In this document: positions 1 to 54,408 of the stretch, one piece after another | Position numbering within the stretch: position 1 is the first letter of the stretch | Layout of the letters: each line of letters begins with the position of its first letter | Assembly (NCBI GenBank): GCA_023246005.1 | Contig: JAHFJG010000008.1 | Coordinates: forward strand, 1 to 54,408 | Direction: 5' to 3' | Length of the DNA: 54,408 nt | Source: Candidatus Doudnabacteria bacterium | GTDB taxonomy: Bacteria; Patescibacteriota; Doudnabacteria; UBA920; O2-02-FULL-48-8 | Notes under the pieces: model-generated | Seen by the model: only the letters and a program-made list of their open reading frames with translations | Told to the model about the DNA's origin: nothing | Databases searched by the model: none | Position numbers and translations under genes: made by a program

Positions 1-2
1 CA

Positions 3-935
3 GTTGCTCCTGAACTTTCGCGTCGTTATCAAATCACAGCCAAAGGCACAAACACCAACACACAAGTTTTGGGAACAAATAACAGTTATCCGACTGTCAG
101 AAATTTAACAATTGATACAGGTTCCTTCATCACAGACCAGCAAGTCCAAAATTCATCGAAAGTTGCAGTACTCGGCCCCACGACTCGCGATGATTTATTT
201 GGCGTTGGTTCAGATGCCATTGGCCAGACCATTAAAATCAATTCCATAAATTTTAAAGTCATAGGAGTTGCCAAATCCAAGGGTGGCAGCGGATTTTTCA
301 ATCAAGACGATATAATTTTTATTCCAATTTCTGTGTCTCAACATTATTTGGTCGGACCCAATGCTCAGGGACAAGATTACGTGACTACAATTAGTATTTC
401 AGCTGCCAATCCAGATGTCATGACTTCTGTTCAGTCACAAGTGACTGACTTGCTCCTGCAAAGACATAAAATTAGCGATCCAACTCAAACAGATTTTCAA
501 GTCCAAAACCAAGCTGACATTGTATCCGCAGCTTCCAGTGTCACCAATACATTTACCATTCTTCTGGCTTCCATCGCTGGAATTTCTCTCTTAGTAGGCG
601 GAATCGGAATCATGAATATGATGCTGACCACCGTCACAGAACGGACTCGCGAAATTGGACTGCGAAAGGCCATCGGCGCCACGCGGCATGATATTAACTT
701 TCAATTTTTGACTGAAGCAGTCATGCTAACTTTTTTAGGCGGCACAATCGGCATCATTCTTGGCTGGTTTGTATCATTTTTAGCCACTCGCTTGGCAGGC
801 ATTGCCACGCAAGTTAGCTTATCATCAGTCATTCTGGCCTTTGGCGTGTCGGCCACGATTGGCGTTGTCTTTGGATATTATCCAGCCCTTAGAGCCTCAA
901 AACTTAATCCAATTGAGGCCTTAAGGTTTGAATAA
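3..935 (+). CDS. ABC transporter permease, MacB/FtsX family (5' end outside window)
   Basis: The frame is open from the window edge. A MacB-like periplasmic core is followed by an FtsX-type TM bundle (GIMNMMLTTVTERTREIGLRKAIGA ... NPIEALRFE). Confidence 0.85.
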   Translation, partial: VAPELSRRYQITAKGTNTNTQVLGTNNSYPTVRNLTIDTGSFITDQQVQNSSKVAVLGPTTRDDLFGVGSDAIGQTIKINSINFKVIGVAKSKGGSGFFNQDDIIFIPISVSQHYLVGPNAQGQDYVTTISISAANPDVMTSVQSQVTDLLLQRHKISDPTQTDFQVQNQADIVSAASSVTNTFTILLASIAGISLLVGGIGIMNMMLTTVTERTREIGLRKAIGATRHDINFQFLTEAVMLTFLGGTIGIILGWFVSFLATRLAGIATQVSLSSVILAFGVSATIGVVFGYYPALRASKLNPIEALRFE

Positions 936-968
936 TTTATAATTAATAAATAATTAGAAAGGAGTAAC

Positions 969-1382
969 ATGGACAAGAAAAATATTATCATTGTTGTCGT
1001 GGTTGCATTAGTTGCCGGAGGACTTGGATTTTTCGGCGGTATGAAGTACGACCAATCCAAACGTGCATCAACCATTACCGCATTTCGAAATGGCGAGTTT
1101 GGTGGCCGCAACAACAACAGAGGCCAGAATGGCGGAGCCTTTGCCAATGGACAAATTATCGGCAAGGACGACAAAAGCGTTACAATTAAAATGCAGGATG
1201 GCAGTTCGAAGATTGTTTTCCTGGCCGACTCAACTCAAATTGGCAAATCCGTAACAGGAGCCGCGACTGATTTAACAACTGGCGAAAATGTTGTGGTCAA
1301 TGGCACAGCCAATTCTGACGGCAGCATTACCGCCCAGAATATCCAAATCAGACCAGCAATAACAAACCCGCCCGGACGATAA
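969..1382 (+). CDS. Hypothetical membrane-anchored protein
   Basis: An AAAGGAG SD lies 4 nt before the ATG. The protein has an N-terminal TM helix (IIIVVVVALVAGGLGFFGG), a G/N-rich linker and a beta-rich C-terminus. No family was recognised with confidence. Confidence 0.5.
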   Translation: MDKKNIIIVVVVALVAGGLGFFGGMKYDQSKRASTITAFRNGEFGGRNNNRGQNGGAFANGQIIGKDDKSVTIKMQDGSSKIVFLADSTQIGKSVTGAATDLTTGENVVVNGTANSDGSITAQNIQIRPAITNPPGR

Positions 1383-1432
1383 CTTGTTTTTTCGACAAAA
1401 AACAGATAACATAAAACAGTTAACCTTGTTTT

Positions 1433-2041
1433 ATGTCATTGCTCCCGAAATCAATCCAAAATTTAATCAACGAATTTTCCAAACTCCCAGGCATTGGACC
1501 CAAATCCGCCCAACGCCTGACTTTTTATTTGCTCAAAAATCCCAATATCGATTTACAAGCTTTTGCCACAGCCGTGGCTAATCTTCAGAAAGATCTGATT
1601 TATTGCTCGATTTGCTTTAACATGGCCCAAACCAATCCCTGCAAAATCTGCGCTGATAACAAAAGAGATCACAAGCTGATTTGTGTGGTCGAAGATGCTC
1701 TTGACGTGGTCGCTATGGATCAAATTTCTGACTTCAATGGAGTCTATCACGTCTTAGGCGGTGTTATTTCGCCGCTTGATGGCGTTGGCCCTGAAAATCT
1801 CAAAATTGCCGAATTGCTTCAGAGAGTGGGAAAATTAAATTCAGCAGAAATAATTTTAGCCACAAACCCATCGCTTGAAGGCGAGGCCACAGCTATGTAC
1901 ATTGCAAGACAACTCAAACAACCCCAATTTAAGCATGTCAAAATCACGCGTCTGGCCAGGGGCTTACCCCAAGGCGCTGATTTGGAATACGCAGATGAGT
2001 TTACGCTAAGCAAAGCCCTCGAGGGACGGAGAGAATATTAA
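1433..2041 (+). CDS. recR: Recombination protein RecR
   Basis: It has an HhH motif (LPGIGPKSAQRL), a C4 zinc finger (CSIC...CKIC) and a Toprim-like core. Confidence 0.93.
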   Translation: MSLLPKSIQNLINEFSKLPGIGPKSAQRLTFYLLKNPNIDLQAFATAVANLQKDLIYCSICFNMAQTNPCKICADNKRDHKLICVVEDALDVVAMDQISDFNGVYHVLGGVISPLDGVGPENLKIAELLQRVGKLNSAEIILATNPSLEGEATAMYIARQLKQPQFKHVKITRLARGLPQGADLEYADEFTLSKALEGRREY

Positions 2042-2231
2042 TTATCAGCATCACCCAGAAGCCAATAATTATTCAAACGATGTTGTATCCAGTACCAAGG
2101 AAACGTCTTAAATACTTAACCCAACTAGAAGCTTTCAATGTTGCACTTGCAGATTGAATGTACCTGAAAATCATAAGGCACCAGCTTTCACTGGTATCTT
2201 GTTTGCTGGATTAGAATGTTAAAATTATTGC

Positions 2232-2489
2232 TCAACCGTATAATTCTGAATGCGTGCCGATATCTAGGAAAATGGCAACTTCCGCGTTTTCTCTAAATAT
2301 TGCCCGATAATCTCCTGTAACATTAATGCTTCGACAATTAGTATAAGCCTGATCAACGGAATGGTTATTTAGAATCGCATTAAACTTATTTGCTGCAAAC
2401 AACTCTGCCCTTTCATAAAACTGTTTTCTAATTTTTGGAGGTAATTTCTTAAAGTTCTTCTTAAAACTTTTATGCAATACTACTTCCAT
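2232..2489 (-). CDS. Type II toxin, RelE/YafQ/ParE superfamily
   Basis: The 85-aa product has a C-terminus (GDYRAIF...GTHSELYG) typical of RelE/YafQ-like mRNA interferases. A 1-nt gap separates it from the upstream antitoxin ORF. Confidence 0.8.
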   Translation of the reverse strand: MEVVLHKSFKKNFKKLPPKIRKQFYERAELFAANKFNAILNNHSVDQAYTNCRSINVTGDYRAIFRENAEVAIFLDIGTHSELYG

Positions 2490-2490
2490 G

Positions 2491-2766
2491 CTATTTTTCT
2501 AAATATTTTTTCATTTCCGCAACAGTTTTAAAAGCTGGTGAAAGATTTCTATTTGCCTCGATATCCTTGATTGCAGCGTTAATTTCACGACGCGTTTTTG
2601 CGTTAAATTCTTCTCTTTCAACTATAGCAATATTAAGTTGGCCTTCCACAAAGGCCTTAGTAGCAAGTTTCAGAACCGAGGCAAAGGCAATGCCCTGATT
2701 TTGGGCTTTTTTCATAGCTTTGTCTTTGAGATTTTTATCGATTTTAAAAATAACTTGAGTAGTCAT
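2491..2766 (-). CDS. Type II antitoxin, RelB/DinJ-like (ribbon-helix-helix)
   Basis: The 91-aa product has an N-terminus (VIFKIDKNLKDKAMKKAQNQGIAFASVLK) resembling the DinJ/RelB RHH. It lies directly upstream of the toxin. Confidence 0.75.
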   Translation of the reverse strand: MTTQVIFKIDKNLKDKAMKKAQNQGIAFASVLKLATKAFVEGQLNIAIVEREEFNAKTRREINAAIKDIEANRNLSPAFKTVAEMKKYLEK

Positions 2767-2801
2767 ACGTTTGTGGACATTTAATAATAATTACCATATA
2801 T

Positions 2802-2830
2802 ATAATATATAACTTAAAACTATATGTCAA
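2802..2830 (-). promoter_or_regulatory. Candidate sigma70-type promoter of the toxin-antitoxin operon
   Basis: On the minus strand TTGACA (2830-2825) is followed by a 17-nt spacer and TATTAT (2807-2802). The -35 is fused to the U-tract of the rplU terminator. Confidence 0.5.
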
Positions 2831-2851
2831 AAGAGCCCAATCGGGCTCTTA
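2827..2851 (-). terminator. Intrinsic terminator of rplU
   Basis: On the minus strand AGAGCCC-GAUU-GGGCUCU is followed by UUUUG. The stem includes the rplU stop codon. Confidence 0.6.
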
Positions 2852-3157
2852 ACTGATAGTTTCTATTTCCACAACTGTCTCTGCTTGTCTATGGCCTTGC
2901 TTTCTTCGATAACGAGACTTAGCACGGTATTTGAAAACAACCAGTTTCTCGCCTCTTTGCTGGACTAAAACTTTTCCTGTGACTTTAGATCCTGAAACAT
3001 AAGGCTTACCTAGACTAATGTTATGCTCATCAGTCACAAGCAAAACTTTATCAAAAGTTACAGTGTCGCCAGCATTGGCCGCTAGCTTTTCGATTATGAG
3101 TTTGTCTTTCGGGGCAACTAAGTACTGCTTGCCGCCGGTTTCAATCACTGCTTGCAT
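2849..3157 (-). CDS. rplU: 50S ribosomal protein L21
   Basis: The 102-aa product has the canonical L21 N-terminus MQAVIETGGKQYLV. No rpmA follows it. Confidence 0.95.
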   Translation of the reverse strand: MQAVIETGGKQYLVAPKDKLIIEKLAANAGDTVTFDKVLLVTDEHNISLGKPYVSGSKVTGKVLVQQRGEKLVVFKYRAKSRYRRKQGHRQAETVVEIETIS

Positions 3158-3164
3158 GAAAATA

Positions 3165-3193
3165 AGTTTAACAAAAATTAATTATTTGGTCAA
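3165..3193 (-). promoter_or_regulatory. rplU promoter (predicts a leaderless mRNA)
   Basis: TTGACC (3193-3188) is followed by a 17-nt spacer and TAAACT (3170-3165). Only 7 nt separate the -10 from the ATG at 3157. Confidence 0.55.
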
Positions 3194-3340
3194 CCCCGTA
3201 TATCAACATCGATAATGGTTTTTAATTGCTTTTGCTTATAACCTTTGTTATTTATTATTGTTTAACGTTAATTAGTAAATTAAAAAATTTAGTTAGAAAA
3301 ACCATTTAAAAGGCAAAAGCATCGATGTTGTATTACGGGG
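3194..3340. repeat. Palindromic ~145-nt intergenic element, copy 1
   Basis: The 20-nt arms are CCCCGTATATCAACATCGAT (3194-3213) and ATCGATGTTGTATTACGGGG (3321-3340). Inner pairs are AATGGTTTTT/AAAAACCATT and GCTTTTGC/GCAAAAGC in crossed order. It is homologous to 35392-35532. Confidence 0.6.
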
Positions 3341-3785
3341 TCAACATCACGCTATCTCCAACCTTAATTTTATTCTTCTCACTCCAGCCGGCGTTAACTT
3401 CGACAACGCTATCAATGTCTTCATTAGGCACATAAGTTTGCAGAGGCAAAACCGGCACATTCGGCGTAATTTCAACAACCTTGGCGTTTCGAACCCAAAT
3501 AAAATCCAGTGGAAATTTCATATCTTTCATCCAAAAACCATACTTGTCTGGATTTGAAAAGACAAATAGCATAGCATCATTTTCCGCCAATGAATCGCGG
3601 CCAGACAACCCTTGTGTCCGCGCTGCCTGGGTGTCTGCAACTTGGATATTTAAAACATGTCCACCGATGATTAGGGTATTTTTCTTATTGCAAGCCGCAG
3701 CAAAAAAGGTTAAAGATAACAAAACTAAAAGAATCTTATAATTCCTTATTCCTAATTCTTTATTCCTAATTCCTATATTATTCAT
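3333..3785 (-). CDS. DUF192-family protein, probable lipoprotein
   Basis: The start was chosen at ATG 3785 (signal ...LSLTFFAAAC). GLSGR...MLFVF...GFWMKDMKFPLDFIWV matches DUF192/COG1430. Confidence 0.75.
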   Translation of the reverse strand: MNNIGIRNKELGIRNYKILLVLLSLTFFAAACNKKNTLIIGGHVLNIQVADTQAARTQGLSGRDSLAENDAMLFVFSNPDKYGFWMKDMKFPLDFIWVRNAKVVEITPNVPVLPLQTYVPNEDIDSVVEVNAGWSEKNKIKVGDSVMLTP

Positions 3786-4824
3786 AATTCTTTTTTTCTT
3801 TATATGCTGAAAAAATTGATGCAAAAATCGCCAGCATGACTAAAAACAAAATGACTAGCGCAAATAATTTGCCTCGGGATTGCAAAAACAATGCTGACAC
3901 GCCAAAAATACCGGTTAAAACATATAAAAATATGACAGCTTGGGGTTGACTAAATCCAATTTCAAGCAATTTGAAATGCAAATGCTTGCGATCCCCGCCA
4001 AACGGTGATTGCCGTCGAGCCAGCCTTAGTCCAACCACCCAAATCATATCAAGCAAGGGAATTCCCATAATCAAAAGAGTGGTTGCGATTTTTCCCCCGG
4101 AAACAATGGACAGCACTGCCAGCATGAAGCCGGCCAGAGTCGAGCCGCCCTCGCCCAAATAAATTTTGGCCGGGTAAAAATTCAAAATCAGAAATCCCAG
4201 CAGGCTTCCGGCAAACGTAATGGCCAAAAACGCAGTTTGCGGTTGAGCAACTTGAGGAGTCAGAGATAAACCAAACAAAACCAAAGCGCCGATCACGGAA
4301 ATACCGGTAACTAATCCATCCATGCCATCCAACAACTTAGTCGTATATGTCATGGTCATAGTCCAGGCAAAAACTATTACACCGGAAATCAAAGGAGTTA
4401 ACAAAATCACAGAATTATTCAGAGGATTATGAATGCTCACAGCGCTAACTCCAGACGTCACAAGGACTAGACTTGCCATGGTCGGAAAAATAATAGAATA
4501 TTTGGCAGGCAGTCGATAGCGATCGTCAAGGTACCCTCCAATCATGAGAATCATGCCGCCAATCCAAATTCCCAATAAAACCTTAATGGGGATATTGCCT
4601 GTAAGCAAATAGCCGCCAAGGAGCCCTAAGCCAAAACTGACCAAAAAGAAGCTGGCGAAAATCGCGATTCCGCCAAGTGTCGGTGTGGCTTGTTTATGGA
4701 ATCGCCTCTCATCATCCGGCAGATCCAGAATCTTTCGCTTAACAGCAATTCTCGAAACTATAAAGGTTCCGACAAATGAAATGACAAAGGCTAGTGTAAA
4801 TGAGGCAAAATAAATCAAACGCAT
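3778..4824 (-). CDS. Glycosyltransferase family 4 (WecA/MraY-like polyprenyl-phosphate sugar-1-phosphate transferase)
   Basis: This polytopic membrane protein has the motifs LDDRYRL, LDGMDGL and NFYPAKIYLGEGGS. Confidence 0.85.
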   Translation of the reverse strand: MRLIYFASFTLAFVISFVGTFIVSRIAVKRKILDLPDDERRFHKQATPTLGGIAIFASFFLVSFGLGLLGGYLLTGNIPIKVLLGIWIGGMILMIGGYLDDRYRLPAKYSIIFPTMASLVLVTSGVSAVSIHNPLNNSVILLTPLISGVIVFAWTMTMTYTTKLLDGMDGLVTGISVIGALVLFGLSLTPQVAQPQTAFLAITFAGSLLGFLILNFYPAKIYLGEGGSTLAGFMLAVLSIVSGGKIATTLLIMGIPLLDMIWVVGLRLARRQSPFGGDRKHLHFKLLEIGFSQPQAVIFLYVLTGIFGVSALFLQSRGKLFALVILFLVMLAIFASIFSAYKEKKNYE

Positions 4825-4830
4825 AACTTT

Positions 4831-6477
4831 CTAATTTCTTATTACTGCGGGTTCCGAAAGTTCAACGGCGTGCTTGCGAATTTTCGGTGTGACATAAAAC
4901 TCCATATATTTGCCCAGCATCATACGGGTTTGCGCATCAATCGCAGGAAAAGATCCAAACACGCTCGACACAATTGGAGAAAAAATCCACTGCCAAACCA
5001 TAGAAAAAGATTTCCAGCGGCTGTATTCTTTTGGCCGAGGCGGCAGCAAGACAATATTGACATACATGGAAAAAATTAGGAAAAAAGTCGCAATGCTCAT
5101 TATAGCCTTAGTCAACACGGGTAAATTAAGGGCCAAAACCGTGGCGCCAAATCTAGCACCTCCAAAAACTAATGGCAGCCAACCTAAAACTGCAATCATG
5201 ATTGAAGCGGTGGCCCAAAAATAATGTCCTTCGAATAATCTTTCTCCCCAAACAAATTTTTTCCAGAACGGAATTTTTTTATTTTTGATAAGTTCCGGAA
5301 TAACCATAGGAATTTCCGTACATCCCCACGCCCACCGCCGCTTCTGTTTGTATTGGGCGACTAAAGTGCCGAGGTAACTGCTGCCTAGCACGGCATCCAT
5401 TGAAACGGGACTGTATAAAGGCTTGCTTCGATAATCTCCGTTAAAGTAAAGAAAACACTGCCAAAAAATGTGGGAATCATCTGGGATAATATCCGTTCGC
5501 CAAAAATTCACATCCACTAAAGTTTTAAAACTCATGGCATGAGAAGAAAACGTAATCAGCCGATCTGGCCTGGAAGCCTCGACTAATTGCCAAAAAGACG
5601 ATGAAATGGCAATAACCCTGGCCACAGCCGGTGTATCCCAAATATTATTGTGATACATAGGCATTGGCTGATAGCTTGATTGCAATGGTTTTTTGGCAGT
5701 CAGAAAATCGTAAGCCAGATGAGCAAAATAATTTGAAGCAACTGTGGTGTCAGAATCAAAGGCCGATATAATCACATTTTCATATGGAATCTGAAGCTCG
5801 TCTAAAAACTTTTGCGCCTGATGCGCGGCAAAGGTAAGATTGGCGCCTTTCACCTTTGCTTCCCCCTCGATTCCGTCTGGATGCACAGAAACTATAAATT
5901 TTAAAAACTTACTGCTGTATTTTTCATAAAGCAATCGGGCATTCTGCTGGGCAACTTCTCCGCCACGTTCTTCTGCGGCCAGCATGAAAATGATTTTGGA
6001 ATGATCATAATTCGCGCTGGCGCAAGATGAAACTGAACTTTCCAAAACTTCCAAACTTTCCTTGACTGTAGTTAAAATGATAATATGATATAATTTCCGC
6101 CAGTCAAAATTTCTATCTTTCGGAAGACTCAAGAGATTATCAAGCTGCCGTTTATATAACCGTCCAAAATTTTTGTTCGGCTGATTTACAAGCAATCCAG
6201 ACAAATAATTTATAAACTCGTCGGGTTGTTTCAGTTTCTCAAGCCACAAGGACCAATCAATTTGATTGTGCATTTTCAGCTCAAAGTACGAATACATCAA
6301 ATGAATGGCGACATTGCCGCCTTTCAAAAACCAATATAGATCAAACAGAATAATATAAATGGAAATCCAGACTGGGTGAAAATATGCCAAAAACGGCGAG
6401 CCGAGTAGCGTCGCCCATGTAAGCGTGCCTGGAAAAATTTCCAGAAATCTGACAAAAAAAGTTTTGTTAGCTTTCAT
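4831..6477 (-). CDS. Membrane-embedded family 2 glycosyltransferase (processive type)
   Basis: A GT-A core has AFDSDT and a Q-x-x-RW motif (QYKQKRRWAWG), flanked by TM helices. Confidence 0.8.
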   Translation of the reverse strand: MKANKTFFVRFLEIFPGTLTWATLLGSPFLAYFHPVWISIYIILFDLYWFLKGGNVAIHLMYSYFELKMHNQIDWSLWLEKLKQPDEFINYLSGLLVNQPNKNFGRLYKRQLDNLLSLPKDRNFDWRKLYHIIILTTVKESLEVLESSVSSCASANYDHSKIIFMLAAEERGGEVAQQNARLLYEKYSSKFLKFIVSVHPDGIEGEAKVKGANLTFAAHQAQKFLDELQIPYENVIISAFDSDTTVASNYFAHLAYDFLTAKKPLQSSYQPMPMYHNNIWDTPAVARVIAISSSFWQLVEASRPDRLITFSSHAMSFKTLVDVNFWRTDIIPDDSHIFWQCFLYFNGDYRSKPLYSPVSMDAVLGSSYLGTLVAQYKQKRRWAWGCTEIPMVIPELIKNKKIPFWKKFVWGERLFEGHYFWATASIMIAVLGWLPLVFGGARFGATVLALNLPVLTKAIMSIATFFLIFSMYVNIVLLPPRPKEYSRWKSFSMVWQWIFSPIVSSVFGSFPAIDAQTRMMLGKYMEFYVTPKIRKHAVELSEPAVIRN

Positions 6478-6847
6478 TCGCGATGATTAAAACAAGACTG
6501 GCCGCCAAAAAAATTAATTGGATTGCGACAGAAGCAATGTTTAAAAAATAAGATGCCAACTTTTCTTTTTTGTAAAAAAAACTAGCTACTAAAGCATTAA
6601 TCAAAAGCAAAATCAAAGCGACAAAAGGGATCAAATATATATACGTGCTTTTGCCCACAAGATCAGAGCCATAGACAACATTATAATGCAAAAGAATATA
6701 TCTATTTCCCGGCTTAATCTTGATGTATAATATTACCCAATGTATAATATTTATAAGCAAACAAATCCCCAAACTAACGGAGTTTAGCGGATCCGCAACA
6801 AACGACTTTTTTGAGGACAAAACCTCATTTAGTTTCGTGATAAACAT
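6467..6847 (-). CDS. Hypothetical integral membrane protein
   Basis: The start was chosen at ATG 6847 (MFITKL...) to avoid overlapping the divergent GT39 gene. The product has 3-4 TM helices. The stop overlaps the GT2 start. Confidence 0.45.
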   Translation of the reverse strand: MFITKLNEVLSSKKSFVADPLNSVSLGICLLINIIHWVILYIKIKPGNRYILLHYNVVYGSDLVGKSTYIYLIPFVALILLLINALVASFFYKKEKLASYFLNIASVAIQLIFLAASLVLIIANES

Positions 6848-6953
6848 TGGGCTTATTATACCTTTTTTGACACAAATTTTCAACCATGAAATTTTACCCC
6901 CACACCAAAGTTTTTTACAACAATTATATGATATTGAATCAATTTTGTTACTT

Positions 6954-8564
6954 ATGAATGAACGAAAAAATTCTAAATCCAGTTTGGTGTGGGGGTTAAT
7001 TAAATCCAACTGGGCGCTGCTTGTAATTTTAGCCCTCGCGCTTTTTTTTCGGTTCTGGCAAATCAATCATCTGCCGGGCGGATTGTTTCCGGATGAAGCG
7101 GCCAACGGACTGGATGTCAATTCGATTTTTCGTGGCCATATCCAGCCTTTTTTTGAGCGCGGCAATGGCCGGGAAGCCCTGTTTTTCTATTTTGAAGCGT
7201 TATCAGTTTTATTTTTTGGACGCGGTGTTTGGCAATTCCACATTGTTTCGGCTGCTTTTGGTTTTGCGTCAGTGGTTGCAATATACTTTTTGGCCAAACG
7301 GATGTTCGGCAAGCGAACTGCCTTGTTGGCCTCGTTCTTCCTGGCTGTCTCAAGTTACGCTGTCACAGTCACCAGAACGGCTTTTCGGGCCACCACCGTG
7401 CCGCTGATTTCAACCTTGACGATTTTCTTTTTAGTTAAATTTTTTCAGGCCAAGGATACCAAATCCAAATATTGGTCAGCAGCGTTAGCAGGATTATTCT
7501 TTGGTTTAGGTTTTTATACTTACACTTCCTTCCGCATGATGCTGCCATTAGTAGTCGGATTTTTGTTTTTGTTATTTTTAGGATTCCGAAACCAATGGAA
7601 AGAACTGTTCCGGCAGTATTCTAAATATAAGTTAGTTTTTGCCGCCGCATTTTTAATCACAATTTCCTGGATTACAATTTATTTCATCCATCACCCAAAG
7701 AGTTTTGTCGGCCGCGCTGGTCAAATTTCTGTTTTTAGCAAGGATTTGAATCATGGCGATTTGATCGGTACTGTAGTTGATGTTTTCAAAAAAACTATTT
7801 TGAGCTTTTTTACGCAAGGTGATCTTAATTGGCGCCAGAATGTTTCTGGTTTTCCCTTCCTTTCCCCATTCATCAGCGTGTTTTTTGCCCTAGCCCTGAT
7901 TACGTTTACGATTGGAATATTTCGCCTCCTCAAGCAAATTTGGCAACAAAACATTGAAGAAAAAACTTTTTATCAAGCCTTGGTTGGCTGCTGGTTTTGG
8001 TTTATGCTGGTGCCGGAAATCACAACGGCCGAAGGAATTCCCCATGGCTTACGGCTGACTGGCGTGATTGCTCCTATGTTTATTCTGACAGCCTGGGGAG
8101 TTAATTGGCTTTGGGAAAAAATGCCGCATCATCCGCATATTAAATTCGAAAAATTGCTTTTCGCCACAATATTTTTCTCTGCCATAGTTGTTTATAATTT
8201 CGCACTTTACTTTGGCGTGGCTGCCTCCTCGGCTGAAAATTATTACGCATTTCGATCGGACCTGACTGATGTCAGTAATTACTTAAATCAGCGAAATTTG
8301 AAAGATCGGACTTATCTTTCGCTTGATAAATTTTCTGTTCAAACAACTGAGTACCTGACCACTGATACTAACCAGCCGTATATCTTGGTAGATCCTGCGC
8401 ACACTTATGAAGTTAAACTTAAAAAAACCGATCAGGTGATATTTACTGAAAGCACGCTATTTGATCGTGAAAAATTTCTGCAATACCATCCAACAGCAAA
8501 GCTTGTCCGCGTAGACCGCAATCAATTCGGACAAATTATTATGTTAGTTTACGAGCAGCCGTGA
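6954..8564 (+). CDS. Glycosyltransferase family 39 / ArnT-PMT-like membrane protein
   Basis: The start was chosen at ATG 6954. The first loop carries DE (GGLFPDEAANGLD), followed by about 12 TM helices and a soluble C-terminal domain. Confidence 0.8.
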   Translation: MNERKNSKSSLVWGLIKSNWALLVILALALFFRFWQINHLPGGLFPDEAANGLDVNSIFRGHIQPFFERGNGREALFFYFEALSVLFFGRGVWQFHIVSAAFGFASVVAIYFLAKRMFGKRTALLASFFLAVSSYAVTVTRTAFRATTVPLISTLTIFFLVKFFQAKDTKSKYWSAALAGLFFGLGFYTYTSFRMMLPLVVGFLFLLFLGFRNQWKELFRQYSKYKLVFAAAFLITISWITIYFIHHPKSFVGRAGQISVFSKDLNHGDLIGTVVDVFKKTILSFFTQGDLNWRQNVSGFPFLSPFISVFFALALITFTIGIFRLLKQIWQQNIEEKTFYQALVGCWFWFMLVPEITTAEGIPHGLRLTGVIAPMFILTAWGVNWLWEKMPHHPHIKFEKLLFATIFFSAIVVYNFALYFGVAASSAENYYAFRSDLTDVSNYLNQRNLKDRTYLSLDKFSVQTTEYLTTDTNQPYILVDPAHTYEVKLKKTDQVIFTESTLFDREKFLQYHPTAKLVRVDRNQFGQIIMLVYEQP

Positions 8565-8571
8565 ATTCCGG

Positions 8572-10065
8572 ATGAAAAAAAATACTACAATTCAAACTTC
8601 ATCTAATCCCACAATTTGGCTCGGGCCAATTTTAATTTTAGGCGGCTTGCTTCGTTTCTATAATAATACAGCAGTGGCGCTCTGGCACGACGAAGCTTTT
8701 TCTGCGCTGTATCTGCGGTATCCTTGGGCAGAAATGATGAGGAGAATCGGACTGGATGTTCATCCGCCGTTCTATTACTGGGTTTTGCGGCTTTGGACTT
8801 ATGTATTCGGGCAAGGCCTGCTCTCTCTCCGCTCGCTTTCGATTCTGTTTGGAATTATGACAATCTACGCAGGTTATTTGTTTGTTAAATTAGCGTTTGA
8901 AAATGAAAGATTGGCCATTCTGGCGGCATTCTTTTTGGCCATTAATCCATTCCAGATTCAATATTCACTTGAAGCTCGGATGTACACGCTTGGCACATTT
9001 TTGATTTTACTATCATCTTATTTTTTGATCAAAGCGCTTAGGACAAACAAAAATTTCCATTGGATAATTTACGGAGTCCTAACAGCGGCAAACTTTTATA
9101 CTCATTACTTTTTATTTTTTTCAGTGGTCGCGCAGGGCTTGTATTTCTTCTACTATATCTGGAAAGAAAAAAATCTGATGATCAAAGGCTGGTTCGCGTA
9201 TATTTTAAGCGTCATTCTTTTTCTGCCTTGGATTCCAACTTTGTTGATTCAAATCAAACGAGTTGAAAAACAATATTGGATTCCGGCTCCTGACCGTTGG
9301 TCAATTCCAGGAACCATTTGGAAAATGGCATTTGGCGGACAGGGCAACGATCATATTACGCTGATAATTACTACGATCATCGCGTTAGTTTTGTTGATTT
9401 ACTTTTTTCGGGAAACTAAGCCTCCTGTAAAATGGTTTATTGTCTTAGGAGTAATGGTGCCGTTCATCGCTTCTCTATTATTGTCATTCAAACAAGCCAT
9501 TTATCTGGATCGGTATTTCGTTTTTGCGTCTTTGCATTTTACGATTCTGATTGCGGCAACTTTATTCTTGATCCCAAAGTATACCAATAAGCGAACTTTG
9601 ACAATATTGTTCGCTGCTTTCAGTATTTTTATTTTTTTTAAAAATTGGCACGACTTAGGTTCAATTAAAAACAAGCCGGGCATGGCCGCGGCTTCAAGTT
9701 TTATTAATGACAATGTCAAACCAAAAGATAAAATTTACGTTGGTTCAAGCTTTATCTATTTCACTTTCAAATACTATAACCATACCAATCGTCCGCCGAA
9801 ACTTATATCCTCGATTCCTCTTGACCAGATCCCGCATTTTTCCGGCACAGCGCTTCTAAATCCTGATGATTTGATTTTAACTGATACAATCTTTAACAAT
9901 CCCGAAGTTGCAAAAAATGATACTGTCTGGCTTCTGTGGACAACTGGTTTTGGCGGGAACAAACCAAATGTTCCTGGCATTTGGCAAAAAGTTGCTGAAA
10001 AAAGTTATAGCGACACTTCTGGCTTTAAAGGCGATATCATAGTCACCGAATATCATGTGGATTAG
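8572..10065 (+). CDS. Glycosyltransferase family 39 / ArnT-PMT-like membrane protein (paralog)
   Basis: It has a WHDEAFSALY loop motif, many TM helices and a soluble C-terminus. It is in tandem with the previous GT39 gene. Confidence 0.8.
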   Translation: MKKNTTIQTSSNPTIWLGPILILGGLLRFYNNTAVALWHDEAFSALYLRYPWAEMMRRIGLDVHPPFYYWVLRLWTYVFGQGLLSLRSLSILFGIMTIYAGYLFVKLAFENERLAILAAFFLAINPFQIQYSLEARMYTLGTFLILLSSYFLIKALRTNKNFHWIIYGVLTAANFYTHYFLFFSVVAQGLYFFYYIWKEKNLMIKGWFAYILSVILFLPWIPTLLIQIKRVEKQYWIPAPDRWSIPGTIWKMAFGGQGNDHITLIITTIIALVLLIYFFRETKPPVKWFIVLGVMVPFIASLLLSFKQAIYLDRYFVFASLHFTILIAATLFLIPKYTNKRTLTILFAAFSIFIFFKNWHDLGSIKNKPGMAAASSFINDNVKPKDKIYVGSSFIYFTFKYYNHTNRPPKLISSIPLDQIPHFSGTALLNPDDLILTDTIFNNPEVAKNDTVWLLWTTGFGGNKPNVPGIWQKVAEKSYSDTSGFKGDIIVTEYHVD

Positions 10066-10097
10066 TTGAGAAACAAAAATCTGCCGAGGCGGGTTTT

Positions 10098-10562
10098 TTA
10101 TTTGTCCAAATATGACTTCAGTTTATCCGCATAGGGCTTTTTTTCTTCCATAGTTGGCCAGTAAGTATCTTTATAGTTCAAATATAAATTGTCTCCGCCA
10201 AATCTCGGAAAAATGTGCAAATGATAATGCCAGACATCCTGATTACCAGCAGGCTCATTATGTTGCCTTGTCGAAATCCCGTCGCATTTATAAGTTTCCT
10301 TTAGGGCCACTGCAACTTTTTTGGAAAAGTCAAAAATCTTATGTCCCAAATCTTTCGGCATATCGTAGATATTTTCAATGTGCTGGTTCGGTATGATAAT
10401 TACATGTCCTGGATTTGATCTCCACCATTTACCAGCAACAAAAACCGTGATGAAGTCATGTCGAAAAATGATGCTTTCTTCCTGATTGCCGTGTTGTGTA
10501 TCTTCACCTTTCGCGATTTGGCATAAAGGGCAGATATAATTTTCTGGTTCGTGATTATACAT
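10098..10562 (-). CDS. HIT-family nucleotide hydrolase/transferase
   Basis: It has the histidine-triad motif HYHLHIFPR and an N-terminal CPLC. Confidence 0.85.
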   Translation of the reverse strand: MYNHEPENYICPLCQIAKGEDTQHGNQEESIIFRHDFITVFVAGKWWRSNPGHVIIIPNQHIENIYDMPKDLGHKIFDFSKKVAVALKETYKCDGISTRQHNEPAGNQDVWHYHLHIFPRFGGDNLYLNYKDTYWPTMEEKKPYADKLKSYLDK

Positions 10563-10565
10563 AGG

Positions 10566-11213
10566 TTATCCGATCACTGTTCCTTTGTACGGCTTACCAC
10601 TCAAAAAGTTTTTGAGGTTTGTCAGCGATTTGCCGTTCATTAGAACTACTTGCAGCTTAAGTTTCTCCGCCAATTTCGAAGCAACCGGATCAAACGGCAA
10701 GTTCAAGCCCGGATCCCATTTCTTGCCTATGATTTTACGGAAATCTTGCCAAGAAATTATCTTCAGAGGTTTGGCATCTTTATGTTTTTTTGGATTCTTG
10801 TCATAAACATAATCAATGTTGGTCAAATTAACGATATAGTCAGCTTTATACCTTTTGGCAAAAATCACAGCATCATAATCTGAAGAGCGTCCCGGCCTTG
10901 CCTCGATCATATCCATAACCTTGACCTTTTTAATTTTCTTAAAAATACTCGCTAGTAGCAAGCTATTCAATCGAATCGAATAGATTCCCAGCCAATCCAG
11001 ATTATTTCGATCCAAATCGCCTAATGCCCTGGCGGCATTGGCATATTTTCTCGCAGTCCGGCCGCCTCCAGGCGCTATGACAAAAAATTTGCCGCGTTTT
11101 CCCTCATCTGATAAAAGTTTTTTTAATTGACGCAAAAAATTCACGTCAACCTCATGAGGCACAATTAACGATCCCCCCAAGGAAATAATATATCTCTTAT
11201 TTTTGATTGACAT
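10566..11213 (-). CDS. Amino-acid-kinase-fold protein, archaeal-type UMP kinase-like
   Basis: The motifs ISLGGSLIV and VIAPGGGRTARKY and the ~215-aa length resemble archaeal PyrH or isopentenyl-phosphate kinase. Confidence 0.65.
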   Translation of the reverse strand: MSIKNKRYIISLGGSLIVPHEVDVNFLRQLKKLLSDEGKRGKFFVIAPGGGRTARKYANAARALGDLDRNNLDWLGIYSIRLNSLLLASIFKKIKKVKVMDMIEARPGRSSDYDAVIFAKRYKADYIVNLTNIDYVYDKNPKKHKDAKPLKIISWQDFRKIIGKKWDPGLNLPFDPVASKLAEKLKLQVVLMNGKSLTNLKNFLSGKPYKGTVIG

Positions 11214-12159
11214 TTGTCGTAGTTCCAGCTGTGTCGCCCTGCGGGACTTGCCCGCAAGGACGGTCTTTAAGACAATAATATGCCCATTTGCTTAAGCGAA
11301 GGTCAATATACGCCAAATTTGGCTGATCTTTGGCCGCAATGACCTTATTTAATAATACTGCCAAGCTATTAAGTTGCGCAACTACCGGGCGCGTAATGTC
11401 AAAAAATACTGACCAGCCTGAAGCTGAAACAAATTCCACGTCCGGGTTTTCTTTGCCTAGGAATTTTACACGCATTATCGGGGTCGTCATTTTGTTTGGC
11501 CATTGCTTGCTCATGGATATGACAAATACGGTAAGCTTGGAATTGGACAAAACTTCGCCAGTAGCAAAATCTTCAGTCATTTCATCTGTCACGACCAAAA
11601 AATTTTTCGGATCAGGAATCTGACTGACAACTGTACCTTCGTCATCTATTAAAAAATATTTATTGTTAGATTGAATGACGAATCCGGGCAAGTGTTCCTG
11701 GACTTCAAACACGATTTTGTTTGGCCAGACACGCTTAACATTCACTGCTGCTTTGATCGTTGGAATAGCTGAAATCATCATTTGATTTAATCGCCCGGGC
11801 GTCAAAAGAAAAAAATCATTCTTTTTTATCAGAAAAAATCTCGATTTGCCAGCTGTAGCAACTACGTTTTTAATTTGCTCAGCGCGGATCTGCTGGTTGC
11901 CAGATACATCTATCTCTGTGACCACGAATTTAGAAGATATGACCAAAAAATATCCAGCAAACAAGACCAAAAACAAAAGAAGCATTTTGAAAATCTTTTT
12001 GCCGTCAACTTTCAAAAACATACTGGCTGTGAATCGGGAATTGATCGGATTAAACGCACGCTTATAGCCAGCCGCGGTCTTAACTTTACTTCGAAATTCT
12101 TGCGATCCAAATCGCCGCTTTGGTTCCAGTTTTTTTCTGTGTGTGGAAAAAATCTTCAT
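11197..12159 (-). CDS. ftsQ: Cell division protein FtsQ/DivIB-like
   Basis: An N-terminal TM helix is followed by a POTRA-like segment (VTEIDVSGNQQIRAEQI) and an FtsQ-type C-terminal domain. Confidence 0.7.
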   Translation of the reverse strand: MKIFSTHRKKLEPKRRFGSQEFRSKVKTAAGYKRAFNPINSRFTASMFLKVDGKKIFKMLLLFLVLFAGYFLVISSKFVVTEIDVSGNQQIRAEQIKNVVATAGKSRFFLIKKNDFFLLTPGRLNQMMISAIPTIKAAVNVKRVWPNKIVFEVQEHLPGFVIQSNNKYFLIDDEGTVVSQIPDPKNFLVVTDEMTEDFATGEVLSNSKLTVFVISMSKQWPNKMTTPIMRVKFLGKENPDVEFVSASGWSVFFDITRPVVAQLNSLAVLLNKVIAAKDQPNLAYIDLRLSKWAYYCLKDRPCGQVPQGDTAGTTTNVNQK

Positions 12160-12183
12160 TTATAATTAGTTAAAAGTTCGACA

Positions 12184-12214
12184 TTTATACTTGCATACGG
12201 GACAGTATGCAAGT
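12184..12214 (-). promoter_or_regulatory. ftsQ promoter plus palindromic operator (copy 2 of a 30-nt unit)
   Basis: TTGCAT (12212-12207) is followed by a 17-nt spacer and TATAAA (12189-12184). The palindrome is CTTGCATAC-N6-GTATGCAAG. The 30 nt at 12185-12214 are identical to 12742-12771. Confidence 0.6.
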
Positions 12215-12216
12215 AT

Positions 12217-12708
12217 TTAAATAGATAAACTCTTTCTAGCGGTAACCTCTCGCACTCTTCTTCTCAATACCTGATCAGCTTTGCTAAGTCCGCTTTTTAT
12301 CAAATTTTTTACTAAAACAGTTTCACGTAACTTGGGCCAATTTTTGTGCTCCAAATAATCCTGCCGAGAGTTGCGTTTAAGCTGAAAAGATTTCTCTAAG
12401 TCCAGCAATTTTTGATAAGCAATACGCAATCCTTTTCCATCCCTCTCTAAAGTATTGCTAACATTTGAAATTGTTCTCTCTGTCACTTTCAAATTATTCA
12501 TAATTGATTCGTAAGTCTCGCCAGCAAGCAATCTTCTGGCTATTTCAAGTCTCTTTGCGAACATCTTATATTCGGTATGTGTAAATAAATCTTTAAACAG
12601 CAATTTAATTTCCTCTTTAGCATCTATCAAAGTAAAAACAGACCAGAGGTTATTTATATAAAAACCCATTTTTTGAGGATTAATTGGCTTTCGAGATATT
12701 TTTGTCAT
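12217..12708 (-). CDS. TrpR/YerC-like helix-turn-helix regulator
   Basis: The segment FAKRLEIARRLLAGETYESIMNNLKVTERTISNVSN resembles Trp-repressor/YerC family HTH. The gene is bracketed by identical palindromes. Confidence 0.6.
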   Translation of the reverse strand: MTKISRKPINPQKMGFYINNLWSVFTLIDAKEEIKLLFKDLFTHTEYKMFAKRLEIARRLLAGETYESIMNNLKVTERTISNVSNTLERDGKGLRIAYQKLLDLEKSFQLKRNSRQDYLEHKNWPKLRETVLVKNLIKSGLSKADQVLRRRVREVTARKSLSI

Positions 12709-12740
12709 GATTCAACGTTCTTAAATTGCTAATTAAAATT

Positions 12741-12771
12741 ATTATACTTGCATACGGGACAGTATGCAAGT
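12741..12771 (-). promoter_or_regulatory. Promoter plus palindromic operator of the TrpR-like gene (copy 1)
   Basis: TTGCAT (12769-12764) is followed by a 17-nt spacer and TATAAT (12746-12741). The palindrome fills the -35 and the spacer. Confidence 0.6.
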
Positions 12772-12783
12772 GCTTTATTAATT

Positions 12784-13431
12784 CTATTTACTTCCATATA
12801 TAGCATGGTTTGCTCCCGTTACAAACGCCCAATAACGATCACCATAAGACCAGTGCCACCACTCATAAGGATAATTGACAAAACCGACTCTTTTCATGGC
12901 TTTAATCAAAATTTGACGGTTCTTTTTTGCTTGAGTAGAAATATTTTTCGCAAATGTTAAACTCGAGCTGGAACTGTCATTAACTTTTTGGCCCATGTTT
13001 AATTCCTTACCCTCTCTAGTCATCAAAGTTAAATCTATTGCCCCGCCTGTTGAATGAGGCGGAATGTCATACGGCAATGCCACCCATTCAGCCGCTTTGT
13101 CTACATAAAATTTTTCAGATTTTTTGGGGTATTTCTTCCTTAAATAATCGATATGCTGATTGTAAATAATTTTTTGAATTGAAATCGGGCGATATGCTTC
13201 TTTGATTTTCAAAACTATTCCTTTTGGCAAAGCTTTTTGCGCGATGGTCAATCTATCCGCTACTTCCTTTCTAAGTATGCACTTGGGCTCTGCAAATTTA
13301 TAGACATTTCTTCGGGTTGTATCATAAAACAAGTTGGGATACTTTTTTGATACATCCACGAAAGGCTCGTGATTATCTTTAACAGGTCTAACAGAAACTT
13401 TCGGATCGTTCAATTTAAATATTTTAGCCAT
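12784..13431 (-). CDS. ddpX: D-alanyl-D-alanine dipeptidase (VanX/DdpX, M15D)
   Basis: It has the zinc-ligand motifs HSTGGAIDL (SxHxxGxAxD) and EWWHW (ExxH). Confidence 0.85.
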   Translation of the reverse strand: MAKIFKLNDPKVSVRPVKDNHEPFVDVSKKYPNLFYDTTRRNVYKFAEPKCILRKEVADRLTIAQKALPKGIVLKIKEAYRPISIQKIIYNQHIDYLRKKYPKKSEKFYVDKAAEWVALPYDIPPHSTGGAIDLTLMTREGKELNMGQKVNDSSSSSLTFAKNISTQAKKNRQILIKAMKRVGFVNYPYEWWHWSYGDRYWAFVTGANHAIYGSK

Positions 13432-13432
13432 A

Positions 13433-14389
13433 CTACTCTTTTTCCAAAGCTAACTGAATTAATTTGTCCAAAAATTGAGAATACGACATTCCTGCGACTG
13501 CGGCTGACTGTGGGACCAAAGAAGTTTCTGTTAAACCCGGGATCGTATTAATTTCCAAAAAATATATCTGACCTTTGTTTGTAACGATGAAATCCGAACG
13601 GCTGACTCCGCGACAACCTAGCAAATCATGAATTTTGACCGCGATCTCTTGCAATTTTTTTGCCAAAGAGTTTGAAATACGAGCTGGTACAATTTCGTCT
13701 CTATATTCAGTATAGTATTTGGCCTTGAAATCAAAAAACTCGGATCCATTTTTAGGCACAATTTCAATCACTGGCAAAGCCTGTAATTTTTTATTGCCCA
13801 GAACAGGAACCGTAAATTCCTTGCCAGAAACATAATCTTCAATCATTACTTCATCATCATGCTTAAAAGCAAGCTCGACCCCCTTTTTGATTGCTTGTTT
13901 ATCAGATGTAATCGTAACACCGAAAGATGAGCCGATCCGGTTGGGCTTGATCACAACTTTGCCGCGAATTTCAGCAAGATATTTTTTTGAAATTTTGTTG
14001 TATTCATTCTTTTTGATCAGTAAATGCGGCGCGACCAAAAGGCCTTCAGATGAGACCAATCGCTTGGTCTTGGCTTTGTCCATAGCCAAAGCCGAGGCCA
14101 GCATGCCAGAAAAAGTATACGGAATTTTCAAAAGATCAAGCATGCCCTGAACTGTCCCGTCTTCCCCGCCAGGGCCATGCAAGGCCAGAAATGCAACATC
14201 GGATTTTAAAAGTTTTTTTATGTTTTTTGCAATCCACGATGATTCTTTTGTAACCTCAATTTTTTCAGTTATATATTTTTTCTTATCCAGATATTGAGCT
14301 ACATTTTTTCCTGAAATCAAAGACACTTCGCGCTCTTGCGAAGTCCCGCCAAAAATCAAAGCGACCCTAAGTTTTTTCTTTTTTGCCAT
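13433..14389 (-). CDS. ddl: D-alanine--D-alanine ligase
   Basis: ATP-grasp protein with the motifs ALHGPGGEDGTVQG, GSSFGV, FDFKAKYY and EINTIPG. Confidence 0.93.
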   Translation of the reverse strand: MAKKKKLRVALIFGGTSQEREVSLISGKNVAQYLDKKKYITEKIEVTKESSWIAKNIKKLLKSDVAFLALHGPGGEDGTVQGMLDLLKIPYTFSGMLASALAMDKAKTKRLVSSEGLLVAPHLLIKKNEYNKISKKYLAEIRGKVVIKPNRIGSSFGVTITSDKQAIKKGVELAFKHDDEVMIEDYVSGKEFTVPVLGNKKLQALPVIEIVPKNGSEFFDFKAKYYTEYRDEIVPARISNSLAKKLQEIAVKIHDLLGCRGVSRSDFIVTNKGQIYFLEINTIPGLTETSLVPQSAAVAGMSYSQFLDKLIQLALEKE

Positions 14390-15495
14390 TAGCGCAACAC
14401 TCTTTCGACCAAAGAATTAATTCTTGCCACAACTTCATAATTAATCGTGCCTATTTTTTTCGCTAACTCATCAGCCGTAATTTCTTCTTTTCCCTGCCGA
14501 CCAATCAAGATTGCCTCGTCCCCGACTTTGACTTTTTTCACATCCGTGACATCAACCATAATCAAATTCATGCACACACGACCCAAAAGCTTGCATCTCT
14601 TGCCGGCAATTAAAACTTCCCCGGAATTTGAAAGTTTGCGATCATAGCCATCAAAGTAGCCAACTGGCAAAACTGCCAGCTTTGTTTCCCGCTTTGTTTG
14701 ATATGTCATACCATAGCCAACATAACTGCCCTTGGAAAAACTTTTAATCTGAATGATCCGAGTATGCCAGCTTAATACCGGTTTAAGCTCGAACTTGGCC
14801 CTTTTCTTAGCTTCTAAAGATGGCCAAAGTCCATACAAACCAATGCCCAGCCTGACCAAATCATGCTGGCTATTTGGCACGACAATTCCTGCGGCTGTAC
14901 AGGCAATGTGCTTGATTGGATGCACGCCACGCCATTCCAATTCTTCAATCGCACTATTAAACAAATGGTTTTGTTTTTTCGTAAACTCAATGTCTTCCTC
15001 TGATGCGGCGAAGTGGCTAAACACGCCTTGGATTTTTAGATTCGGCAAATTTAAAATTTTGTGGATAAATAATGCAACTTGGACAGGATTTATACCCAGC
15101 CGCGAAGTACCAGTATCGACTTTCAAATGAATATTGGCTATAGTCTTTAATTTCTTGGCAGCTTTTGAAATCGATTGCGTTTGCTTTAAATCATAAACAA
15201 CCAAAGAAATATTTTGCTTAATCGCCTCTGAAACAGAATTCAAATCGTAATAACTCAAAACCAAAATCGGTTTTTTTATCCCCAACTTTCGCAGATGCAA
15301 AGCTTCATCTAAGTTCACAGTCGCAAACCAATCCACCGAATCTTTGATCGCTTCTGAAACCAAATCAACGCCATGACCATATGCGTTGGATTTAACCACG
15401 GCCATAATTTGGGTTCTTCCCACAATTTTTCGAAACTGTTTTAAATTATGCAGCAAATTTACTTTGCTGATTGAAACTTCGGAGAAAGATTTCAT
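14389..15495 (-). CDS. alr: Alanine racemase
   Basis: It has the PLP-lysine motif VVKSNAYGHG, a barrel and a C-terminal beta domain. Confidence 0.93.
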   Translation of the reverse strand: MKSFSEVSISKVNLLHNLKQFRKIVGRTQIMAVVKSNAYGHGVDLVSEAIKDSVDWFATVNLDEALHLRKLGIKKPILVLSYYDLNSVSEAIKQNISLVVYDLKQTQSISKAAKKLKTIANIHLKVDTGTSRLGINPVQVALFIHKILNLPNLKIQGVFSHFAASEEDIEFTKKQNHLFNSAIEELEWRGVHPIKHIACTAAGIVVPNSQHDLVRLGIGLYGLWPSLEAKKRAKFELKPVLSWHTRIIQIKSFSKGSYVGYGMTYQTKRETKLAVLPVGYFDGYDRKLSNSGEVLIAGKRCKLLGRVCMNLIMVDVTDVKKVKVGDEAILIGRQGKEEITADELAKKIGTINYEVVARINSLVERVLR

Positions 15496-16802
15496 TCGTT
15501 CTTGCGGATTATATCAAACCCGGTGTATGGCACCAAAACTTTCGGGACAATAATCGATCCATCGGCTTGCTGATTGTTTTCCATGATGGCAATCGGGATT
15601 CGGGACATGGCTATTGCTGTGGCGTCATTAGTATGAACAAATTCGGTCGAGCCGTCAGCCTTTCGATATTTGATATTCAATCTTCTGGCTTGATAGTCTG
15701 TCATATAATCAGCGCTGTGGGTCTCGCGATATTTATTCTGTCCAGGCAGCCAAGTCTCAATGTCCACCTGTCTGGCATTCGGCTTGCCCATATCGCCAGT
15801 GCAATTAATCACGACTTGATAAGGCAATTCTAATTGAGCAACCAAATATTCCTGAATCGCAATCAAAAATTTATGTTCGTCAAGGGAATTTTCAGCGGTC
15901 ATAAAAGATTCCATTTCAAGTTTGTCAAATTGATGAACTCTTAACATGCCTTTCGTGTCTTTGCCGTATGATCCGGCTTCTCGGCGGAAACACGTGGAAA
16001 AACCAAGATAGCGCAAAGGCAAATCTTTCTCATTCAAAATTTCATCCATGTGCATAGCTACCAATGTGTGTTCCGCGCTCCCGATCAAAAACAACTCATC
16101 CTTAGCCATTTTATATTTATCATCCTCGTCTTCCGGACTTAACCGACCGGTGCGCGTATAAACATCCGGCTTAATCATAACTGGCGGCAGTACGGGTATA
16201 AATCGTTTATCAGAAACTTTTAAATCCGCATCTTGCGCAATTTTGGCCAGAGTTTCTTTCGAAGTTAAAATTTTGTTGACAAACTGGACTATGGCAAATT
16301 CCAGTATCGCGGCTGCGCCTTTCTTGTAACCGAATCTAGCGCCTGAAACTTTGGCTGCACGCTCCATGTCAATGATCCCCAAATCTTCGCCCAGCGCCAA
16401 ATGATCTTTGACTTCAAAATCAAACTTCGGCAACTTGCCAATTTGCTTGATGACCTTATTTTCTGTTTCATCAGCGCCGATCGGCACATCATCAGTCGGC
16501 ACATTCGGCACTTGCTGCAGCGCTAGCGTCCATTGCGATTCAATTTCAGATAATTCCAACTCTAATTTCGCCAAATGTTCTTTTAACTTCTTGCTTTCTT
16601 CGATCAAATCATCGTCTTTTTCCTGTTGAATTTTTCCGCTAATTTCATTGCGTCGAGAGCGAATAGCTTCGCTTTCAATAATCAATTTTCGGCGCTGATC
16701 ATCCAAACCGATAACCTGGTCCAAATTTGCATTGGATTGTTTGTCCTTAATTGCTTTACGGACCTTTTCTTGATTGTCCCGAATGTATTTTATGTCTAAC
16801 AT
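15492..16802 (-). CDS. serS: Seryl-tRNA synthetase
   Basis: An N-terminal coiled-coil arm is followed by a class II core (FRREAGSYGKDTKGMLRVHQF). Confidence 0.95.
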   Translation of the reverse strand: MLDIKYIRDNQEKVRKAIKDKQSNANLDQVIGLDDQRRKLIIESEAIRSRRNEISGKIQQEKDDDLIEESKKLKEHLAKLELELSEIESQWTLALQQVPNVPTDDVPIGADETENKVIKQIGKLPKFDFEVKDHLALGEDLGIIDMERAAKVSGARFGYKKGAAAILEFAIVQFVNKILTSKETLAKIAQDADLKVSDKRFIPVLPPVMIKPDVYTRTGRLSPEDEDDKYKMAKDELFLIGSAEHTLVAMHMDEILNEKDLPLRYLGFSTCFRREAGSYGKDTKGMLRVHQFDKLEMESFMTAENSLDEHKFLIAIQEYLVAQLELPYQVVINCTGDMGKPNARQVDIETWLPGQNKYRETHSADYMTDYQARRLNIKYRKADGSTEFVHTNDATAIAMSRIPIAIMENNQQADGSIIVPKVLVPYTGFDIIRKNE

Positions 16803-16803
16803 A

Positions 16804-17400
16804 TTATTTACTTATTTCAATTAAAATATCTTTAATTTTATCTAACGCGGCTTTGCGATGATCTAAAATATCGTGCTCTTCGTCTGTGATCTCGCACCAA
16901 TATTTATGATAGTTCGGCAGATACATTACGGTACGATATGGAAATCCAGGCATTAATTTTTCCGACGGCTTTTCTGCAATCACTCCAACAATATCCCCAT
17001 GAGAAGTAAAAACCCCAAATGGCGAGTCAACCGCAAGCACAACCGTAAATTTACAAGCTCGTTTATCTTTCGGCACATCTTTCATCCGCTTCATCACCTC
17101 TGCCACGATCTCATCATCTTTCATTTCGTGTCCGAGCCATCGATGGCTTTTCACGCCCGGCTCGCCGTTCAAAACATCAATTTCCATCCCGCCATCATCA
17201 ACCAAACTTGGAATTCCGGATTTTTCAAAATAATATTTCGCTTTATTTATGGCTTCTTCTTCAAATGTCGCGCCAATTTCCTCCGGAGCTGGAATTTTCA
17301 AATCTTTCGCCGTGACAATTTCTAAATCAAAACCTTTCAGCAATTGCTTATAACTTTCAATTTTGGCGTGATTTCCCGTGCCGAGTAATAATTTTTTCAT
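16804..17400 (-). CDS. rdgB: Non-canonical purine NTP pyrophosphatase (Ham1/RdgB family)
   Basis: It has the motifs GTGNHAKIES and VDDGGMEIDVLNGEPGVKSHRW. Confidence 0.85.
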   Translation of the reverse strand: MKKLLLGTGNHAKIESYKQLLKGFDLEIVTAKDLKIPAPEEIGATFEEEAINKAKYYFEKSGIPSLVDDGGMEIDVLNGEPGVKSHRWLGHEMKDDEIVAEVMKRMKDVPKDKRACKFTVVLAVDSPFGVFTSHGDIVGVIAEKPSEKLMPGFPYRTVMYLPNYHKYWCEITDEEHDILDHRKAALDKIKDILIEISK

Positions 17401-18860
17401 TATTCCTCTTTCATGGGCGGGAAAATCACGGTTTCGCGAATGCTTTTGTCCATGATCACGGAAAACAAGCGCTCTGAAAGGCCAAATCCTGCGGCTGGCG
17501 GCATGCCATATTCCAGAGCTTCGACAAAATCTTCATCGAGCATTTGTGCTTCTTTATCACCCATTTCTCGCAGCTTGGCTTGGGCTTCAAACCGTTGTTT
17601 CTGATCAATCGGATCATTCAATTCAGAAAATCCTTTTCCCAGTTCAGTTCCAACGGCCAGAATCTGCATGCGCTGAACTTCCCTGGAATTTTTTGGATCT
17701 TTCTTGGCCAGCGGCTCAATCTCGACAGGCGGGTTGATGAGAAATACAGGCTTTATCAAACTTGGTCGAACTTTTTTCTTGTAAATCAAATCAATAATTC
17801 GCCCGCGTCCTTGATTATCCTCAAATTTGATGTGTTCAGACTTGGCATATTTTTTCAATTGCTCATCAGTGACTGTATTTAAATCCAAATCAGTTTTTTC
17901 TTTAAAAATGTCGAAATAGCGAATCTTCGGCCAATCGCCTGACCAGTCAATTTCTTTTCCATCGTAAGTTGTCTTCAGACTGCCAGTGACACTCTGGATA
18001 ATTTGATGATAAAGTTCCTGGCACATCTGCATTAATTGATCATAATCAGCATAAGCCCAATAAAATTCCATTTGCATATAGTCTTGCAGATGTTCGGTTG
18101 AAATTCCTTCATTGCGAAAGATACGCCCAATCTCAAAGACTTTTTCAAACCCGCCAACCAAAAGTTTTTTCAGCGGCAGCTCAAGCGAAATTCGCAAATA
18201 ATAATCGCGATCCAACGCGTTGTGATGCGTAATGAAAGGTTCAGCTTCAGCCCCACCCGGCACTTGTTCCAGCACATTCATCTCCACTTCCATAAAGTCT
18301 TTCGACTCCAGAAAACTGCGTATAGTCTTCCAGAAAATCGCTTTCTTCTTGAAAAGTTCCCGAGTTTCTTTATTGGCAATCAAATCCAAATACCGTTTGC
18401 GCAGTTTGACTTCCAGATCTTTCAGACCAAAAAAATTCTGCGGAATGGGACGAAGTGATTTAGCTAATAGCTTATAGCTTATAGCTTCTAAAGTTTTTTC
18501 ATTGGTCTTTGATAAAGCTAAACTTCCGGTGATTTCCAAAAAATCACCCATATCAAACAGATTGCTGAACTGTTCGAATAATTTTTCGCCTAACTCATCT
18601 TTGCGAAAAAGAAACTGGATAGTGCCAGTGCTGTCCTCCAAATTGCCAAAAGTTAATTTGCCATGCGTTCGAATTGACCTGATCCGGCCAGCTAATGTTA
18701 TCTGTTTTCTGTTATCTGATAACTGTTCAAACTGTTTTAAAGCTTGACCAATCGTATGCGTTCGCCCGGCATGCACAGGATACGGATCAATTCCATCTTT
18801 TTTCATCTGTGCTAACTTTTGTATCCTGACTTTTCTAAGTTCTTCTATCTTTTCACTCAT
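17400..18860 (-). CDS. lysS: Lysyl-tRNA synthetase, class II
   Basis: An OB anticodon-binding domain is followed by a class IIb core (FRNEGISTEHLQDYMQMEFYWAY; GMPPAAGFGLSERL). Confidence 0.95.
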   Translation of the reverse strand: MSEKIEELRKVRIQKLAQMKKDGIDPYPVHAGRTHTIGQALKQFEQLSDNRKQITLAGRIRSIRTHGKLTFGNLEDSTGTIQFLFRKDELGEKLFEQFSNLFDMGDFLEITGSLALSKTNEKTLEAISYKLLAKSLRPIPQNFFGLKDLEVKLRKRYLDLIANKETRELFKKKAIFWKTIRSFLESKDFMEVEMNVLEQVPGGAEAEPFITHHNALDRDYYLRISLELPLKKLLVGGFEKVFEIGRIFRNEGISTEHLQDYMQMEFYWAYADYDQLMQMCQELYHQIIQSVTGSLKTTYDGKEIDWSGDWPKIRYFDIFKEKTDLDLNTVTDEQLKKYAKSEHIKFEDNQGRGRIIDLIYKKKVRPSLIKPVFLINPPVEIEPLAKKDPKNSREVQRMQILAVGTELGKGFSELNDPIDQKQRFEAQAKLREMGDKEAQMLDEDFVEALEYGMPPAAGFGLSERLFSVIMDKSIRETVIFPPMKEE

Positions 18861-18883
18861 TTTTTATGCTTAATTGCCACCAA

Positions 18884-18911
18884 ATTATACCACAAATTGT
18901 ACTATTGACAA
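18884..18911 (-). promoter_or_regulatory. lysS promoter
   Basis: TTGTCA (18911-18906) is followed by a 16-nt spacer and TATAAT (18889-18884). The leader is 23 nt and has no SD. Confidence 0.5.
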
Positions 18912-18933
18912 AATCTCTAAATCAGTGTAAACT
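18905..18933 (+). promoter_or_regulatory. Promoter of orphan cassette A
   Basis: TTGACA (18905-18910) is followed by a 17-nt spacer and TAAACT (18928-18933). Its -35 overlaps the lysS -35 by 5 bp on the opposite strand. Confidence 0.55.
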
Positions 18934-18972
18934 TGACAAAGTGCTAAAAAAAGAACTGGAGGAAAAAGACAG

Positions 18973-19188
18973 ATGGATCATGAGTTTGAGTTGATTTCGG
19001 GTGGGCAAATCGAAGAGCAAGTTGCTCGGTACGGCTTTCCAACCCTCACGTGCGAACACGTCATTCGCCTATTTCGCACCCGCCGAATTGGCGCAGGCCA
19101 AAAGAAGATCTTGGTCCGCAGGAATGAACAAGGCCATCTCATCGAGGTGGCGTGCTCGGACTGTATTCCTTCCCCGGCCCTCCCGTAG
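18973..19188 (+). CDS. Orphan small protein A (71 aa), G+C-enriched
   Basis: A GGAGG SD (18958-18962) lies 10 nt upstream. G+C is 119/216 by hand count. The gene has its own promoter and terminator. No family was recognised. Confidence 0.5.
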   Translation: MDHEFELISGGQIEEQVARYGFPTLTCEHVIRLFRTRRIGAGQKKILVRRNEQGHLIEVACSDCIPSPALP

Positions 19189-19195
19189 TAACCCG

Positions 19196-19232
19196 GCGCT
19201 TGAAGAACAATCCTCAAGCGCTTTTCTTTTTT
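19196..19232 (+). terminator. Intrinsic terminator of cassette A
   Basis: The stem GCGCTTGA (19196-19203) / TCAAGCGC (19214-19221) is followed by TTTTCTTTTTT. Confidence 0.7.
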
Positions 19233-20148
19233 ACTTTATTTTGCAAACTTGTTTTAAAGCCGCAATATCATCGATGGTTGGCTTGGTATTTTTGCTTTGA
19301 TTCAGATAATACATGATAGACATGGGATTTGAATTGTGCTCCAAACCCAACGCATGCCCCAACTCGTGCGCCAGCACTCGGACTAATTGATTCTGATCAG
19401 TGAATTCATAGATATTAACCTCGCGGCCTGATGAATCGTTTTTGTACAAGCCTTCTTCAAATTCTGGGCCACGTGACGTGCCAACACTATTGTAAGTTGC
19501 TACATTCAAATTCAGCTCCGCGCCTAAGCGGTTCAAAATATTCGCTAGGCCGTTGATATTATCCACAAGCGAATTTAAATTCTGGTTATCTTGGTTGATT
19601 TGACCGCTCTCCGAATTAAGTTGGTTTCGTTGCTGGTTTAGCTGATCAACAACGTTCCTCGGCGCGCCGCCCTGTCTGTTCCAATAATTGACGGTTTGCT
19701 CGTAGGATTGCCGTTGCTGAGTATAACTGGCAATTTCAATTTCCAAATTCTGCTTTTTTTGTTTATACTCCGCAGTCAATGAATCATATTTGGCTTTCAG
19801 GGATTGGTAAGAGCCTTGCGTATCATCAATAGTCAAACCCAAACTTTTCAGCTTATCTGTGGCCTCCTGCCGATAATCATAAACCAAATTGATTTTCAAT
19901 TTTCCATTGGGAGAATATCGATATAAATCTTTGTTAACAGCGGCGTCCCAAATCTGCGCCGCTTGATTGACATCATCTAGAAATTGATCTTGTGTAATGC
20001 CGAATTTCGGATCAAACGTGCCGAGCGAATATGTGATCGGCTGCGAGCACGGCTGAATCAGCCATGGCAAATAACCATGCTCGTAAGCAAAATATCCCCC
20101 GCCAGCAATTATCGCAATCAGTACAATTGTGGTAAATAGCCGGCGCAT
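19231..20148 (-). CDS. Membrane-anchored matrixin-like (M10) zinc metalloprotease with coiled-coil insert
   Basis: It has an N-terminal TM helix, HELGHALGLEH plus a Met-turn (SIMYY), and a ~140-aa Q/N-rich heptad-like insert. Confidence 0.75.
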   Translation of the reverse strand: MRRLFTTIVLIAIIAGGGYFAYEHGYLPWLIQPCSQPITYSLGTFDPKFGITQDQFLDDVNQAAQIWDAAVNKDLYRYSPNGKLKINLVYDYRQEATDKLKSLGLTIDDTQGSYQSLKAKYDSLTAEYKQKKQNLEIEIASYTQQRQSYEQTVNYWNRQGGAPRNVVDQLNQQRNQLNSESGQINQDNQNLNSLVDNINGLANILNRLGAELNLNVATYNSVGTSRGPEFEEGLYKNDSSGREVNIYEFTDQNQLVRVLAHELGHALGLEHNSNPMSIMYYLNQSKNTKPTIDDIAALKQVCKIK

Positions 20149-20754
20149 TTATTCCTGCTTCAAGAGTGGCGCGAATTTGGCTCGTAATTTGGCAATTTTC
20201 GGATTGATCACGACTTGACAGTAAGGTTTGTTCTGATTCTGTTCATAGTAACGTTGATGATAACTTTCTGCTGGCCAAAATTTATCCAGAGGGCGGATTT
20301 CTGTGACAACCGGATCTTTAAATGTTCCGTCATCTTCAAGTTTTTTTATAAATTCTTCAGCTTGCCGCTTCTGTTCCAAAGCGGTATAGAAAACCGCAGA
20401 CCGATACTGCTCGCCGACATCTCCTCCCTGTCGATTCAAGGTTGTCGGATCATGCATGGCAAAAAAGACATTTAATAGATCAGCATACTTAACCACACCC
20501 GGATCAAATTCAATCTTGATTGATTCAACGTGGCCGGTGTTGCCCATAGAAACTTGTTCATAGCTGGGATTAGGGGTCCTGCCGCCAGCATAGCCGGATT
20601 CAACCGACTCAACACCTTTGAGTCGCGTGAAAATGGCCTTAGTGCACCAGAAGCAACCACCGCCGAAAACGGCTGATTGTAGGTTGTTGAGCATGATATC
20701 CCTCCGGTTACGGCCATCAGGTGTGTTTGCCGGAAACTTAAAATTTTTATTCAA
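20149..20754 (-). CDS. msrA: Peptide methionine sulfoxide reductase MsrA
   Basis: It has the GGGCFWC active-site motif. An alternative start is ATG 20694. Confidence 0.9.
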   Translation of the reverse strand: MNKNFKFPANTPDGRNRRDIMLNNLQSAVFGGGCFWCTKAIFTRLKGVESVESGYAGGRTPNPSYEQVSMGNTGHVESIKIEFDPGVVKYADLLNVFFAMHDPTTLNRQGGDVGEQYRSAVFYTALEQKRQAEEFIKKLEDDGTFKDPVVTEIRPLDKFWPAESYHQRYYEQNQNKPYCQVVINPKIAKLRAKFAPLLKQE

Positions 20755-21208
20755 TATTTATTATTTCGTATTCTGTCTTGCCTGCTGGCGTTTCAACTGG
20801 AATTTTGTCTCCCCTTTTTGCACCAAGCAATGCTCGTCCGACGAGCGACTCGTTTGAAATTTTGCCAGAAGCCGGGTTGGCTTCGTTTGCGCCGACAATT
20901 GTATATTTCAAATCTTTGCCATTCATACGTATGCTGACTGTAGAACCAATGCTAACTAAATTATGATCACTCTTATGCTCAATAATCTGAGCGTTCTTGA
21001 CCATATCTTCAAGCTCCTGAATCCGGCCTTCGATGAAAGCCTGTTCTTCCTTAGCCTGGGCATAGTCAGCGTTTTCAGATAAATCTCCGTGTGAGACAGC
21101 CTCTTGGATTCGCTCAATCACTTCGTGCCTGCGGTCTTCTTTCAGGACTTTTAATTCGTCTTTGAGCTTTTTCAAACCTTCTTCAGTGAGTAGTACGGCT
21201 TTAGACAT
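20747..21208 (-). CDS. greA: Transcription elongation factor GreA
   Basis: The 153-aa product has a coiled-coil N-terminus with acidic tip residues and a GreA C-terminal domain. Confidence 0.93.
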   Translation of the reverse strand: MSKAVLLTEEGLKKLKDELKVLKEDRRHEVIERIQEAVSHGDLSENADYAQAKEEQAFIEGRIQELEDMVKNAQIIEHKSDHNLVSIGSTVSIRMNGKDLKYTIVGANEANPASGKISNESLVGRALLGAKRGDKIPVETPAGKTEYEIINIE

Positions 21209-21220
21209 ATTTTTCGATTC

Positions 21221-21246
21221 TTATAAAAGGCCCCCGACTGGGGTCC
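21221..21246 (-). terminator. Intrinsic terminator after mntH
   Basis: On the minus strand GGACCCC-AGUC-GGGGGCC is followed by UUUUAUAA. Confidence 0.55.
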
Positions 21247-21254
21247 TTGATTAC

Positions 21255-22535
21255 TTATTCGTGAATAATATACCAAATCGTAAGAATACTGGCAAGACCC
21301 ATTACCGAGGTGATCAGCCAGCCAAAAAATTTAATAACAGAGCCATTGACCCATTCCTTCATGACTTTCTGATTGGAAGACAACAATACAATGACAGCCA
21401 AAATAAACGGCGAGATAAGTCCGTTTAAAACTGCGGAATAAATCAACATTTTAATCACGTCTAAATGAAAAAAATTCATAAACAAACCCACTAGCATGGA
21501 GAGCGTGATTACTCCGTAGAATGCATAAGCCTGATTAAATTTATGATACAGACCTTCGCGCCAGCCCAAGCTTTCTGAAATTGCATAAGACGACGATCCG
21601 GCCAGTACAGGAACAGCCAGCATACCGGTGCCAATGATTCCTAAAGTAAACAACAAATAAGCCAAATTTCCGCCTAAGGGCTTGAGCGCCAAAGCGGCTT
21701 GAGCCGCGTCTTTGATATCTGTAATCCCATTAGCAAAAAGAGTAGCGCTACAAACTGCGATAATAAAAAACATTACCAGGTTTGATAAAAACATTCCTCC
21801 CCAAACGTCAAAGCGCATTCTGCTAATATCGGCCAAGCTCGTGTTCTCCTCGCGCTGTTTAATGGTGGTTTTGCCTGCTTTGATCTGCTCTTCGACTTCC
21901 TGCGAAGTCTGCCAGAAAAACAAATATGGCGAAATTGTAGTGCCCAAAATCGCGGTCAATAAAAACAAACTTTGCTTGTTAAAAACAATGCTCGGAACAA
22001 CCAAATGTTGCAGTGCCTGCGCCCAGTTAATATCAATGATCAGTCCAGTCAAGACATATGACAACAGCACCAAAGCCAGCCACTTAAGCGCTCTTGCATA
22101 AGATCTGTAAGCTGTAAAAATTTGTAAATATAGACTAAGCAATGCAAATGCGATGACAAGTACTTCAAAATTTATCGGTATTAACAATTGTAAAGATTTA
22201 GCCATGATCCCCAGATCAGCCCCTAGATTAAACGTATTGGCAACAAGCAACAAGCTAGCGCACAAATATAAAATCCATCTGGGATAATATATTCTAATCG
22301 CTCCAGCCAAACCACGGCCTGTAACAATTCCAATCCGCGCGCACATTTCCTGGACCACAGCCATGAGGGGAAACGTCAGAAGCGCAGTCCACAAAAAATT
22401 ATAACCGTAAGAGGCGCCAGCTTGCGAGTAAGTAGCAATCCCCGATGGATCATCATCAGCAGCCCCAGTCGTTAAGCCCGGCCCCAGCATGTGCCAATAT
22501 TCCTGGATTTTTATTTCGGCTTTGTTTTTGTCCAT
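21255..22535 (-). CDS. mntH: NRAMP-family divalent metal transporter
   Basis: It has about 11 TM helices, and the N-terminal segment GPGLTTGAADDDPSGIATYSQAGASYGY is typical of NRAMP/MntH. Confidence 0.88.
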   Translation of the reverse strand: MDKNKAEIKIQEYWHMLGPGLTTGAADDDPSGIATYSQAGASYGYNFLWTALLTFPLMAVVQEMCARIGIVTGRGLAGAIRIYYPRWILYLCASLLLVANTFNLGADLGIMAKSLQLLIPINFEVLVIAFALLSLYLQIFTAYRSYARALKWLALVLLSYVLTGLIIDINWAQALQHLVVPSIVFNKQSLFLLTAILGTTISPYLFFWQTSQEVEEQIKAGKTTIKQREENTSLADISRMRFDVWGGMFLSNLVMFFIIAVCSATLFANGITDIKDAAQAALALKPLGGNLAYLLFTLGIIGTGMLAVPVLAGSSSYAISESLGWREGLYHKFNQAYAFYGVITLSMLVGLFMNFFHLDVIKMLIYSAVLNGLISPFILAVIVLLSSNQKVMKEWVNGSVIKFFGWLITSVMGLASILTIWYIIHE

Positions 22536-22542
22536 TAGCTAA

Positions 22543-22571
22543 ATTATAGCCTGTCTTGACTTTTAGGGCAA
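22543..22571 (-). promoter_or_regulatory. mntH promoter (predicts a leaderless mRNA)
   Basis: TTGCCC (22571-22566) is followed by a 17-nt spacer and TATAAT (22548-22543). The ATG lies 7 nt downstream. Confidence 0.5.
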
Positions 22572-22584
22572 AAACATTCATGAT
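22556..22584 (+). promoter_or_regulatory. Candidate promoter of orphan cassette B
   Basis: TTGACT (22556-22561) is followed by a 17-nt spacer and CATGAT (22579-22584). The -10 is weak. It interdigitates with the mntH promoter. Confidence 0.35.
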
Positions 22585-22654
22585 GTATTGTCTCTGACAA
22601 AGACGAAAACCGCTTCGCCAACTCGGCCAAGTGACATTAGGAGGAGTACAAGTT

Positions 22655-23119
22655 ATGGCAAAGGTATCTGTCAAACGGTACGTTGAGCAGGTCCGTGACG
22701 GAAGCGAGTACAAAGGTTACCTGAAAATCGCCGAGACCACATTGGACTATGAGCTGAGGTTCGACATCCCGATTGACAAGCTGGATGATTCTGAACTCTT
22801 AGATGGAGTTCATGAAATTCGCCGGGTCTTCCAGCTGACTGTGAAGCGAAACGGAAAGAGGATTGAACTCACCGATGAAGAATATGGCTTCTTCTTCCGG
22901 TTGCTCGTTTTGTTCGCAGTCGAGTTCTACAACAATCCGCGAACTCGTGAAAACAACCAAGGCCTTCTGGGAATGACCTTGCGTGGCAAGGGAGAGATAT
23001 CAGCTTTCGGAGTTTCCTCTTCGATCGGGATTACGAGCAGCAACTCGTATGACATCCCGTCTGGACTGTGTGAGACCTTGAACGCGCCGAAGTTTGGGTG
23101 CGCAATCAACGGCACCTGA
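22655..23119 (+). CDS. Orphan protein B (154 aa), G+C-enriched
   Basis: An AGGAGG SD (22639-22644) lies 10 nt before ATG 22655. The ORF track starts it at GTG 22631. No family was recognised. Confidence 0.5.
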   Translation: MAKVSVKRYVEQVRDGSEYKGYLKIAETTLDYELRFDIPIDKLDDSELLDGVHEIRRVFQLTVKRNGKRIELTDEEYGFFFRLLVLFAVEFYNNPRTRENNQGLLGMTLRGKGEISAFGVSSSIGITSSNSYDIPSGLCETLNAPKFGCAINGT

Positions 23120-23130
23120 ACAATCATGCT

Positions 23131-23214
23131 GGGGACGAAGGTCATCTTGACTTCGTCCCCTCCCCACCATCCCCAAACCCCGACACTACGATCGGGGGTA
23201 AGAGGGATTTTTTT
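23131..23214 (+). terminator. Compound GC-rich terminator of cassette B
   Basis: A 10-bp hairpin GGGGACGAAG/CTTCGTCCCC (23131-23160) is followed by CCCCGA/TCGGGG and a T7 run (23208-23214). Confidence 0.55.
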
Positions 23215-23251
23215 ATTGCCCAAATCTACCCAGGCGAATGCCGAGGTGGGT

Positions 23252-25180
23252 TTACTTTTTATACCTATTCTCTGCCCACCAAGCATACACCGCCTTGGCC
23301 ACTGGTCCGCCCACAGCATAACCTTCCCCGCCGCCTTCGACTAACACTGTCACAGCAATCTGCGGGTTATCCGATGGCGCGTAAGATGTGAACCAAGCAT
23401 GCGCGCGGTTTGGATTATGCGGATCGAACTGAGCAGTGCCAGTTTTGGCAGAGACAGCAATTGGCAGAGTATTAAGAGCCCTGCCAGTGCCCTGGGTTAC
23501 AGTCTGGCGCATACCATCTTGGACTATTTTAATCACATTTGGGTCAAAAATATTCTCAGCTAAAACTTTAGGCATTCCTTTGGCTAAAATTTTCCCATTT
23601 TTATCATTAACTTCATTCAATACATATGGCTGCATGACCCGTCCACCATTCGCAATGGTTGCAGTCCAACTATTAACTTGCAGTGGGGTGGCCAAAACAT
23701 CTCCTTGGCCGATTGATTCATGATATGTATCGCCCAAATACCATGTTTCTTTTTTCACTTGCTTCTTCCAAACAGGATCAGGCACAAGCCCTGGTTTTTC
23801 AGCAGGCAAATCAATTCCTAATTTCTGGCCCAAATAAAACTTCCGCAAATACTCGGCAATCTTATCAGGCCCCAGACCATTCTTCACAGGACTTTTCGGG
23901 TTGCCGCCGCCCACGCTATAAAAATAAATATCTGATGATCTCGCAATAGCCGAATAAATATCCATAATGCCAAGCCCAGATCTTTCATAACCATAAAAAG
24001 CATACTGGCCGACTCGAATCACGCCATCATCTAAAATTTTTGTTTGAGGAGTAACTACTTTTTCTGTTAAGGCAGCAACAGCCATCATGGGTTTGATTGT
24101 TGAACCTGGCGGATACTGGCCGGAAATCGCGCGATTCAAAAAAACATTATCGGAATTAGCGTTAAGCTTGGCATAATCATCTTTGGAAATTCCCTTTGCA
24201 AATAAATTATTATCAAACGACGGCAAGGAAACCAAAGCCATGATCTCGCCAGTATAAGGATTGGTAATCACCGCGGCCGCTTTTTTGCTTTTAACTACAT
24301 TCAGCTCGGCAGTCAAGTTATTATAGAGTGTTTTCTGTAAATCATAATCAATATTAAGTTTAACATTGTTGCCAAGAACAGGTAGCACTTCCGCCAGTGT
24401 CCGCTTATAATTTCCCTGCGCATCAATTTCTGCCTGCTTCCTGCCATTAGTACCATGCAAAAATTGTTCGTACCAATACTCAATGCCGGTTTTGCCAATA
24501 TCATCATTTGACGCGTAAGTATTATTCTTTTGAATTAATTCGTCTTGGGTAATTTTGCCAGTGTAACCTACTAAGTGGGTAAAGACTAACGAGTCTTTAT
24601 AATCGCGGATAGCGCTATCATCAGCCACAAAACCTTTTAAATCATTCTGCTTAGCAATCAAAATTAAAGCTTGATCTTTGGTAATGTCTTGGACTAAAGT
24701 CTGGCCTTGATACGATTTTGGCTGCATTTTTGCGATAATGTCTTGCAATTCCGAGTTGTCTTTACCTAATATAGCGGCAACTTTTGTCAGTTCAGCAAGA
24801 AATTGAGATTGATCAAGCGGCAAATCAGCTGTAATAACATCTAGTTCAAAACTCGGAGTATTCGAGGCAATCACCTTGCCAAAGCGATCCAAGACCAAGC
24901 CTCTGGGAGCTAAAACATATTGGATGCGAAGTTTATTGCCTTCAGCTAAAATTTTATACTCCGAGCCTTTGATAACTTGCAAAAAAAGAATCCGACCAAA
25001 CAAAAAACACAAACAAACAAAAATAATTCCTCCCAAGACGCGATAATTGACTGAATCGCGCTCATCATCCAATGTTGTAGCATCATCAATTTGCAAATCC
25101 AAAAACGCCTCATCGTAGCTTAGATTTTTGTTCGCGTGGATTTTAGCCTTTAAATTTTTGATTTCAAATGGGTCACCCAT
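23252..25180 (-). CDS. mrdA: Penicillin-binding protein 2 (elongasome transpeptidase)
   Basis: It has an N-terminal TM helix and the SxxK (STIKP), SSD and KTGTA motifs. It lies downstream of mreBCD. Confidence 0.9.
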   Translation of the reverse strand: MGDPFEIKNLKAKIHANKNLSYDEAFLDLQIDDATTLDDERDSVNYRVLGGIIFVCLCFLFGRILFLQVIKGSEYKILAEGNKLRIQYVLAPRGLVLDRFGKVIASNTPSFELDVITADLPLDQSQFLAELTKVAAILGKDNSELQDIIAKMQPKSYQGQTLVQDITKDQALILIAKQNDLKGFVADDSAIRDYKDSLVFTHLVGYTGKITQDELIQKNNTYASNDDIGKTGIEYWYEQFLHGTNGRKQAEIDAQGNYKRTLAEVLPVLGNNVKLNIDYDLQKTLYNNLTAELNVVKSKKAAAVITNPYTGEIMALVSLPSFDNNLFAKGISKDDYAKLNANSDNVFLNRAISGQYPPGSTIKPMMAVAALTEKVVTPQTKILDDGVIRVGQYAFYGYERSGLGIMDIYSAIARSSDIYFYSVGGGNPKSPVKNGLGPDKIAEYLRKFYLGQKLGIDLPAEKPGLVPDPVWKKQVKKETWYLGDTYHESIGQGDVLATPLQVNSWTATIANGGRVMQPYVLNEVNDKNGKILAKGMPKVLAENIFDPNVIKIVQDGMRQTVTQGTGRALNTLPIAVSAKTGTAQFDPHNPNRAHAWFTSYAPSDNPQIAVTVLVEGGGEGYAVGGPVAKAVYAWWAENRYKK

Positions 25181-25665
25181 GATTGTACGACTGAATAATA
25201 TTTATATACGGGATAAGTAAAAAGTAAATTAAAAAATAAATTTGAGATCAGTTTATCACCAAAAAAATATTTATAATCCATGACGTGATTCAGATGAAAA
25301 ACTAAAAAAATACTGTTTAATCCAAGAAATACAAAAAAATAAATAATTGTTGTAATTGCAACCGAACTAAACAAAATCAACATGCTTGGCTCTTTGTGCA
25401 GCAGCGTATGCAGAATGAAATACATAATTAAAAAAATCGAAAACATAGTCATGCTGATAATTCCATCTGCTGAACCTGAAATCAAATCCAGCATGACCCC
25501 CCCGATCAAAGCTATGGCCAAAGAAGTGTCAAAATCAGAAATAACGATTGCGACCACGAGAAAAACCAAAATCAGATTTACGGCAGTTATCTGAAGCGGC
25601 ATTAGCGCGCCGATTTGGATAACTAACAAAAAGAAAATTGAAAACAACCAAATCAAATACTTCAT
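25150..25665 (-). CDS. mreD: Rod shape-determining protein MreD
   Basis: This small polytopic membrane protein lies between mreC and mrdA. Confidence 0.7.
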   Translation of the reverse strand: MKYLIWLFSIFFLLVIQIGALMPLQITAVNLILVFLVVAIVISDFDTSLAIALIGGVMLDLISGSADGIISMTMFSIFLIMYFILHTLLHKEPSMLILFSSVAITTIIYFFVFLGLNSIFLVFHLNHVMDYKYFFGDKLISNLFFNLLFTYPVYKYYSVVQSWVTHLKSKI

Positions 25666-26462
25666 TGGACAACAAAAATAAACCTTATGTTTCGCAAATC
25701 CGCAGCTGGCGAGATGTAGGCTTTTTGAAATAAATCCGTGGAATTCGATCGCAAGGCAGCAACCTGGCCAATCAGAAGTCCTCTTGGAAAATCATTGGAA
25801 AGTCCAGAAGTTATCACTTGATCACCGGATTTGATCAAATCGTTTTGGGTGACTAAATCAAGGGTTAAACCAAGCCCGTGCTCGCCGCGAATTAGTCCTC
25901 TTGCGGCCGAATCCACTACTTCGGCATTCACTACAATTGACGGATCAGTAATCAGCGTAACTTCGGCGCTGGCAGGATAAAGCTTAGTCACCTTGCCAAC
26001 CAGAAGCCCTGGAGCTGCTACAACTGGTTGATTAAGACTAATCGAATAATTCTGGCCTTTATCAATAATTATTGTTTGCGTAAAACCAGTGGCGTCCAAA
26101 GTCAAAACCTCGACTGGCACAAGGTTAGGTTGCGATTGTTGCTTAAAGCTTAAAGCTTTGCGCAAAGCCGAATTTTCATCTTCGGCTGATCTAAGCCTGG
26201 CATTGTCAAAGGACAGCGCATCAATTTTTTGGTTTAAAGTCGCATTGTCAGAAACCAAATGCCTGATTGTAAAAAATGTTTGAAAAACTTCTTTAACGCT
26301 ATTGGTTGCAAGTGTGACTTTATTCGTAGTAAAACCATAGACGCGAAAAAAACCGTCTTTGAAAAGACCCAAATAACCTTTGGCGTCCAGAACGACAAAT
26401 ACTGCCAAGATGACAAAAATACTAAAAATTTTCGTAAAAGTTTTGGTGTAGATAAATCTCAT
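25662..26462 (-). CDS. mreC: Rod shape-determining protein MreC
   Basis: It has a TM helix, a coiled coil and MreC beta domains (PVVAAPGLLVGKVT; GLLIGQV). Confidence 0.88.
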   Translation of the reverse strand: MRFIYTKTFTKIFSIFVILAVFVVLDAKGYLGLFKDGFFRVYGFTTNKVTLATNSVKEVFQTFFTIRHLVSDNATLNQKIDALSFDNARLRSAEDENSALRKALSFKQQSQPNLVPVEVLTLDATGFTQTIIIDKGQNYSISLNQPVVAAPGLLVGKVTKLYPASAEVTLITDPSIVVNAEVVDSAARGLIRGEHGLGLTLDLVTQNDLIKSGDQVITSGLSNDFPRGLLIGQVAALRSNSTDLFQKAYISPAADLRNIRFIFVVQ

Positions 26463-26464
26463 AG

Positions 26465-26517
26465 ATCAGATAACAGTGAACAGATAACAAACTTGGCGAT
26501 GTTGTCTGTTATCTGAT
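26465..26517. promoter_or_regulatory. Perfect 12-bp inverted repeat in the mreB-mreC spacer
   Basis: ATCAGATAACAG (26465-26476) pairs with CTGTTATCTGAT (26506-17). (C)AGATAAC(A) motifs are repeated in both arms. Confidence 0.5.
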
Positions 26518-26530
26518 AACTGTTCATTGA

Positions 26531-27589
26531 TTACCTCGGAATTTGTTCAAACTCGGTTAGAACCAGGACATCTTTCAGCATTGGCAAATCCTCAAGCACA
26601 ATCCCAGTCCCCCGCACGACTGTGGTCAAAGGATCATCAGACACTGTCACTGGCATTTGGGTTTCTTCGGCAATTAGTTGATCCAAACCCCGAAGCAGCG
26701 CCCCGCCGCCAGCCAAAGTAATCCCTCGTTCCATGATGTCAGCCACCAGTTCAGGCGGAGTTTCTTCCACCACAGCTTTGATATTATTGACGATCAATTT
26801 AATCGAACGAGAAATGGCATGACGAATTTGATCATCTGTGACTTTGATTTCTTTTGGCAAGCCAGTAACCAGATCGCGCCCCCGGATCTCTGCCTTCAGC
26901 CGATCTTTCATTTGAATAGCCGAGCCAATTTTAATTTTGACTTCTTCGGCCGTCCTCTCTCCAACCAACAAATTAAATTCATCCCGCGCAAACTGAATAA
27001 TATTTTCATTCATCTCGTCTCCGGCCACGCGGATACTGCGCGAAGTCACAATCCCGCCAAGAGAAATCACGGCAATCTCTGCGGTCCCGCCGCCAATATC
27101 AACAATAAACGATCCTGCCGCGTCTTGTACAGGCAATCTTGCGCCTATGGCTGCGGCCATAGGTTCTTCGATCAAGAAAGCCATACGAGCTCCTGCATTG
27201 AGTGCCGCGTCCTGAACCGCTCGTTTTTCAACTTCGGTCACTCCTGAAGGAATACCAATCACTACTCGCGGTCGAGACAAAAAACCAAAGGTCGCTTGGC
27301 TAACCTTATCTATAAAATACCGGAGCATCTGTTCGGTAACTTCAAAGTCCGAAATCACGCCATCAACCAGGGGCCGGTGCGCGACGATGTGAGAAGGTGT
27401 GCGGCCGACCATGCGTTTGGCTTCATCGCCAATCGCCAAAATCTGCTTAGTCTTTTGGTTAATCGCCACCACAGATGGCTCATTAATAACAATACCCTTG
27501 CCTTTGACATAAACAAGAGTATTGGCTGTACCCAGATCAATTCCAATGTCTTTCGAAAATTTATCAAAAACGAAGTCTAATATCGCCAT
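26531..27589 (-). CDS. mreB: Rod shape-determining protein MreB
   Basis: Actin-fold protein with the motifs DLGTANTLVY and DIGGGTAEIAV. Confidence 0.95.
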   Translation of the reverse strand: MAILDFVFDKFSKDIGIDLGTANTLVYVKGKGIVINEPSVVAINQKTKQILAIGDEAKRMVGRTPSHIVAHRPLVDGVISDFEVTEQMLRYFIDKVSQATFGFLSRPRVVIGIPSGVTEVEKRAVQDAALNAGARMAFLIEEPMAAAIGARLPVQDAAGSFIVDIGGGTAEIAVISLGGIVTSRSIRVAGDEMNENIIQFARDEFNLLVGERTAEEVKIKIGSAIQMKDRLKAEIRGRDLVTGLPKEIKVTDDQIRHAISRSIKLIVNNIKAVVEETPPELVADIMERGITLAGGGALLRGLDQLIAEETQMPVTVSDDPLTTVVRGTGIVLEDLPMLKDVLVLTEFEQIPR

Positions 27590-27625
27590 CAGGAAGAAAT
27601 TAATGAGGGTTTTTTTATTTTTTTG

Positions 27626-28861
27626 TTATGCTCTAAGCGTTTTTGTTAAGTTTTTAATATTTACGATTTGAGATTCTTTGCTATCGCGAGCTTTAATTTC
27701 TACAGAGTCTTCTTTCAAGGTCTTGTCTGACATCAAAATTCTAATCGGAATCCCAATTAAGTCAGCATCAGCAAATTTTTCGCCGGCCGAGGCATCCCTT
27801 TGATCATATAATACTGAAAATTTTTGTTCCTGTAAAGTTGCATATAATTTATCCGAAGCCTCCCTATCAGACGCAATATTTATAAGATGCAAATCAACCG
27901 GAGAAACGGATTTGGGCCAGATAATTCCTTTATCATCATGGAATTTTTCTACAATCACGCCCATTAACCGTGAAATTCCCAAACCATAACACCCCATCAC
28001 TGGATATTGCTTCTTGTTATCCTTGTCTTTAAAACCCAAATCAAAGTCTTGGCCGTATTTTTGGCCTAAATCAAAGACATTGCCGACCTCTGACGCTTTG
28101 GCAAAATTTAGTTTTCCATTGCCACACTTTGGGCACTTGTCCCCGGTTTTTTGTTTAGCAATTTCCAGATTCACGCAAAACTCGCAAACATCGCAATACA
28201 AAATATTATCCTCGCCGGCATCAGTCAGCACCATGAACTCATAGGAAATTTTGTTGCTGAAAGCGCCTCCAGATGCTTCTGTGACTTTGGCTACTAAACC
28301 AATCCGCTCAAAAATTTTCAGATAAGCTTGTTTGACTATTTCGTAATACCTTTCAAAATCCTGTTGGTTCTCATGAAAGCTGTACATATCCTTCATGTAA
28401 AATTCCCGACCGCGAAGAAGGCCGGATTTGGATCGCAATTCATCACGATACTTCCAGCCGATTTGATATACGCTTTTTGGCAAATCTTTATAAGTATCCA
28501 CATACTTCATCACCAGCGGCATGACCACTTCTTCTTCACTTTGGCCCAAAGCGTAATCCTTTTCGGTTCGGCTTTTGATTTTAAATAGAACATCCACTTT
28601 GTCCCAAGCGCCGGTTTTTTTCCAAATTTCCGCCGGATGCAAAGCCGGCATCAAAATCTCTTGTCCGCCATTTGCATCCATTTCTTCCCGCACAATTTGG
28701 GCGATTTTTTTCAAAGTCAAAAAGCCCAGAGGCAAATATGAATATACGCCAGCCATAAGTTTATTGACAAAACCAGCCCGAACCAAAAGTTGGGCGTTCG
28801 TGGTTTCCTCGTCTTTCGGCGCTTGCCGCAAAGTTTTTGTGAATAATTCAGATTGCAACAT
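27626..28861 (-). CDS. proS: Prolyl-tRNA synthetase (short form without INS editing domain)
   Basis: The start was chosen at ATG 28861 (MLQSELF...). It has a class IIa core. A CxxC-N18-CxxC mini-insert sits where bacterial ProRS carries the INS domain. Confidence 0.9.
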   Translation of the reverse strand: MLQSELFTKTLRQAPKDEETTNAQLLVRAGFVNKLMAGVYSYLPLGFLTLKKIAQIVREEMDANGGQEILMPALHPAEIWKKTGAWDKVDVLFKIKSRTEKDYALGQSEEEVVMPLVMKYVDTYKDLPKSVYQIGWKYRDELRSKSGLLRGREFYMKDMYSFHENQQDFERYYEIVKQAYLKIFERIGLVAKVTEASGGAFSNKISYEFMVLTDAGEDNILYCDVCEFCVNLEIAKQKTGDKCPKCGNGKLNFAKASEVGNVFDLGQKYGQDFDLGFKDKDNKKQYPVMGCYGLGISRLMGVIVEKFHDDKGIIWPKSVSPVDLHLINIASDREASDKLYATLQEQKFSVLYDQRDASAGEKFADADLIGIPIRILMSDKTLKEDSVEIKARDSKESQIVNIKNLTKTLRA

Positions 28862-28867
28862 AAAGTA

Positions 28868-28896
28868 ATTATAGCAAGCCGCAAAAACCTTGACAA
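28868..28896 (-). promoter_or_regulatory. proS promoter (predicts a leaderless mRNA)
   Basis: TTGTCA (28896-28891) is followed by a 17-nt spacer and TATAAT (28873-28868). The ATG lies 6 nt downstream. Confidence 0.55.
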
Positions 28897-28918
28897 AAGG
28901 GCGCAAAATACTTTAATG
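28890..28918 (+). promoter_or_regulatory. Promoter of cassette C
   Basis: TTGACA (28890-28895) is followed by 16-17 nt and TTTAAT/TTAATG (28912-28918). Its -35 overlaps the proS -35 by 5 bp. Confidence 0.5.
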
Positions 28919-29148
28919 TGCAGTGTTCATCAAAGGATTACGAAGTAATTGAAGCTTGCGTCCTTGGCTATATTGCCAGACATGAAGAGCAGCGTATTTT
29001 TCAGGTTCCCGAACGCCGAGAATTAGTTCTGAACATGAGCAAAGGGATCGGTCAATTGCTACATGTGCTCATCATGAAGGCCTTGCAAAAGCGCCTCAGC
29101 AACGCGCACGAACGTGAAGTGTTTCATTGGGCTCAAACGACCGATTAA
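28918..29148 (+). other. Cassette C transcription unit; coding status unresolved (76-codon GTG ORF or ~300-nt RNA)
   Basis: The GTG start coincides with the predicted -10, so it may not be transcribed. There is no SD. G/C-ending codons occur only in the second half. The unit ends at a strong terminator. Confidence 0.3.
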
Positions 29149-29171
29149 ATCCTTCTCACTCTCATCGCTCA

Positions 29172-29222
29172 CCCCATGCCATACCAGACGCAAAAACGTC
29201 TAGGTACAGGGGTTTTCTTTTT
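29172..29222 (+). terminator. Intrinsic terminator of cassette C
   Basis: The structure is CCCC..TACC-[AGACG/CGTCT]-GGTA..GGGG followed by TTTTCTTTTT. The tail GGGGTTTTCTTTTTGCC is identical to that at 34659-34675. Confidence 0.65.
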
Positions 29223-29268
29223 GCCAAAAAGCGAGAAACAAAAATTGACATCACATCAATCTTACTTA

Positions 29269-29308
29269 ATTCTACGCATTTTGACCGATCGGTCAATTTA
29301 CGTATAAT
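29269..29308. promoter_or_regulatory. Palindromic operator TTGACCGATCGGTCAA with -10-like hexamers on both sides (3' of the regulator gene)
   Basis: A perfect 16-bp palindrome lies at 29281-29296. On the + strand TTGACC-16-TATAAT ends at 29303-29308. On the - strand TTGACC-16-TAGAAT ends at 29274-29269. Confidence 0.55.
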
Positions 29309-29319
29309 TCTATTTATCA

Positions 29320-29841
29320 CTATTTGTACATTACTCTACCTTCAATAATACTGACATTAAGCTCAATCTTTAACTCTTTCAACAACTCTTTAAATTCAGG
29401 ATGTAATTCCCAAGGTCCGATCATTACGCTTTTTTGTAAATTAATAAATCCATTATCTTTTAGAAACCTTCTCAAGAACCTTCTTGCTTTGCGCTTGGCT
29501 TCAGGAATATCAAATATAACGATTGTTGCGAAACCGTTGACTTTAGTAATTTTCGGCTTCTTCGAATATGAATATTTCAAACTTTTGGCTCTGCCTAAAT
29601 CAGTGATAGTATAATAAAATTTCTTGTCCTTTTTGACTTTCTTGATTAAACCTTTTCTATTCAATTCCCAAAATGCCCGGGAAACCTTATATCGATCGTA
29701 ATAACGTAGTCTTTGAATGTGATGATTCTTGCCTTCGAATGGATAAGGAATCGCTTCCCCAATATCTCTCAAAAACCACAAAATCTCGTTTGTGACCGAC
29801 TCAACCCTATTTCTTATTTTCCTTTTAGTTGATCTGTTCAT
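29320..29841 (-). CDS. wHTH + Cas2/VapD-like-fold regulator (PaaX-like), paralog 1
   Basis: It has a winged-helix segment (YKVSRAFWELNRKGLIKK...YYTITDLGRAK) and a ferredoxin-like module (TIVIFDIPE..RRFLRRFLKDNGFINLQKSVMIG..VSIIEG). It is a paralog of 34756-35229. Confidence 0.7.
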   Translation of the reverse strand: MNRSTKRKIRNRVESVTNEILWFLRDIGEAIPYPFEGKNHHIQRLRYYDRYKVSRAFWELNRKGLIKKVKKDKKFYYTITDLGRAKSLKYSYSKKPKITKVNGFATIVIFDIPEAKRKARRFLRRFLKDNGFINLQKSVMIGPWELHPEFKELLKELKIELNVSIIEGRVMYK

Positions 29842-29845
29842 ATCA

Positions 29846-29885
29846 AGTATACGTGTTTTGACCGATCGGATATTTTACGTATAAA
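29846..29885. promoter_or_regulatory. Operator/promoter region upstream of paralog 1
   Basis: The 27-nt core at 29858-29884 matches 29281-29307 at 24/27 positions, in direct orientation. On the - strand a TATACT -10 lies 4 nt before the ATG. On the + strand there is TTGACC-16-TATAAA. Confidence 0.5.
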
Positions 29886-29912
29886 CACAAAATTTTCTTC
29901 TATCAAAAATGT

Positions 29913-31034
29913 TTAACTAAATATCCTTTGGAACAAATGCTTGAATTGCGTGCCATAATGATTTACGTCCTTGAACGTGACAACGATCATAAGCAAAATC
30001 AATAACGCAAAGCCGATTGTGTTGGCGATTTGTTCAACCTTTATATCTAGTTTCCGGCCGCGGATTTTTTCAATTATCAGAAACAAGACTCGCCCGCCGT
30101 CCAAGGCTGGAAACGGTATGGCGTTGATAATTGCCAAATTCACTGACAAGACAGCTATAAATTGCAAAAGATAAATAAACCCAAGCGCCGTGACATCGCG
30201 GGTCAAAACCGCAATGCCCACCGGGCCGGAAAGCGCGGCCGCCACCTGCTGGCCTTGCAAAAACTGTACGATTAAAGACATGAAGGTTGTCAAAGTTAGA
30301 GCAATCAAACCAAAAACTGCTATGGCTCCCCTGAATGGGGCTTCATACCAAGGATATGAAACAAACGCCACGCTTGCCAATGCCACTCCCAGCGGTCCTT
30401 GGCCTTGTGGCGGATTAAGACGCGGGGTAATTGACCGGTCAAACACATCAGACCCGCGTTTAATCGTATACGTCGTTGCTTGACCAGCGTCTTTCTCTGT
30501 GGCGGTCTGCGCATCTTGAATGGAATTAATCGGCTGATTATTGATTTTTAAAATTGAATCGCCAACTTTCAGTCCAGCCACAGCAGCAGGAGTGTTGTCG
30601 CCGACCTCAACCACTCCAACACTGACTGTACTAATGCGCGCTGATTGCGGAAGCTGGTCACCCTCGCCAATTATAGTCGGTAACCCCAGTCCCATGCCAA
30701 TTGAAATCAAAACCCAGGCCAAAACAACGTTCATGGACACGCCGGCAATCAAAACCGTGAATCTCTGCCATGCTGATTTGTTGCCAAAACTTTCTGGATC
30801 TGATAAATCAGAACCATCTTCACCGACAATTTTTACAAATCCGCCAAGTGGAATTAGATTAATCGAATAAAGAGTTTGGCCGCGCCTGATGCCAAACAAT
30901 CTTGGCGGAAAACCAAATCCAAATTCATCCACCCGCATACCAGCTCGTTTGGCCATGACAAAGTGCCCGAGTTCATGCACAAACACGAGAATGCCGAGAA
31001 TGATTATAAAGACGATTATGGTAAGTAGGATCAT
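29913..31034 (-). CDS. rseP: Site-2 protease RseP/M50 family
   Basis: It has HELGHF, a PDZ domain and a C-terminal NxxPxxxLDGG motif (NAIPFPALDGG). Confidence 0.9.
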   Translation of the reverse strand: MILLTIIVFIIILGILVFVHELGHFVMAKRAGMRVDEFGFGFPPRLFGIRRGQTLYSINLIPLGGFVKIVGEDGSDLSDPESFGNKSAWQRFTVLIAGVSMNVVLAWVLISIGMGLGLPTIIGEGDQLPQSARISTVSVGVVEVGDNTPAAVAGLKVGDSILKINNQPINSIQDAQTATEKDAGQATTYTIKRGSDVFDRSITPRLNPPQGQGPLGVALASVAFVSYPWYEAPFRGAIAVFGLIALTLTTFMSLIVQFLQGQQVAAALSGPVGIAVLTRDVTALGFIYLLQFIAVLSVNLAIINAIPFPALDGGRVLFLIIEKIRGRKLDIKVEQIANTIGFALLILLMIVVTFKDVNHYGTQFKHLFQRIFS

Positions 31035-31054
31035 TAAATTGAATTATGAATATC

Positions 31055-31087
31055 GAATTAGGAATTAGTGCCCGGGATTCCTGATTC
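31055..31087. repeat. 11-bp hairpin built from GGAAT repeats in the frr-rseP spacer
   Basis: GAATTAGGAAT (31055-65) pairs with ATTCCTGATTC (31077-87) around a CCCGGG-containing loop. The 3' arm lies in three tandem (AT)TCCTG/GATTCCT units (31077-31096). It is related to 3737-3791. Confidence 0.45.
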
Positions 31088-31094
31088 CTGATTC

Positions 31095-31655
31095 CTAAAT
31101 TGTCATTACTTCTTTTTCTTTGGCCTCTGAAACTTTCTTGATTTCGTCATTGTATTTATCCACGATTTTTTGCAATTCTTCACGCCCGGAAATTTTGTCA
31201 TCTTCGCTAATATGTCCATCTTTTTCCATTTTTTGGATTTCTTTCCAAATATCTTCTCTGGCATTACGAATTGAGACTCGCGCCTTCTCACCCATCTGGC
31301 TGACAATCTTGACTAATTCTTTTCTTCGCTCTTCTGTCATCTGCGGGATCGTGAGGCGAATATACGTGCCGTCATTCACAGGATTAATTCCCAGATTTGA
31401 AGTTTGCACCGCTTTCTCAATATCCTTTAAGGCGTTTTTGTCATAGGGCTGAATCGCGATTGAACGCGGCTCCGGTACTGTAATCTGGGCAATCGCAATC
31501 AGTTCGGCAATGGAACCATAATATTCTACTTGCAAATGCTCGACTAATCCGGCTGACGCGCGCCCGGTTCGCAAAGTTGCTAATTCAGATCTTAAATGCT
31601 CCAAGGTTTTCTGAAACTCTGATTCTTTTTTGGAAATTATATCGTGATTGAACAT
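31095..31655 (-). CDS. frr: Ribosome recycling factor
   Basis: The 186-aa product has the canonical RRF sequence (LRTGRAS..LV..V.VEYYG). Confidence 0.95.
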   Translation of the reverse strand: MFNHDIISKKESEFQKTLEHLRSELATLRTGRASAGLVEHLQVEYYGSIAELIAIAQITVPEPRSIAIQPYDKNALKDIEKAVQTSNLGINPVNDGTYIRLTIPQMTEERRKELVKIVSQMGEKARVSIRNAREDIWKEIQKMEKDGHISEDDKISGREELQKIVDKYNDEIKKVSEAKEKEVMTI

Positions 31656-31656
31656 A

Positions 31657-32721
31657 TTATTGTCTTGGGGCGGCTAATCCCAAATAAATTAAATTATTGG
31701 CTTGGGGATTGATTAATATCCTACGCACTTCTGATTGAGTGGGCAAAATTTTCGTTTCCCAAGTCAAGCCGCCGTTCGCACTCTTAAATATGGTTGAGCT
31801 AACAGCTACAAACAAATTATTCGAATTGTTAGGATTAACTGACAAGGCAGACACACGAAGCGAGGTGTTCTTCTCGGGTAATCCCAAGAAAGACCAATTT
31901 ACGCCGTCATTAGTTGAACGATACAAACCTTCTTGCGTTCCTAAATATAACACTCCCGGCTGTCGCTGGTCTAATGCCATATCATAAAACGCGCTGACCG
32001 AAGACGGGGCTTGATCAAAGCTGCTTACCGAAGATTTAGTCAAAAGATCAGAAATCATGGTCCAGCTAATACCTTGATCCGTACTCTTAATTAATCCTTT
32101 ATGAAAAGTTAAGGCATAAGCCGTGCCAGAAGTATTAAACAGAATTTTCGTTATGCGATCAGCAAAATCTTTCGAAGCCTGCCACGTATGCCCTTTATCA
32201 ACTGAACGGAGAATTTCACCTGTTGTTAATCCTGCTAATACCAAAGAGTTGCTGCGCCCAACTGCTATGGACAAGACCGTATTATTTTTTGAAGGTTCGG
32301 TATAGATGTCGACCCAAGACACGCCGCCATCCAAACTTTTAATTATCTTGCCATTGGCGCCGACAATGCCAGCCGCATAAATTACATTTGATTGTAATGG
32401 ATCAAGCGCTATATCCGCAATTGTGATGCCAGATAATATATATCGCCAGGATTTGGCCGCATCTTCGGATTTATATATCCCGTTTGATGAACCCAGATAA
32501 AGCGTGTCTGGTCTGCTGGGATCAAATACCAGAGAGTTGACGCCGATGCCGCTGATGTCGCCTTTTTTTTGCAAAATATTGGCCGCGGAGTAAGTCTCGC
32601 CGCTGTCTTCTGACTTCACCACACCTCGTGTCCCAGTGCCCAAATCAAACAACCCGCCAGTCAAATCGCAGCTAGCCGCCATAAATGTTAAGCCTAAAAG
32701 CAGAATGAAAAATTTCTTCAT
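31657..32721 (-). CDS. BNR/Asp-box repeat beta-propeller lipoprotein (Ycf48-like)
   Basis: It has a lipobox (LTFMAASC) and repeated SxDxGxTW-type motifs (SLDGGVSW, SVDKGHTW, STDQGISW, STNDGVNW, SANGGLTW). Confidence 0.7.
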   Translation of the reverse strand: MKKFFILLLGLTFMAASCDLTGGLFDLGTGTRGVVKSEDSGETYSAANILQKKGDISGIGVNSLVFDPSRPDTLYLGSSNGIYKSEDAAKSWRYILSGITIADIALDPLQSNVIYAAGIVGANGKIIKSLDGGVSWVDIYTEPSKNNTVLSIAVGRSNSLVLAGLTTGEILRSVDKGHTWQASKDFADRITKILFNTSGTAYALTFHKGLIKSTDQGISWTMISDLLTKSSVSSFDQAPSSVSAFYDMALDQRQPGVLYLGTQEGLYRSTNDGVNWSFLGLPEKNTSLRVSALSVNPNNSNNLFVAVSSTIFKSANGGLTWETKILPTQSEVRRILINPQANNLIYLGLAAPRQ

Positions 32722-33455
32722 GTGTTTATCATCAAATTAGTTAGCAATAATTTTGAATTCACATTCTGATCCAGATATCGTCGGGACAAAGCGACTTGGC
32801 TGATTTTTTGAGCCAAATTTTTCGAAGCGCTGATATGCAGTTCAGTTTGCAGAATTTTGAGCCAAAGATCTAAAATATTTTTTATTTCTGAAGTTTCCAA
32901 ATCGGCAATATCATAAGCGGCAATTAATTTATCAGCCAGTTGTGCTTGAGTAAAAATTTTATAAAACTCCGCCGCTCTGCTAGATTCTTCAGTGACTTCT
33001 TCCGGCCTTTCCAAAACACCAAAAGTTATTTTTTGCGCACGAGACAAAATTGTTTTTGGCAGACGCTGAGCATTGCTTGTAATCAAAATAATATATGTGT
33101 AGTTCTTTGGCTCTTCCAGCGATTTGAGCAAAGCATTGGCTGCTTCGGTAGTCATCTCATCAGCGTGATTAATCACCGCGACTTTATATTTGGCTGAATA
33201 AGGCTTAAGAGCAAGTTTATAGATCAAATCGCGAATCTGCTCAATCTTAATGCCCTCGTTGCTATTGATTTCCAAAAGATCAGGATGGAAATCCTTGTCT
33301 GACCCAATTAACTCATGCGCCAATTTCATGGCAATGGTTTTCTTGCCAATACCTTCAGGCCCGGCAAAAATAAAAGCATGCGCCAGCTTGCCACGCTCAA
33401 GGCCGTTTTCCAAAAATTCTAATTGTTTCTTATGCCCCAAAATACCTTCAAACAT
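32718..33455 (-). CDS. holB: DNA polymerase III delta' subunit
   Basis: It has an AAA+ clamp-loader fold with the motifs HAFIFAGPEGIGKKT and SRAQ. Confidence 0.85.
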   Translation of the reverse strand: MFEGILGHKKQLEFLENGLERGKLAHAFIFAGPEGIGKKTIAMKLAHELIGSDKDFHPDLLEINSNEGIKIEQIRDLIYKLALKPYSAKYKVAVINHADEMTTEAANALLKSLEEPKNYTYIILITSNAQRLPKTILSRAQKITFGVLERPEEVTEESSRAAEFYKIFTQAQLADKLIAAYDIADLETSEIKNILDLWLKILQTELHISASKNLAQKISQVALSRRYLDQNVNSKLLLTNLMINT

Positions 33456-33461
33456 GGCTGA

Positions 33462-33490
33462 ATTATAACAGTTTGGCCTAGTATTGACAA
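33462..33490 (-). promoter_or_regulatory. holB promoter (predicts a leaderless mRNA)
   Basis: TTGTCA (33490-33485) is followed by a 17-nt spacer and TATAAT (33467-33462). The ATG lies 6 nt downstream. Confidence 0.55.
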
Positions 33491-33512
33491 AAGCCTACAA
33501 ATTATGTATATT
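33484..33512 (+). promoter_or_regulatory. Promoter of the D-E orphan operon
   Basis: TTGACA (33484-33489) is followed by a 17-nt spacer and TATATT (33507-33512). Its -35 overlaps the holB -35 by 5 bp. Confidence 0.6.
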
Positions 33513-33550
33513 TTTATGTTGCACATTCCGTGCATGAAGGAGGAATATGC

Positions 33551-34039
33551 TTGAAGGGCATGATCGTTTACTCATTCGCTTGGCGAAAAAAAGGACACAG
33601 TCCTTGCAATATTCGCTTAGCAGAAGGAGCTAAGCGAATCATCGAAGCCCAGGACGAACCAGTTTTGGTTTTCGCCCAGCGCACTACAGCGCTGGTTCTC
33701 AAAGAGCTTAGCGTGGAATGTCAGATCGTACCGAAGCGGTCAAGTTACGAAGGATCCGAAGTGCTCACTCGGCAGCCCGCAGAGGTATTTAAGGAAAACG
33801 GAATCACTGAAGTCATTCCCGTGGCTCAGCCGTTTCTGCAACTGACGAAGTGCATTCAACTGGTTCACAAGGAAGGTTTTCGGACTCCGTCGTTTTTCAA
33901 ACTCGTGTCCCTGATCGGTTGGATCGGATTTGATCGAGAATCAGTTCAACCTTGGACGCGAGGTCTGTTCCGGCTGGTGTTCTACACTGCCAGACAGATT
34001 CTGTTCAGCTACAAGCCACCGCCAGAACTTTCAGAATAA
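33551..34039 (+). CDS. Orphan protein D (~160 aa), G+C-enriched
   Basis: An AAGGAGG SD (33537-43) lies 7 nt before TTG 33551. Alternative starts are GTG 33530 and ATG 33560. Codon usage is foreign (CTG, CGG, CCG). Any DUF218/YdcF-like resemblance is only weak. Confidence 0.5.
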   Translation: MKGMIVYSFAWRKKGHSPCNIRLAEGAKRIIEAQDEPVLVFAQRTTALVLKELSVECQIVPKRSSYEGSEVLTRQPAEVFKENGITEVIPVAQPFLQLTKCIQLVHKEGFRTPSFFKLVSLIGWIGFDRESVQPWTRGLFRLVFYTARQILFSYKPPPELSE

Positions 34040-34180
34040 CCTCCACTCCGTTAGCAAAACGGGAAATGAGTAATTTGCTTTAGAGAATCTATTTCTTCTC
34101 AAACTCTCGAATGAATCGCTCAGGACTCGCGGCATGTCGCTGCGGTCCCCCGTCTGCGGACGGAGAGGGAGGGTAGGCCG

Positions 34181-34540
34181 ATGTCGAACCCGAACCTGGT
34201 GGCCCCGGAGCTCGAGACCCTGGCGCGCGACCTTTCGCAGTCGTCTTCCGTTGAGGTGTTCTACCTCGACGACCAAGGCGCACCGCAGAAGGCCGCGTAC
34301 TACTCCCAATCATTGGGGGACGCCGTCCGTATCGAGATGAAACCACACCTCGTGGTAACTCGTCAGATACAGGACGACTCCGACCCCGAGAGCTGGAGTA
34401 CCGAAGATGTTTCCATCCCACTCGAAAGAGTGCTGATGGCCAACATCTCGGTGAGCGATGAATGGGCTCCCTCCGGGGAGATCCAGTCATCGCAGTGGGT
34501 CAACGGCCCCCACGGCAAACTCCTGCGGCTCGTGCCGTAG
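34181..34540 (+). CDS. Orphan protein E (119 aa), strongly G+C-rich
   Basis: A GGGAGGG SD lies 7 nt before the ATG. G+C is 219/360, and 94/120 codons end in G/C by hand count, which is coding-type periodicity. No family was recognised. Confidence 0.65.
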   Translation: MSNPNLVAPELETLARDLSQSSSVEVFYLDDQGAPQKAAYYSQSLGDAVRIEMKPHLVVTRQIQDDSDPESWSTEDVSIPLERVLMANISVSDEWAPSGEIQSSQWVNGPHGKLLRLVP

Positions 34541-34576
34541 GAGTTCAGGGGACCCGCGGCAATCATGCAAAGTGCT

Positions 34577-34621
34577 GATGGGACATTCTCCCATCCCCGG
34601 CAACAGCTTGTCTGTTGCCGG
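34577..34621 (+). other. Two GC-rich hairpins in the 3' UTR of gene E
   Basis: The hairpins are GATGGGA/TCCCATC (34577-34595) and CCGGCAACAG/CTGTTGCCGG (34597-34621). They lie directly upstream of the terminator. Confidence 0.5.
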
Positions 34622-34626
34622 GCACG

Positions 34627-34672
34627 CCCCGTACCGTCCGCCTCCGGCGGACTGGTGCGGGGTTTTCTTTTT
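34627..34672 (+). terminator. Intrinsic terminator of the D-E operon
   Basis: The structure is CCCCGTACC-[GTCCGCC/GGCGGAC]-GGTGCGGGG followed by TTTTCTTTTT. It has the same architecture and tail as 29172-29222. Confidence 0.7.
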
Positions 34673-34724
34673 GCCCAAAATTATTACTAACTGATTATTA
34701 GTAATATATTACATATTGTCTATA

Positions 34725-34754
34725 TTTTTGTCCGATCGGTCAGTTTTTTAGACA
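34725..34754. promoter_or_regulatory. Operator unit 3' of regulator paralog 2
   Basis: TTTTTGTCCGATCGGTCA... matches 35246-35275 at 27/30 positions, in direct orientation. It ends 1 nt before the regulator's stop codon. Confidence 0.55.
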
Positions 34755-34755
34755 G

Positions 34756-35229
34756 CTAAAAATTATAGTTTATTTTTCCATCAATAATTGAAACATGTGG
34801 TCGAATATTTAATTCTTTAATTATTTGCTTAATATCATCAGTAACAATAAACGGCGCGATCAGTACGCTCTTTTGTAAGTTAATATAACCGCTTCTTTGC
34901 AAATGCCGACGAAAAATTGTGCGTTGCCTGGATTTTTCTTCAGGAATATCAAAAATTATAATGGTACTCAAGCCATCTTGCCTATTTCTTTTTTGGATTG
35001 GTTTATGTAGTAAGCCCCTGCCTTTTGCTGTTAAAAAATATGCGCTTCGACTTCCTGATTTTTTCTTTAAAATCATACCTCGTTTTTCTAGCCTATTAAG
35101 CGTAGCATAATAGGTTGCTCTTGGAATTGGCCTAAATCGCAATTTACCTGGAGGAGTGGTTATAAAAGTTAACAAGCCGTCCGCGGCCTCATCTATCATT
35201 TGTAGTAAATATTCGGCATAACTATTCAT
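34756..35229 (-). CDS. wHTH + Cas2/VapD-like-fold regulator (PaaX-like), paralog 2
   Basis: It has the motifs YYATLNRLEKRGMILKK...YFLTAKGR and TIIIFDIPE..RRHLQRSGYINLQKSVLIAP..VSIIDG. By eye it is about one-third identical to 29320-29841. Confidence 0.7.
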   Translation of the reverse strand: MNSYAEYLLQMIDEAADGLLTFITTPPGKLRFRPIPRATYYATLNRLEKRGMILKKKSGSRSAYFLTAKGRGLLHKPIQKRNRQDGLSTIIIFDIPEEKSRQRTIFRRHLQRSGYINLQKSVLIAPFIVTDDIKQIIKELNIRPHVSIIDGKINYNF

Positions 35230-35235
35230 ACATTG

Positions 35236-35277
35236 ATTGTATAATTTTTTGTCCGATCGGTCAATATTTTATACATT
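35236..35277. promoter_or_regulatory. Divergent promoters sharing the palindromic operator of paralog 2
   Basis: On the - strand TTGACC (35264-59) is followed by a 17-nt spacer and TACAAT (35241-36), with the ATG 6 nt downstream (leaderless). On the + strand TTGTCC (35249-54) is followed by a 17-nt spacer and TACATT (35272-77). Confidence 0.55.
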
Positions 35278-35308
35278 GTCACAAATCTTAATAGATAAAA
35301 TCGACAAA

Positions 35309-35378
35309 AATCAGTAGGTTCTTTTGGATTGATCCTGCAACACTTTTGCGAGGTTCAACTGAACTTACTGATTTTTTT
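35309..35378. terminator. Bidirectional long-range hairpin (13 bp) flanked by A-run and T-run
   Basis: AATCAGTAGGTTC (35309-21) pairs with GAACTTACTGATT (35361-73), with one G-T pair and a 39-nt loop. AAAAA lies upstream and TTTTTTT downstream. Confidence 0.5.
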
Positions 35379-35391
35379 CGTGCGAATTAGG

Positions 35392-35532
35392 CCCAGTATA
35401 TCAACTTCGATAATGGTCTGTCTGCTTTTGCGATCTAGTAAAATTAAACTCTCAATTTTACGTCGATGAACGATCTAGCTTTGATCGGTCCAACCATTTG
35501 AACGCAAAAGCGATCGAAGTTGTATTACTGGG
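35392..35532. repeat. Palindromic ~145-nt intergenic element, copy 2
   Basis: The arms are CCCAGTATATCAACTTCGAT (35392-411) and ATCGAAGTTGTATTACTGGG (35513-32). Inner pairs are AATGGT/ACCATT and GCTTTTGCG/CGCAAAAGC in the same crossed order as copy 1. Confidence 0.6.
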
Positions 35533-35664
35533 TGGGCTTAACCATAATCAGCTTAGATTATCAAAATTTGAGCGTCAAAATAATTTATTATTTATCAAAA
35601 ATATAGCTTTTTTCATAGCGCTGTGTAGAACCTGTGAGCAAACCGTGAGTAAGCAGTGGAGTGG

Positions 35665-35697
35665 ATCCCCGCTTTCGCGGGGATGGTTTTTATTTTT
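35665..35697 (+). terminator. Intrinsic terminator, + strand
   Basis: ATCCCCGC-TTTC-GCGGGGAT is followed by GGTTTTTATTTTT. There is no U-run on the opposite strand. Confidence 0.65.
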
Positions 35698-35725
35698 AAA
35701 ATGCTCAAAAATAAAAAACCAACTT

Positions 35726-35960
35726 AAAAACCACCTTACGGTGATTTTTAATTGAACCGGTGTGCTGCCAAACCCGCTAACTTCGCTCTTACGAACTCCA
35801 CTAGCCTGGGAATTGGTCCAAGAGGTTGCCCTTACTTGTTCTACACCCAAGTCGTTTCTTACTTAAGCGTACCAATTCGGATTCAACAGTGCCTGATCCT
35901 CGAACAGCCTTTTTAGAGCCGTCCTGCCTAATAAAGATTGCTCTTTACCAAGACCATGGT
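35726..35960 (-). ncRNA. Candidate ~235-nt structured RNA of unknown class
   Basis: A consensus promoter lies upstream and a GNRA-capped hairpin plus U5 lies at the 3' end. Several hairpins can be drawn by hand, including UAAAGA-GCAA-UCUUUA and a 38-nt CCC..GCUA..UUCG/CGAA..UAGC..GGG stem. The only ORF runs through two terminators. Confidence 0.55.
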
Positions 35961-35966
35961 GAAAGC

Positions 35967-35995
35967 ATTATAGAAACGACAAAAATATCGGTCAA
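35967..35995 (-). promoter_or_regulatory. Promoter of the candidate structured RNA
   Basis: TTGACC (35995-90) is followed by a 17-nt spacer and TATAAT (35972-67). The -35 is embedded in ATCGGTCAA, which is an operator half-site. Confidence 0.65.
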
Positions 35996-35996
35996 G

Positions 35997-36025
35997 GAAA
36001 AATAAAAACCTATGCAAATCATAGG
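35997..36025 (-). terminator. Intrinsic terminator downstream of the second mreB
   Basis: On the minus strand CCUAUG-AUUUG-CAUAGG is followed by UUUUUAUUUUUU. Confidence 0.6.
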
Positions 36026-36038
36026 ATTTAAAGATTTT

Positions 36039-36090
36039 TTATCCAAATTGTGCATAAACTGTGCGTAAACTTTGGATAATTTGTGCAGAA
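36039..36090. promoter_or_regulatory. Cluster of five DnaA-box-like 9-mers
   Basis: TTATCCAAA (36039-47) and its inverse TTTGGATAA (36071-79) have one mismatch each to TTATCCACA. The + strand also reads TGTGCATAA, TGTGCGTAA and TGTGCAGAA, the reverse complements of TTATGCACA, TTACGCACA and TTCTGCACA. Confidence 0.3.
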
Positions 36091-36136
36091 AAAACCGCAT
36101 TAATTGCAAATGTCAACCTAGCAGGCGAAGTCTGGC

Positions 36137-37144
36137 CTATTTACTAGCCAAAATGCTCTTTTTGTAACTATCCAAATTATCCAAAGCCACGCCAGTGCCT
36201 TTCACAACGCACAAAATCGCGTCTTCAGCCACATAAGCTGGCACCCCGGTTGATTGGCCAATTAGTTTATCCAAATTTTTCAGCAAAGCAGTGCCGCCGG
36301 TCAGAACCATACCCTTGTCTATAATGTCTGCTGCCAATTCAGGCGGGGTTTCCTGCAGGACAGAACGAATGGCTTTGATTATTTCTCTAAGTTCTTCTTG
36401 AATGGCTTCCACGACTTCGTTTGTGGAAATTGTCACAGTCTTGGGCAAACCTTGCAGCATATCGCGCCCACGGATTTCCATGGTCAGTTCTTTTTCCACT
36501 GGCATGGCCGAGCCAATTCTGATTTTAATTTCTTCAGCCGTTCTGTCCCCCACTGCCAAACCGTATTTTTTTTTGATAAAATCCGCAATCGCCTGGTCCA
36601 TTTTATTACCCGCTACCCGCACAGAGGTTTGAGTGACAATACCGCCAAGGGACAGAATCGCCACATCAGTCGTCCCGCCGCCCATATCTATAACCATATT
36701 GCCAGAGGCTGCAGAAATATCAATGCCAGCGCCAATAGCCGCGGCCACTGTTTCCTTAATTACAAAAGCCGCTTTTGCCCCTGCGGCTTGAGCCGCGTCA
36801 ATCACGGCCCGGCGTTCCGTGGAGGTAATGCCTCCTGGAACTGAAATCATGACTTCTGGGCGAAAAAATCTGACATTGCCAACGGTCTTGTTTATAAAAT
36901 AACGAAGCATAGCTTCGGTTATGCGATAATCAGCAATCACACCATCCTTCATTGGTCGATGCGCTACAATCGTATCAGGAGTCCGCCCCAGCATTTCTTT
37001 GGCTTCCGCTCCCACAGCCAAAATTCGATTATCAATAATCGAAATCGCAACCACGGTTGGCTCGTTGATGACTATGCCTTTTTTCGGCACATAAACTAAG
37101 GTGTTGGCTGTGCCTAAATCAATCCCAATCTTTTTTAAAAACAT
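36137..37144 (-). CDS. MreB-like actin homolog (second paralog)
   Basis: The start was chosen at ATG 37144 (MFLKKIGIDLGTANTLVY). It has the motif DMGGGTTDVAIL. It lies downstream of murA-murB. Confidence 0.88.
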   Translation of the reverse strand: MFLKKIGIDLGTANTLVYVPKKGIVINEPTVVAISIIDNRILAVGAEAKEMLGRTPDTIVAHRPMKDGVIADYRITEAMLRYFINKTVGNVRFFRPEVMISVPGGITSTERRAVIDAAQAAGAKAAFVIKETVAAAIGAGIDISAASGNMVIDMGGGTTDVAILSLGGIVTQTSVRVAGNKMDQAIADFIKKKYGLAVGDRTAEEIKIRIGSAMPVEKELTMEIRGRDMLQGLPKTVTISTNEVVEAIQEELREIIKAIRSVLQETPPELAADIIDKGMVLTGGTALLKNLDKLIGQSTGVPAYVAEDAILCVVKGTGVALDNLDSYKKSILASK

Positions 37145-37145
37145 G

Positions 37146-38399
37146 CTAGTCTTCTCTCTTAATGTCTGCTCCAATTGCGCTCAAACGTTCCTCAAGATTT
37201 TCATATCCTCTATCCACGTGCTCAACCCCTTCAATTTCCGATTCCCCAGAAGCTGTCAGGGCCGCGATAACCAAGGTGATTCCCATTCGCAAATCATAGC
37301 TAGTTATTTTAGCAGAATGCAGGGGAGTTGGGCCAGTAATTTTTACTCGATGCGGATCCAAGACTTGAACATTGGCTCCCATTTTATTTAATTCCGGCAC
37401 ATAGCCAAGGCGGCTTTCATACATCCACTCGTCAAACAACGATTCGCCTTGGGCTTGGGTTGCTAAAACAGCCATAGGCGGCATGAAGTCTGAATTCAAC
37501 TTTGGATAAAATCCGCACTGAATTTTGGTCGCTTGATAATCGCTTTTGGGTTCAAAAACTTCCACAGAATCTTTATTAACAGCGAAATTGACATTCATTT
37601 TCCTAAGCTTGAGCAAGTAATCTTCTAAATTTTCTGAATTGAGTTTGGATATCTTAATGTGACTCTTCGTGGCTGCTGCCAGCGTTATGAAACTGGCAGC
37701 TTCTTCGCCGTCAGCAATTATCTTCAGATCTACGCCACTTAATTTTTTCACACCCTCAATAATAATCGTCGGCGTGCCGAAACCAGAAATTTTTGCTCCC
37801 ATCTTTTCGAGCATGGCGCCCAAACACTGGACATGCGGTTCCATAGCCGCCAGCCTAATCACAGTCTTGTCAGTTGCTAGGCTGGCGGCCATCATGGCAT
37901 TTTCTGTAGCAGTGACAGAGGTTTCTTCAAGGACAATTTTACTTCCTTGCAAATTTTGCGCATTAAATTCTACCACTTCGCCGACTTTCACTTCAACCCC
38001 CAAATCTTTCAAGGCCGCAATGTGCGTGTCGATTGGCCTAACTCCAATTTTATCCCCGCCTGGGTGCGGAAGCGAGACTTTCCTTGCCCGTCCGACCAGC
38101 GGCCCAACTAGTAGTATTGAACCGCGGAGTTTGGAAACTAGTTCTGGATTTAAATTCGTTTTAACCAAATTTTTCGCTTCAATCAAAACTTCATGATCCC
38201 GCACTTCGACTTTTACGCCTAAGTCCCTTATGATTTCAGCCATTGTCATGACATCGCCGATCATTGGGACATTGGTTAAGCGGCAAGGCTCATCTGTCAG
38301 CAAACAAGCAGCCATGCAAGCCAGCACCGCATTCTTTGATCCGGATACTTCAATTTCCCCTTTCAAGTTTTTTCCGCCATTGATGATAAATTTGCTCAT
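37146..38399 (-). CDS. murA: UDP-N-acetylglucosamine 1-carboxyvinyltransferase
   Basis: The 417-aa product has the canonical MurA sequence (GSKNAVLA...; PGGDKIGVRPID). Confidence 0.95.
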   Translation of the reverse strand: MSKFIINGGKNLKGEIEVSGSKNAVLACMAACLLTDEPCRLTNVPMIGDVMTMAEIIRDLGVKVEVRDHEVLIEAKNLVKTNLNPELVSKLRGSILLVGPLVGRARKVSLPHPGGDKIGVRPIDTHIAALKDLGVEVKVGEVVEFNAQNLQGSKIVLEETSVTATENAMMAASLATDKTVIRLAAMEPHVQCLGAMLEKMGAKISGFGTPTIIIEGVKKLSGVDLKIIADGEEAASFITLAAATKSHIKISKLNSENLEDYLLKLRKMNVNFAVNKDSVEVFEPKSDYQATKIQCGFYPKLNSDFMPPMAVLATQAQGESLFDEWMYESRLGYVPELNKMGANVQVLDPHRVKITGPTPLHSAKITSYDLRMGITLVIAALTASGESEIEGVEHVDRGYENLEERLSAIGADIKRED

Positions 38400-39451
38400 A
38401 TAAATTCAGGTTCCGCAGTTACCCGCATTCCGGTTTTAGCCAAAATTTCTGCTTGAACCTGTTTGAATAATTCTAGCACATCCGCGGCTTTTGCATTACC
38501 CGTATTCACGATGACCACCGGTTGTTTTTCCCATAATTTCGCCTCACCAACTGCTTTACCTTTCAGTCCGCAAATATCGAGTAAAAAAGCTGTCGGAACT
38601 TTGATGCCATTTTTTTGGGGAAACTTATTTACAACTTGGATCAACCGGTCCACACCCTCTTGTCCAAAATTTTGTTTAGTGCAATACACGAGTGTATTAT
38701 ACTGCTCTTCTGTCAAAATAAAATTTTTAAAAAACGAGCCAACGGTGCCCATTTGTGTCAAATCCGGAAATTTATTTGCTCTGATCTGCTTTAATGCCGT
38801 GCGGATTTCATTCAAGGAAACCATGGCTTTATCTCGGCCGGCAAAATATTTTTTTAAATCCACATAAGTTAAATTGGGACTTGGAATTTTACTTAAACGA
38901 AAGTAAACACTCAAAATAACGTATTTATTTTTCCATTCTTGGTTTAGCTTGCTAGTACGGTAATTGAAATCAAGTTCTGTTTTTGTAAACTCTTTAACTT
39001 TTTGACTATTCAAACCTAAAACTTCAATCTTCTCAACAACATCACTGGCCTCCTGTCCATAACAACCAACATTTTGTACCGGCACGGCACCGGTTTTTCC
39101 GGGCACATGTGACAAATTTTCAATACCCCAAAAATTATTTTTTTCAGCGAACGCAACAACGTCATCCCAAATTTCACCGGCGGCTACCTTAAGCATCACA
39201 GAATCTTTGTCTTCAGAAACTTTTTCAATTCCCTTGAAATTAATTTGAATGACCAAGCCGACAAACCCCTGGTCTGAAATTAATACATTGCTCCCACCCC
39301 CCAATACCAAAACCGATAAGTTTTTCTGCTGGGCAAAATCAAGCGCTTCTTTCAATTCATTCAAGTTCGCCACATGCGCATAAAATGAAGCTGGTCCGCC
39401 AATGCGGAAAGTGGTGAGTTCTGATAGTGGATAATTAGTTTGGAAGTCCAT
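38396..39451 (-). CDS. murB: UDP-N-acetylenolpyruvoylglucosamine reductase
   Basis: It has an FAD-binding domain (TTFRIGGPA, VLGGGSNVL). ATG 39451 is preferred to TTG 39472. Confidence 0.9.
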   Translation of the reverse strand: MDFQTNYPLSELTTFRIGGPASFYAHVANLNELKEALDFAQQKNLSVLVLGGGSNVLISDQGFVGLVIQINFKGIEKVSEDKDSVMLKVAAGEIWDDVVAFAEKNNFWGIENLSHVPGKTGAVPVQNVGCYGQEASDVVEKIEVLGLNSQKVKEFTKTELDFNYRTSKLNQEWKNKYVILSVYFRLSKIPSPNLTYVDLKKYFAGRDKAMVSLNEIRTALKQIRANKFPDLTQMGTVGSFFKNFILTEEQYNTLVYCTKQNFGQEGVDRLIQVVNKFPQKNGIKVPTAFLLDICGLKGKAVGEAKLWEKQPVVIVNTGNAKAADVLELFKQVQAEILAKTGMRVTAEPEFI

Positions 39452-39524
39452 ATAACTTAAGCATTTTAGCAAAAAATATGACTCTTGAAAATGGCATAAT
39501 TATAAGCTAAACTAAGTGTTAGTC

Positions 39525-40496
39525 ATGACTTTAAAACTTCGATTTTCACTCATTGGGTTTGGGATAATTTTATTCCTTATTGTGACCCCGATTTTAGTGC
39601 TCTACGCTCGGGGTTTTATGATTGACTTTAATACACGTCAAATCGTCAAAACCGGCGCCATGGTCATTAAAACCGACCCTGCCAAAGCCGCAGTTTACTT
39701 AAACGGCAAACAACAGCAGTCTTTGACACCGACAAATATTCGCTTTATGACTCCAGCAGATTACGACGTTCGGATCGAAAAAGCTGGCTTTCAAACCTGG
39801 ACCAAACGCTTAAATGTCCGCCAACAGTTTGTGACTTGGATTAATTTAAATCGCGAAGCTATAACGTTATTTTTAAAAGATCCGAAACTCGAACAAACTT
39901 GGATTACGAACAATGCCAAACCTTACACTGATGTAGAAGTTGCAAAGATAATAAATATTCAACAGCCGGTTCCAATGCCGATTGATTCTTGGTTTCTGGA
40001 AAATAATCAGCTAAAATACAAAAAAACCGATACAGATAATCCGCAAATCATCGCTGATAATATCCCTCCATTTACGAAAAGCCAAATTATTCGCGCGGAA
40101 AACCAAATTCACTTGATTTTAGACGATGCTTTGTACGCAGTTAACAACGGTTTGGAAAAAATTTATTCCCCAGTTCTCGCTGCGGCTTGGGATCCGGCTT
40201 CCAAACAATTGATTTTTGGCAACAATAATGAGATTTTAATTTATAATCCAAGCACGAAAAATACTGATCTGATTTTACGCAGTTCAAGCCAAATTAGTCA
40301 TCCCATGCTTAACTCCGAAACTGGCTATGTATTTTTTACCGCTGATAATAAAATAAAAGCTATTGAACTTGATAGCCGCGATAAAAAAAATATTTTCGAC
40401 TTAGTCGCGGATTTAGGAAATTTTACAATTTCAACAGATGGCAGAACATTGTATACTTTTAATAACACCAAAATCAATAAGTACACTATAAGGTAG
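39525..40496 (+). CDS. PEGA-domain membrane-anchored protein
   Basis: It has an N-terminal TM helix, a PEGA-like module (AAVYLNGKQQ..TPTNI..PADYDVRIEKAGFQTW) and a beta-rich C-terminus. Confidence 0.65.
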   Translation: MTLKLRFSLIGFGIILFLIVTPILVLYARGFMIDFNTRQIVKTGAMVIKTDPAKAAVYLNGKQQQSLTPTNIRFMTPADYDVRIEKAGFQTWTKRLNVRQQFVTWINLNREAITLFLKDPKLEQTWITNNAKPYTDVEVAKIINIQQPVPMPIDSWFLENNQLKYKKTDTDNPQIIADNIPPFTKSQIIRAENQIHLILDDALYAVNNGLEKIYSPVLAAAWDPASKQLIFGNNNEILIYNPSTKNTDLILRSSSQISHPMLNSETGYVFFTADNKIKAIELDSRDKKNIFDLVADLGNFTISTDGRTLYTFNNTKINKYTIR

Positions 40497-40502
40497 TAGC
40501 GC

Positions 40503-40913
40503 CTAAAATCCGCCATTATCAAGCGCTTCGTTGACTAGTTGATCGGCTAGTTTATTTTTTTCTCTGCGTACATGTTTGAATTCAACTTGATTAAACCTGC
40601 CAGTTAACTTTAAAACTTCTTCTGCCAAAGGCTTAAGATGCGATTCTCGAATCTTATATTTGCCTTGTAATTGTCTAACGACCAACTCCGAATCCAGATG
40701 GCAAACTACTTTTAAAGCTCCGAGTTTAATTGCGGCTTCCAAAGCAGCAACCAAAGCTTTATATTCAGCCTGATTATTCGTCGTGACACCCAAATAGTGC
40801 CCATATTTTTTGATTAATTTTAAGCCCTCGTCATAAATTACAAAGCCAATCGCCGCAGGCCCTGGGTTGCCTCTGGCCCCGCCATCAGTGTAAATGACAA
40901 ATTTGTCAGTCAT
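40503..40913 (-). CDS. rnhA: Ribonuclease HI-family protein
   Basis: It has the motifs YTDGGARGNPGPAA, NNQAEYKAL and LDSELVVRQ (a DEDD-type core). Confidence 0.85.
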   Translation of the reverse strand: MTDKFVIYTDGGARGNPGPAAIGFVIYDEGLKLIKKYGHYLGVTTNNQAEYKALVAALEAAIKLGALKVVCHLDSELVVRQLQGKYKIRESHLKPLAEEVLKLTGRFNQVEFKHVRREKNKLADQLVNEALDNGGF

Positions 40914-42582
40914 AAAATTTTGTATCTAAAATTTTTAATTGCATGCTTTTGTTGCCATTCCATTCATTGCTGCCTAGCTCAAACACGGCATCCAGTCGCT
41001 GGCCAGGATTTAAACTTTCCTGCAAGAAAGATTGGCCAAATGCCATAGCTTCTAACAGATGCTCGCCAAATTTAACTCGCATTTTTAAATGCTGGCTAGT
41101 GCTCCCCACCAGTCGAAAATCAAACACCTCAAGCCCTCTACCCACAAATTTAGGTTTAGGATTGCCAATGCCGAACGGGCCTAAGCTGTCTAGAAAATTA
41201 ATATTTTCCCAAGTTACGTCCGAAGGCTGCAACTCGGCATCAATCTCCAATACCGGATCATTGATTGTCAAATTCAAATTTTCCGCATAATCCAAAAGTT
41301 TCTGATAAAAATTCATAATATTTTCGCTCGCTAAAGTAAACCCGGCGGCTTGCGTGTGCCCGCCGTATTTATGCAAAAAATCTTTAGCAAAATTTAGCGC
41401 TGCGACTATATCAAAATCTGCGACAGATCTCGCTGATCCGACAGCCAGGCCTTCAGCAGTACTCAAAGCCAGCACAGGCCGATTATATTCTTCTGCAAGC
41501 CTGCCGGCAACCAAGCCAACAACACCCTTGGGCCAATCGCTGCCGTGAGCTAATAAAACTTTTTTATCCGAAATTAATTCGATTTGAGACCGAGCTTCGC
41601 TTGTAATTTGTTCCGTCAGCATCTGGCGATGTTTGTTGAGTCCATTTAATTCTAAAGCCAAAGATTGGGCTTGTTGCGGATCCTCACTAATCAATAAACG
41701 AAATGCGATGTCTGCATGCTTGATCCGGCCAGCCGCGTTAATCCTGGGCGCTAAGATAAAGCCTAAAGTAAAAGTATCGAATTTATTTGACTTCAAAGCG
41801 GCTGTGGCTAACAAAGCTCTAAGTCCAATCCAACGGGTTTTGGCTAGAACTTTCAGCCCAAAACTGACTAAAATTCGATTCTCGCCTGCCAAACTCTGAC
41901 AATCTGCCACAGTACCTAGGGCCACCAAGTCTAATAACCACTTTTCGTAGCCAGAGCCAGTTTTAGAAAATAAGCCTTGCGCAAGCTTAAACGCCACTCC
42001 AACGCCGGTAAGATAAGCGAACGGGTATTCATCTTGAGGATTTTTTGGGTTAACAACTGCAAATGCCCTTGGCAGCGGGCCAGTCAGTTCGTGATGGTCA
42101 GTTATGATCAAATCCACTCCCAACGCTTTGCAAAGATTCGCTTCTTCAATCGCATTCGTGCCGCAATCAACTGTGATAATCAAACGAGTGCCGTCTGCTG
42201 CAATTTTCTTTACTGCATCTTCGTTCATGCCATAACCTTCGGAAAACCTGTCAGGAATATAATATGAAACCTGCGCCTCTAATTTTTTTAAAGCCAAAAA
42301 TAATACGCTGCAAGCCGTGATTGCGTCTGCATCATAATCAGCATAGATCGTAATTTTTTCTTTTTTGTCAATCGCTTGAAATACCCGTTCAATTGCTTTT
42401 TGCATATCCTTAAATAGAAACGGATCATGCAATTTGGCAAAATCTGGATCAAGAAAATCCCGAATGCTCTCGGTTTCCGTGATCCCGCGCAAAGCCAAAA
42501 GCCTGACAATCAATGCTGGATATTCCGGCAGACTGGGTAAATCTTTGGTTTCTATTTGCTTAACAATCCACCGTTTCTTCAT
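40906..42582 (-). CDS. recJ: Single-stranded-DNA-specific exonuclease RecJ
   Basis: It has DHH motifs (YADYDADAIT, DCG, ITDHH) and a DHHA1 domain (GGHTQAAG). Confidence 0.92.
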   Translation of the reverse strand: MKKRWIVKQIETKDLPSLPEYPALIVRLLALRGITETESIRDFLDPDFAKLHDPFLFKDMQKAIERVFQAIDKKEKITIYADYDADAITACSVLFLALKKLEAQVSYYIPDRFSEGYGMNEDAVKKIAADGTRLIITVDCGTNAIEEANLCKALGVDLIITDHHELTGPLPRAFAVVNPKNPQDEYPFAYLTGVGVAFKLAQGLFSKTGSGYEKWLLDLVALGTVADCQSLAGENRILVSFGLKVLAKTRWIGLRALLATAALKSNKFDTFTLGFILAPRINAAGRIKHADIAFRLLISEDPQQAQSLALELNGLNKHRQMLTEQITSEARSQIELISDKKVLLAHGSDWPKGVVGLVAGRLAEEYNRPVLALSTAEGLAVGSARSVADFDIVAALNFAKDFLHKYGGHTQAAGFTLASENIMNFYQKLLDYAENLNLTINDPVLEIDAELQPSDVTWENINFLDSLGPFGIGNPKPKFVGRGLEVFDFRLVGSTSQHLKMRVKFGEHLLEAMAFGQSFLQESLNPGQRLDAVFELGSNEWNGNKSMQLKILDTKFYD

Positions 42583-42600
42583 AAAAACATTTTAGCATAT

Positions 42601-42624
42601 TTTAAAACCTCGGTTTCCCGAGGC
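42601..42624 (-). terminator. Intrinsic terminator after the response-regulator gene
   Basis: On the minus strand CCUCGG-GAAA-CCGAGG is followed by UUUUAAAA. Confidence 0.6.
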
Positions 42625-43062
42625 TTAAAGCATAATTGCTGCAGGACGATCATCGTCTTCGGGTTCGATTTTAGAACTATACTGGATTTCAACTGGAATC
42701 AATATATCTCTAACTGTTTTTAAAATATCAATTGGGCCGTCAAAACCCTTGACCATAAATCGAACCGACAATTCTCCGGCTTTCTTGCGATCCTCGGGTT
42801 TGCCTAAATGTGAAAAAATAATTATCGGAATAGTTACAGTCGAAGGGTTGCTGCGAATTTTATCAATCAATTCAAATCCGGTCATCCGTGGCATCAAAAT
42901 TCCACTGAATACCAAATCCGGCTTATCGTGCTGAATTTTTTCCCATGCGTCCTGGCCGTCATCCGCAACAGTCACATCAAATCCGGCGGAGTTAAAAACA
43001 TCGCGGTACAATTCGCGTTGAGAAAAATCATCATCAACAACCAGTATTTTTTTGCTCATCAT
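42625..43062 (-). CDS. Stand-alone response-regulator receiver domain
   Basis: It has a CheY-like fold (ILVVDDD, phospho-acceptor context DLVFSGILMP, K in FMVKG). There is no output domain and no kinase in the window. Confidence 0.8.
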   Translation of the reverse strand: MMSKKILVVDDDFSQRELYRDVFNSAGFDVTVADDGQDAWEKIQHDKPDLVFSGILMPRMTGFELIDKIRSNPSTVTIPIIIFSHLGKPEDRKKAGELSVRFMVKGFDGPIDILKTVRDILIPVEIQYSSKIEPEDDDRPAAIML

Positions 43063-44666
43063 TCTGTTTGTTTAATCAATTGCGACATTAGGCTTAATCC
43101 AGTCATTTCTGCAGGCTTATCAATACCTAACAATTCTAACAACGTAGGCGCAACATCTGAAAGAAGGCCCACTGGCACGACTCCTGCAAGAGAAGCAATT
43201 CCCATTGTTCTGGGATGCTTGCGCTTAAATTGATTGGCGACCAAAATCAAAGGCACTGGATTAGTCGAGTGTTTCTTATCAATACTGCTCGAATTGGTAT
43301 TGATCAATTCTTCAATATTTCCGTGATCAGCCGTAATCACTAAACATATATTTTGAGCCAGGCATTCCTCGGCAATTTTCTTTATACATTCATCAACTAC
43401 TTTTATGGCTTCAATCGAAGCGCTCATATCACCGGTATGTCCGACCATATCAGGGTTGGCAAAATTTACCAAAAAAAACGAGTAGCTTTCTTTAAGCTTT
43501 GATAAAAGCGCGTCAGTAACTTTATAAGCTGACATTTCCGGTATATCCACATAATTTTGGTAATTAGAAGCCGGAGACGTGACAATCTGACGGTCCTCGC
43601 CGGAAAAAGGATTAATAACGCCGCCGTTGAAAAAAACCGAGACGTGCGCGTATTTTTCCGATTCAGCCAAATGAAATTGGCGCATGCCTTGTTTGCTGAT
43701 CATTTCTGTCACGCCATTCGTCACTTCCTGGGGCGGAAACGCCACTTTCACAGGCAAACCGTTGGCAAATTCAGTCATGGTCACGACTAAAAAATTTTTA
43801 AACTGTTTGGCGGGTTTGACAAATTTGTTAAAATTCGGCTCAACCAAAGCGCGCGTTATCTGAAGCGCTCTATCAGAACGAAAATTAAAATGGACAACAG
43901 CATCGTTATCATTAATCAAGGCAACCCTGCCGTCTTCTTGCGTTATGACTGTTGGCGGAATCATTTCATCGAAAATATGTTGGGCATAATTCTCTTCGAT
44001 CGCAACTTCAGCAGAAGCAGCCTGCTTGCCTTCGCCAAATACCATAGCGCGATACGCTTGTTCCGTCAGGTTCCAATGTTCAGCACGATCCATGGCATAG
44101 AATCTGCCTGCAATAGTCGCGATTTTCCCGACATTGAAGCTTTTAATTTTTTTGGACAATTTATCCAGGCTATCCAAAGCAATTTGCGGCGGCGTATCGC
44201 GCCCATCTAAAAACATGTGAATATAAACCTTTGGCAAATCATGTTCTGCGGCCAACCCTAATAAGGCGTACAAATGTTCGTCATAACTATGCACCCCGCC
44301 CGGACTGATTAAGCCTATCAAGTGCAGCGTTGAATTATTCTTTTTGACGTGTTCGATAGCTTCCAAAAAAACTGGATTTTTAAAAAAACTTCGATCTTCA
44401 ATGGCAAGGGTAATGCGGGACAAATCCTGACCAACAATCCGCCCAGCGCCCAAATTCAGATGCCCGACTTCGGAATTGCCCATCTCCCCCCAAGGCAGAC
44501 CTACTGACGGGCCGGAAGCCTGAAGAGTCGTGGCTGGAAAATTTTCAATCAAATTATCAAAAGTCGCGGGTTCGGCCAATGTAATCGCATTGCCGCGGGA
44601 AGCTGAAGCGATCCCAAAGCCATCAAGCACAACTAGAACTAATTTTTTATAAGGTTTGATTTCCAT
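43059..44666 (-). CDS. gpmI: 2,3-bisphosphoglycerate-independent phosphoglycerate mutase
   Basis: The 535-aa product has the motifs VLDGFG, MGNSEVGHLN and ADHGN. Confidence 0.93.
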   Translation of the reverse strand: MEIKPYKKLVLVVLDGFGIASASRGNAITLAEPATFDNLIENFPATTLQASGPSVGLPWGEMGNSEVGHLNLGAGRIVGQDLSRITLAIEDRSFFKNPVFLEAIEHVKKNNSTLHLIGLISPGGVHSYDEHLYALLGLAAEHDLPKVYIHMFLDGRDTPPQIALDSLDKLSKKIKSFNVGKIATIAGRFYAMDRAEHWNLTEQAYRAMVFGEGKQAASAEVAIEENYAQHIFDEMIPPTVITQEDGRVALINDNDAVVHFNFRSDRALQITRALVEPNFNKFVKPAKQFKNFLVVTMTEFANGLPVKVAFPPQEVTNGVTEMISKQGMRQFHLAESEKYAHVSVFFNGGVINPFSGEDRQIVTSPASNYQNYVDIPEMSAYKVTDALLSKLKESYSFFLVNFANPDMVGHTGDMSASIEAIKVVDECIKKIAEECLAQNICLVITADHGNIEELINTNSSSIDKKHSTNPVPLILVANQFKRKHPRTMGIASLAGVVPVGLLSDVAPTLLELLGIDKPAEMTGLSLMSQLIKQTE

Positions 44667-44671
44667 TTAAT

Positions 44672-45901
44672 TTATTTTTCTTCCAAGGCCTTAATTGCCG
44701 GCAACTTGGTTCCTGCTAAAAATTCTAACATGGCCCCGCCGCCCATGGAAACGTGATCGATATATTCTGCGACTTTTGCCTGATCCACAACTTCGATAGT
44801 TTCTCCTCCGCCAATCACGCCGAACGCCGAGCCTTTAGAGCGTGTAGCAAAAATATGGGCAATACTTTTGCTCCCAAAAGCGTATCTGGGCTTTTCAATT
44901 AAACCAAAAGGTCCGTTCCAAACCAAAGTTTTACCCTCCCGGATAATTTTTGAAAATTTTCGAATGCTTTCCGGGCCAATATCTAAAATTAAATCATTAG
45001 GCATAACTTTATCCACGGCCACTAAACGTGGTTTTGATTCCAAATCACCAGCCACAACCACATCAATAGGCAAAATTATTTTATCCTTATACTGTCGCAA
45101 TAAATCTTTGGCCAATATCACATCTGTGACTTTTGATTTGCCAATTTCGTAACCTTTGGCCTTCAAAAAAGCGTTGGCTGTGGCTCCGCCGATCAATACA
45201 GCCTGCGCATATTTGGCTAAATTAGCAATAGTCGGAACTTTATCCGCAATTTTAGCCCCGCCAATCAGAACTATCAAAGGCGGCCTTGGATTTTTGATAA
45301 TTTTATTCAGAGACTGGATTTCTTTCAAAAAATCCACTCCGGCATAATGCGGCAATTTTGCAGCCAAACCAAAAGTTGATGATTCTTTTCTGTGAGCTGC
45401 AGAAAAAGCGTCATTGACATAAACATCACCAAAACCGGCAAGCAAATTGATAAACTTGGTTTCATTTGCCTCTTCACCTTTATAGAAACGCAAATTCTCC
45501 AAAAATAAAATACTTCCCGGTTCCACTGTTTGACTTAATCTTGAATAATCGCGCTTCGTAATGTCGCTGGTCAAAAAATTAACATGAGCCACAGCATAAT
45601 CAGGAAGCTTGTCTGAAACCTTGGTCACTGAATAATCAATCAGTTCGCCTAACTTTTCTGCCACTGGCCAGAGACTTTTTTCCGTTTGCCAGCCTTCTGG
45701 CCGGCCAAGATGAGCCATGATTATAATTTTAGCTTTTTGTTCAATCAAATAATTCAAAGTCGGCAAAATGTCTCTGATTCTGGTATCATCCGCAACTTGC
45801 CATTGCTCTGTTTGGATATTTTTTTCCAAAGGCACGTCAAAACCAGCGCGGATGATCACCCGCCGGCCAGTGACCTTTACTGATGTAATAGATTTGATCA
45901 T
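44672..45901 (-). CDS. pgk: Phosphoglycerate kinase
   Basis: It has canonical PGK motifs (RAGFDVP, AHLGRP, GGGETI, GGGAMLEFL). Confidence 0.95.
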   Translation of the reverse strand: MIKSITSVKVTGRRVIIRAGFDVPLEKNIQTEQWQVADDTRIRDILPTLNYLIEQKAKIIIMAHLGRPEGWQTEKSLWPVAEKLGELIDYSVTKVSDKLPDYAVAHVNFLTSDITKRDYSRLSQTVEPGSILFLENLRFYKGEEANETKFINLLAGFGDVYVNDAFSAAHRKESSTFGLAAKLPHYAGVDFLKEIQSLNKIIKNPRPPLIVLIGGAKIADKVPTIANLAKYAQAVLIGGATANAFLKAKGYEIGKSKVTDVILAKDLLRQYKDKIILPIDVVVAGDLESKPRLVAVDKVMPNDLILDIGPESIRKFSKIIREGKTLVWNGPFGLIEKPRYAFGSKSIAHIFATRSKGSAFGVIGGGETIEVVDQAKVAEYIDHVSMGGGAMLEFLAGTKLPAIKALEEK

Positions 45902-46956
45902 TCCTTCCCTATCAATATCGCTTGCTCGACTAATCGATTCGAGTATCCAAATTCGTTATCATACCAGGCCACGACTTTGACCATGTCCCCGTCCAGAACT
46001 TGGGTCAGAGATAAATCCACGATTGCCGAATGCGGATTGCCTATTATATCAGTCGAGACAATTGGGTCAGTCGTGACTTCCAAAACATTTTCCCACATCG
46101 GATTCTTGGCATATTCCATGAAGGCACTGTTGATTTCTGCAACCGTAGTTTTTTTATTTAAAATCAAAGTAAAATCCGACAGTGAGCCAACTGGAGTCGG
46201 CACGCGGTATGCCATGCCAGCCAGTAAACCCTTCATCTCTGGGATTGCTTCTGTAGTGGCGATCGTGGCTCCGGTGCTGGTCGGGATAATGTTTATCGCA
46301 GCCGCTCTAGCCCTGCGCAAATCGTCCGGCTTGCTGCCCGGCGGCGGGCCGTCAACCAAATTCTGTTCCGCTGTATATGAATGAATCGTGGACATCATCA
46401 TTTTTTTAACGCCGAATTTGGCATGCAACACCGCGATCACGGGTGTAATACAGTTAGTCGTACAAGAAGCGTTGGAAATTATTTTCTCATTCTTATATTT
46501 TTCATGATTCACGCCAATTATAAATGTCGGGGTCACACCCTCGTCATTCGCAGGCGCTGAAATAATCACTTTCTTGGCCCCAGCCCTAAGGTGCGCCTTG
46601 GCGGCTTCAGTGGTGATAAACCGGCCTGTGGATTCCAAAACCACATCTACGCTCAAATCTTTCCATGGCAGCAGGCTCGGATCTTTTTGCGCGAAAATCG
46701 GAAACCGCCTGCCATCCACGATTATGCTTCCAACCGAATAAGTCGTGGAGTTGGCTTTTTCTTTTTTATCATCGCTAGAAACTTTCCCGCCATATGGCCG
46801 GTATAATGAATCGTATCGCAAAAGGTGAGTCAAAACCTTTGGCTCTGTTAAATCATTAATCGCCACAATCTCAAGTTCTGGCTTGGTTTGCGCGATTTTA
46901 AAAGCATGCCGGCCAATCCGGCCAAAGCCATTGATTGCGACTTTTATTTTCACCAT
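45898..46956 (-). CDS. gap: Glyceraldehyde-3-phosphate dehydrogenase
   Basis: It has the motifs INGFGRIGR and SNASCTTNC. Confidence 0.95.
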   Translation of the reverse strand: MVKIKVAINGFGRIGRHAFKIAQTKPELEIVAINDLTEPKVLTHLLRYDSLYRPYGGKVSSDDKKEKANSTTYSVGSIIVDGRRFPIFAQKDPSLLPWKDLSVDVVLESTGRFITTEAAKAHLRAGAKKVIISAPANDEGVTPTFIIGVNHEKYKNEKIISNASCTTNCITPVIAVLHAKFGVKKMMMSTIHSYTAEQNLVDGPPPGSKPDDLRRARAAAINIIPTSTGATIATTEAIPEMKGLLAGMAYRVPTPVGSLSDFTLILNKKTTVAEINSAFMEYAKNPMWENVLEVTTDPIVSTDIIGNPHSAIVDLSLTQVLDGDMVKVVAWYDNEFGYSNRLVEQAILIGKE

Positions 46957-46960
46957 AAAT

Positions 46961-47107
46961 TTATTTAATGCTTAATAGAAAAACTGAAACAAACATGGCC
47001 CACACCAAAAAAATGATGTATTCGTCATTATTCCTGAATTCCAGATTCTTGCTTAAACTTTTTTCCCAATTGATTTCTTTTTGGAACCAATTTTTTTTCT
47101 TTGCCAT
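46961..47107 (-). CDS. Possible 48-aa membrane micro-protein (below the ORF-track cutoff)
   Basis: It runs from ATG 47107 to TAA 46961 and encodes MAKKKNWFQKEINWEKSLSKNLEFRNNDEYIIFLVWAMFVSVFLLSIK. It fills the fba-gap spacer on the same strand. Confidence 0.35.
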   Translation of the reverse strand: MAKKKNWFQKEINWEKSLSKNLEFRNNDEYIIFLVWAMFVSVFLLSIK

Positions 47108-47120
47108 ATTTTTTTAATTT

Positions 47121-48020
47121 TTAATTATTTTTAAATCTTTTTGCATGCCCGCTCGTCTTCATCAGCTTCAATTTTCTTTCCGCCATAGCCTGTAGCGCAT
47201 CAGTGGCTGGCCGGAATAATTTACGCGGATCATAAATTTGGGGATTTTTTTTAATATTTGTCCGAAGAGCTTTATTAAACGCCACCCGCAGATCTGTATC
47301 AATATTAAACACTGCTACTCCGTATTTAATTGCTGCCCGAATCTGATTATCCGGCACGCCTGATGCGCCATGCATGACCAGGGGAATCTTGACTTTTAGC
47401 CGAATCTGTCTCACTCGCTCAATATCGACATGCTCTTTCAGCGTTGATAGTATTTTTTTAATCCGCGGATCCACCGGAATGCCGTGGACAGAACCAACTG
47501 CAATCGCCAGCGTATCAATTCTGGTGTCAGCCACAAACTCCGCGGCTTGAATAGGATCAGTCATCAAATCATCTCCTGACTTCACGTTTTGCCAATCTTC
47601 ATTGCCCAGGATTCGTCCGAGTTCTGCCTGGACCCAGACTCCTTGCTTATGCGCATATGACACAACCTGTTTAGTCAGCTTCAGATTTTCTTTATAAGGC
47701 AGATGCGAGGCGTCAACCATGATGGATGAATAGCCGAGGTTGATTAATTTTTTAATCAAAACAAAATCATGACAATGATCTTGATGCAAAGCAATTGGAA
47801 CTGAAGCCTGGCGGGCTTCGACTTTAATAATGCCAATCAACTCTTCAATTCCCGCGTATTCCAGAGCGCCGACCGAGGTTTGGATGATCACAGGCGCTTT
47901 TTGTTTTTCCGCCGCCCTGACGATCCCTTGTGTCATTTCCAAATCAGATGTGTTAAAGGCCGGTACCGCATACTTGCCAAGCATTTTTTTGTGAATAATT
48001 CGGCCGATGTGTACTAGCAT
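47121..48020 (-). CDS. fba: Class II fructose-bisphosphate aldolase
   Basis: It has class II aldolase motifs (ALHQDH, AELG, GSVHG, MHGASG). Confidence 0.9.
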   Translation of the reverse strand: MLVHIGRIIHKKMLGKYAVPAFNTSDLEMTQGIVRAAEKQKAPVIIQTSVGALEYAGIEELIGIIKVEARQASVPIALHQDHCHDFVLIKKLINLGYSSIMVDASHLPYKENLKLTKQVVSYAHKQGVWVQAELGRILGNEDWQNVKSGDDLMTDPIQAAEFVADTRIDTLAIAVGSVHGIPVDPRIKKILSTLKEHVDIERVRQIRLKVKIPLVMHGASGVPDNQIRAAIKYGVAVFNIDTDLRVAFNKALRTNIKKNPQIYDPRKLFRPATDALQAMAERKLKLMKTSGHAKRFKNN

Positions 48021-48229
48021 TAAAACTTAGCTCCTGCCTTCAGAACGTCCCAGAGGTTAGGCAATTGGGCTTTATTATTTTTGGCATTGCACATGGCATA
48101 AGCTATATGGTAAGTGCAATTCCAGCCTTTTTCCTGGGTGACTCTTTTAATCCCGCGCCAGTATAAAAATAGTAATGCTACAATTGCTAGCAAGATAAGT
48201 TTGGTTCTAATTTTTTTCTTAATATACAT
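48020..48229 (-). CDS. Hypothetical small membrane-anchored protein
   Basis: The 69-aa product has one TM helix. Its start and stop abut the flanking genes. Confidence 0.4.
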   Translation of the reverse strand: MYIKKKIRTKLILLAIVALLFLYWRGIKRVTQEKGWNCTYHIAYAMCNAKNNKAQLPNLWDVLKAGAKF

Positions 48230-48860
48230 ATTTGAAGATTTTTAACATATTGCCAAGCTTATTCCAAACATCTTTGTCATTAACTTGTGTGATTGTTACA
48301 TTCGGAGACTTTCCAAAATTAGCTGTATGAAAGTTCAAATTGATTTCATAACAAATATTATTATGCATAATCCGATAAGTCTTGCTTTCATAATAATTGC
48401 CTGCTTTGCGAGCCATATAATCAATCGTATAATAAGTGAGGCTGTTGATTATTTCATCATGAGGTTTTGACAATTTCTGAACTTTAATAGTAAAGGTCTT
48501 GCATTTGGCTTCAGTAATGTTCTTGGCCGCATCAATAAATACATACGCCTCGACAAAATTGCTATTGGGATAAAGACTTTGAGGCAAATCAATGCTTGCA
48601 ATTAGGTTTGCGTTAGCCTCAAATCCGTATGGGTCCAATCCAATTTCAAACTTATCTTGATAGTTGGTGGCTAAAATATAATTTACAGGGTACTGGATTT
48701 CAAATCCGTATGCCTTATTGGTGTAAACTTTGACGCCTGTTTGACTGTCTAAAATTTGTAAATTAGAAATATTGTTGTTTATTTTTTGATAATAAACCAA
48801 ACTGACTACTGCAGCAAAGGCTAAAAATATAAAAATATATCCAAGCATTTTTTGTTTCAT
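48219..48860 (-). CDS. Hypothetical secreted/anchored protein
   Basis: It has an N-terminal TM/signal segment (LGYIFIFLAFAAVVSLVYY). No family was recognised. Confidence 0.5.
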   Translation of the reverse strand: MKQKMLGYIFIFLAFAAVVSLVYYQKINNNISNLQILDSQTGVKVYTNKAYGFEIQYPVNYILATNYQDKFEIGLDPYGFEANANLIASIDLPQSLYPNSNFVEAYVFIDAAKNITEAKCKTFTIKVQKLSKPHDEIINSLTYYTIDYMARKAGNYYESKTYRIMHNNICYEINLNFHTANFGKSPNVTITQVNDKDVWNKLGNMLKIFKYVY

Positions 48861-49822
48861 ACAAGCTTAACTAAATTCGGCGGCACTTCGCCCTTAAGCG
48901 CCGCAATAATATTTTCCGCTGCCACCTTGCTCATATTATTTCTGGCTTCGATTGTGGCAGAAGCGGTGTGCGGAGTAATGACAATATTAGGAAGCTCACT
49001 CAAACCAGCAGTTAGTTTCGGCTCAAACTCCCAAACATCGATTCCGGCGCCGAAAATATCGCCTTTTTTCAAAGCTTCCAAAAGCGCTGCTTCATCCACA
49101 ACCGGGCCGCGAGATGTATTCACAAACACTGCGGTTTTTTTCATCATCTCAAATTGCTTGGTAGAAAATAAATGGCGGGTCGAATCAAGCAGCGGCACGT
49201 GGACAGAGATGAAATCAGAAGTTTTCAGGAGCTCATCCATTTCTACATTCTTGGAACCAATTTCTGCGTCCAATTCGGCATTTGGTTTCTGATCATGGTA
49301 TAAAATTCGCATGCTAAATCCTTTGGCCGCGCGTTTGGCGAGCGCGGAACCAATCCGGCCCAGGCCCACTATGCCCAAAGTTTTGCCAAAGACATCTTGG
49401 CCAAGCAAAAGAAACGGCTGCCAGCCCGTGTATTTGCCAGCCCTGGCAAACCGATCAGATTCCGCAATTCTTCTGGCTGCTGCCATCATTAATGCAAAAG
49501 CCTGATCTGCCACAGCATCAGTTAAGACATCTGGAGTATTGGTGATCAAAACACGCCGAGTCTCTGCGTCTTTCAAATTAATGTTATCATAGCCCACAGC
49601 ATAATTAGCTACAACCTTCAGCTGCTTGCCAGCGGCATCCAAAATTTCCTCATCAATCTTATCAGTAAGTTGTGACAAAATCGCCTCCACGCCTGAGACC
49701 TTCTGCTTTAATTCGTCACGCGTTAAGGGTCGGTCAAGTTCTGAAACTTCAACCATATGGCCAGCTTGAGCTAATAAATCCAAACCAACCTGCGGAATTT
49801 TTCTGGTGACAAATACCTTCAT
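48857..49822 (-). CDS. D-isomer-specific 2-hydroxyacid dehydrogenase (glyoxylate/hydroxypyruvate reductase-like)
   Basis: It has an NAD-binding motif (GIVGLGRIGSALAKRA) and a catalytic R..E..H context (NTSRGPVVDE; TPHTAS). Confidence 0.85.
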   Translation of the reverse strand: MKVFVTRKIPQVGLDLLAQAGHMVEVSELDRPLTRDELKQKVSGVEAILSQLTDKIDEEILDAAGKQLKVVANYAVGYDNINLKDAETRRVLITNTPDVLTDAVADQAFALMMAAARRIAESDRFARAGKYTGWQPFLLLGQDVFGKTLGIVGLGRIGSALAKRAAKGFSMRILYHDQKPNAELDAEIGSKNVEMDELLKTSDFISVHVPLLDSTRHLFSTKQFEMMKKTAVFVNTSRGPVVDEAALLEALKKGDIFGAGIDVWEFEPKLTAGLSELPNIVITPHTASATIEARNNMSKVAAENIIAALKGEVPPNLVKLV

Positions 49823-49823
49823 T

Positions 49824-50804
49824 TTATATTTCTTTAGCCCGGAATTTTGGGTGAGTTTTTAAATATCTTTCTATTTGGGGTCTGGTCTGCAGGCCAGCGT
49901 GCGGGCCGACGAATTGCACGACATTACCCCCGTTGATTGTGCCCCAGGCAATCGCGTCACTGATGGGCATGCCATAAAAAATCGCGCCAGTAAAAGCCGT
50001 GGCGTAAGCATCCCCAGCTCCAGTAGCCTCGACATGAGGGCCTTCGTATTCATCTAAATACCAAATCTTGTTTGAACCATTAGAAGCATATGATCCCTGT
50101 CGGCCATCGGTGATAACTGCAATTTTCGCTCCCAATTTGTGCATGCCGTTAAGCAAAGTTTTCACATTTCTCGTGCTTTGTTTTAAAACTAATTGCGCTT
50201 CTTCGCGATTAAGAAACAAAATTTCTGTGCGTTTGTAAATACCTTTGAGTTTGCCAACACCCATGCGCATTTGGAAAGTGCCGGGGTTGAATGATAACTT
50301 TATCTTGGGATTACGATTCAAAAATTTCTCTATCTCTTTATGAAACTTCTCCGTGCCTGCGGCCATGGAGGAAAAATAAATCCATTTTGTATCAAGTTTG
50401 TGAGGAAGTTTATAAGCAAACTTATTGTGCTTAATCAATATTGTCCGCTCGCCTTGAAACGAAAGCACAAAGTGAAAATTGGTCTGGACGCCTTTGTTAA
50501 TATGGATAAACTGGGTGTCAATGCCCTCTTGTTTCAATTCACGAATAATTTTTTGGCCATTTTCGTCACTCCCAACAGATGTGACGAAGGCATCTTTCAA
50601 TCCTAGCCTGGCTGAACCAATGGCGTTGTTCGTGGAATTGCCAGCTGGCAGCATAGTCAGCTTTTCATAAGGCACTTTGTCGGCATAAGATAAGCAAAGC
50701 TGGCAGTTGGTATGGTCAATAGCGCAATGCACCGAAGCTTCATGTAGTTCGATAAACGCATCGATTGTCGTGTCCCCAATCGAAACTATGTCGTATTTGG
50801 CCAT
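49824..50804 (-). CDS. PfkB-family carbohydrate kinase
   Basis: It has the N-terminal motif GDTTIDAF and the C-terminal motif ATGAGDAYATAF (PfkB signature 2). Confidence 0.85.
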   Translation of the reverse strand: MAKYDIVSIGDTTIDAFIELHEASVHCAIDHTNCQLCLSYADKVPYEKLTMLPAGNSTNNAIGSARLGLKDAFVTSVGSDENGQKIIRELKQEGIDTQFIHINKGVQTNFHFVLSFQGERTILIKHNKFAYKLPHKLDTKWIYFSSMAAGTEKFHKEIEKFLNRNPKIKLSFNPGTFQMRMGVGKLKGIYKRTEILFLNREEAQLVLKQSTRNVKTLLNGMHKLGAKIAVITDGRQGSYASNGSNKIWYLDEYEGPHVEATGAGDAYATAFTGAIFYGMPISDAIAWGTINGGNVVQFVGPHAGLQTRPQIERYLKTHPKFRAKEI

Positions 50805-50837
50805 TTTTGTTTCAAAAAATTATGATTTACTGCCTAT

Positions 50838-50866
50838 ATTATAGTGAATTATTAATTTTTTGGCAA
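50838..50866 (-). promoter_or_regulatory. Promoter of the PfkB-kinase operon
   Basis: TTGCCA (50866-61) is followed by a 17-nt spacer and TATAAT (50843-38). Confidence 0.5.
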
Positions 50867-50871
50867 GAAAA

Positions 50872-50894
50872 CAAAAAAAACCTCCGAAGAGGTC
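50872..50894 (-). terminator. Intrinsic terminator after transketolase
   Basis: On the minus strand ACCUC-UUCG-GAGGU is followed by U8. Confidence 0.7.
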
Positions 50895-50906
50895 TTTAAA
50901 ATCAAA

Positions 50907-51902
50907 TTACTTTCGGCTGATTACTTTCTTCACGGCTTCAATGATTCCTTTGCTATCCATTTTCCATTTGGCAATCAGTTCGTTTGGCTCGCCGCTCTCG
51001 CCGAAGTGATCCGGCATGCCGACAAATTCCTGCGGCACGGGAAAGTTGCGTGTCAAAACTTCAGCCACTGCTGATCCCACCCCGCCTTGGACTTGATGTT
51101 CTTCGGCAGATACAAGACAACCGGTTTTTTTTACAGAAGTCGTAATCGTTTGCTCATCAATTGGCTTGACTGACACAATATTGATCACTTCGCACTCGAT
51201 TCCTTCTTTGGCTAGTTCATTGGCCGCTTGAAGAGCATAATAAACTTGGGGACCAGCCGCGGCAATGGTGACATCCTTGCCTTCACGGAACACAAAAGCT
51301 TTGCCAATTTCAAATGGAGTTTCCTCAATTGTAAACTGCGGGGTTTTTTCCCGCGCTAAACGAATGTAAACAGGGCCGTTCATTTTGCCTGCGGCGATGG
51401 TTGCTTTCCTGGCCTCAATCGCATCAGCCGGCACCAGCACAGTCATACGTGGAAGCACACGAGTAATCGCAATGTCTTCCATGGCTTGATGTGTCGCGCC
51501 ATCCGGACCAACGGAAATCCCGGCGTGAGAGCCAATAATTTTGACGTTGTTGCCGCTGTAGCAAATTGAGACGCGAATCTGATCCCAATTGCGGCCAGGT
51601 GAAAACGTGGCGTATGAAGTAATAAACGGAATAAATCCTTCATGCGCTAAACCTGCTCCCAAGCCAGCCAAATTTTGTTCAGCAACACCCACTTCGATGA
51701 ATCTCTCGGGAAAAGCTTTGGCAAATTCTCCCATTTTCGTAGATTCAGTCAGATCGCAACAAAGCCCGACGATCTTGTCGTTTTCTTTGGCCAAAATCAC
51801 CAGACCCTCGCCGTATCCTTTTCGAATCGGTTCTTGCTTGATATCAGAGCCAAATAAATTGTCGACTAATTTAATCGGCATGGAGTTAAGCAGCTTTTCC
51901 AT
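50907..51902 (-). CDS. tkt: Transketolase, C-terminal (pyrimidine-binding) subunit
   Basis: It has the motifs GVAEQNLAG, GPDGATHQ and a C-terminal domain. An alternative start is ATG 51881. Confidence 0.9.
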   Translation of the reverse strand: MEKLLNSMPIKLVDNLFGSDIKQEPIRKGYGEGLVILAKENDKIVGLCCDLTESTKMGEFAKAFPERFIEVGVAEQNLAGLGAGLAHEGFIPFITSYATFSPGRNWDQIRVSICYSGNNVKIIGSHAGISVGPDGATHQAMEDIAITRVLPRMTVLVPADAIEARKATIAAGKMNGPVYIRLAREKTPQFTIEETPFEIGKAFVFREGKDVTIAAAGPQVYYALQAANELAKEGIECEVINIVSVKPIDEQTITTSVKKTGCLVSAEEHQVQGGVGSAVAEVLTRNFPVPQEFVGMPDHFGESGEPNELIAKWKMDSKGIIEAVKKVISRK

Positions 51903-52173
51903 AAAAATTTTGAGTCAATTTATCAGCTTCAATCACAGCCAGTTGGCTTTCTGGATCCAATGAACTAAATTTATCGGGGGTCAAAAGTTGTGTTTCAACC
52001 AAAAAATTATGAACCTTTTCTTGTGCCTTATAAACTTTGGATTCATCTCCTGACAATAAAGCCTCTTCGTATTCTACGTTTAACTTTGACAATTTAAGAA
52101 TTGTTTCATTATGTAGCGGATACTCACTTGGCCTTTCTTCTGGCGGTAAGTAATCTGGACTGACTTTACTCAT
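51886..52173 (-). CDS. Hypothetical 95-aa protein between the two transketolase halves
   Basis: Its ATG overlaps the upstream stop (ATGAGTAA), which suggests translational coupling. The product is acidic and helical. No family was recognised. Confidence 0.5.
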   Translation of the reverse strand: MSKVSPDYLPPEERPSEYPLHNETILKLSKLNVEYEEALLSGDESKVYKAQEKVHNFLVETQLLTPDKFSSLDPESQLAVIEADKLTQNFYGKAA

Positions 52174-53038
52174 GCTCGCTCCTTATCTTCCCTCCCAACG
52201 TTCTTAATTCTTCCAAAGCTTTTTTCGCTTGCTCGTCGTTTGGAGGCACGCCATGCCATTCATATCTGTATTCCATAAAATCCACGCCTTTTCCTGGGAT
52301 AGTGTGGCAAATAATCATAGTTGGTTTTTCGTAAATCGCTTTGGCTTCATTGCACGCGTCAATAATTTCGCGCATATTATGCCCATCAACTTCCAAAACA
52401 TGCCAGCCAAACGCTTCCCATTTCTGTTTGAACGGTTCCAGCGGCATTACGTCTTCTGTGTAGCCGTCAATCTGAATGTTATTGCGATCAATCAAGCCGG
52501 TTAAATTTCGAAGCTTATTTTTGCCAGCAAACATGGCAGCTTCCCAAATTTGGCCTTCTTCCTGTTCGCCATCACTCATGACACAATATACCCGCCACGG
52601 CTCTTTTTTGAGTTTCAAACCGGCATATGCCATGCCAACGGCTTGTGAAAGCCCCTGGCCCAGGGGCCCGGAAGAATTTTCGCCACCAGGCAAAACTTCG
52701 TTGTGAGGATGCCCATGCAATCTAGTTCCTAGTTTTCTCAAAGAAGCCAGTTCTGAAGTTGGAAAAAAGCCGGCGTGCGCCAATGCCGCATACCACACCG
52801 GACAAATATGACCACAAGACAAAACAAACCGGTCGCGCAGCGGCATCTGTGGATTTCTCGCGTCATAATGTAGAATCCCGCCAAAATATAATGCCGTAAA
52901 CACATCAGCCATGCCCAAAGGCCCAGCACTATGGCCGGATTTGGCAGCAAGCAACATTTTAATAATGTCCTGCCTTATTTCATTGGCTTTTTCTTCGAGT
53001 TGTTTAACAGTATATTCCATTTTATGATTCAATATCAA
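52166..53038 (-). CDS. tkt: Transketolase, N-terminal (TPP-binding) subunit
   Basis: It has the motifs SGHSAGPLG, GHPH, GPLGQGL and SDGEQEEG. Confidence 0.9.
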   Translation of the reverse strand: MILNHKMEYTVKQLEEKANEIRQDIIKMLLAAKSGHSAGPLGMADVFTALYFGGILHYDARNPQMPLRDRFVLSCGHICPVWYAALAHAGFFPTSELASLRKLGTRLHGHPHNEVLPGGENSSGPLGQGLSQAVGMAYAGLKLKKEPWRVYCVMSDGEQEEGQIWEAAMFAGKNKLRNLTGLIDRNNIQIDGYTEDVMPLEPFKQKWEAFGWHVLEVDGHNMREIIDACNEAKAIYEKPTMIICHTIPGKGVDFMEYRYEWHGVPPNDEQAKKALEELRTLGGKIRSEHE

Positions 53039-53678
53039 GTTTCAAGGTCTCAATCGCCATCTCTTCGTCTTCTGATCGCAAGATTGCCGAGCCGGCTACT
53101 AAAATATCAGCGCCAACGTTTGCGCATTGCCTGGCGATCCCGACTCTGATCCCGCCATCTACGATAATTATGACATTTTTGCTAAGCGCTCGCAATTCTC
53201 TTATTTTATCAACTGTCGAAGGAATGAATGACCGAGTCTGGAATCCAGGATGAATGCCCATAATCTGAACGATTCCAACTAACGGCAAAAATTTTGCAAT
53301 CAAATGAAGAGGGGTTTCAGGATTAATGGCAATGCCAGGTCGCAATTCCATGGAATCTGCAGTTCTAATAGCGTTTTTAATTTCATCATCACTATTAAAA
53401 GCTTCAAAGTGAAATATGACCCATTTGAATCCTGCGTTTTTCGCATCAGCAAAGTATATCTGCGGATTCAGCGTCATGAGGTGGGCAACTAAGAATAGCG
53501 GAGACGCTTTAAGAAATCCCAAATCCATGGGCATCACTGTTTTGCTTGGTACAAATTCCCCATCGCAAAAATCCACATGGAGCTTGATAAAATAATGACT
53601 CAAAGCAAAAATCCCCGCGTAAGTTTTGCGGAAATCATTGATGTCATTGGTTAGGATAGCTGGTGCGATTTCGGTCAT
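53022..53678 (-). CDS. rpe: Ribulose-phosphate 3-epimerase
   Basis: It has a TIM-barrel RPE pattern (HVDFCDGEFVP, H..M, VDGGI). Confidence 0.88.
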   Translation of the reverse strand: MTEIAPAILTNDINDFRKTYAGIFALSHYFIKLHVDFCDGEFVPSKTVMPMDLGFLKASPLFLVAHLMTLNPQIYFADAKNAGFKWVIFHFEAFNSDDEIKNAIRTADSMELRPGIAINPETPLHLIAKFLPLVGIVQIMGIHPGFQTRSFIPSTVDKIRELRALSKNVIIIVDGGIRVGIARQCANVGADILVAGSAILRSEDEEMAIETLKLDIES

Positions 53679-53738
53679 TGGTTAATATGCTTAAAGCCGA
53701 TCTCGGGAAATGTCAGCTCTTGAATCAGCATCCGAGCG

Positions 53739-54191
53739 TTATAAATTTATATCAATCTTTTTCACTTTATTTACTCTTCTCACAAACCGCTCTTCACCTG
53801 AAGCAAACGGTGTGGTTAAAAATTTATGAACAATGGCTTTGGCGTTATCCAAAGTCACATAGTCTGCTGGCAAACAAACAATATTGGCGTCATCATCATT
53901 GCGCGCCGCATGCGCTGAATGTTCGTTCCATACAAGGGCTGCGCGCGCGCCTTTGGCTTTATTGGCCACAATACACTCGCCTTGACCCGAGCGGCAGGCC
54001 AGAATGCCAAAAGTCCCAGGCTGGCTACCGACTTTCACTGCCACTGGCCAGGCAAAATCGGGATAATCATCGTCTGATTTAAATTCTTTGGCTCCCATGT
54101 CTTCAAACTCAAAATTCCAATCATTAAGCCAGTTTTTTATCTCTTCTTTTAATTTAAATCCGCCGTGATCAGCGCCTAGATATACTTTCAT
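53739..54191 (-). CDS. rpiB: Ribose 5-phosphate isomerase B
   Basis: It has the motifs GADHGGFKLK and ACRSGQGE, and its 150-aa length fits the RpiB/LacAB family. Confidence 0.92.
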   Translation of the reverse strand: MKVYLGADHGGFKLKEEIKNWLNDWNFEFEDMGAKEFKSDDDYPDFAWPVAVKVGSQPGTFGILACRSGQGECIVANKAKGARAALVWNEHSAHAARNDDDANIVCLPADYVTLDNAKAIVHKFLTTPFASGEERFVRRVNKVKKIDINL

Positions 54192-54286
54192 CCCGTTAGA
54201 AATAATGATTAGTTAATTAATAAATATAGTTAAATCTTAAAAAAATATTATTACGATAAAACAAATTATGTAAAATTTCTAACGGG
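54192..54286. repeat. 12-bp long-range inverted repeat enclosing the whole tpiA-rpiB spacer
   Basis: CCCGTTAGAAAT (54192-203) pairs with ATTTCTAACGGG (54275-86) around a 71-nt AT-rich loop. It abuts the rpiB ATG and lies 2 nt from the tpiA stop. Confidence 0.4.
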
Positions 54287-54288
54287 AT

Positions 54289-54408
54289 TCACGTATGATG
54301 AATACTTTCTCTGTTAAATTCTTTCACCACTTCCCAGAAATTTTCTGAATCAAGACTCGCGGCGCCTATCAATGCTCCATCAATTTGCGGAAACCTGGCA
54401 TACTCGCT
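54289..54408 (-). CDS. tpiA: Triosephosphate isomerase (C-terminal 39 codons; 5' end outside window)
   Basis: The frame is open to the window edge. The sequence ...FPQIDGALIGAASLDSENFWEVV is the conserved TIM C-terminus. Confidence 0.8.
   Translation of the reverse strand, partial: SEYARFPQIDGALIGAASLDSENFWEVVKEFNRESIHHT

Follow-up and report, generated by a model that had tools for sequence, protein, structure and literature searches.

Two copies of an inverted-repeat element at separate loci of one contig

The window (an entire contig of 54,408 nt) contains two copies, and only two, of a short inverted-repeat element: copy 1 at positions 3,194–3,340 (147 bp) and copy 2 at 35,392–35,532 (141 bp), both on the minus strand. 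For copy 1 this is the strand that corresponds to the sense of the nuclease gene described below, reading 5′ CCCCGTA-ATA-CAAC ... GTTG-ATA-TACGGGG 3′, and it is also the direction in which the neighboring genes are transcribed.

Copy 1 is bordered on both sides by the tetranucleotide TCAA (3,190–3,193 and 3,341–3,344). On the minus strand, the left repeat forms the TTGA of TTGACC (3,188–3,193), the −35 hexamer of the rplU promoter (3,165–3,193), the order there being element–TTGACC–17 nt–TAAACT–7 nt–ATG of rplU (a leaderless layout). The right repeat, read on the same strand, lies inside the last codons of a DUF192 gene that now ends ..TTG ACC CCG TAA, with the stop codon (3,333–3,335) falling within the right arm of the element; the reconstructed pre-insertion end is ..TTG ACC AAA TAA. 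Copy 2 is bordered by TAGG (35,388–35,391) and TGGG (35,533–35,536), which differ by one substitution. The initial annotation of this DNA had missed these flanking direct repeats. It had placed both copies at the end of one transcription unit and just ahead of the promoter of the next, which is accurate for copy 1 (DUF192 stop in the arm, rplU −35 box at the junction) and roughly so for copy 2.

Either copy is closed by arms of the same layout, in which a 7-bp outer helix is followed by TAT opposite a non-complementary TAT and then by a 10-bp inner helix; the copies, their bounds and these arms with their 3-nt loop are as originally annotated. On the plus strand, the left arm of copy 1 (3,194–3,213) reads CCCCGTA-TAT-CAACATCGAT (paired 3,194–3,200, unpaired 3,201–3,203, paired 3,204–3,213) and its right arm (3,321–3,340) reads ATCGATGTTG-TAT-TACGGGG (paired 3,321–3,330, unpaired 3,331–3,333, paired 3,334–3,340). 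The corresponding arms of copy 2 are CCCAGTA-TAT-CAACTTCGAT (35,392–35,411) and ATCGAAGTTG-TAT-TACTGGG (35,513–35,532), the latter separated from the adjacent interior motif C′ by a single extra G (35,512). The arms of the two copies differ once in the outer helix (C/G versus A/T) and once in the inner one (A/T versus T/A), and both differences are compensated, as had been claimed.

Two further complementary pairs occupy the interior. In copy 1, B (3,214–3,223, AATGGTTTTT, with the core AATGGT at 3,214–3,219) is partnered by B′ (3,297–3,306, AAAAACCATT), and C (3,228–3,235, GCTTTTGC) by C′ (3,313–3,320, GCAAAAGC), which directly adjoins the right arm. In copy 2, B is AATGGT at 35,412–35,417, its partner ACCATT lies inside 35,492–35,498, and C (GCTTTTGC, 35,424–35,431) is matched by C′ (GCAAAAGC, 35,504–35,511). 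The motifs follow one another as B-C...B′-C′ in both copies, a crossed order. The minimum-energy fold comprises the arm helix (A) and C:C′, with B bulged out, and either strand of either copy folds more stably than its shuffles (z −5.2 to −6.75). A 22-nt motif from the left end occurs twice in the window, versus 0.00 occurrences expected from shuffled sequence. Scans of the window for tRNA and tmRNA returned nothing relevant to the element, and Rfam, a check proposed at the outset, gave no match in the window at gathering score (in E-value mode, only sub-threshold chance hits to miRNA hairpins).

A dispersed family of probable MITEs

The description of a two-copy element holds for the window contig only: related genomes contain no fewer than 60 full copies, of which 58 are distinct. 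A gapped B-C-B′ pattern retrieved two further copies, in two named Doudnabacteria MAGs; a degenerate pattern of the ends picked out 93 stretches from metagenomes; and from one metagenome scan and one genome scan we extracted the 60 full copies. These collection scans needed the inner-arm sequence of the short elements, such that a full-length insertion sequence with diverged inner arms could escape them. Full copies are 105–183 nt in length (mostly 135–150), carry only short incidental ORFs, and share 20-nt termini composed of CCC[A/C]GTA, three non-complementary nucleotides and a 10-bp helix beginning CAAC. The centers, which appear unrelated when the window copies are compared with one another, prove not to be wholly so across the family, many copies having AATCTATAGATTAA in common. 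In one subfamily (L034, L052, L058 and L076) the interior is flipped with respect to the arms, and ATA/ATA takes the place of TAT/TAT.

Direct repeats flank 54 of the 60 copies, with a length of exactly 4 bp in 45 cases, 3 bp in seven and 5 bp in two. Comparison of orthologous loci identifies both filled and empty sites. Copy 2 is an older insertion, common to L056 and to L141 (MreB 94% identical), where the flanking repeat is a perfect CCTA/CCTA as read on the other strand; the element is missing from L142 and L143 (MreB 90% identical), whose intergenic sequence GGTTAAGCCTATTAAACG has one CCTA, and the site is likewise empty in L073. A start-codon insertion of L073 (L073_5749) has its matching site in the window (39,516–39,530), here empty, and L015 and L011 lack the element at a site where L040 carries it. 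The public runs containing the window locus are all groundwater DNA metagenomes, and the window is itself a Candidatus Doudnabacteria contig (its MreB shares 94% identity with the protein of a MAG of that group); contigs from four such runs cover the same loci and yielded other family members but no empty allele of either window locus.

Inverted ends, flanking target duplications, sites left empty in relatives and a scatter over many loci together point to a non-autonomous mobile element of the MITE type, and we regard the window copies as most probably the ORF-less members of a very small mobile-element family, a new repeat family for Patescibacteria. Four features expected of a MITE are present (small size with no coding capacity, terminal inverted repeats, target duplication with empty sites, and many unrelated loci). 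Bearing on a fifth, ends held in common with an autonomous transposase element, the ends recur on 309–315-bp units that encode nothing but a GIY-YIG nuclease, which may or may not act as the transposase. The initial annotation had reserved the description of a plain MITE for an element with terminal repeats, target duplications and a cognate transposase; the inverted repeats, 4-bp duplications and empty sites now argue for that description, whereas the coding relative is a nuclease and not a known transposase.

Pairing is kept by compensatory change

Across the 58 distinct copies the arms are 99.8–100% paired, with double-sided changes at three positions; covariation counts of this kind are inflated by common ancestry, and perhaps four or five of the double changes in the MITE arms are independent. 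Variants of CAACNTCGAT (A, T or G) are each matched in the opposite arm, and the three loop positions are mismatched in every copy. When MITEs and ORF-bearing elements are considered jointly, pairing in the inner helix is complete (100%), five of its ten pairs have undergone double changes (CGAT/ATCG, CCAG/CTGG, CCAA/TTGG, TCAG/CTGA and TCGG/CCGA), and pairing ends exactly after 10 bp. In the interior, B:B′ displays double-sided changes at nine of 11 pairs among the same 58 copies; C:C′ varies little and is ~96% paired, with one double change counted and two or three more compensated variants read by eye (L052 TTGTTTTTGC/GCAAAAACAA, L046 GCTTTTGTC/GACAAAAGC). The crossed B-C...B′-C′ order is kept across the whole family, extending what had been noted for the two window copies.

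Orthologous copies display compensation as well: between L009 and L047, a T>G change in one arm is answered by A>C in the opposite arm, and copy 2 (GGT/ACC in B:B′) differs from its orthologs in L056 and L141, both GGC/GCC (ATGGCCG/CGGCCAT, a compensated T>C/A>G). Between copy 2 and L056 the arms are identical at 41 of 41 positions, the whole copy at 84% and the interior at 78%, compared with 58–59% in the immediate non-coding flanks. Arm pairing is thus under constraint and kept by compensatory change, with B:B′ constrained strongly and C:C′ more weakly, and the earlier contention that pairing is selected, as opposed to a repeat in decay, is borne out; gene conversion between copies could mimic compensation in situ. 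The mismatch counts (14 G.T versus 8 A.C) single out neither strand as the folding one, and an RNAalifold consensus retains the arms alone.

Insertions coincide with −35 boxes and start codons

The duplicated tetranucleotides are non-random (TCAA 13, TTGA 12, TCAT 10 and CATA 4 among the 60 copies). For 21 of the 25 insertions at TTGA/TCAA, TAnnnT follows at a spacer of 16–18 nt, mostly from TTGAC(A), against a background of 6.4% when every TTGA is counted and 17% when only the non-coding ones (outside long ORFs) are. These are real −35 hexamers of the form TTGAC(A)-17-TAnnnT, and the insertion of copy 1 at the rplU promoter is among them; two of the four exceptions are junctions with an adjacent element. 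Orientation relative to the promoter is mixed at these sites (13 versus 12).

A further 21 copies adjoin the ATG of a host gene, and here the same end of the element faces the ORF in every case. Twenty of these ATGs open ORFs of 83 to 150+ amino acids, including RuvA, DnaA-like, MscL-like and GAPDH-like proteins and ABC ATPases (the ATG at L078 opens only 23 codons). The distal flank often has TATAAT 5–8 nt ahead of the duplicated ATG, a leaderless layout, and the upstream ATG copy leads into MTQ-stop in 11 cases and into an ORF of 11–27 codons in seven, having been mutated away in the remaining three.

Insertion leaves the host signal intact, because the duplication restores whichever of the two, −35 box or ATG, was hit. 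We read the pattern as a preference for WTGA/TATG combined with the loss of any insertion that fails to restore the host signal; the element could instead recognize promoter complexes directly. Insertion exactly on the first four bases of a −35 box or on a start codon, with the signal rebuilt, demonstrates a route to persistence in a genome with almost no spare DNA, and for these unculturable organisms the copies point out where promoters and leaderless starts lie.

Two other schemes were set aside. Cutting and ligation through cohesive ends, by which a lineage would inherit its flanking tetranucleotide, is contradicted by L071, a member of the start-codon subfamily that sits on TCAA at a −35 box, and by the variation in duplication length from 3 to 5 bp. 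An outward promoter is suggested by one end of the element, GTTGATATACTGGG, which has an extended −10 (TGnTATACT; confined to one end owing to the TAT/ATA asymmetry); we dropped it as an explanation of host expression, since it lies 3 nt from the host ATG, too near for a leaderless start at the A.

A 309–315-bp unit with the same ends encodes a GIY-YIG nuclease

A fuzzy search of ~0.75 Mb of loci for termini that face each other, however far apart, yielded short elements only and no transposase-sized unit. Among the short elements is a 312-bp unit in L075 (431–742) that has the same outer ends, a TATG duplication and an interior consisting entirely of one ORF; a copy of the MITE lies ~200 bp away on the same contig. 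The ORF encodes a GIY-YIG nuclease, for which a search at E ≤ 1e-10 returned 613 homologues from Doudnabacteria, Nealsonbacteria and other Patescibacteria (PF01541 is recorded for all of the hits); the window itself encodes none. The nuclease is a stand-alone catalytic domain of ~95 amino acids, belongs to the YhbQ/UPF0213/Slx1 branch, has UPF0213 protein BH0048 as its closest solved structure (1zg2, E 8e-8), and retains the GIY..YIG motifs and the Arg/His/Glu core at a conservation of at least 95% among the best 120 homologues. Slx1, YhbQ and YazA form a single family of structure-selective nucleases (PMC7017083).

The termini of the element are embedded in the ends of the gene. Among the best 120 of the 613 homologues, some two-thirds start with MPSNTT or a one-residue variant thereof, that is, an ATG followed by CCC AGT AAT ACA ACT of the terminus, and most finish with ..GS* or ..ES*, in which AGT TGA lies inside the other terminus. 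The two ends of the protein co-vary, an N-terminal TTF going with a C-terminal ES* and TTS with GS*; the only exceptions are G.T wobbles, and the combination of S with E is never found among the homologues compared. Here compensation extends to the opening and closing codons of a protein, a clean natural case of nucleic-acid pairing constraining coding sequence.

We checked nine independent insertions of the nuclease element at the DNA level. All are 309–315 bp long and hold a single ORF, of 93–101 amino acids and of the YhbQ/UPF0213/Slx1 type, and in all nine the arms consist of 7 bp, an ATA/ATA (3 × 3) mismatch and exactly 10 bp. The target duplication is TATG in seven, ATG in one and TAGGA in one; eight sit on a host start codon, co-oriented with the host gene (murG, purF, dnaB and abiEii are among the hosts), and the many loci of the element, a radA-like one included, are unrelated. 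The nuclease ORF starts at the upstream copy of the host ATG and stops at the TGA in GTTGATAT, 9–10 nt before the host ATG, a layout that would fit termination–reinitiation.

Other interiors occur between the same arms, namely a RhuM-like cargo (L076), a broken nuclease ORF (L021 and L095) and, in the same metagenomes, mini versions of ~80 nt; this variety of interiors identifies the arms as the common cis element. With more than 600 homologues, the link to the nuclease suggests that many genes annotated as "GIY-YIG nuclease family protein" in these genomes belong to mobile elements.

Proposed mechanism and competing explanations

We propose that the GIY-YIG nuclease of the ORF-bearing members would nick WTGA/TATG with a 4-nt stagger. 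That this enzyme, supplied in trans, makes the staggered target cut and so mobilizes the MITE is to our mind an even proposition. More tentatively, the nuclease may recognize the termini as a folded single strand or as a cruciform, with the 3 × 3 internal loop marking the identity of strand or end: the invariant loop would tell the strands apart, presenting ATA/ATA on one and TAT/TAT on the other. B:B′ would extend the arm helix on its 5′ strand and C:C′ on its 3′ strand, and the two extensions, being on opposite strands, would be either alternatives or parts of a pseudoknotted three-helix junction, such that the B/C interior could stabilize the fold-back in two ways.

A fuller version of this scheme, plausible although a little short of even in our estimation, would make the 309–315-bp units autonomous transposons whose sole protein, a ~95-residue GIY-YIG nuclease, reads its own ends as a folded stem with a 3 × 3 loop, cuts WTGA/TATG with a 4-nt stagger and parasitizes host start codons (host translation then proceeding by termination–reinitiation), the window elements being non-autonomous riders. 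If this were true, no autonomous DNA transposon would be smaller than these units, which would also provide the first case of mobilization by a GIY-YIG nuclease. In any event, the association makes a structure-selective nuclease as the driver of transposition a testable idea.

The main rival is a classical MITE moved by an ordinary transposase as yet unfound, with the GIY-YIG gene a successful passenger between the same ends in the manner of a mobile insertion cassette; we judge this unlikely, if still to be reckoned with. A regular 4-bp duplication is typical of DDE transposases, being the signature of staggered strand transfer, and GIY-YIG nucleases are not known to perform strand transfer; nor is a transposon with a GIY-YIG protein alone known, and none emerged from the literature that we searched. 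The terminus that precedes a different, RhuM-like cargo in L076 could mean that the nuclease is a passenger too, and another type of MITE, with CCCCGTAG termini, sits at TTGA with a TTGA duplication (L058), suggesting one machinery for several end types. Set against these points, the search for facing termini recovered no transposase-sized unit in ~0.75 Mb of loci, over 600 nuclease homologues have the termini built into their opening and closing codons, and all nine of the checked elements hold the nuclease ORF alone.

A structured non-coding or cis-regulatory RNA (a pseudoknot or switch) maintained by the host at both loci, a reading that the initial annotation entertained, is not supported and appears very improbable. 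It would draw on the strong fold of either strand, the covariation in A and B:B′, the compensated changes between orthologous copies and the conservation of copy 2 (above all its arms) over its flanks; moreover, the strict orientation at start codons indicates that the transcript or its translation matters there, and a secondary, exapted role at the RNA level could exist at some loci. Yet no Rfam family is matched at gathering score, the target duplications and empty sites denote insertion and not an ancestral gene, both orientations occur at −35 sites, and the arms are common to protein-coding elements. We give practically no weight to chance, a decaying inverted repeat or an assembly artefact, which the low copy number on the window contig, and nothing more, would favor, given that no match is expected by chance, that 60 copies are spread over many independent assemblies and samples, and that the same loci recur in contigs of the four public runs.

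Relation to known elements

Correia/NEMIS elements of Neisseria, ERIC/IRU of enterobacteria and RUP/BOX of pneumococci are MITEs with transcribed hairpins that duplicate TA or a similar target and derive from, or have been matched to, DDE transposases (IS630-like, IS30-like and others). The window family resembles them in its size (~100–150 bp), inverted ends, short duplication, absence of ORFs and multiple copies, and in its intergenic placement near promoters and gene ends with the potential to form a long hairpin. It differs in duplicating 4 bp and targeting the −35 hexamer and the start codon, in having a GIY-YIG nuclease as its sole coding relative, and in the crossed pairings of its interior.

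Free-standing GIY-YIG homing endonucleases (T4 Seg, relatives of I-TevI and mitochondrial mobile ORFs) possess a DNA-binding domain and are copied into the cognate allele by double-strand-break repair; homing endonuclease genes are without inverted-repeat ends or target duplications. The nuclease element is similarly a small selfish gene with a GIY-YIG product only, placed beside or in phase with host genes. In contrast to the homing genes, it encodes a bare YhbQ/UPF0213 domain of ~95 amino acids and has 20-nt inverted termini, 4-bp duplications and many unrelated loci.

REPIN/RAYT systems and elements derived from IS200/IS605 rely on HUH (Y1) enzymes and subterminal hairpins and produce no target duplication; the IS200/IS605 derivatives have a separate subterminal hairpin for each end and insert 3′ of a fixed tetranucleotide. 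As with these elements, the window family is non-autonomous and hairpin-forming, with pairing kept by compensatory change, and their movement in trans, brought about by a small nuclease recognizing folded single-stranded DNA, offers a parallel to the role proposed here for the GIY-YIG protein. We rejected identity with REPIN/RAYT on the grounds of the target duplication in 54 of 60 copies and the associated gene being GIY-YIG and not HUH, and identity with an IS200/IS605-derived palindrome because the ends pair with each other and the same variable tetranucleotide is found on both sides.

Integron attC sites offer a further likeness, being imperfect inverted repeats with conserved ends, a variable center and two helices around an unpaired spacer, conserved in structure more than in sequence and recognized as a folded strand. 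The family is nonetheless not one of attC sites: its outer ends are CCCNGTA/TACNGGG and not RYYYAAC/GTTRRRY (CAAC/GTTG belongs to the inner helix), each copy stands alone next to housekeeping genes with neither a cassette array nor an integrase in context, and variable target duplications signify transposition rather than site-specific recombination. In mobile insertion cassettes (MIC231 of Bacillus cereus), ends of the insertion-sequence type surround genes other than a transposase, which is supplied by the cognate IS231. The nuclease element or the L076 cargo can be read as such a cassette, although, unlike for MIC231, the fuzzy terminus search found no cognate transposase for the family ends.

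The literature that we searched describes neither the window family nor MITEs in these bacteria, nor any GIY-YIG element that combines inverted-repeat ends with a target duplication; a search on MITEs together with the Candidate Phyla Radiation brought up no paper on such elements. The window feature is most probably a MITE, and its partner element may be a new kind of transposon. The closest precedent is the accessory, non-essential GIY-YIG nuclease carried by the Tsy transposon (PMC10293859).

A candidate small RNA gene next to copy 2

In the interval that separates mreB from copy 2 of the element, the minus strand of the window carries a promoter-to-terminator unit (approximately 35715-35995), which opens with TTGACC-17-TATAAT at 35995-35967, continues for ~245 nt devoid of any ORF, and closes with a terminator hairpin at 35751-35724. 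The unit is conserved, in that its body aligns closely to both L141 (the copy 2 locus, filled) and L142 (the same locus lacking the element), whereas the spacers around it do not. Rfam returned no family at threshold for this unit; the top match, BTnc231 on the plus strand, scored 34.7 bits, where the gathering cutoff is 80.4. We consider it probable that the unit is a small RNA gene, either undescribed or very divergent.

On the other side of copy 2, in the stretch that separates the element from the PaaX/PadR-like gene's promoter, lies a hairpin (35302-35380) with 25-nt arms that are 84% complementary. Runs of T/A flank it on either side, and it is kept in both L141 and L142; it looks like a bidirectional terminator.

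Gene starts and other features of the window

The mreB ORF, as called mechanically (36137-37174), starts at TTG and encodes 345 aa. Because the close homologues are all 335 aa in length, translation probably begins at an ATG ten codons further on (MFLKKIGIDLG..). Many genes present a -10 box 5-8 nt ahead of ATG and no Shine-Dalgarno sequence, both in the window (35236-35264 and 3165-3193) and in the L002, L020, L024 and L040 flanks. The start of the PaaX-like gene (35236-35264) reads TTGACC-17-TACAAT-6-ATG and that of ruvA in L002 reads TATAAT-N6-ATG; leaderless mRNAs seem to be common in these Doudnabacteria.

Directly downstream of rplU, a YafQ/ParE-type toxin ORF (2235-2489, minus strand) is preceded by a 91-aa ORF (2494-2766, minus strand) with no Pfam match, the two probably constituting a type II toxin-antitoxin pair. 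At the extreme end of the contig, an inverted repeat of MITE-like geometry (54182-54296; 22-nt arms, 86% complementary, spaced by 71 nt) is unrelated in sequence to the MITE family of copies 1 and 2.

Other contents, arrays and nesting of the mobile elements

Family termini also lead into other contents. In L076 (4248-4419) the terminus is followed by a RhuM-like ORF (MENQDNKGEIIIYKAQEGPEIQV), and in L021 (3714-3889) and L095 (10411-10612) by a truncated nuclease start (MPSNTTFRMFYW*) and then unrelated DNA; the far terminus lies beyond the retrieved sequence in L076 and L095, and the L021 contig ends before reaching it.

Family elements stand in tandem at the L051/L085 and L076 junctions, with a single TCAA/TTGA common to both neighbors. 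Where the duplication meets the element, the sequence (TTGA+CC) itself resembles the preferred target TTGAC, a likeness that could seed arrays. In L058 (266-564), a second MITE type with ends CCCCGTAGAGCTACGGCGGC...GCCGCCGTGATTCTACGGGG is nested within a family member's arm, having inserted at the GTTGA of the arm itself with duplication of TTGA, so elements with other kinds of ends may share this target and perhaps also its machinery.

Next to tRNA genes in L068, L064, L074 and L085 stand further small GIY-YIG genes, more distant in sequence (30-39% identity) and bracketed by other palindromes rather than by family termini. Mobility of small GIY-YIG genes may take several different forms in these genomes.

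Follow-up and report, generated by a model that had tools for sequence, protein, structure and literature searches.

Small plus-strand genes of atypical composition in a Doudnabacteria contig are probably long-resident natives, one of them with a structured mRNA

Must small genes that differ from their neighbors in composition and orientation have come from elsewhere? The question is raised by a contig of Candidatus Doudnabacteria, analyzed over its whole length of 54,408 nt (the window). From 10.1 kb on, the recognized genes are all on the - strand, as a first-pass annotation had stated, with the exception of a PEGA-domain gene. That annotation singled out five + strand ORFs, here called O1 to O5, in four cassettes (Table 1), and read them as G+C-enriched orphans, perhaps captured from a foreign source or making up a dispersed accessory gene set. 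All five ORFs are present at the coordinates claimed, and the hand counts for O1 (55.1% GC) and O5 (60.8% GC; GC3 0.783, 94/120 codons) are exact. Based on sequence comparisons, we conclude that O1, O2, O4 and O5 are probably native, long-resident small-protein genes of a Doudnabacteria-like Patescibacteria lineage and not recent imports.

Table 1. Coordinates of the cassettes and neighboring elements in the window.
Feature	Coordinates	Strand	Details
Cassette 1 promoter-like site	18905..18933	+	TTGACA-17-TAAACT
O1	18958..19188	+	GGAGG SD 18958-18962; 71-aa CDS 18973-19188
Cassette 1 intrinsic terminator	19196..19232	+	GCGCTTGA...TCAAGCGC then TTTTCTTTTTT
Cassette 2 promoter-like site	22556..22584	+	TTGACT-17-CATGAT, 9/12 matches
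O2	22639..23119	+	AGGAGG SD; 154-aa CDS 22655-23119
O2 3' UTR	23131..23217	+	two GC-rich hairpins; the second, a short spacer and a T-tract form an atypical terminator
Cassette 3	28890..29222	+	TTGACA -35, poor -10; doubtful ORF O3 28918-29148; terminator-like hairpin and T-tract 29172-29222
paaX1	29268..29884	-	gene 29320-29841, PaaX-like (wHTH and Cas2-like PaaX_M), with bracketing palindromes
Cassette 4 promoter	33484..33512	+	TTGACA-17-TATATT
O4	33537..34039	+	AAGGAGG SD; 162-aa CDS from TTG 33551
O4-O5 spacer (O5 5' UTR)	34040..34180	+	hairpins 34128-34148, 34150-34164; GGAGG SD 34168-34172
O5	34181..34540	+	119-aa acidic protein gene; main helices 34221-34302, 34324-34376, 34402-34450, 34451-34495
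O5 3' UTR	34577..34672	+	hairpins 34577-34595, 34596-34622; intrinsic terminator 34627-34672
paaX2	34715..35275	-	gene 34756-35229, PaaX-like, convergent with O5, with bracketing palindromes

The enrichment in G+C is real for some of the ORFs. The window averages 41.6% GC, and its 41 - strand genes have a GC content of 0.41±0.04 and a GC3 of 0.41±0.05 (maximum 0.51). GC3 is clearly above this level in O5 (0.78) and in O1 and O2 (both 0.62), and only marginally so in O4 (0.52). O3 (GC 0.47, GC3 0.49) lies roughly 1-2 standard deviations from the housekeeping genes, and the claim that all five are enriched fails for it. In a 201-nt window scan, peaks within housekeeping genes reach 0.60 and the O5 island peaks at 0.67; no other island clearly tops the housekeeping peaks. 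O3 starts at GTG without a Shine-Dalgarno sequence (SD), it had no relatives among the loci searched, and gene callers passed over it in long contigs. The proposed -10 of its cassette, TTTAAT, lacks the key A; promoter-like pairs and terminators are seen in cassettes 1, 2 and 4. O3 is probably not a gene. The term orphan is wrong for O2, O4 and O5, which have homologues, and O1 has a single distant relative.

The remaining four ORFs share a strong putative ribosome-binding site. In O1, O2, O4 and O5, a GGAGG precedes the start by 4-11 nt, and the rarity of this motif at housekeeping starts is more pronounced than the first-pass annotation had claimed (0/41 as listed, 1/41 if the msrA start is 20694). 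GGAGG is found about 4-8 nt before the ATG of O5 in the window and in 8/8 homologues, seven of which have GGAGGTG. Similarly, all O2 homologues carry a conserved GGAGG SD, and the variable partner genes beside O5 have GGAGG or GGAG/GAGG upstream. The housekeeping genes checked in the related genomes L095 and L018 had no GGAGG SD. In the window, housekeeping genes look SD-less and operon-first genes look leaderless. High GC content and an SD would also be expected of imports from a GC-richer, SD-using donor. In cassettes 1 and 4, the -35 elements overlap those of promoters on the opposite strand, namely the lysS promoter (18911..18884; -35 TTGTCA) for cassette 1 and the divergent holB promoter (33490..33462) for cassette 4. 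L095 retains both the promoter site and the leader of cassette 4. These features suggest that O1, O2, O4 and O5 constitute a class apart: independently transcribed, SD-led genes with codon- or structure-biased sequences. The earlier idea of a dispersed accessory gene set survives in this other sense, as a class of genes residing in variable gaps.

O5 appears to owe its composition to RNA structure. Folding of the O5 transcript is far more stable than that of shuffled sequences (z = -10.1). The coding sequence alone scores z = -6.8, next to -4.8 to -12.2 for homologue coding sequences; across eight homologues, z extends from -3.3 to -12. Housekeeping controls have a mean z of -0.17±1.1. All eight homologues (8/8) out-fold 60/60 synonymous-codon permutations, and RNAalifold gives the alignment z = -11 against column shuffles that preserve codon position. 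Among six sequences, which include two pairs of close relatives, 22 pairs in the helices are compensated on both sides, compared to 11.0±2.2 in shuffles (0/500) and 6-9 in slid controls. Four-fold sites that differ between the window and L095 make up 35% in O5, as opposed to 62-74% in five flanking housekeeping genes. O5 homologues are 58-65% GC (GC3 0.70-0.83) with flanks of 31-46% GC. Pairing of the 5' and 3' regions is predicted, with the SD partly occluded, and a search of Rfam with O5 returned no matches. Our analyses indicate that O5 is a protein gene under purifying selection and that conserved, predicted hairpins are stacked along its entire mRNA, which would account for its high G+C content.

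The extreme folding scores and covarying helices could instead mean that O5 is nothing more than a structured non-coding RNA, its ORF a by-product of GC-richness. Other frames and the other strand also hold long ORFs in the window, and a GNRA tetraloop is retained through an amino-acid change. However, purifying selection is specific to one frame (in close pairs, frame 0 has a dN/dS of 0.12-0.21 and the shifted frames have 0.7 or more), stops across the homologues are confined to the other frames, and differences fall mostly at third positions. In addition, start, stop and peptide motifs are kept down to 24-35% identity, and the GGAGG(TG) before the ATG is conserved. We therefore regard a purely non-coding O5 as very improbable. 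It is harder still to believe that the cassettes are artefacts, arising from chimeric contigs or from GC-rich spacers that are open by chance, although O3 does resemble a chance ORF. O1, O2, O4 and O5 have homologues at the protein level, and assemblies of several samples, in ENA and in Logan, contain the cassettes with both flanks. The cassettes recur in three or four independent assemblies and are therefore not chimeras.

In O2 and O4, the bias has a different form. No conserved RNA structure was detected in either, although both are GC3-rich. The C-ending fraction of their two-fold NNY codons is 0.67-0.75, compared to 0.21-0.28 in the hosts, and their four-fold sites match host composition. 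GC3 is 0.61-0.71 in O2 homologues and 0.31-0.51 in long genes of their hosts, and both families remain GC3-enriched in hosts whose GC content is 37-48%, despite saturated synonymous sites. Both are conserved across Patescibacteria, in about 50 clusters each, and every cluster with a named source comes from a Patescibacteria lineage. The O2 family has an invariant C-terminal C...PKFGC motif; the O4 family has the consensus start MKGMIVYSF and a predicted Rossmann/MGS-like fold. O1 has a C-E-H...C-x-x-C motif that suggests a small zinc-binding protein. Its GC excess is accounted for neither by RNA structure (folding z about 0) nor, at its sample size, by codon class.

What resides in the gaps changes from genome to genome. 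At least three relatives (L095, L018 and L029) have a GC-rich O5 homologue in the gap between holB and mreB2, encoded on the strand opposite to these genes, and the O1 homologue of L100 (about 40% identity) adjoins the M10 peptidase with matching GC and SD context. Each relative has its own partner genes upstream of O5, and in the genome closest by proS (L005, 81%) the gap has a cupin gene in place of O4 and O5. Thus, there has been gene gain and loss at these sites, and transfer among Patescibacteria may have brought in some of the cassette genes. Pairs of O2, O4 and O1 sequences have nearly saturated synonymous sites, and their bias has therefore been maintained and not inherited from a donor.

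Could the genes still be recent captures, inserted between core genes, whose donor (a host bacterium, for example) was richer in GC and used SDs and whose composition has yet to adjust? The GC and GC3 excess in O1, O2 and O5, the 79% GC of O5 four-fold sites, the strong SDs set against none on housekeeping genes, and gaps that vary among relatives and lack O4 and O5 in L005 all fit such an origin. By a test that the first-pass annotation itself had set, it is contradicted by O5 and O1, which occupy equivalent sites with equal composition in relatives so diverged that the synonymous sites of housekeeping genes are saturated. The host-like four-fold sites of O2 and O4, the restriction of named families to Patescibacteria and the covarying helices that account for O5 composition also argue against it. 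A search around the cassettes for an integrase gene, a tRNA gene or flanking direct repeats was negative, and no relatives turned up in the IMG/VR viral contigs searched. We consider foreign capture distinctly improbable. A mobile pool of small genes within Patescibacteria, carried as recombination cargo at intergenic hotspots and with a GC content set by the mean of the pool or by gene conversion biased towards GC, is unlikely but has more in its favor. Synteny of O2 and O4 is not kept across genomes and the contexts of their homologues are unrelated, O5 partner genes are replaced between relatives, and in L088 many small genes of 49-56% GC lie amid annotated genes of 33-40%, near a recombinase and a reverse transcriptase. 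However, O5 and O1 stay syntenic at divergences that saturate their neighbors' synonymous sites, the rise in four-fold GC expected of biased gene conversion or pool composition is absent from O2 and O4, and some O4 homologues sit within housekeeping operons on the same strand.

If the genes are long-resident natives, each unit would be transcribed alone, from a promoter back-to-back with that of a housekeeping operon, and end at a strong terminator; in cassettes 1 and 4, a TTGACAA -35 would be common to both divergent promoters. A canonical strong SD would start translation of O1, O2, O4 and O5. Their foreign look would arise because their synonymous sites are under nucleotide-level selection. 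In O5, third codon positions would be recruited for G-C pairs, and the GC excess would be the footprint of RNA structure across the 5' UTR, full coding region and 3' UTR. We suspect that the O5 mRNA is compact, nuclease-resistant and probably long-lived, with throttled translation, or that it is a dual-function RNA; a structured mRNA of this kind would require a strong SD for translation. The excess in O2 and O4 would arise because two-fold codons ending in C (and G) are preferred, a signature of codon choice and not of a donor genome. The intergenic gaps would be variable slots, with O5 and O1 retained across relatives and small neighbors swapped.

Dual-function RNAs and highly structured bacterial mRNAs include Staphylococcus aureus RNAIII/hld, SgrS/SgrT and hok-type toxin mRNAs. 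Like these, the O5 transcript combines protein coding with extensive conserved secondary structure. Unlike them, its structure fills the whole 360-nt coding region, with covariation and synonymous-site constraint, and its product is a 119-aa acidic soluble protein and not a short peptide or membrane toxin. GC-rich intergenic regions mark structured ncRNAs in AT-rich genomes, and most such regions in the GC-IGR/DIMPL pipeline proved to be ORFs (2948/4714 were filed as known ORFs) [PMC11109978, PMC8723152, PMC6429828]. O5 is likewise a GC-rich island in an AT-rich genome that marks selection for RNA structure, but it is both a purifying-selected ORF and a covarying structure, and O2 and O4 are GC3-rich without conserved structure. 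As in horizontally acquired genomic islets and ORFan genes, the cassettes are small, atypical in composition, located between core genes and variable among relatives. In contrast to these, cassette genes are syntenic in relatives and keep their composition across hosts, O2 and O4 have host-like four-fold sites, and mobility genes, tRNA genes and flanking repeats are absent. In Bacteroidota, strong SDs occur on only a few genes. Anti-SD detection is reduced in Parcubacteria [PMC9297842]. As in these SD-poor lineages, housekeeping genes here are without an SD and a strong canonical SD is limited to a small minority; what differs is that this minority appears to consist of small, GC3-biased, independently transcribed genes.

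Both regulators next to the cassettes match the Cas2-like middle domain of the PaaX family (PaaX_M, PF20803; E 1e-15 and 1e-13), and their N-terminal winged-helix matches are weak. Unlike PaaX proteins, their products are only 157-173 aa and the C-terminal PaaX domain was not detected; phenylacetate genes are absent nearby. Each gene has a 40-nt palindromic element of its own, with one copy on either side, at 29268-29307 and 29845-29884 for paaX1 (core TTTGACCGATCGG) and at 34715-34754 and 35236-35275 for paaX2. A conserved ncRNA candidate of ~240 nt, unclassified, was also seen.

Of greatest interest is the O5 family, whose members very probably encode a protein and are, at the same time, constrained by RNA structure. 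Relatives of O5 range from 84 to 24% in identity; the metagenome scan for them used a five-sequence O5 alignment as the query. Third-position differences predominate among the homologues. In frame, dN/dS was 0.21 (window versus L087) and 0.12 (L093 versus L095, all three being loci of related genomes), and in the shifted frames it was at least 0.7 and stop codons were present. GGAGG lies just 5' of the ATG in 8/8 homologues, and the extended GGAGGTG in seven of them. We considered and rejected O5 as an RNA gene without a coding role, because codon periodicity and dN/dS showed coding. RNase P RNA, tmRNA, a riboswitch or a similar RNA was likewise rejected for O5 and the other GC islands, since searches with Rfam and ARAGORN were empty; for Rfam 15, nothing in the window reached the gathering thresholds, and 18700-35300 had only chance-level matches at E up to 10.

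The 573-nt O5 transcript folds with an energy of -298 kcal/mol, compared with -226.6±7.1 for dinucleotide shuffles (z = -10.1). For the coding sequence alone, z is -6.8 on the + strand and -6.1 for the reverse complement, and the coding sequences of the homologues give -4.8 to -12.2; 34 housekeeping segments have a mean of -0.17±1.1 and a minimum of -2.9. With protein and codon usage held fixed, each homologue is more stable than 60/60 synonymous-codon permutations (z of -3.3 to -8.3). For six homologues, codon-aligned by their proteins, RNAalifold gave -88.6 versus -38.7±4.5 when columns were shuffled within codon positions (z = -11), and 28 pairs in this alignment are doubly compensated (13±2.7 in the controls). 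In a nucleotide alignment made with MAFFT, pairing over 94 pairs is 90.6% (35-40% with slid partners), and both sides have changed in 22 of them, compared with 11.0±2.2 in shuffles (reached in 0 of 500) and 6-9 in the slid controls. Hairpins also fill the 5' and 3' UTRs. One tetraloop, CUC-GAAA-GAG, encodes the L-E-R of a PLERVL motif, and in L085 a Glu-to-Gly change makes the loop GGGA, so that GNRA is kept.

Synonymous sites are shared between the two constraints. Between the window and L095, pS in O5 is 0.51 and 35% of four-fold sites differ; the five flanking housekeeping genes have pS of 0.72-0.83, and 62-74% of their four-fold sites differ. Other O5 pairs have four-fold differences of 26-44%, and the expectation at saturation is 65-68%. 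The G+C excess of O5, four-fold sites included, is best explained as the price paid for encoding helices. Such structure may make the mRNA more stable, hold back its translation, or lend the RNA a second function. O5 has the properties of a dual-function or structured coding RNA, namely an ORF under purifying selection and a conserved, covarying structure with an excess of stability. Closest in concept are mRNAs that are highly structured or have a dual function, and the practice of taking GC-rich islands in AT-rich genomes as a sign of RNA structure (PMC11109978, PMC8723152, PMC6429828). By the criteria for each class, O5 is no member of a known Rfam family, nor a type I toxin, an integron cassette or an acquired islet. 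The toxins of type I (hok/sok-like) toxin-antitoxin systems are short, hydrophobic membrane proteins of under about 60 aa, whereas the O5 product has 119 aa, a pI of 4.4 and a GRAVY of -0.39. In considering an antisense RNA, we noted an outward-facing promoter-like site within the palindrome 3' of O5. O5 is an unusually clear case of a bacterial protein gene whose entire coding region doubles as a conserved, covarying RNA. It is a tractable system in which to study how the same synonymous sites serve both coding and structure, and the links among mRNA structure, stability and Shine-Dalgarno (SD) strength in Patescibacteria.

Coordinates of the features in the window and in loci of related genomes
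Feature	Sequence	Position	Strand
O1 (cassette 1)	window	18973-19188	+
msrA	window	20149-20754	-
O2 (cassette 2)	window	22655-23119	+
C-terminal motif of O2	window	23070-23119	+
O3 (cassette 3)	window	28918-29148	+
paaX1	window	29320-29841	-
Palindromes of paaX1	window	29268-29307; 29845-29884	
Leader of cassette 4	window	33513-33553	+
O4 (cassette 4)	window	33551-34039	+
O5 (cassette 4)	window	34181-34540	+
Conserved O5 helices	window	34221-34302; 34324-34376; 34402-34450; 34451-34495	+
Shared terminator tails	window	23204-23225; 29209-29230; 34659-34680	
Outward-facing promoter-like site	window	34722..34694	-
paaX2	window	34756-35229	-
Palindromes of paaX2	window	34715-34754; 35236-35275	
ncRNA candidate	window	35726-35963; 35726-35995 with its promoter	-
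its -35, TTGACC	window	35995-35990	-
its -10, TATAAT	window	35972-35967	-
its terminator	window	35743-35726	-
Leader	L095	about 5235-5270	
108-aa protein	L095	5372-5698	
Palindromes of PaaX-like gene	L095	6448-6478; 7036-7066	
Palindromes of PaaX-like gene	L029	2071-2108; 2662-2699	
Palindromes	L084	4540-4553; 4627-4640	
GC-rich two-gene unit	L084	4826-5326; 5330-5671	
Cold-shock fusion	L086	84-692	
Stretch of small genes	L088	3350-16229	

The first-pass annotation had described all five products as orphans of no recognised family. No named family emerged: Pfam, PHROGs, NCBIfam and PADLOC gave no match for the five ORFs or the gap ORFs of L018, PDB profile searches with the products gave nothing below E 0.3, and Foldseek searches of PDB and BFVD with the models gave nothing significant (O2 and O4 were compared as models with solved structures, O5 by sequence only). 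The orphan status itself was wrong for O2, O4 and O5, as homologues exist. O4 has 50 homologous clusters (42-74% identity) and O2 has 47 (46-65%), and all those with names are from Patescibacteria. The TTG start of O4 at 33551 is confirmed by the family consensus MKGMIVYSF. AlphaFold models of O4 (pLDDT 93) and O2 (pLDDT 85) are confident. That of O4 has a weak likeness to MGS-like/Rossmann domains (best Foldseek match E 0.036, TM about 0.4), and one O4 homologue carries a precomputed PF02142 match; that of O2 has no match in PDB or BFVD. At the C-terminus, an invariant C-x2-L-x2-PKFGC motif marks the O2 family, and a tail of 2-4 residues comes after it. O1 has one relative (about 40% identity), with a C-E-H...C-x-x-C motif in common. 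O3 begins with GTG, lacks an SD and any folding or composition signal, was passed over by gene callers, and has no relative in any locus searched; its status as a gene is doubtful. BLASTP gave only the O5 family and a coiled-coil pair in L018 and L029, so the idea that the five ORFs are paralogues of one another, or of ORFs in the relatives' gaps, was rejected. O2, O4 and O5 define conserved, Patescibacteria-specific protein families without a Pfam match.

The window has a G+C content of 41.6%, and its housekeeping genes, all on the - strand, run in the order lysS-M10 peptidase-msrA-greA-mntH-mrdA-mreDCB-proS-rseP-frr-holB-mreB2-murA-murB, followed by glycolysis genes. Gene order and best matches agree on a placement in the Patescibacteria. 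The genome closest by proS is the Candidatus Doudnabacteria MAG L005 (81%), and synteny is best with L018, L029 and L095. The cassettes together with both flanks were found again in independent ENA and Logan assemblies, and chimerism is therefore excluded.

The five + strand ORFs are present where they had been placed, and the earlier hand counts were exact (O1, 55.1% GC; O5, 60.8% GC and GC3 of 0.783). GC3 is 0.41±0.05 in the 41 - strand genes of the window, with a maximum of 0.51. A raised composition, claimed for all five, applies clearly to O5, O1 and O2 (GC3 of 0.78, 0.63 and 0.62) and marginally to O4 (0.52), but O3 (0.49) is no outlier; in 201-nt windows the O5 island alone (maximum 0.67) stands clearly above peaks within housekeeping genes. 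Likewise, promoter-like pairs precede cassettes 1, 2 and 4, but cassette 3 has a -35 and a poor -10. All four cassettes have a hairpin and T-tract at their 3' side, as had been reported. A nearly identical terminator tail, GGGGTTTTCTTTTTGCC(C/A)AAA, is common to three cassettes.

The use of SDs also bears out the earlier description. GGAGG lies 4-11 nt upstream of the starts of O1, O2, O4 and O5, and at 0/41 housekeeping starts as listed, or 1/41 if msrA starts at 20694. The msrA start is probably this ATG (181 aa, the gene callers' version) and not TTG 20754, and it is the sole housekeeping start in the window bearing a GGAGG SD. In several operon-first genes, TATAAT lies only 6-8 nt upstream of the ATG (proS, 28861/28906; holB, 33455; mntH, 22535; paaX2, 35229), and this close spacing, found also at holB of L095 and L018 and at the M10 gene of L018, suggests that operon-first housekeeping mRNAs are leaderless. 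SD-poor translation in Parcubacteria has been noted from surveys of 16S anti-SD sequences (PMC9297842). Beyond that survey, our literature search found no paper that deals, for Patescibacteria, with GC-rich small genes or with SD-led as against leaderless starts, and no description there of an SD-led, GC3-biased class of small genes.

We consider it fairly likely that the ORFs are native and that their composition is intrinsic. Capture of the cassettes from a foreign source, proposed in the first-pass annotation, is unsupported: O5 and O1 are syntenic in relatives, the four-fold sites of O2 and O4 are host-like, and there are no mobility marks. The alternative wording there, a dispersed gene set, holds for a native gene class having its own expression signals. 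Comparison of the gaps in relatives was divided. O5 homologues occupy the holB|mreB2 gap in L095, L018 and L029, on the strand opposite to the housekeeping genes (GC 58-65%, GC3 0.70-0.83), and the O1 relative (56% GC) in L100 is beside an M10 peptidase homologue in the same SD context as in the window, but O2 and O4 are not syntenic and L005 is without O4 and O5. Synonymous sites are near saturation in O2, O4 and O1 homologue pairs, so that a donor signature, if neutral, would already have been lost. O2 homologues have GC3 of 0.61-0.71 (0.31-0.51 in the long genes of their hosts), and O4 homologues are 0.11-0.13 above their hosts. The GC3 excess of O2 and O4 lies in two-fold codons, with NNY codons ending in C at 0.67-0.75 versus 0.21-0.28 in hosts, and their four-fold A/C/G/T is about equal to that of the host. 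This split between codon classes is decisive against a GC-rich donor, as a donor gene would show the reverse pattern. The four-fold sites of O5 are 79% GC, but these are constrained and paired.

A horizontally acquired islet should be absent at the syntenic site, donor-like at four-fold sites and marked by mobility or phage signatures, none of which applies; IMG/VR viral contigs held no relatives of the ORFs, PHROG and PADLOC gave no matches, there were no tRNA or tmRNA genes, and no repeats flank the cassettes. Integron gene cassettes are promoterless ORFs with an attC site behind them, arrayed next to intI; the ORF units have their own promoter and terminator and lie dispersed, and neither an integrase nor a shared attC-like repeat was found at them. 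Translational selection alone was rejected as the cause because the glycolytic genes, MreB and RRF of the window have no NNC preference (0.25); codon selection, if acting, is thus specific to these small genes. In the synonymous-codon permutations, z is about -3 for O2 and O4 and about 0 for O1, O3 and controls. Conserved RNA structure was rejected as the source of GC3 in O2 and O4, whose single-sequence z of about -3 comes without an alignment-level signal or excess covariation. In AT-rich, SD-poor genomes, a native class may mimic foreign DNA ("GC-rich plus SD plus orphan"), and the two-fold/four-fold GC3 split together with a test of synonymous-site constraint separates native from foreign.

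The gaps are dynamic despite their resident genes. The place upstream of O5 is taken by O4 in the window, by a coiled-coil protein of 198/215 aa in L018/L029, by a protein of 108 aa in L095, by a cupin in L093 and by an ORF of 115 aa in L085; the L005 gap holds only a cupin, without O5. The L095 108-aa protein corresponds to the C-terminal half of a fusion in L086 with an N-terminal cold-shock (RNA-chaperone) domain, and a functional link to the structured O5 RNA is possible. Around an O4 homologue in L088, some twenty small hypothetical genes with a GC content of 49-56% are scattered among annotated genes with 33-40%, and a serine recombinase and a reverse transcriptase are nearby; this pattern indicates that GC-rich small genes are a wider feature in some Patescibacteria. 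The island-based scan of GC-rich regions served as a pointer only.

The -35 of cassettes 1 and 4 (TTGACA, + strand) overlaps TTGTCA, the -35 of the promoter that drives lysS or holB in the divergent direction (two strict overlaps versus 0.38 expected), and the holB-side overlap is conserved in L095. From this arrangement we infer that the divergent promoters would be mutually exclusive or compete. The leader 3' of the cassette 4 promoter has a GTTGCACATTCCGTGCA hairpin, then AAGGAGGA and ATG. L095 has this leader too, ahead of a 5-codon mini-ORF (MRPKI*) in place of O4, and the element may represent a leader or uORF module that is conserved.

Cassettes 3 and 4 are convergent with paaX1 and paaX2, two PaaX_M/Cas2-like winged-helix genes. 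Both belong to the PaaX family by PF20803 (E 1.2e-15 and 1.1e-13), with weak N-terminal PadR, TrmB and PaaX matches. The window, L094/L095 and L029 all have the convergent O5-paaX2 pair. Each PaaX-like gene lies between two copies, one upstream and one downstream, of a 30-40-nt palindrome of its own (40 nt in the window), and the palindrome core TTTG[AT]CCGATCGG has 6 matches versus 0.11 expected. Each palindrome resembles two back-to-back promoters with central -35 boxes. The palindrome differs among paralogues and orthologues, those in L095 and L029 having their own distinct ones, which suggests that operator and regulator co-evolve. The shared terminator tail lies 56-59 nt before the paaX palindrome in cassettes 3 and 4, and their terminator-palindrome-paaX-palindrome module is arranged as if it were a duplicated unit. 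In L084, an Uhrbacteria MAG, two palindromes with the CCGATCGG core, GGTCCGATCGGACC and TGTCCGATCGGACA, are upstream of a GC-rich two-gene unit between gyrA and rpmF.

We tentatively consider two translation regimes, with an SD-led small-gene regulon that includes a dual-function O5 and is perhaps PaaX-controlled; as a joint claim this is rather unlikely. Housekeeping genes would be leaderless or SD-independent, and small, GC3-biased genes with a strong SD would form a dispersed regulon with conditional translation, which might, for example, require an available anti-SD or proceed by standby binding on structured mRNAs. O5 would then be truly dual in function, both a conserved multi-hairpin RNA with GNRA loops and the message for a conserved acidic protein, and its control might run through the convergent, palindrome-bracketed, putative PaaX-like repressor. 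Parcubacteria-type translation start becomes directly testable through the strict division into small genes with an SD and housekeeping genes that are leaderless or lack one.

Between paaX2 and mreB2 is a candidate for a conserved structured ncRNA of about 240 nt, with its own promoter-like boxes and terminator and without an Rfam match. A 27-nt core of this candidate is also present in L005, L018, L029, L087, L093, L094 and L095, and a three-sequence alifold has 87 pairs, of which 19 are compensated.

Follow-up and report, generated by a model that had tools for sequence, protein, structure and literature searches.

Compact divergent promoter pairs with a shared −35 box between core operons and accessory cassettes of a Doudnabacteria-like Patescibacterium

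In a complete 54,408-bp contig of natural DNA from a Doudnabacteria-like Patescibacterium (hereafter the window), one near-palindromic TTGACAA element provides the −35 box for both directions of transcription at the lysS, proS and holB loci, where a core operon and a small accessory cassette diverge. These shared-box sites are real and partly conserved, and as compact divergent promoters they are nothing out of the ordinary. We consider it likely that they are sigma-70-type promoter pairs in which the shared −35 belongs to the accessory promoter, is dispensable for the core gene and has been packed in this way by economy. It had originally been predicted that cassette promoters are fused to the −35 boxes of essential genes, with mutually exclusive occupancy and anticorrelated expression, or else that the common motif marks a site of cassette capture. 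The divergent pairs, the odd nature of the cassettes and steric exclusion stand, while a −35 needed by the core genes, anticorrelation and the capture site are not supported.

All the hexamers proposed for the four loci were found in place (Table 1), and TTGACAAAA is read at the three junctions of lysS, proS and holB, which account for three of its six occurrences in the window. At these junctions the opposite-strand −35 hexamers overlap by 5 bp (18905-18911, 28890-28896 and 33484-33490). At mntH and cassette B the two −35s are interleaved (22556-22571), that of each promoter lying inside the spacer of the opposite one, as had been described. The −10 hexamers of a pair are 38-39 bp apart (30 bp at mntH/B), and the predicted start sites 63-64 bp (55 bp at mntH/B). 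Consensus-like −35 and −10 elements are thus present on both strands, with transcription directed outward and with upstream elements, the −35 hexamers, that physically overlap; together with their spacers and their recurrence in relatives, this makes the back-to-back pairs look genuine. Across the window, hexamer pairs are only modestly more numerous than in shuffled sequence: a strict scan gave 2 pairs against a shuffle mean of 0.29 (max 3), and a relaxed scan 6 against 1.63. All three shared-box pairs lie within the ~360 bp of divergent spacers, so that location carries most of the significance.

Table 1. Promoters and cassettes at the four divergent loci (window coordinates; consensus match out of 12 positions)
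Feature	Position	Strand	Elements	Consensus match	Start codon
lysS operon promoter	18884..18911	−	TTGTCA 18911-18906, 16-nt spacer ending TG, TATAAT 18889-18884	11/12 + extended −10 TG	ATG 18860, 23 nt past −10; predicted leader ~17 nt
Cassette A promoter	18905..18933	+	TTGACA(AAA) 18905-18910, 17-nt spacer, TAAACT 18928-18933	10/12	
Cassette A body	18973..19231	+	GGAGG Shine-Dalgarno; 71-aa ORF 18973-19188; hairpin 19195-19221 then U-run		
mntH promoter	22543..22571	−	TTGCCC 22571-22566, 17-nt spacer, TATAAT 22548-22543	10/12, without TG	ATG 22535, 7 nt past −10; predicted leaderless
Cassette B promoter	22556..22584	+	TTGACT 22556-22561, 17-nt spacer, CATGAT 22579-22584	9/12	
Cassette B body	22655..23215	+	AGGAGG Shine-Dalgarno; 154-aa ORF 22655-23119; two hairpins then U-run		
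proS promoter	28868..28896	−	TTGTCA 28896-28891, 17-nt spacer ending TG, TATAAT 28873-28868	11/12 + extended −10 TG	ATG 28861, 6 nt past −10; predicted leaderless
Cassette C promoter	28890..28917	+	TTGACA(AAA) 28890-28895, 16-nt spacer, TTTAAT 28912-28917	11/12	
Cassette C body	28918..29226	+	~300-nt transcribed region (predicted); terminator hairpin 29171-29213 + UUUUCUUUUU		
holB operon promoter	33462..33490	−	TTGTCA 33490-33485, 17-nt spacer ending TG, TATAAT 33467-33462	11/12 + extended −10 TG	ATG 33455, 6 nt past −10; predicted leaderless
Cassette D promoter	33484..33512	+	TTGACA(AAA) 33484-33489, 17-nt spacer, TATATT 33507-33512	11/12	
Cassette D body	33519..34663	+	5' hairpin TGCACATTCCGTGCA (conserved), AGGAGG Shine-Dalgarno, D1, D2, double terminator 34596-34663		
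Cassette D1 ORF	33551..34039	+	Patescibacteria-wide family, 62 clusters		TTG 33551
Cassette D2 ORF	34181-34540	+	narrow family		

On the minus strand, the core promoters resemble extended −10 (TGn) promoters and leaderless mRNAs (PMC2613000; PMC6028130) in having TGnTATAAT with the ATG 6-7 nt downstream, and no feature of this side is unusual. Of the four core genes, all but mntH have the TG, and all but lysS have the short ATG spacing. The pattern repeats in the relatives L005, L006 and L007, and over these and the window the distance from −10 to ATG is 6-9 nt at proS and 6-7 nt at holB. As the −35 is dispensable in the TGnTATAAT class (PMC2613000), the core genes can probably do without the shared box, and TTGTCA would then be a −35 that lysS, proS and holB do not require.

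The plus-strand promoters take the form TTGACAAAA-N13/14-TAnnnT/TTTAAT, with weaker −10s (4-5/6) of which that of cassette C has no A at position 2. Between the core ATG and the start codon of the cassette there are only 95-119 nt, and the plus-strand promoter must sit within them. From sequence we infer that both promoters of each pair are active, which fits the leaderless spacing, the Shine-Dalgarno sequences of the cassettes, their terminators and the conservation across species. The units behind these promoters are genuine accessory cassettes of odd composition. Each consists of one or two ORFs followed by a terminator of the hairpin-plus-U type (4/4 cassettes), and GC is 0.46-0.52 in A, B and D and 0.42 in C, against 0.416 for the window. 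A strong Shine-Dalgarno precedes four of the five cassette ORFs, and in the count of Shine-Dalgarno-like motifs 4/4 cassette ORFs stand against 5/47 core genes. The remaining ORF, of 76 aa in cassette C, lacks a Shine-Dalgarno, and its start falls within the −10 or immediately at it, which makes its coding status doubtful.

Comparison of the cassette proteins with Pfam, PHROGs, PADLOC and NCBIfam returned no matches. The cassette A protein is an orphan, the homologue search having found none beyond itself. The cassette B protein belongs to a real uncharacterised family with 253 representatives; its AlphaFold2 model is confident (pLDDT 92.6) and found no fold match in the PDB or BFVD, and its sequence profile had no match in the PDB. 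A reading of the cassettes as known structured RNAs was abandoned: Rfam (gathering and E-value thresholds) and a tRNA scan gave nothing, four of five ORFs carry a Shine-Dalgarno, and B, D1 and D2 fall in protein families.

The relatives indicate which of the two promoters owns the box. Two of them, L005 and L010, have the geometry ATTATA-N15/16-TTGACAA-N15-17-−10 at proS, and L006 has it at holB, always with the ATTATA side toward the core gene; in 1.4 Mb, ATTATA-N15-17-TTGACAA was counted 7 times, compared with 0.6 in shuffled sequence. More widely, the divergent units of L005, L006, L007, L008 and L010 are preceded by TTGACAAAA, an A-run spacer and a −10; the cassette C promoter has kept its position in L005 and L010 (with TGTAAT as −10), and the cassette D promoter is conserved in L005, L006 and L007. 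By contrast, the orthologous core promoters of holB (L005, L007) and of lysS (L008) have the TGGTATAAT form and the TTGACAAAA promoter does not adjoin them, being displaced by 37-75 bp, and in relatives without a cassette there, TTGTCAA is absent upstream of proS and lysS. Because the box is thus displaced or absent in relatives, it is best regarded as the accessory −35 read backwards by the core promoter, and the earlier view of TTGTCA as a −35 needed by essential genes loses its footing on this ground as well.

The favoured explanation can then be put as follows. On the minus side, a TGnTATAAT extended −10 promoter would start the housekeeping operon, with leaderless mRNAs at proS and holB and a leader at lysS; on the plus side, a TTGACAAAA-N13/14-TAnnnT promoter would start a small self-contained accessory unit ending in an intrinsic terminator. 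TTGACAA is nearly its own reverse complement, so an accessory −35 placed 15-16 bp from the core −10 reads as TTGTCA at the correct 16-17-bp core spacing. The core promoter would be able to use the TTGACAAAA box without depending on it, and the in-register packing probably reflects economy in a genome that is very compact, although both promoters may also gain somewhat from it. The same −35 register is found at three unrelated loci of one genome and in 6/9 instances across relatives, which exceeds the prediction from packing by itself, and hence leaves room for some selection for −35 sharing, that is, for a functional coupling of the two promoters.

Coupling of a stronger kind, in which the shared −35 has been selected as a toggle for mutually exclusive, anticorrelated transcription of cassette and housekeeping operon, seems unlikely to us. 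The steric part of the argument is sound: open complexes protect −55 to +20 (PMC2613000), and, if footprints and the TGn motif follow the same rules with the Patescibacterial polymerase as in E. coli, predicted starts only 63-64 bp apart make the simultaneous binding of two polymerases implausible. That one register recurs at three window loci, and again at orthologous positions of L005, L006 and L010, also speaks for a toggle. However, anticorrelated expression is not implied by exclusive binding. Bidirectional promoters of E. coli can compete, but did so only when one direction was strongly activated, and none of the five promoters tested had enough basal activity for competition (PMC12825309); a measurable trade-off would be expected only where polymerase sits on one promoter for a large part of the time. 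Moreover, sharing has been lost without apparent harm at holB (L005, L007) and lysS (L008), TGnTATAAT core promoters do not need the box, and no rationale is evident for orphan accessory genes to throttle lysS, proS and holB.

That the plus-strand hexamers are chance matches arising from a near-palindromic core −35, with the cassettes transcribed from elsewhere, would agree with the modest window-wide excess of pairs and the imperfect plus-strand −10s. It is nevertheless very improbable, given the confined space between the two start codons, the 7 observed versus 0.6 expected occurrences, and the conservation of the plus-strand −35, A-run spacer and −10 across species even when detached from the core promoter. 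Equally improbable is the capture alternative, by which TTGACAAAA/TTTTGTCAA would be the recombination site that inserts foreign cassettes beside core promoters. The cargo behind the conserved promoter does vary by species at the proS, holB and lysS sites, the cassettes are atypical in composition and Shine-Dalgarno-led, and Cas2-like/PaaX-like genes adjoin cassettes C and D. But homology between species extends across the −10, and at holB also across the 5' UTR and Shine-Dalgarno, which places the junction elsewhere than at the motif. When practically all ORFs of the 54-kb contig were scanned with Pfam, no integrase, transposase or other site-specific recombinase, IntI-type tyrosine recombinases included, was revealed, either adjacent to a cassette or elsewhere. 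Target-site duplications and att-like repeats at the cassette ends were at chance level, left and right ends sharing only 9-mers and no boundary site; the cassette 3' ends have a common terminator T-run motif that is present at core terminators too. The three spacers bear no sequence relationship to one another, TTGACAAAA also occurs at the greA promoter (L010) and at an unrelated locus with a D1 homologue (L090), and the palindromic sites that belong to the PaaX-like proteins are different ones. Two related candidates were rejected: the PaaX/Cas2-like proteins as cassette integrases or as regulators acting on the shared promoters, the palindromes of these proteins lying only around their own genes, and the three junctions as copies of one mobile promoter module, only consensus elements being common to them.

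The preferred reading, a compact divergent pair with an accessory −35, has clear relatives among known systems. Back-to-back (overlapping) divergent sigma-70 promoters were reportedly classified by Beck and Warren (1988), and LysR-type regulator/target pairs and tetR/tetA of Tn10 are examples. There, as here, two promoters on opposite strands draw on common upstream DNA within a short intergenic region, and a polymerase bound at one can hinder binding at the other; the present pairs differ in that they include no regulator gene and join a leaderless housekeeping operon to a small accessory cassette, with an overlap of exactly one near-palindromic −35 heptamer. A literature search on overlapping −35 pairs gave nothing useful. 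In bidirectional promoters made by symmetry, one element likewise serves both strands and one binding event excludes the other, but it is the −10 that is shared, with start sites 7-29 bp apart (mode 18; bioRxiv 10.1101/2020.01.31.928960, Warman et al.; PMC12825309), whereas at our loci the −35 is shared and the predicted starts are ~63 bp apart. The integron platform (Pc and attI with attC cassettes) is similar in that a resident promoter expresses exchangeable small cassettes; unlike it, the sites described here have no integrase or attI/attC-like repeats, hold a single unit each, are scattered between core operons, and give each cassette its own Shine-Dalgarno and terminator.

A speculative and rather improbable extension is that Doudnabacteria possess a 'landing pad', in which a promoter core with a near-palindromic −35, beside leaderless extended −10 housekeeping promoters, is retained from species to species and small, Shine-Dalgarno-led, GC-richer cargo is repeatedly exchanged; acquired genes would then gain ready-made expression physically coupled to an essential promoter. 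Independently of this idea, the loci give a first sequence-level view of promoter architecture for an uncultivated CPR lineage, with extended −10, largely leaderless core operons that hardly use Shine-Dalgarno sequences and accessory units strongly led by them via TTGACAAAA promoters. If the coupling has regulatory consequences, it might offer tiny genomes a simple tie of accessory expression to housekeeping promoters. The arrangement also indicates that −35 symmetry, besides −10 symmetry, is usable in both directions. A genuine shared −10 pair lies elsewhere in the window, around 39473-39515.

The four junctions at which lysS, mntH, proS and holB diverge from small plus-strand accessory units (cassettes A, B, C and D, respectively) are back-to-back divergent promoter pairs, an already known class. 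They differ from the bidirectional promoters of Warman et al. in that the shared element is the −35, whereas in the latter it is the −10. Every hexamer put forward in the original prediction is found in place, as are the 5-bp −35/−35 overlap at A, C and D, the common sequence TTGACAAAA on the plus strand at all three TTGTCA sites, and the interleaving of the −35s at mntH/B. The minus-strand promoters are near-consensus, with a TG one base 5′ of the −10 at lysS, proS and holB (absent at mntH), and the leaderless ATG spacing agrees with a start ~7 nt past the −10. Predicted start sites are separated by 63-64 bp at A, C and D, and by 55 bp at B. Elsewhere in the window, murB (minus) and a PEGA-domain gene (plus) have a palindromic −10, ATAATTATAA, in common, which makes this pair a classic symmetry-type bidirectional promoter.

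Promoter junctions and other features of the window, with their coordinates
Feature	Position	Strand	Minus-strand side	Plus-strand side
lysS / A	18973 (A start)	plus (A)	TTGTCA-16-TATAAT, ATG 23 nt after −10	TTGACA-17-TAAACT
proS / C			TTGTCA-17-TATAAT, ATG 6 nt after −10	TTGACA-16-TTTAAT
holB / D	33551-34039 (D1); 34181 (D2 start)	plus (D1, D2)	TTGTCA-17-TATAAT, ATG 6 nt after −10	TTGACA-17-TATATT
mntH / B	22655-23119 (B)	plus (B)	TTGCCC-17-TATAAT, ATG 7 nt after −10	TTGACT-17-CATGAT
murB / PEGA-domain spacer	39473-39515 (43 bp)		murB	PEGA-domain gene
PaaX_M genes	29320-29841; 34756-35229	minus
PaaX_M-flanking palindromes (40 nt)	29268-29307; 29845-29884; 34715-34754; 35236-35275
TTGCC(C)AAAA after U-runs	23204-23225; 29209-29230; 34659-34680; upstream of 50804
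Toxin gene and partner ORF	2232-2489 and 2491-2766 (together 2232-2766)	minus
Trp-repressor-like gene	12217-12708
Regions with CTTGCATACTGTCCCGTATGCAAGTATAA	12160-12216; 12709-12783
Predicted non-coding transcript region	35715-35995	minus

Over the whole window, overlapping pairs exceed dinucleotide shuffles only modestly (2 versus 0.29 under strict rules, 6 versus 1.63 under relaxed rules). All three pairs are located exactly within the ~360 bp of divergent spacers. In 1.4 Mb comprising the window and 80 related loci, ATTATA-N15-17-TTGACAA occurs 7 times versus 0.6 in shuffles, and in all six full architectures ATTATA faces proS, holB or lysS.

The window corresponds to one whole natural contig (54,408 bp); its proteins are recorded in NCBI, ENA and Logan, and cassettes A and B are also present on near-identical contigs from other samples. 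The closest relatives of its MreB belong to Candidatus Doudnabacteria and other Patescibacteria MAGs (88-70% identity). The housekeeping genes are almost all encoded on the minus strand; LysS, Nramp/MntH, PBP2, MreBCD, ProS, RRF and HolB are among those confirmed by Pfam. Relatives conserve the order holB-BNR-frr-rseP-(paaX)-proS-mreBCD-pbp2-(mntH)-greA-msrA-M10-lysS; the stretches in front of proS, holB and lysS differ in size and content from species to species. The neighbour of rplU is a ParE/YafQ-type toxin gene with a small upstream partner ORF.

Every cassette forms a full transcription unit. The ORFs of A and B and both ORFs of D (D1 and D2) have strong Shine-Dalgarno sequences, whereas even a 4-mer Shine-Dalgarno-like motif is found in only 5 of 47 core genes. 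Translation signals are split across the window, many first genes being leaderless and all four clear cassette ORFs carrying an AGGAGG-type element. The terminators of all four cassettes are G+C-rich hairpins with U-runs behind them. After such runs the sequence TTGCC(C)AAAA recurs, also upstream of lysS in the related locus L014; at core terminators it also provides the −35 for the promoter that follows, and past the 3′ termini of B, C and D there is no gene downstream of it in that direction. The G+C content is 0.46-0.52 in A, B and D and 0.42 in C, compared with 0.416 for the window.

None of the five cassette ORFs has a match in Pfam, PHROGs, PADLOC or NCBIfam. The homologue search returned no relatives for the ORF of A and a handful for D2. 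The B protein belongs to an uncharacterised ~150-aa family that carries a PKFGC motif at the C terminus and has 253 representatives at 50% identity; its predicted AlphaFold2 model is confident (pLDDT 92.6), with no Pfam family for the protein and no fold match for the model in PDB or BFVD. D1, which most likely starts at its TTG (MKGMIVY...), represents a Patescibacteria-wide family of 62 clusters (32-73% identity, most 56-73%); those members that carry a name come from Patescibacteria/Parcubacteria/Paceibacterota MAGs. In loci L087 and L088, the D1 homologue is part of an island in which the small ORFs have no Pfam matches. The coding status of the 76-aa ORF of C is doubtful, since it lacks a Shine-Dalgarno and starts at the −10.

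At proS, the window and loci L005 and L010 have in common the core GAATTATA-N16-TTGACAAAA-N13/14-T(T/G)TAAT, similarity ending past the plus-strand −10; L005 carries a different small Cys-rich ORF there. At holB, the back-to-back core is common to the window and L006, and the conserved TTGACAAAA promoter is set apart from TGGTATAAT by 75 bp in L005 and 41 bp in L007. The 75-bp insertion of L005 (~4440-4560) separates the holB −10 from the divergent promoter and contains an inverted repeat of 20 nt as well as TTTGACAAAATAG duplicated in tandem. At holB, the window, L005 and L006 keep both a 5′ hairpin, TGCACATTCCGTGCA, and the Shine-Dalgarno; of the ORFs behind them, the first is not the same in the three, and the second (D2) is homologous. 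At lysS in L008, the motif and the −10 are 37 bp apart. TTGTCAA is absent from the cassette-free upstream sites of proS (L007, L012, L013) and lysS (L012, L014). TTGACAAAA, in many cases with a spacer A-run, is also found at the head of a greA promoter in L010 and, in L090, ahead of a D1 homologue whose locus is unrelated. A possible, though less likely, reading is a "landing pad" in which the promoter is conserved and the cargo exchangeable.

The TTGACAAAA box probably belongs to the accessory promoter; in reverse, with 15-16 bp between it and the core −10, it would offer a −35 matching 5/6 positions to a promoter of the TGnTATAAT type. Such promoters can dispense with a −35, and protection from −55 to +20 is retained in their open complex (PMC2613000). 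Because the predicted start sites are ~63 bp apart, two open complexes should not coexist, and the proposed exclusivity of two polymerases on each template is reasonable given this footprint. The anticorrelated cassette and core expression drawn from it does not follow, as symmetric E. coli promoters were seen to compete only when one direction was strongly activated (PMC12825309). An obligatory toggle built on the shared −35 could draw on the recurrence of the register at three unrelated loci, yet relatives show at least two losses of that register, a combination for which compaction with optional mutual use is the better fit.

The alternative that TTGACAAAA marks the site of cassette capture is unsupported: Pfam scans found no recombinase on the contig, repeats flanking the cassettes do not exceed chance level, the spacers at the three sites are unrelated to one another, and homology between species extends beyond the motif. 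The PaaX/Cas2-like genes adjoining C and D have their own palindromes, around themselves only. These two paralogous wHTH + Cas2-like (PaaX_M) genes are each flanked by palindromes with the core (T)TGACCGATCGGTCAA, which bear promoter-like hexamers in both directions, occur nowhere else in the window and are likely autoregulatory operators.

A conserved minus-strand promoter (CTTGACC-17-TATAAT) is predicted to drive a ~230-nt non-coding transcript with a terminator. Across this region, identity is ~78% with L005 and L006, and 82% over 87 nt with L010. Of the 58 pairs predicted by RNAalifold, 17 show compensatory changes. The transcript matches no Rfam family and is a candidate new structured sRNA of Doudnabacteria. 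Finally, CTTGCATACTGTCCCGTATGCAAGTATAA is a palindrome that overlaps two promoters, one for a Trp-repressor-like gene and one for the gene that follows, and is probably the operator of the Trp-repressor-like protein.

Follow-up and report, generated by a model that had tools for sequence, protein, structure and literature searches.

What does a protein that carries the signature of Cas2 do when its gene lies among housekeeping genes and between two copies of a palindrome? We addressed this question in a stretch of 54,408 nucleotides from a contig of a Candidatus Doudnabacteria bacterium (hereafter the window), in which one gene, paralog 1, had been predicted from the letters of the DNA to encode a regulator enclosed by its own operators and tied to a foreign gene cassette. 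That observation is real and was confirmed, and its interpretation is partly supported. We consider it probable that paralog 1 is a minimal autorepressor of the PaaX type with two candidate operators. The features on which the argument rests are listed in Table 1.

Table 1. Features of the two regulator loci in the window (positions as numbered in the window).
Feature	Position	Strand	Basis or remark
Paralog 1 gene, 173 aa	29320..29841	-	ORF list, Pfam and NCBIfam matches, orthologs; coordinates include the stop codon
Winged-helix DNA-binding part of paralog 1, residues 3-79	29605..29835	-	AlphaFold2 secondary structure; MarR, PadR, AspA and PaaX wHTH matches
Cas2-like ferredoxin-fold domain of paralog 1, residues 104-169	29335..29532	-	PaaX_M 1.2e-15, CRISPR_Cas2 3.8e-6, alignment to solved Cas2 chains
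Upstream (5') copy of the 40-nt unit	29845..29884	.	Centre CGATCG at 29863-29868; ends 4 nt before the start codon
Downstream (3') copy of the unit, 40-nt quasi-palindrome	29268..29309	.	Centre CGATCG at 29286-29291; arms TACGCA / TACGTA
Two back-to-back promoter-like sites in the 3' copy	29269..29308	+ and -	Consensus scan; putative
Cassette C, orphan 76-aa ORF convergent with the regulator gene	28918..29148	+	ORF; GC 0.47 vs 0.42 in the window
Intrinsic-terminator-like hairpin of cassette C	29170..29225	+	Sequence; tail GGGGTTTTCTTTTTGCC (29209-29225)
Paralog 2 gene, 157 aa, architecture as in paralog 1	34756..35229	-	ORF; PaaX_M 1.1e-13
Paralog 2 upstream unit, TGTATA-N10-CGATCG-N10-TATACA	35236..35275	.	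Overlaps TTGACC-17-TACAAT ending 6 nt before the ATG
Paralog 2 downstream unit, TGTCTA-N10-CGATCG-N10-TAGACA	34715..34754	.	Arm changes relative to the upstream copy mirrored on both sides
Convergent 119-aa gene, GC 0.61, adjoining the paralog 2 3' unit	34181..34540	+	Followed by a terminator with tail at 34659-34675

The product of paralog 1 is a winged helix joined to a Cas2-like domain, in other words a minimal PaaX-like protein. This fold had been recognised by eye in the original prediction, and the AlphaFold model proposed there as a check contains both parts: residues 3-79 form three helices with a wing made of a beta-hairpin (predicted recognition helix at residues 50-62, wing at 66-79), and a beta-alpha-beta-beta-alpha-beta domain with the signature IFDIPE...R...R..L....Q.SV comes after them. 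The PaaX_M family (PF20803) matches paralog 1 with 57.7 bits and paralog 2 with 51.5 bits at a cut-off of 24, and the C-terminal domain of paralog 1 also passes both curated cut-offs for Cas2, with 27.4 bits against 23.8 for CRISPR_Cas2 (PF09827) and 27.7 bits against 24.5 for TIGR01573. In Foldseek the best match is E. coli PaaX (8a39), with MarR/PadR-type winged-helix proteins and Cas2 below it; the Cas2 matches include type II-A chains at 27-33% identity. PADLOC returned only Cas2 models, and the VapD toxin model NF041506 gave paralog 1 13.7 bits against a cut-off of 100. A single-sequence search against solved structures was uninformative. In alignments to solved Cas2 chains, the FDIP aspartate of paralog 1 coincides with that of FDLP or FDMP, and paralog 1 and Cas2 have the motif FDxP...FRkfL..GFi..QkSV in common. 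Among 153 representatives of the family, D111 and S138 are conserved in 100% and R120 and R124 in 99%, the invariant residues being F110, D111, E114, R120, R124, Q136 and S138 (in a second listing D, E, K, R, R, Q and S). The winged-helix part differs among paralogs, with a mean top-residue frequency of 0.22-0.37.

PaaX itself is a phenylacetyl-CoA-responsive repressor of paa operons in E. coli and Pseudomonas, and its C-terminal domain, PaaX_C, binds phenylacetyl-CoA. It is represented by the structures 8a39 and 3l09 (PDB) and by the Pfam families PF07848, PF20803 and PaaX_C. In PaaX as in paralog 1, the winged helix is N-terminal and the Cas2-like middle domain comes after it, and long-form members of the family still carry the PaaX C-terminal domain, as does L019, whose PaaX match (4e-12) includes it. 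Paralog 1 is nevertheless not a canonical PaaX. Its C-terminal effector domain is missing: the chain ends at residue 173, directly after the Cas2-like domain, and Pfam gives no PaaX_C match. The score against TIGR02277 (PaaX_trns_reg) is 27.3 bits at a cut-off of 264.55, short of the equivalog level. The Pfam PaaX family (PF07848) stays below its cut-off for paralog 2 (18.5 bits against 24.8) and is not listed for paralog 1. Unlike in E. coli PaaX, where it was lost, the Cas2 signature with its aspartate at the catalytic position is 97-100% conserved in the paralog 1 family, which is also nearly restricted to CPR bacteria, with several paralogs per genome. The surroundings differ as well, as no paa catabolic genes were found near paralog 1; its neighbours (rseP, frr, proS, mreB) are housekeeping genes, and this is so in orthologous loci too.

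Central to the argument are the units on either side of the gene. The 27-nt core TTGACCGATCGGnnAnTTTACGTATAA, predicted to occur as direct copies, is found exactly twice in the window, at 29281-29307 and 29858-29884, both on the + strand and 24/27 identical; no match is expected by chance and 0/100 shuffles gave one. The full repeat is longer than this core: each copy spans 40 nt, one at 29268-29307 and the other at 29845-29884, and the two are 83% identical at a distance of 577 nt. Read on the gene strand, the upstream unit of paralog 1 is TACGTA-N7-CGATCG-N7-CACGTA, and a -10-like TATACT at 29846-29851 (-) lies 4 nt before the ATG, which has no Shine-Dalgarno sequence. The perfect 16-bp palindrome TTGACCGATCGGTCAA, also anticipated, sits at 29281-29296 inside the downstream quasi-palindrome, one of only five palindromes with at least 14/19 paired positions in the 54-kb window. 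Paralog 2, which is 38-41% identical to paralog 1, proved to be bracketed in the same manner, as had been claimed, by units at 34715-34754 and 35236-35275 that are 85% identical. These four copies flanking the two paralogs are the only family-type units in the window. No tandem (CRISPR) array was found within its 54 kb, Rfam and tRNA scans of the window gave nothing at gathering thresholds, and a permissive RNA scan of 35230-36140 gave sub-threshold matches only.

The same layout recurs across a protein family that, at 50% identity, comprises about 5,400 clusters, nearly all of them from CPR/Patescibacteria. The window's exact core, CCGATCGG, is absent in L001-L004, where the bases flanking the core differ between genomes, and a generic palindrome search was therefore used instead. 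Among 75 loci, it placed a palindrome on both sides of the family gene in 49, only upstream in 12, only downstream in 7 and on neither side in 7, against a background of 17/1205 windows with such a palindrome; of the 116 such palindromes in the loci analysed (3-6.5 kb each), 100 are immediately beside a family gene. The family palindrome measures 36-38 bp and has a conserved CGATCG centre, invariant across CPR phylum-level lineages (Doudnabacteria, Saccharibacteria, Daviesbacteria and others), and outer arms about 30 bp apart that vary between loci. Pairing is about 0.9 at positions 1-4 from the dyad, about 0.6 at 5-11, 0.77-0.88 at 12-18, 0.58 at 19 and about 0.35 beyond. The arms are paralog-specific: they agree at 11.4/14 positions between the two sides of one gene compared with 4.3/14 between loci, and they differ between paralogs of one genome (L010, L012 and L015, as well as paralogs 1 and 2 of the window). 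One locus, L022, carries the label Nanoarchaeia; judging from its neighbours, the contig may or may not be archaeal.

This family-wide recurrence strongly supports the predicted reading of the flanking units as putative operators. It also bears on an alternative, that there is no specific relationship between protein and DNA and the units are ordinary duplicated promoter or terminator sequences, palindromic by coincidence. Although the units do carry sigma-70-like hexamers, many arms contain GC and do not resemble promoter hexamers (e.g., L019, L046, L059, L068), and the arms match across each gene while being specific to the locus; with a centre invariant between phylum-level lineages and the concentration of palindromes beside family genes, coincidence is extremely unlikely. 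The downstream site is present regardless of the direction of the next gene (36/46 co-directional and 20/28 convergent loci, p = 0.58) and is thus not simply the operator of that gene. Nor is the downstream copy the better palindrome overall (13.6 paired positions of 18, against 13.8 upstream), except in the Daviesbacteria clade.

The upstream copy appears to be built into the promoter. Of the 61 loci that have an upstream copy, 37 carry it at most 36 nt from the start codon, over a -35/-10 pair; 34 of these 37 promoter-proximal loci have no Shine-Dalgarno sequence, and 22 have a TAnnnT ending 3-10 nt before the ATG. Among the 27 promoter-proximal loci that also carry a downstream copy, a sense -10-like hexamer is found in 22 upstream and 13 downstream copies (p = 0.02). 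Here the likeness to PaaX extends to the DNA. In E. coli, PaaX recognises TGATTC-N27-GAATCA and is a repressor of its own promoter (PMC9493321). The candidate sites of the window likewise consist of distant inverted hexamers, TACGTA-N20-TACGTA for paralog 1 and TGTATA-N26-TATACA for paralog 2, and overlap the -35/-10 elements of their own gene. Distinct from PaaX are the CGATCG on the dyad and the second candidate operator directly past the stop codon.

From these observations we infer how an autorepressor of this kind might work. The protein would dimerise through its Cas2-like domain, as in Cas2 and PaaX, and the dimer would bind the composite 36-40 bp palindrome, its two winged helices reading the outer arms 12-18 bp either side of the dyad, with centres about 30 bp and three helical turns apart, and the CGATCG centre lying on the dyad beneath the Cas2-like dimer. 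Binding at the upstream site, over the gene's own -35/-10 elements and SD-less start codon, would shut the gene off. The second site, after the stop codon, would serve as an auxiliary operator of the same protein, most likely by looping the gene of about 0.55 kb or else by acting as an insulating roadblock, both of which are guesses. An operator over the promoter with a second one a few hundred bp away, inside or behind the gene under control, is familiar from looping repressors such as lac (O1/O2/O3), gal (OE/OI) and deo. By comparison, the loop supposed here would enclose the repressor's own gene, and the arrangement is conserved across a protein family rather than in a single operon. Solo sites of the paralog 1 type also occur where no family gene is close by, which fits with their being targets of a protein that acts in trans.

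Several observations sit less easily with autorepression. The sites detected bracket only the protein's own gene, which leaves no obvious physiological output, and there is no effector domain; the invariant Cas2 signature is unexplained by a pure dimerisation scaffold. Furthermore, the concerted evolution of the copies, the mirrored arm changes and an excess of G:T mismatches would also fit a process based on hairpins or on recombination.

The hairpin process would make the palindromes stem-loops of the transcript, with roles in stability, processing or termination, bound or cut by the Cas2/VapD-like domain in post-transcriptional control. Some Cas2 proteins and VapD have been reported as RNases. 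Substitutions in the arms are mirrored within a copy more often than expected (26 observed vs 15 expected), and compensatory changes number 11 against 2.8 (p < 0.0005). Arm mismatches on the sense strand are G:T in 43 cases and A:C in 15, with G:T prevailing in 31 copies and the reverse in 7 (p = 1e-4). This bias is, however, most marked in the upstream copies (25 to 6), whose arms are also constrained by the promoter and the ATG, a confounding factor, and it is not significant in downstream ones (18 to 9). In addition, template switching between the arms of a quasi-palindrome can give mirrored changes without selection. The promoter-proximal palindromes contain the -35/-10 elements, with the ATG 3-10 nt beyond the -10, and would thus not be transcribed. 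The spacers of the paralog 1 unit, AAAT on one side and AAAA on the other, cannot pair, and no U-tract follows its 3' copy. We consider an RNA-level element very unlikely.

The recombination process would make palindrome, gene and palindrome an autonomous selfish or mobile unit, in which the winged helix would target the palindromes and the Cas2-like domain, its catalytic aspartate being intact, would cut or recombine at CGATCG; the direct repeats would then represent target-site or repeat duplications or recombination sites, and solo palindromes scars or empty targets. Several observations are compatible with such a unit. Repeat identity stops at the palindrome borders and is perfect in several loci (40/40 in L005 and L025, 38/38 in L056), direct orientation of the two copies prevails, in 31 loci against 5, and the copies evolve in concert, with 30-36/36 identities within a genome against 25-29/36 between orthologous copies. 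In 96% of loci the gene has a lower GC content than the DNA around it, genomes contain several divergent paralogs, the neighbouring genes are unrelated housekeeping genes, and the Cas2 signature is invariant. Turnover at the paralog 2 site is rapid: the window has a CGATCG-type unit there, L085 a palindrome of the CCATATGG type with a protein of 25% identity, L087 a solo palindrome only and L004 nothing. Yet the empty site of L004 shows no precise excision scar, and in three genomes paralog 1, with proteins 65-69% identical, has kept its place between rseP and proS (orthologs in Candidatus Doudnabacteria at this position are 65-77% identical). No integrase, transposase or Cas1 lies nearby, IMG/VR, plasmid and phage collections hold no relatives of the family, and Cas2 alone is not known to have integrase activity. 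Each palindrome is internally symmetric and not the left/right hybrid expected from recombination at the centre, and upstream copies are built into working-looking promoters. On balance, mobility of this kind is unlikely.

A related comparison is with REP/RAYT and IS200/IS605 systems, in which flanking hairpin-forming repeats are recognised by the system's own product. Common to them and to our loci are a gene bracketed by imperfect palindromes, a ferredoxin-like domain and strand-biased mismatches. Unlike their proteins (RAYT, IS200/IS605 TnpA), paralog 1 has neither an HUH motif nor a catalytic Tyr among its conserved columns, nor a corresponding Pfam match, and the palindromes are not dispersed, with only the four flanking copies in the 54-kb window and a stable position of the orthologs. 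A bolder version would have the Cas2-like protein make or maintain repeat-insert-repeat units, with the invariant pair of aspartates placed on the CGATCG dyad to nick or recombine there. We hold this to be a long shot. If it were true, the repeat would be duplicated and homogenised around the protein's own gene and would, in the window's clade, provide a landing site that accumulates foreign high-GC cassettes, and CPR bacteria would have either a selfish element of a new class or a system that works without Cas1 and is related, or ancestral, to the machinery handling CRISPR repeats.

A further reading, developed from the original prediction, is that of a local regulator of adjacent foreign genes. 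The 3' unit would be a regulated bidirectional promoter with a leftward transcript running antisense through cassette C toward proS and a rightward one antisense to the regulator gene, and the protein would control or silence newly acquired genes. Both promoter-like sites are indeed found in the 3' unit by consensus scan: TTGACC-16-TATAAT on the + strand (29281-29308, 11/12 consensus matches) and TTGACC-16-TAGAAT on the - strand (29296-29269, 10/12). The cassettes are compositionally odd (GC up to 0.61-0.64). Cassette C has no Pfam or PADLOC match and among 5.8 billion proteins only itself was found, the 119-aa protein has just four other homologs, all on contigs shorter than 2 kb, and neither the cassette proteins nor the 192-aa gene of L001 gave Pfam or PADLOC matches. 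The terminator tail GGGGTTTTCTTTTTGCC is present twice, at 29209 and at 34659, and the stem of the cassette C terminator shows compensatory differences from the copy at 34610-34675. Within the window's clade, genes ending in a terminator with the TTTTCTTTTT(GCC) tail lie 0-75 nt from a family-type palindrome in 7/8 cases (two in the window, two in L001 and one each in L087, L090 and L091; the exception is 22631-23220 of the window).

In the proposed module of cassette, terminator, operator, regulator and operator, the cassette and terminator part describes this clade, as does the suggested adjacency of homologs to odd genes, but neither extends to the family: a test for a general high-GC island found no GC excess downstream of family genes across 78 loci, and the terminator tail is confined to the window's close relatives. 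The link to foreign cassettes thus holds in the window's clade only. Even there, pairs of cassette and palindrome occur without a regulator gene (L087, L090, L091), the ortholog in L004 has the 3' unit and no cassette, and the gap between tail and palindrome is variable. As for promoter activity of the 3' copy, the claim did not hold up beyond the consensus matches: antisense -10-like hexamers occur in 15/27 downstream copies, neither direction exceeds the baseline, and in the 3' copy of paralog 2 the T of the -10 is lost, GACAAT standing in place of TACAAT. Regulation of the cassettes is, in our view, distinctly unlikely.

This leads us to how the family is named. Public records label its proteins 'Cas2' or 'CRISPR-associated endonuclease Cas2', and the adjoining DNA, a directly repeated palindrome of about 36-40 bp, matches a CRISPR repeat in size. 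However, Cas2 is a stand-alone protein of about 90-110 aa encoded beside cas1 and an array, whereas here the domain is fused to a winged-helix part of 100 aa, no cas1 or CRISPR array lies beside paralog 1, the neighbours are rseP and proS, and two, rarely three, repeats enclose the gene itself. For these reasons the labels, given in genomes in which these proteins show no CRISPR surroundings, are misleading and constitute a systematic annotation error.

CPR/Patescibacteria are ultra-small bacteria that make up a large share of bacterial diversity. Judging from the loci compared, the family appears to be a large, undescribed group of self-bracketed regulators, the layout being present in roughly two out of three related genes examined; full-text literature searches found no paper describing the family or its flanking palindromes. 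Through comparative analysis its members come with candidate binding sites, a 36-40 bp palindrome with paralog-specific arms, and for work on cultivable Saccharibacteria these could provide a handle: orthogonal repressor/operator pairs, together with predicted promoters that have SD-less starts. Beyond such uses, a Cas2 homolog with all signature residues is apparently the core of a sequence-specific DNA-binding protein acting on a repeat-sized palindrome, which bears on the kinship of PaaX, VapD and Cas2 and on the role of Cas2 before CRISPR.

A palindromic bracket around the gene is a trait of the family to which paralog 1 (the gene under study) belongs, and this is our main result. In the window, the original prediction had placed one 27-nt core on each side of paralog 1, and exactly two copies were found, both on the + strand, with a match in 0/100 shuffles; a repeat finder extends them to 40 nt. 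The bracketed gene is thus confirmed, together with the perfect 16-bp palindrome TTGACCGATCGGTCAA within the 3' copy and its two promoter-like sites, TTGACC-16-TATAAT on the + and TTGACC-16-TAGAAT on the - strand. In orthologous Doudnabacteria loci the gene again lies between rseP and proS with direct repeats on both flanks, and the bases beside the palindrome centre vary from genome to genome; in the related loci L004/L005 both copies are identical through 40 nt, ATG included.

Coordinates of family genes, palindromic units and other elements in the window and in related loci (L numbers) fetched from other genomes
Feature	Location	Strand	Description
Paralog 1 ORF	window 29320-29841	-	encodes 173 aa
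27-nt core copies, paralog 1	window 29281-29307, 29858-29884	+	24/27 identical
40-nt units, paralog 1	window 29268-29307, 29845-29884		83% identical, 577 nt apart
Paralog 2 gene	window 34756-35229	-	38-41% identical to paralog 1
40-nt units, paralog 2	window 34715-34754, 35236-35275		bracket as in paralog 1
Solo family-type palindromes	L087 ~605-646; L088 1061-1092; L090 1853-1884; L091 1576-1607		no adjoining family gene
ACCTAGTTGCCCATATGGGCAACTAGGT palindromes	L085 3925-3955, 4525-4560		centre CCATATGG, not CGATCG
Three-copy array	L001 5963-7185 (= L085 9963-11185)		
Hairpin repeat block	L067 3217-3740		G/C-rich short repeats, e.g. CCTCCCCCTTCCCAAAGGGAAGGGGGAGG
Third convergent cassette	window 22631-23220	+	162-aa ORF, GC 0.50; tail GGGATTTTTTTATTGCCCAAA at 23204
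Conserved ~230-nt element	window 35740-35995	-	TTGACC-17-TATAAT promoter 35995-35967; terminator-like hairpin 35751-35724
Same element in relatives	L004 ~1640-1900; L087 ~1010-1250		opposite strand in L087
Second conserved non-coding stretch	window 35300-35545	-	starts GGTTAAGCCCA; inverted repeats 35302-35380, and 35392-35411 with 35513-35532
Intergenic hairpin/palindrome	window 12182-12220		ATACTTGCATAC-N6-GTATGCAAGTAT
Start of listed proS ORF	window 28868-28906	-	promoter-like site 28896-28868

When every fetched locus was scanned for palindromes with a CGATCG-like centre, 49 of 75 carried one on both sides of the family gene (upstream only 12, downstream only 7, none 7), the centres in the both-sided loci lying at a median of -32 from the start and +26 from the stop. 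Only 17 of 1205 background windows held such a palindrome, and 100 of the 116 found across the fetched loci are in the immediate flanks of a family gene. Counted outward from the dyad, the complementary fraction is ~0.9 over positions 1-4, sinks to ~0.6 over positions 5-11, recovers to 0.77-0.88 over positions 12-18 and then drops to 0.58 at position 19 and ~0.35 further out; since pairing ends after positions 18-19, the element is 36-38 bp long. It comprises a conserved centre (CGATCG in 57/98 copies, CGGCCG in 15/98, one-base variants in the rest), an A/T-rich spacer and 7-bp outer arms with centres ~30 bp apart. The arms are locus-specific: on either side of the same gene they agree at 11.4/14 positions, compared with 4.3/14 between loci, and they differ between paralogs of one genome.

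Some loci hold three copies. The L001/L085 array runs from a palindrome through the regulator gene, a degenerate palindrome overlapping the 3' end of that gene and a 192-aa gene to a third palindrome, and three-copy arrangements occur in L013, L034, L045, L053 and L067 too. The hairpin block of L067, between the family gene and the second palindrome, looks like REP-like miniature repeats.

The paralog 1 protein had been expected to join a winged helix to a Cas2-like domain, which Pfam profiles and an AlphaFold2 model (pLDDT 76.6) bear out: the winged helix spans residues 3-79 and leads into a linker helix, and residues 104-169 form a beta-alpha-beta-beta-alpha-beta domain. The suggested likeness to PaaX and VapD held in part, as Pfam PaaX_M ('PaaX central Cas2-like domain') is matched at 57.7 bits (cut-off 24), but neither the PaaX equivalog (27 bits versus 264.55) nor VapD is. 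The protein also passes Pfam CRISPR_Cas2 (27.4 bits versus 23.8) and NCBIfam Cas2 TIGR01573 (27.7 versus 24.5). E. coli PaaX (8a39) is the top structural match in the PDB (E = 3.7e-5), with MarR-type winged helices and type II-A Cas2 chains (27-33% identity) below it. In profile alignments, solved Cas2 proteins and the paralog 1 protein have the motif FDxP...FRkfL..GFi..QkSV in common, beta-1 Asp included, whereas E. coli PaaX has LSEG in its place; a long-form relative (L019) retains FDIPE and PaaX's C-terminal domain, and paralog 1 is without the effector-binding domain. These structural and profile matches and the retained FDxP Asp thus make the protein a short form of the PaaX kind that stands nearer to Cas2 than PaaX does. 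Conservation among 153 representatives is 100% for D111 and S138, 99% for R120 and R124, and 97% for F110 and Q136; the winged-helix part is variable.

Public names for family proteins are 'CRISPR-associated endonuclease Cas2' or 'PaaX'. Neither cas1 nor a CRISPR array lies near family genes in the loci examined, no array occurs in the 54-kb window, and the neighbours of paralog 1 there and in orthologous loci are housekeeping genes; the Cas2 naming looks like a systematic annotation artefact. Two public records filed as 'CRISPR-associated endonuclease Cas2', P0005 and P0009, pass curated Cas2 cut-offs, yet are winged-helix fusions.

In E. coli, PaaX recognises TGATTC-N27-GAATCA and is a repressor of its own promoter (PMC9493321). 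A similar layout is seen in TACGTA-N20-TACGTA at paralog 1 and TGTATA-N26-TATACA at paralog 2. At 37 loci no more than 36 nt separate the upstream palindrome from the start codon; 34 of these are without a Shine-Dalgarno sequence, 22 show a TAnnnT hexamer whose end is 3-10 nt ahead of the ATG, and a TTGAC-like -35 stands next to the centre or within the left arm. Paralog 2 offers the clean case, with TTGACC-17-TACAAT, 6 nt and then ATG. With the palindrome over the -35/-10 and close to the ATG, bound protein would block a promoter whose mRNA has a very short leader or none. The parallel of variable arms with the winged helix, and of the invariant centre with the Cas2-like domain, suggests which part of the protein may read which part of the site.

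The 3' copy had been proposed as a promoter. Its hexamers are present, but family-wide the downstream copies are not enriched for -10 hexamers (13/27 versus 22/27 upstream, p = 0.02). Downstream copies accompany 36/46 co-directional and 20/28 convergent next genes (p = 0.58), occur ahead of large convergent genes as well, and are followed by unrelated housekeeping genes. Present whatever the direction of the next gene, and with no -10 enrichment, the downstream copy thus belongs to the unit itself and looks to be a binding site, not a promoter. The two copies are in direct orientation in 31 loci versus 5 (p = 1e-5), and the downstream one may be an auxiliary operator, acting via looping or as a roadblock. 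Recurrent partners were also seen, namely a Fic/DOC gene in Daviesbacteria (L032, L040, L052, L055; Pfam-confirmed for L032) and, by sequence inspection, FemAB-like (L063, L081) and RNase HII-like (L031, L050) genes at two loci each. At several of these loci the palindrome keeps one and the same register to two start codons, the partner's and the regulator's.

Several facts fit this picture less neatly and keep two other readings alive, that the palindrome-bracketed gene is a selfish element and that the palindromes are RNA hairpins. The copies evolve in concert (30-36/36 matches within a genome versus 25-29/36 between orthologous copies), and differences between them are more often mirrored across the dyad (26 observed versus 15 expected) and compensatory (11 versus 2.8) than expected (p < 0.0005). 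Mismatched arm positions, read on the sense strand, are G:T in 43 cases versus A:C in 15; this bias peaks upstream, where it is confounded by the constraints of promoter and ATG, and stands at 18 to 9 in downstream copies. The promoter's place inside the upstream palindrome speaks against the RNA-hairpin reading. Over 82 loci the GC content of the family gene falls below that of the surrounding sequence by 5 points on average, and it is the lower of the two in 96% of them. Turnover at the paralog-2 site is quick, the window having a CGATCG-type unit, L004 nothing, the closely related contig L087 a solo 36-bp palindrome only, and L085 a 25%-identical protein with a ACCTAGTTGCCCATATGGGCAACTAGGT palindrome on each side; solo paralog-1-type palindromes also lie away from any family gene (L088, L090, L091). 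Four points speak against mobility: paralog 1 keeps its position, each palindrome copy is symmetric in itself, no recombinase lies nearby, and collections of viruses, plasmids and phages contain no relatives. That the family is something much stranger we regard as a small chance.

The proposed module of foreign cassette, terminator, unit, regulator and unit stands twice in the window and twice in L001, but not as a family trait. A check on compositionally odd neighbours gave no GC excess downstream of the family gene at 78 loci, and the terminator tail was found in close relatives only. In this clade, 7 of 8 genes ending in the tail TTTTCTTTTT(GCC) have a family-type palindrome at a distance of 0-75 nt, with or without an adjoining regulator gene. 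Cassette C, the convergent ORF beside paralog 1, is an orphan. In L087, L090 and L091 a terminator ending in the tail TTTTCTTTTT stands 10-75 nt away from the solo palindrome, and at L087, the paralog-2 site, the cassette protein is 84% identical to the window's. The window's third cassette ends in a hairpin with a similar tail and has neither a regulator gene nor a family-type palindrome alongside.

Other elements in the window deserve mention. The ~230-nt element common to L004 and L087 looks like a non-coding RNA, and Rfam gave no family at threshold for it; the second conserved stretch lies between it and paralog 2 and has similar sequence in the same two loci. Only five strong palindromes occur in the window, and the intergenic one between two minus-strand genes is among them. 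The listed proS ORF begins with TTG and holds a TTGTCA-17-TATAAT promoter-like site with extended TG inside its first codons; translation probably begins instead at the internal Met in MLQSELF.

A profile run against 1.84 billion cluster representatives gave 5,365 relatives (E <= 1e-3); among the 150 best matches listed, the majority are 150-200 aa long. The genome scan gave 80 family loci, nearly all from CPR/Patescibacteria (Doudnabacteria, Saccharibacteria, Daviesbacteria, Paceibacteria and others), some genomes having two to three paralogs. One member with palindromes on both sides (L022) is from contig DATBWR010000004.1, which has the label Candidatus Nanoarchaeia (DPANN archaea); this may reflect gene transfer or a binning error. 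The domain architecture is already in Pfam and literature searches found no description of the family; the family-wide bracket, the site anatomy and the retention of the Cas2 signature appear to be new. Overall, paralog 1 is a member of a large, minimal PaaX-like family of CPR bacteria, combining a winged helix with a Cas2-like domain, and we lean towards its product being an autorepressor that would bind two copies of a composite palindrome around its own gene.
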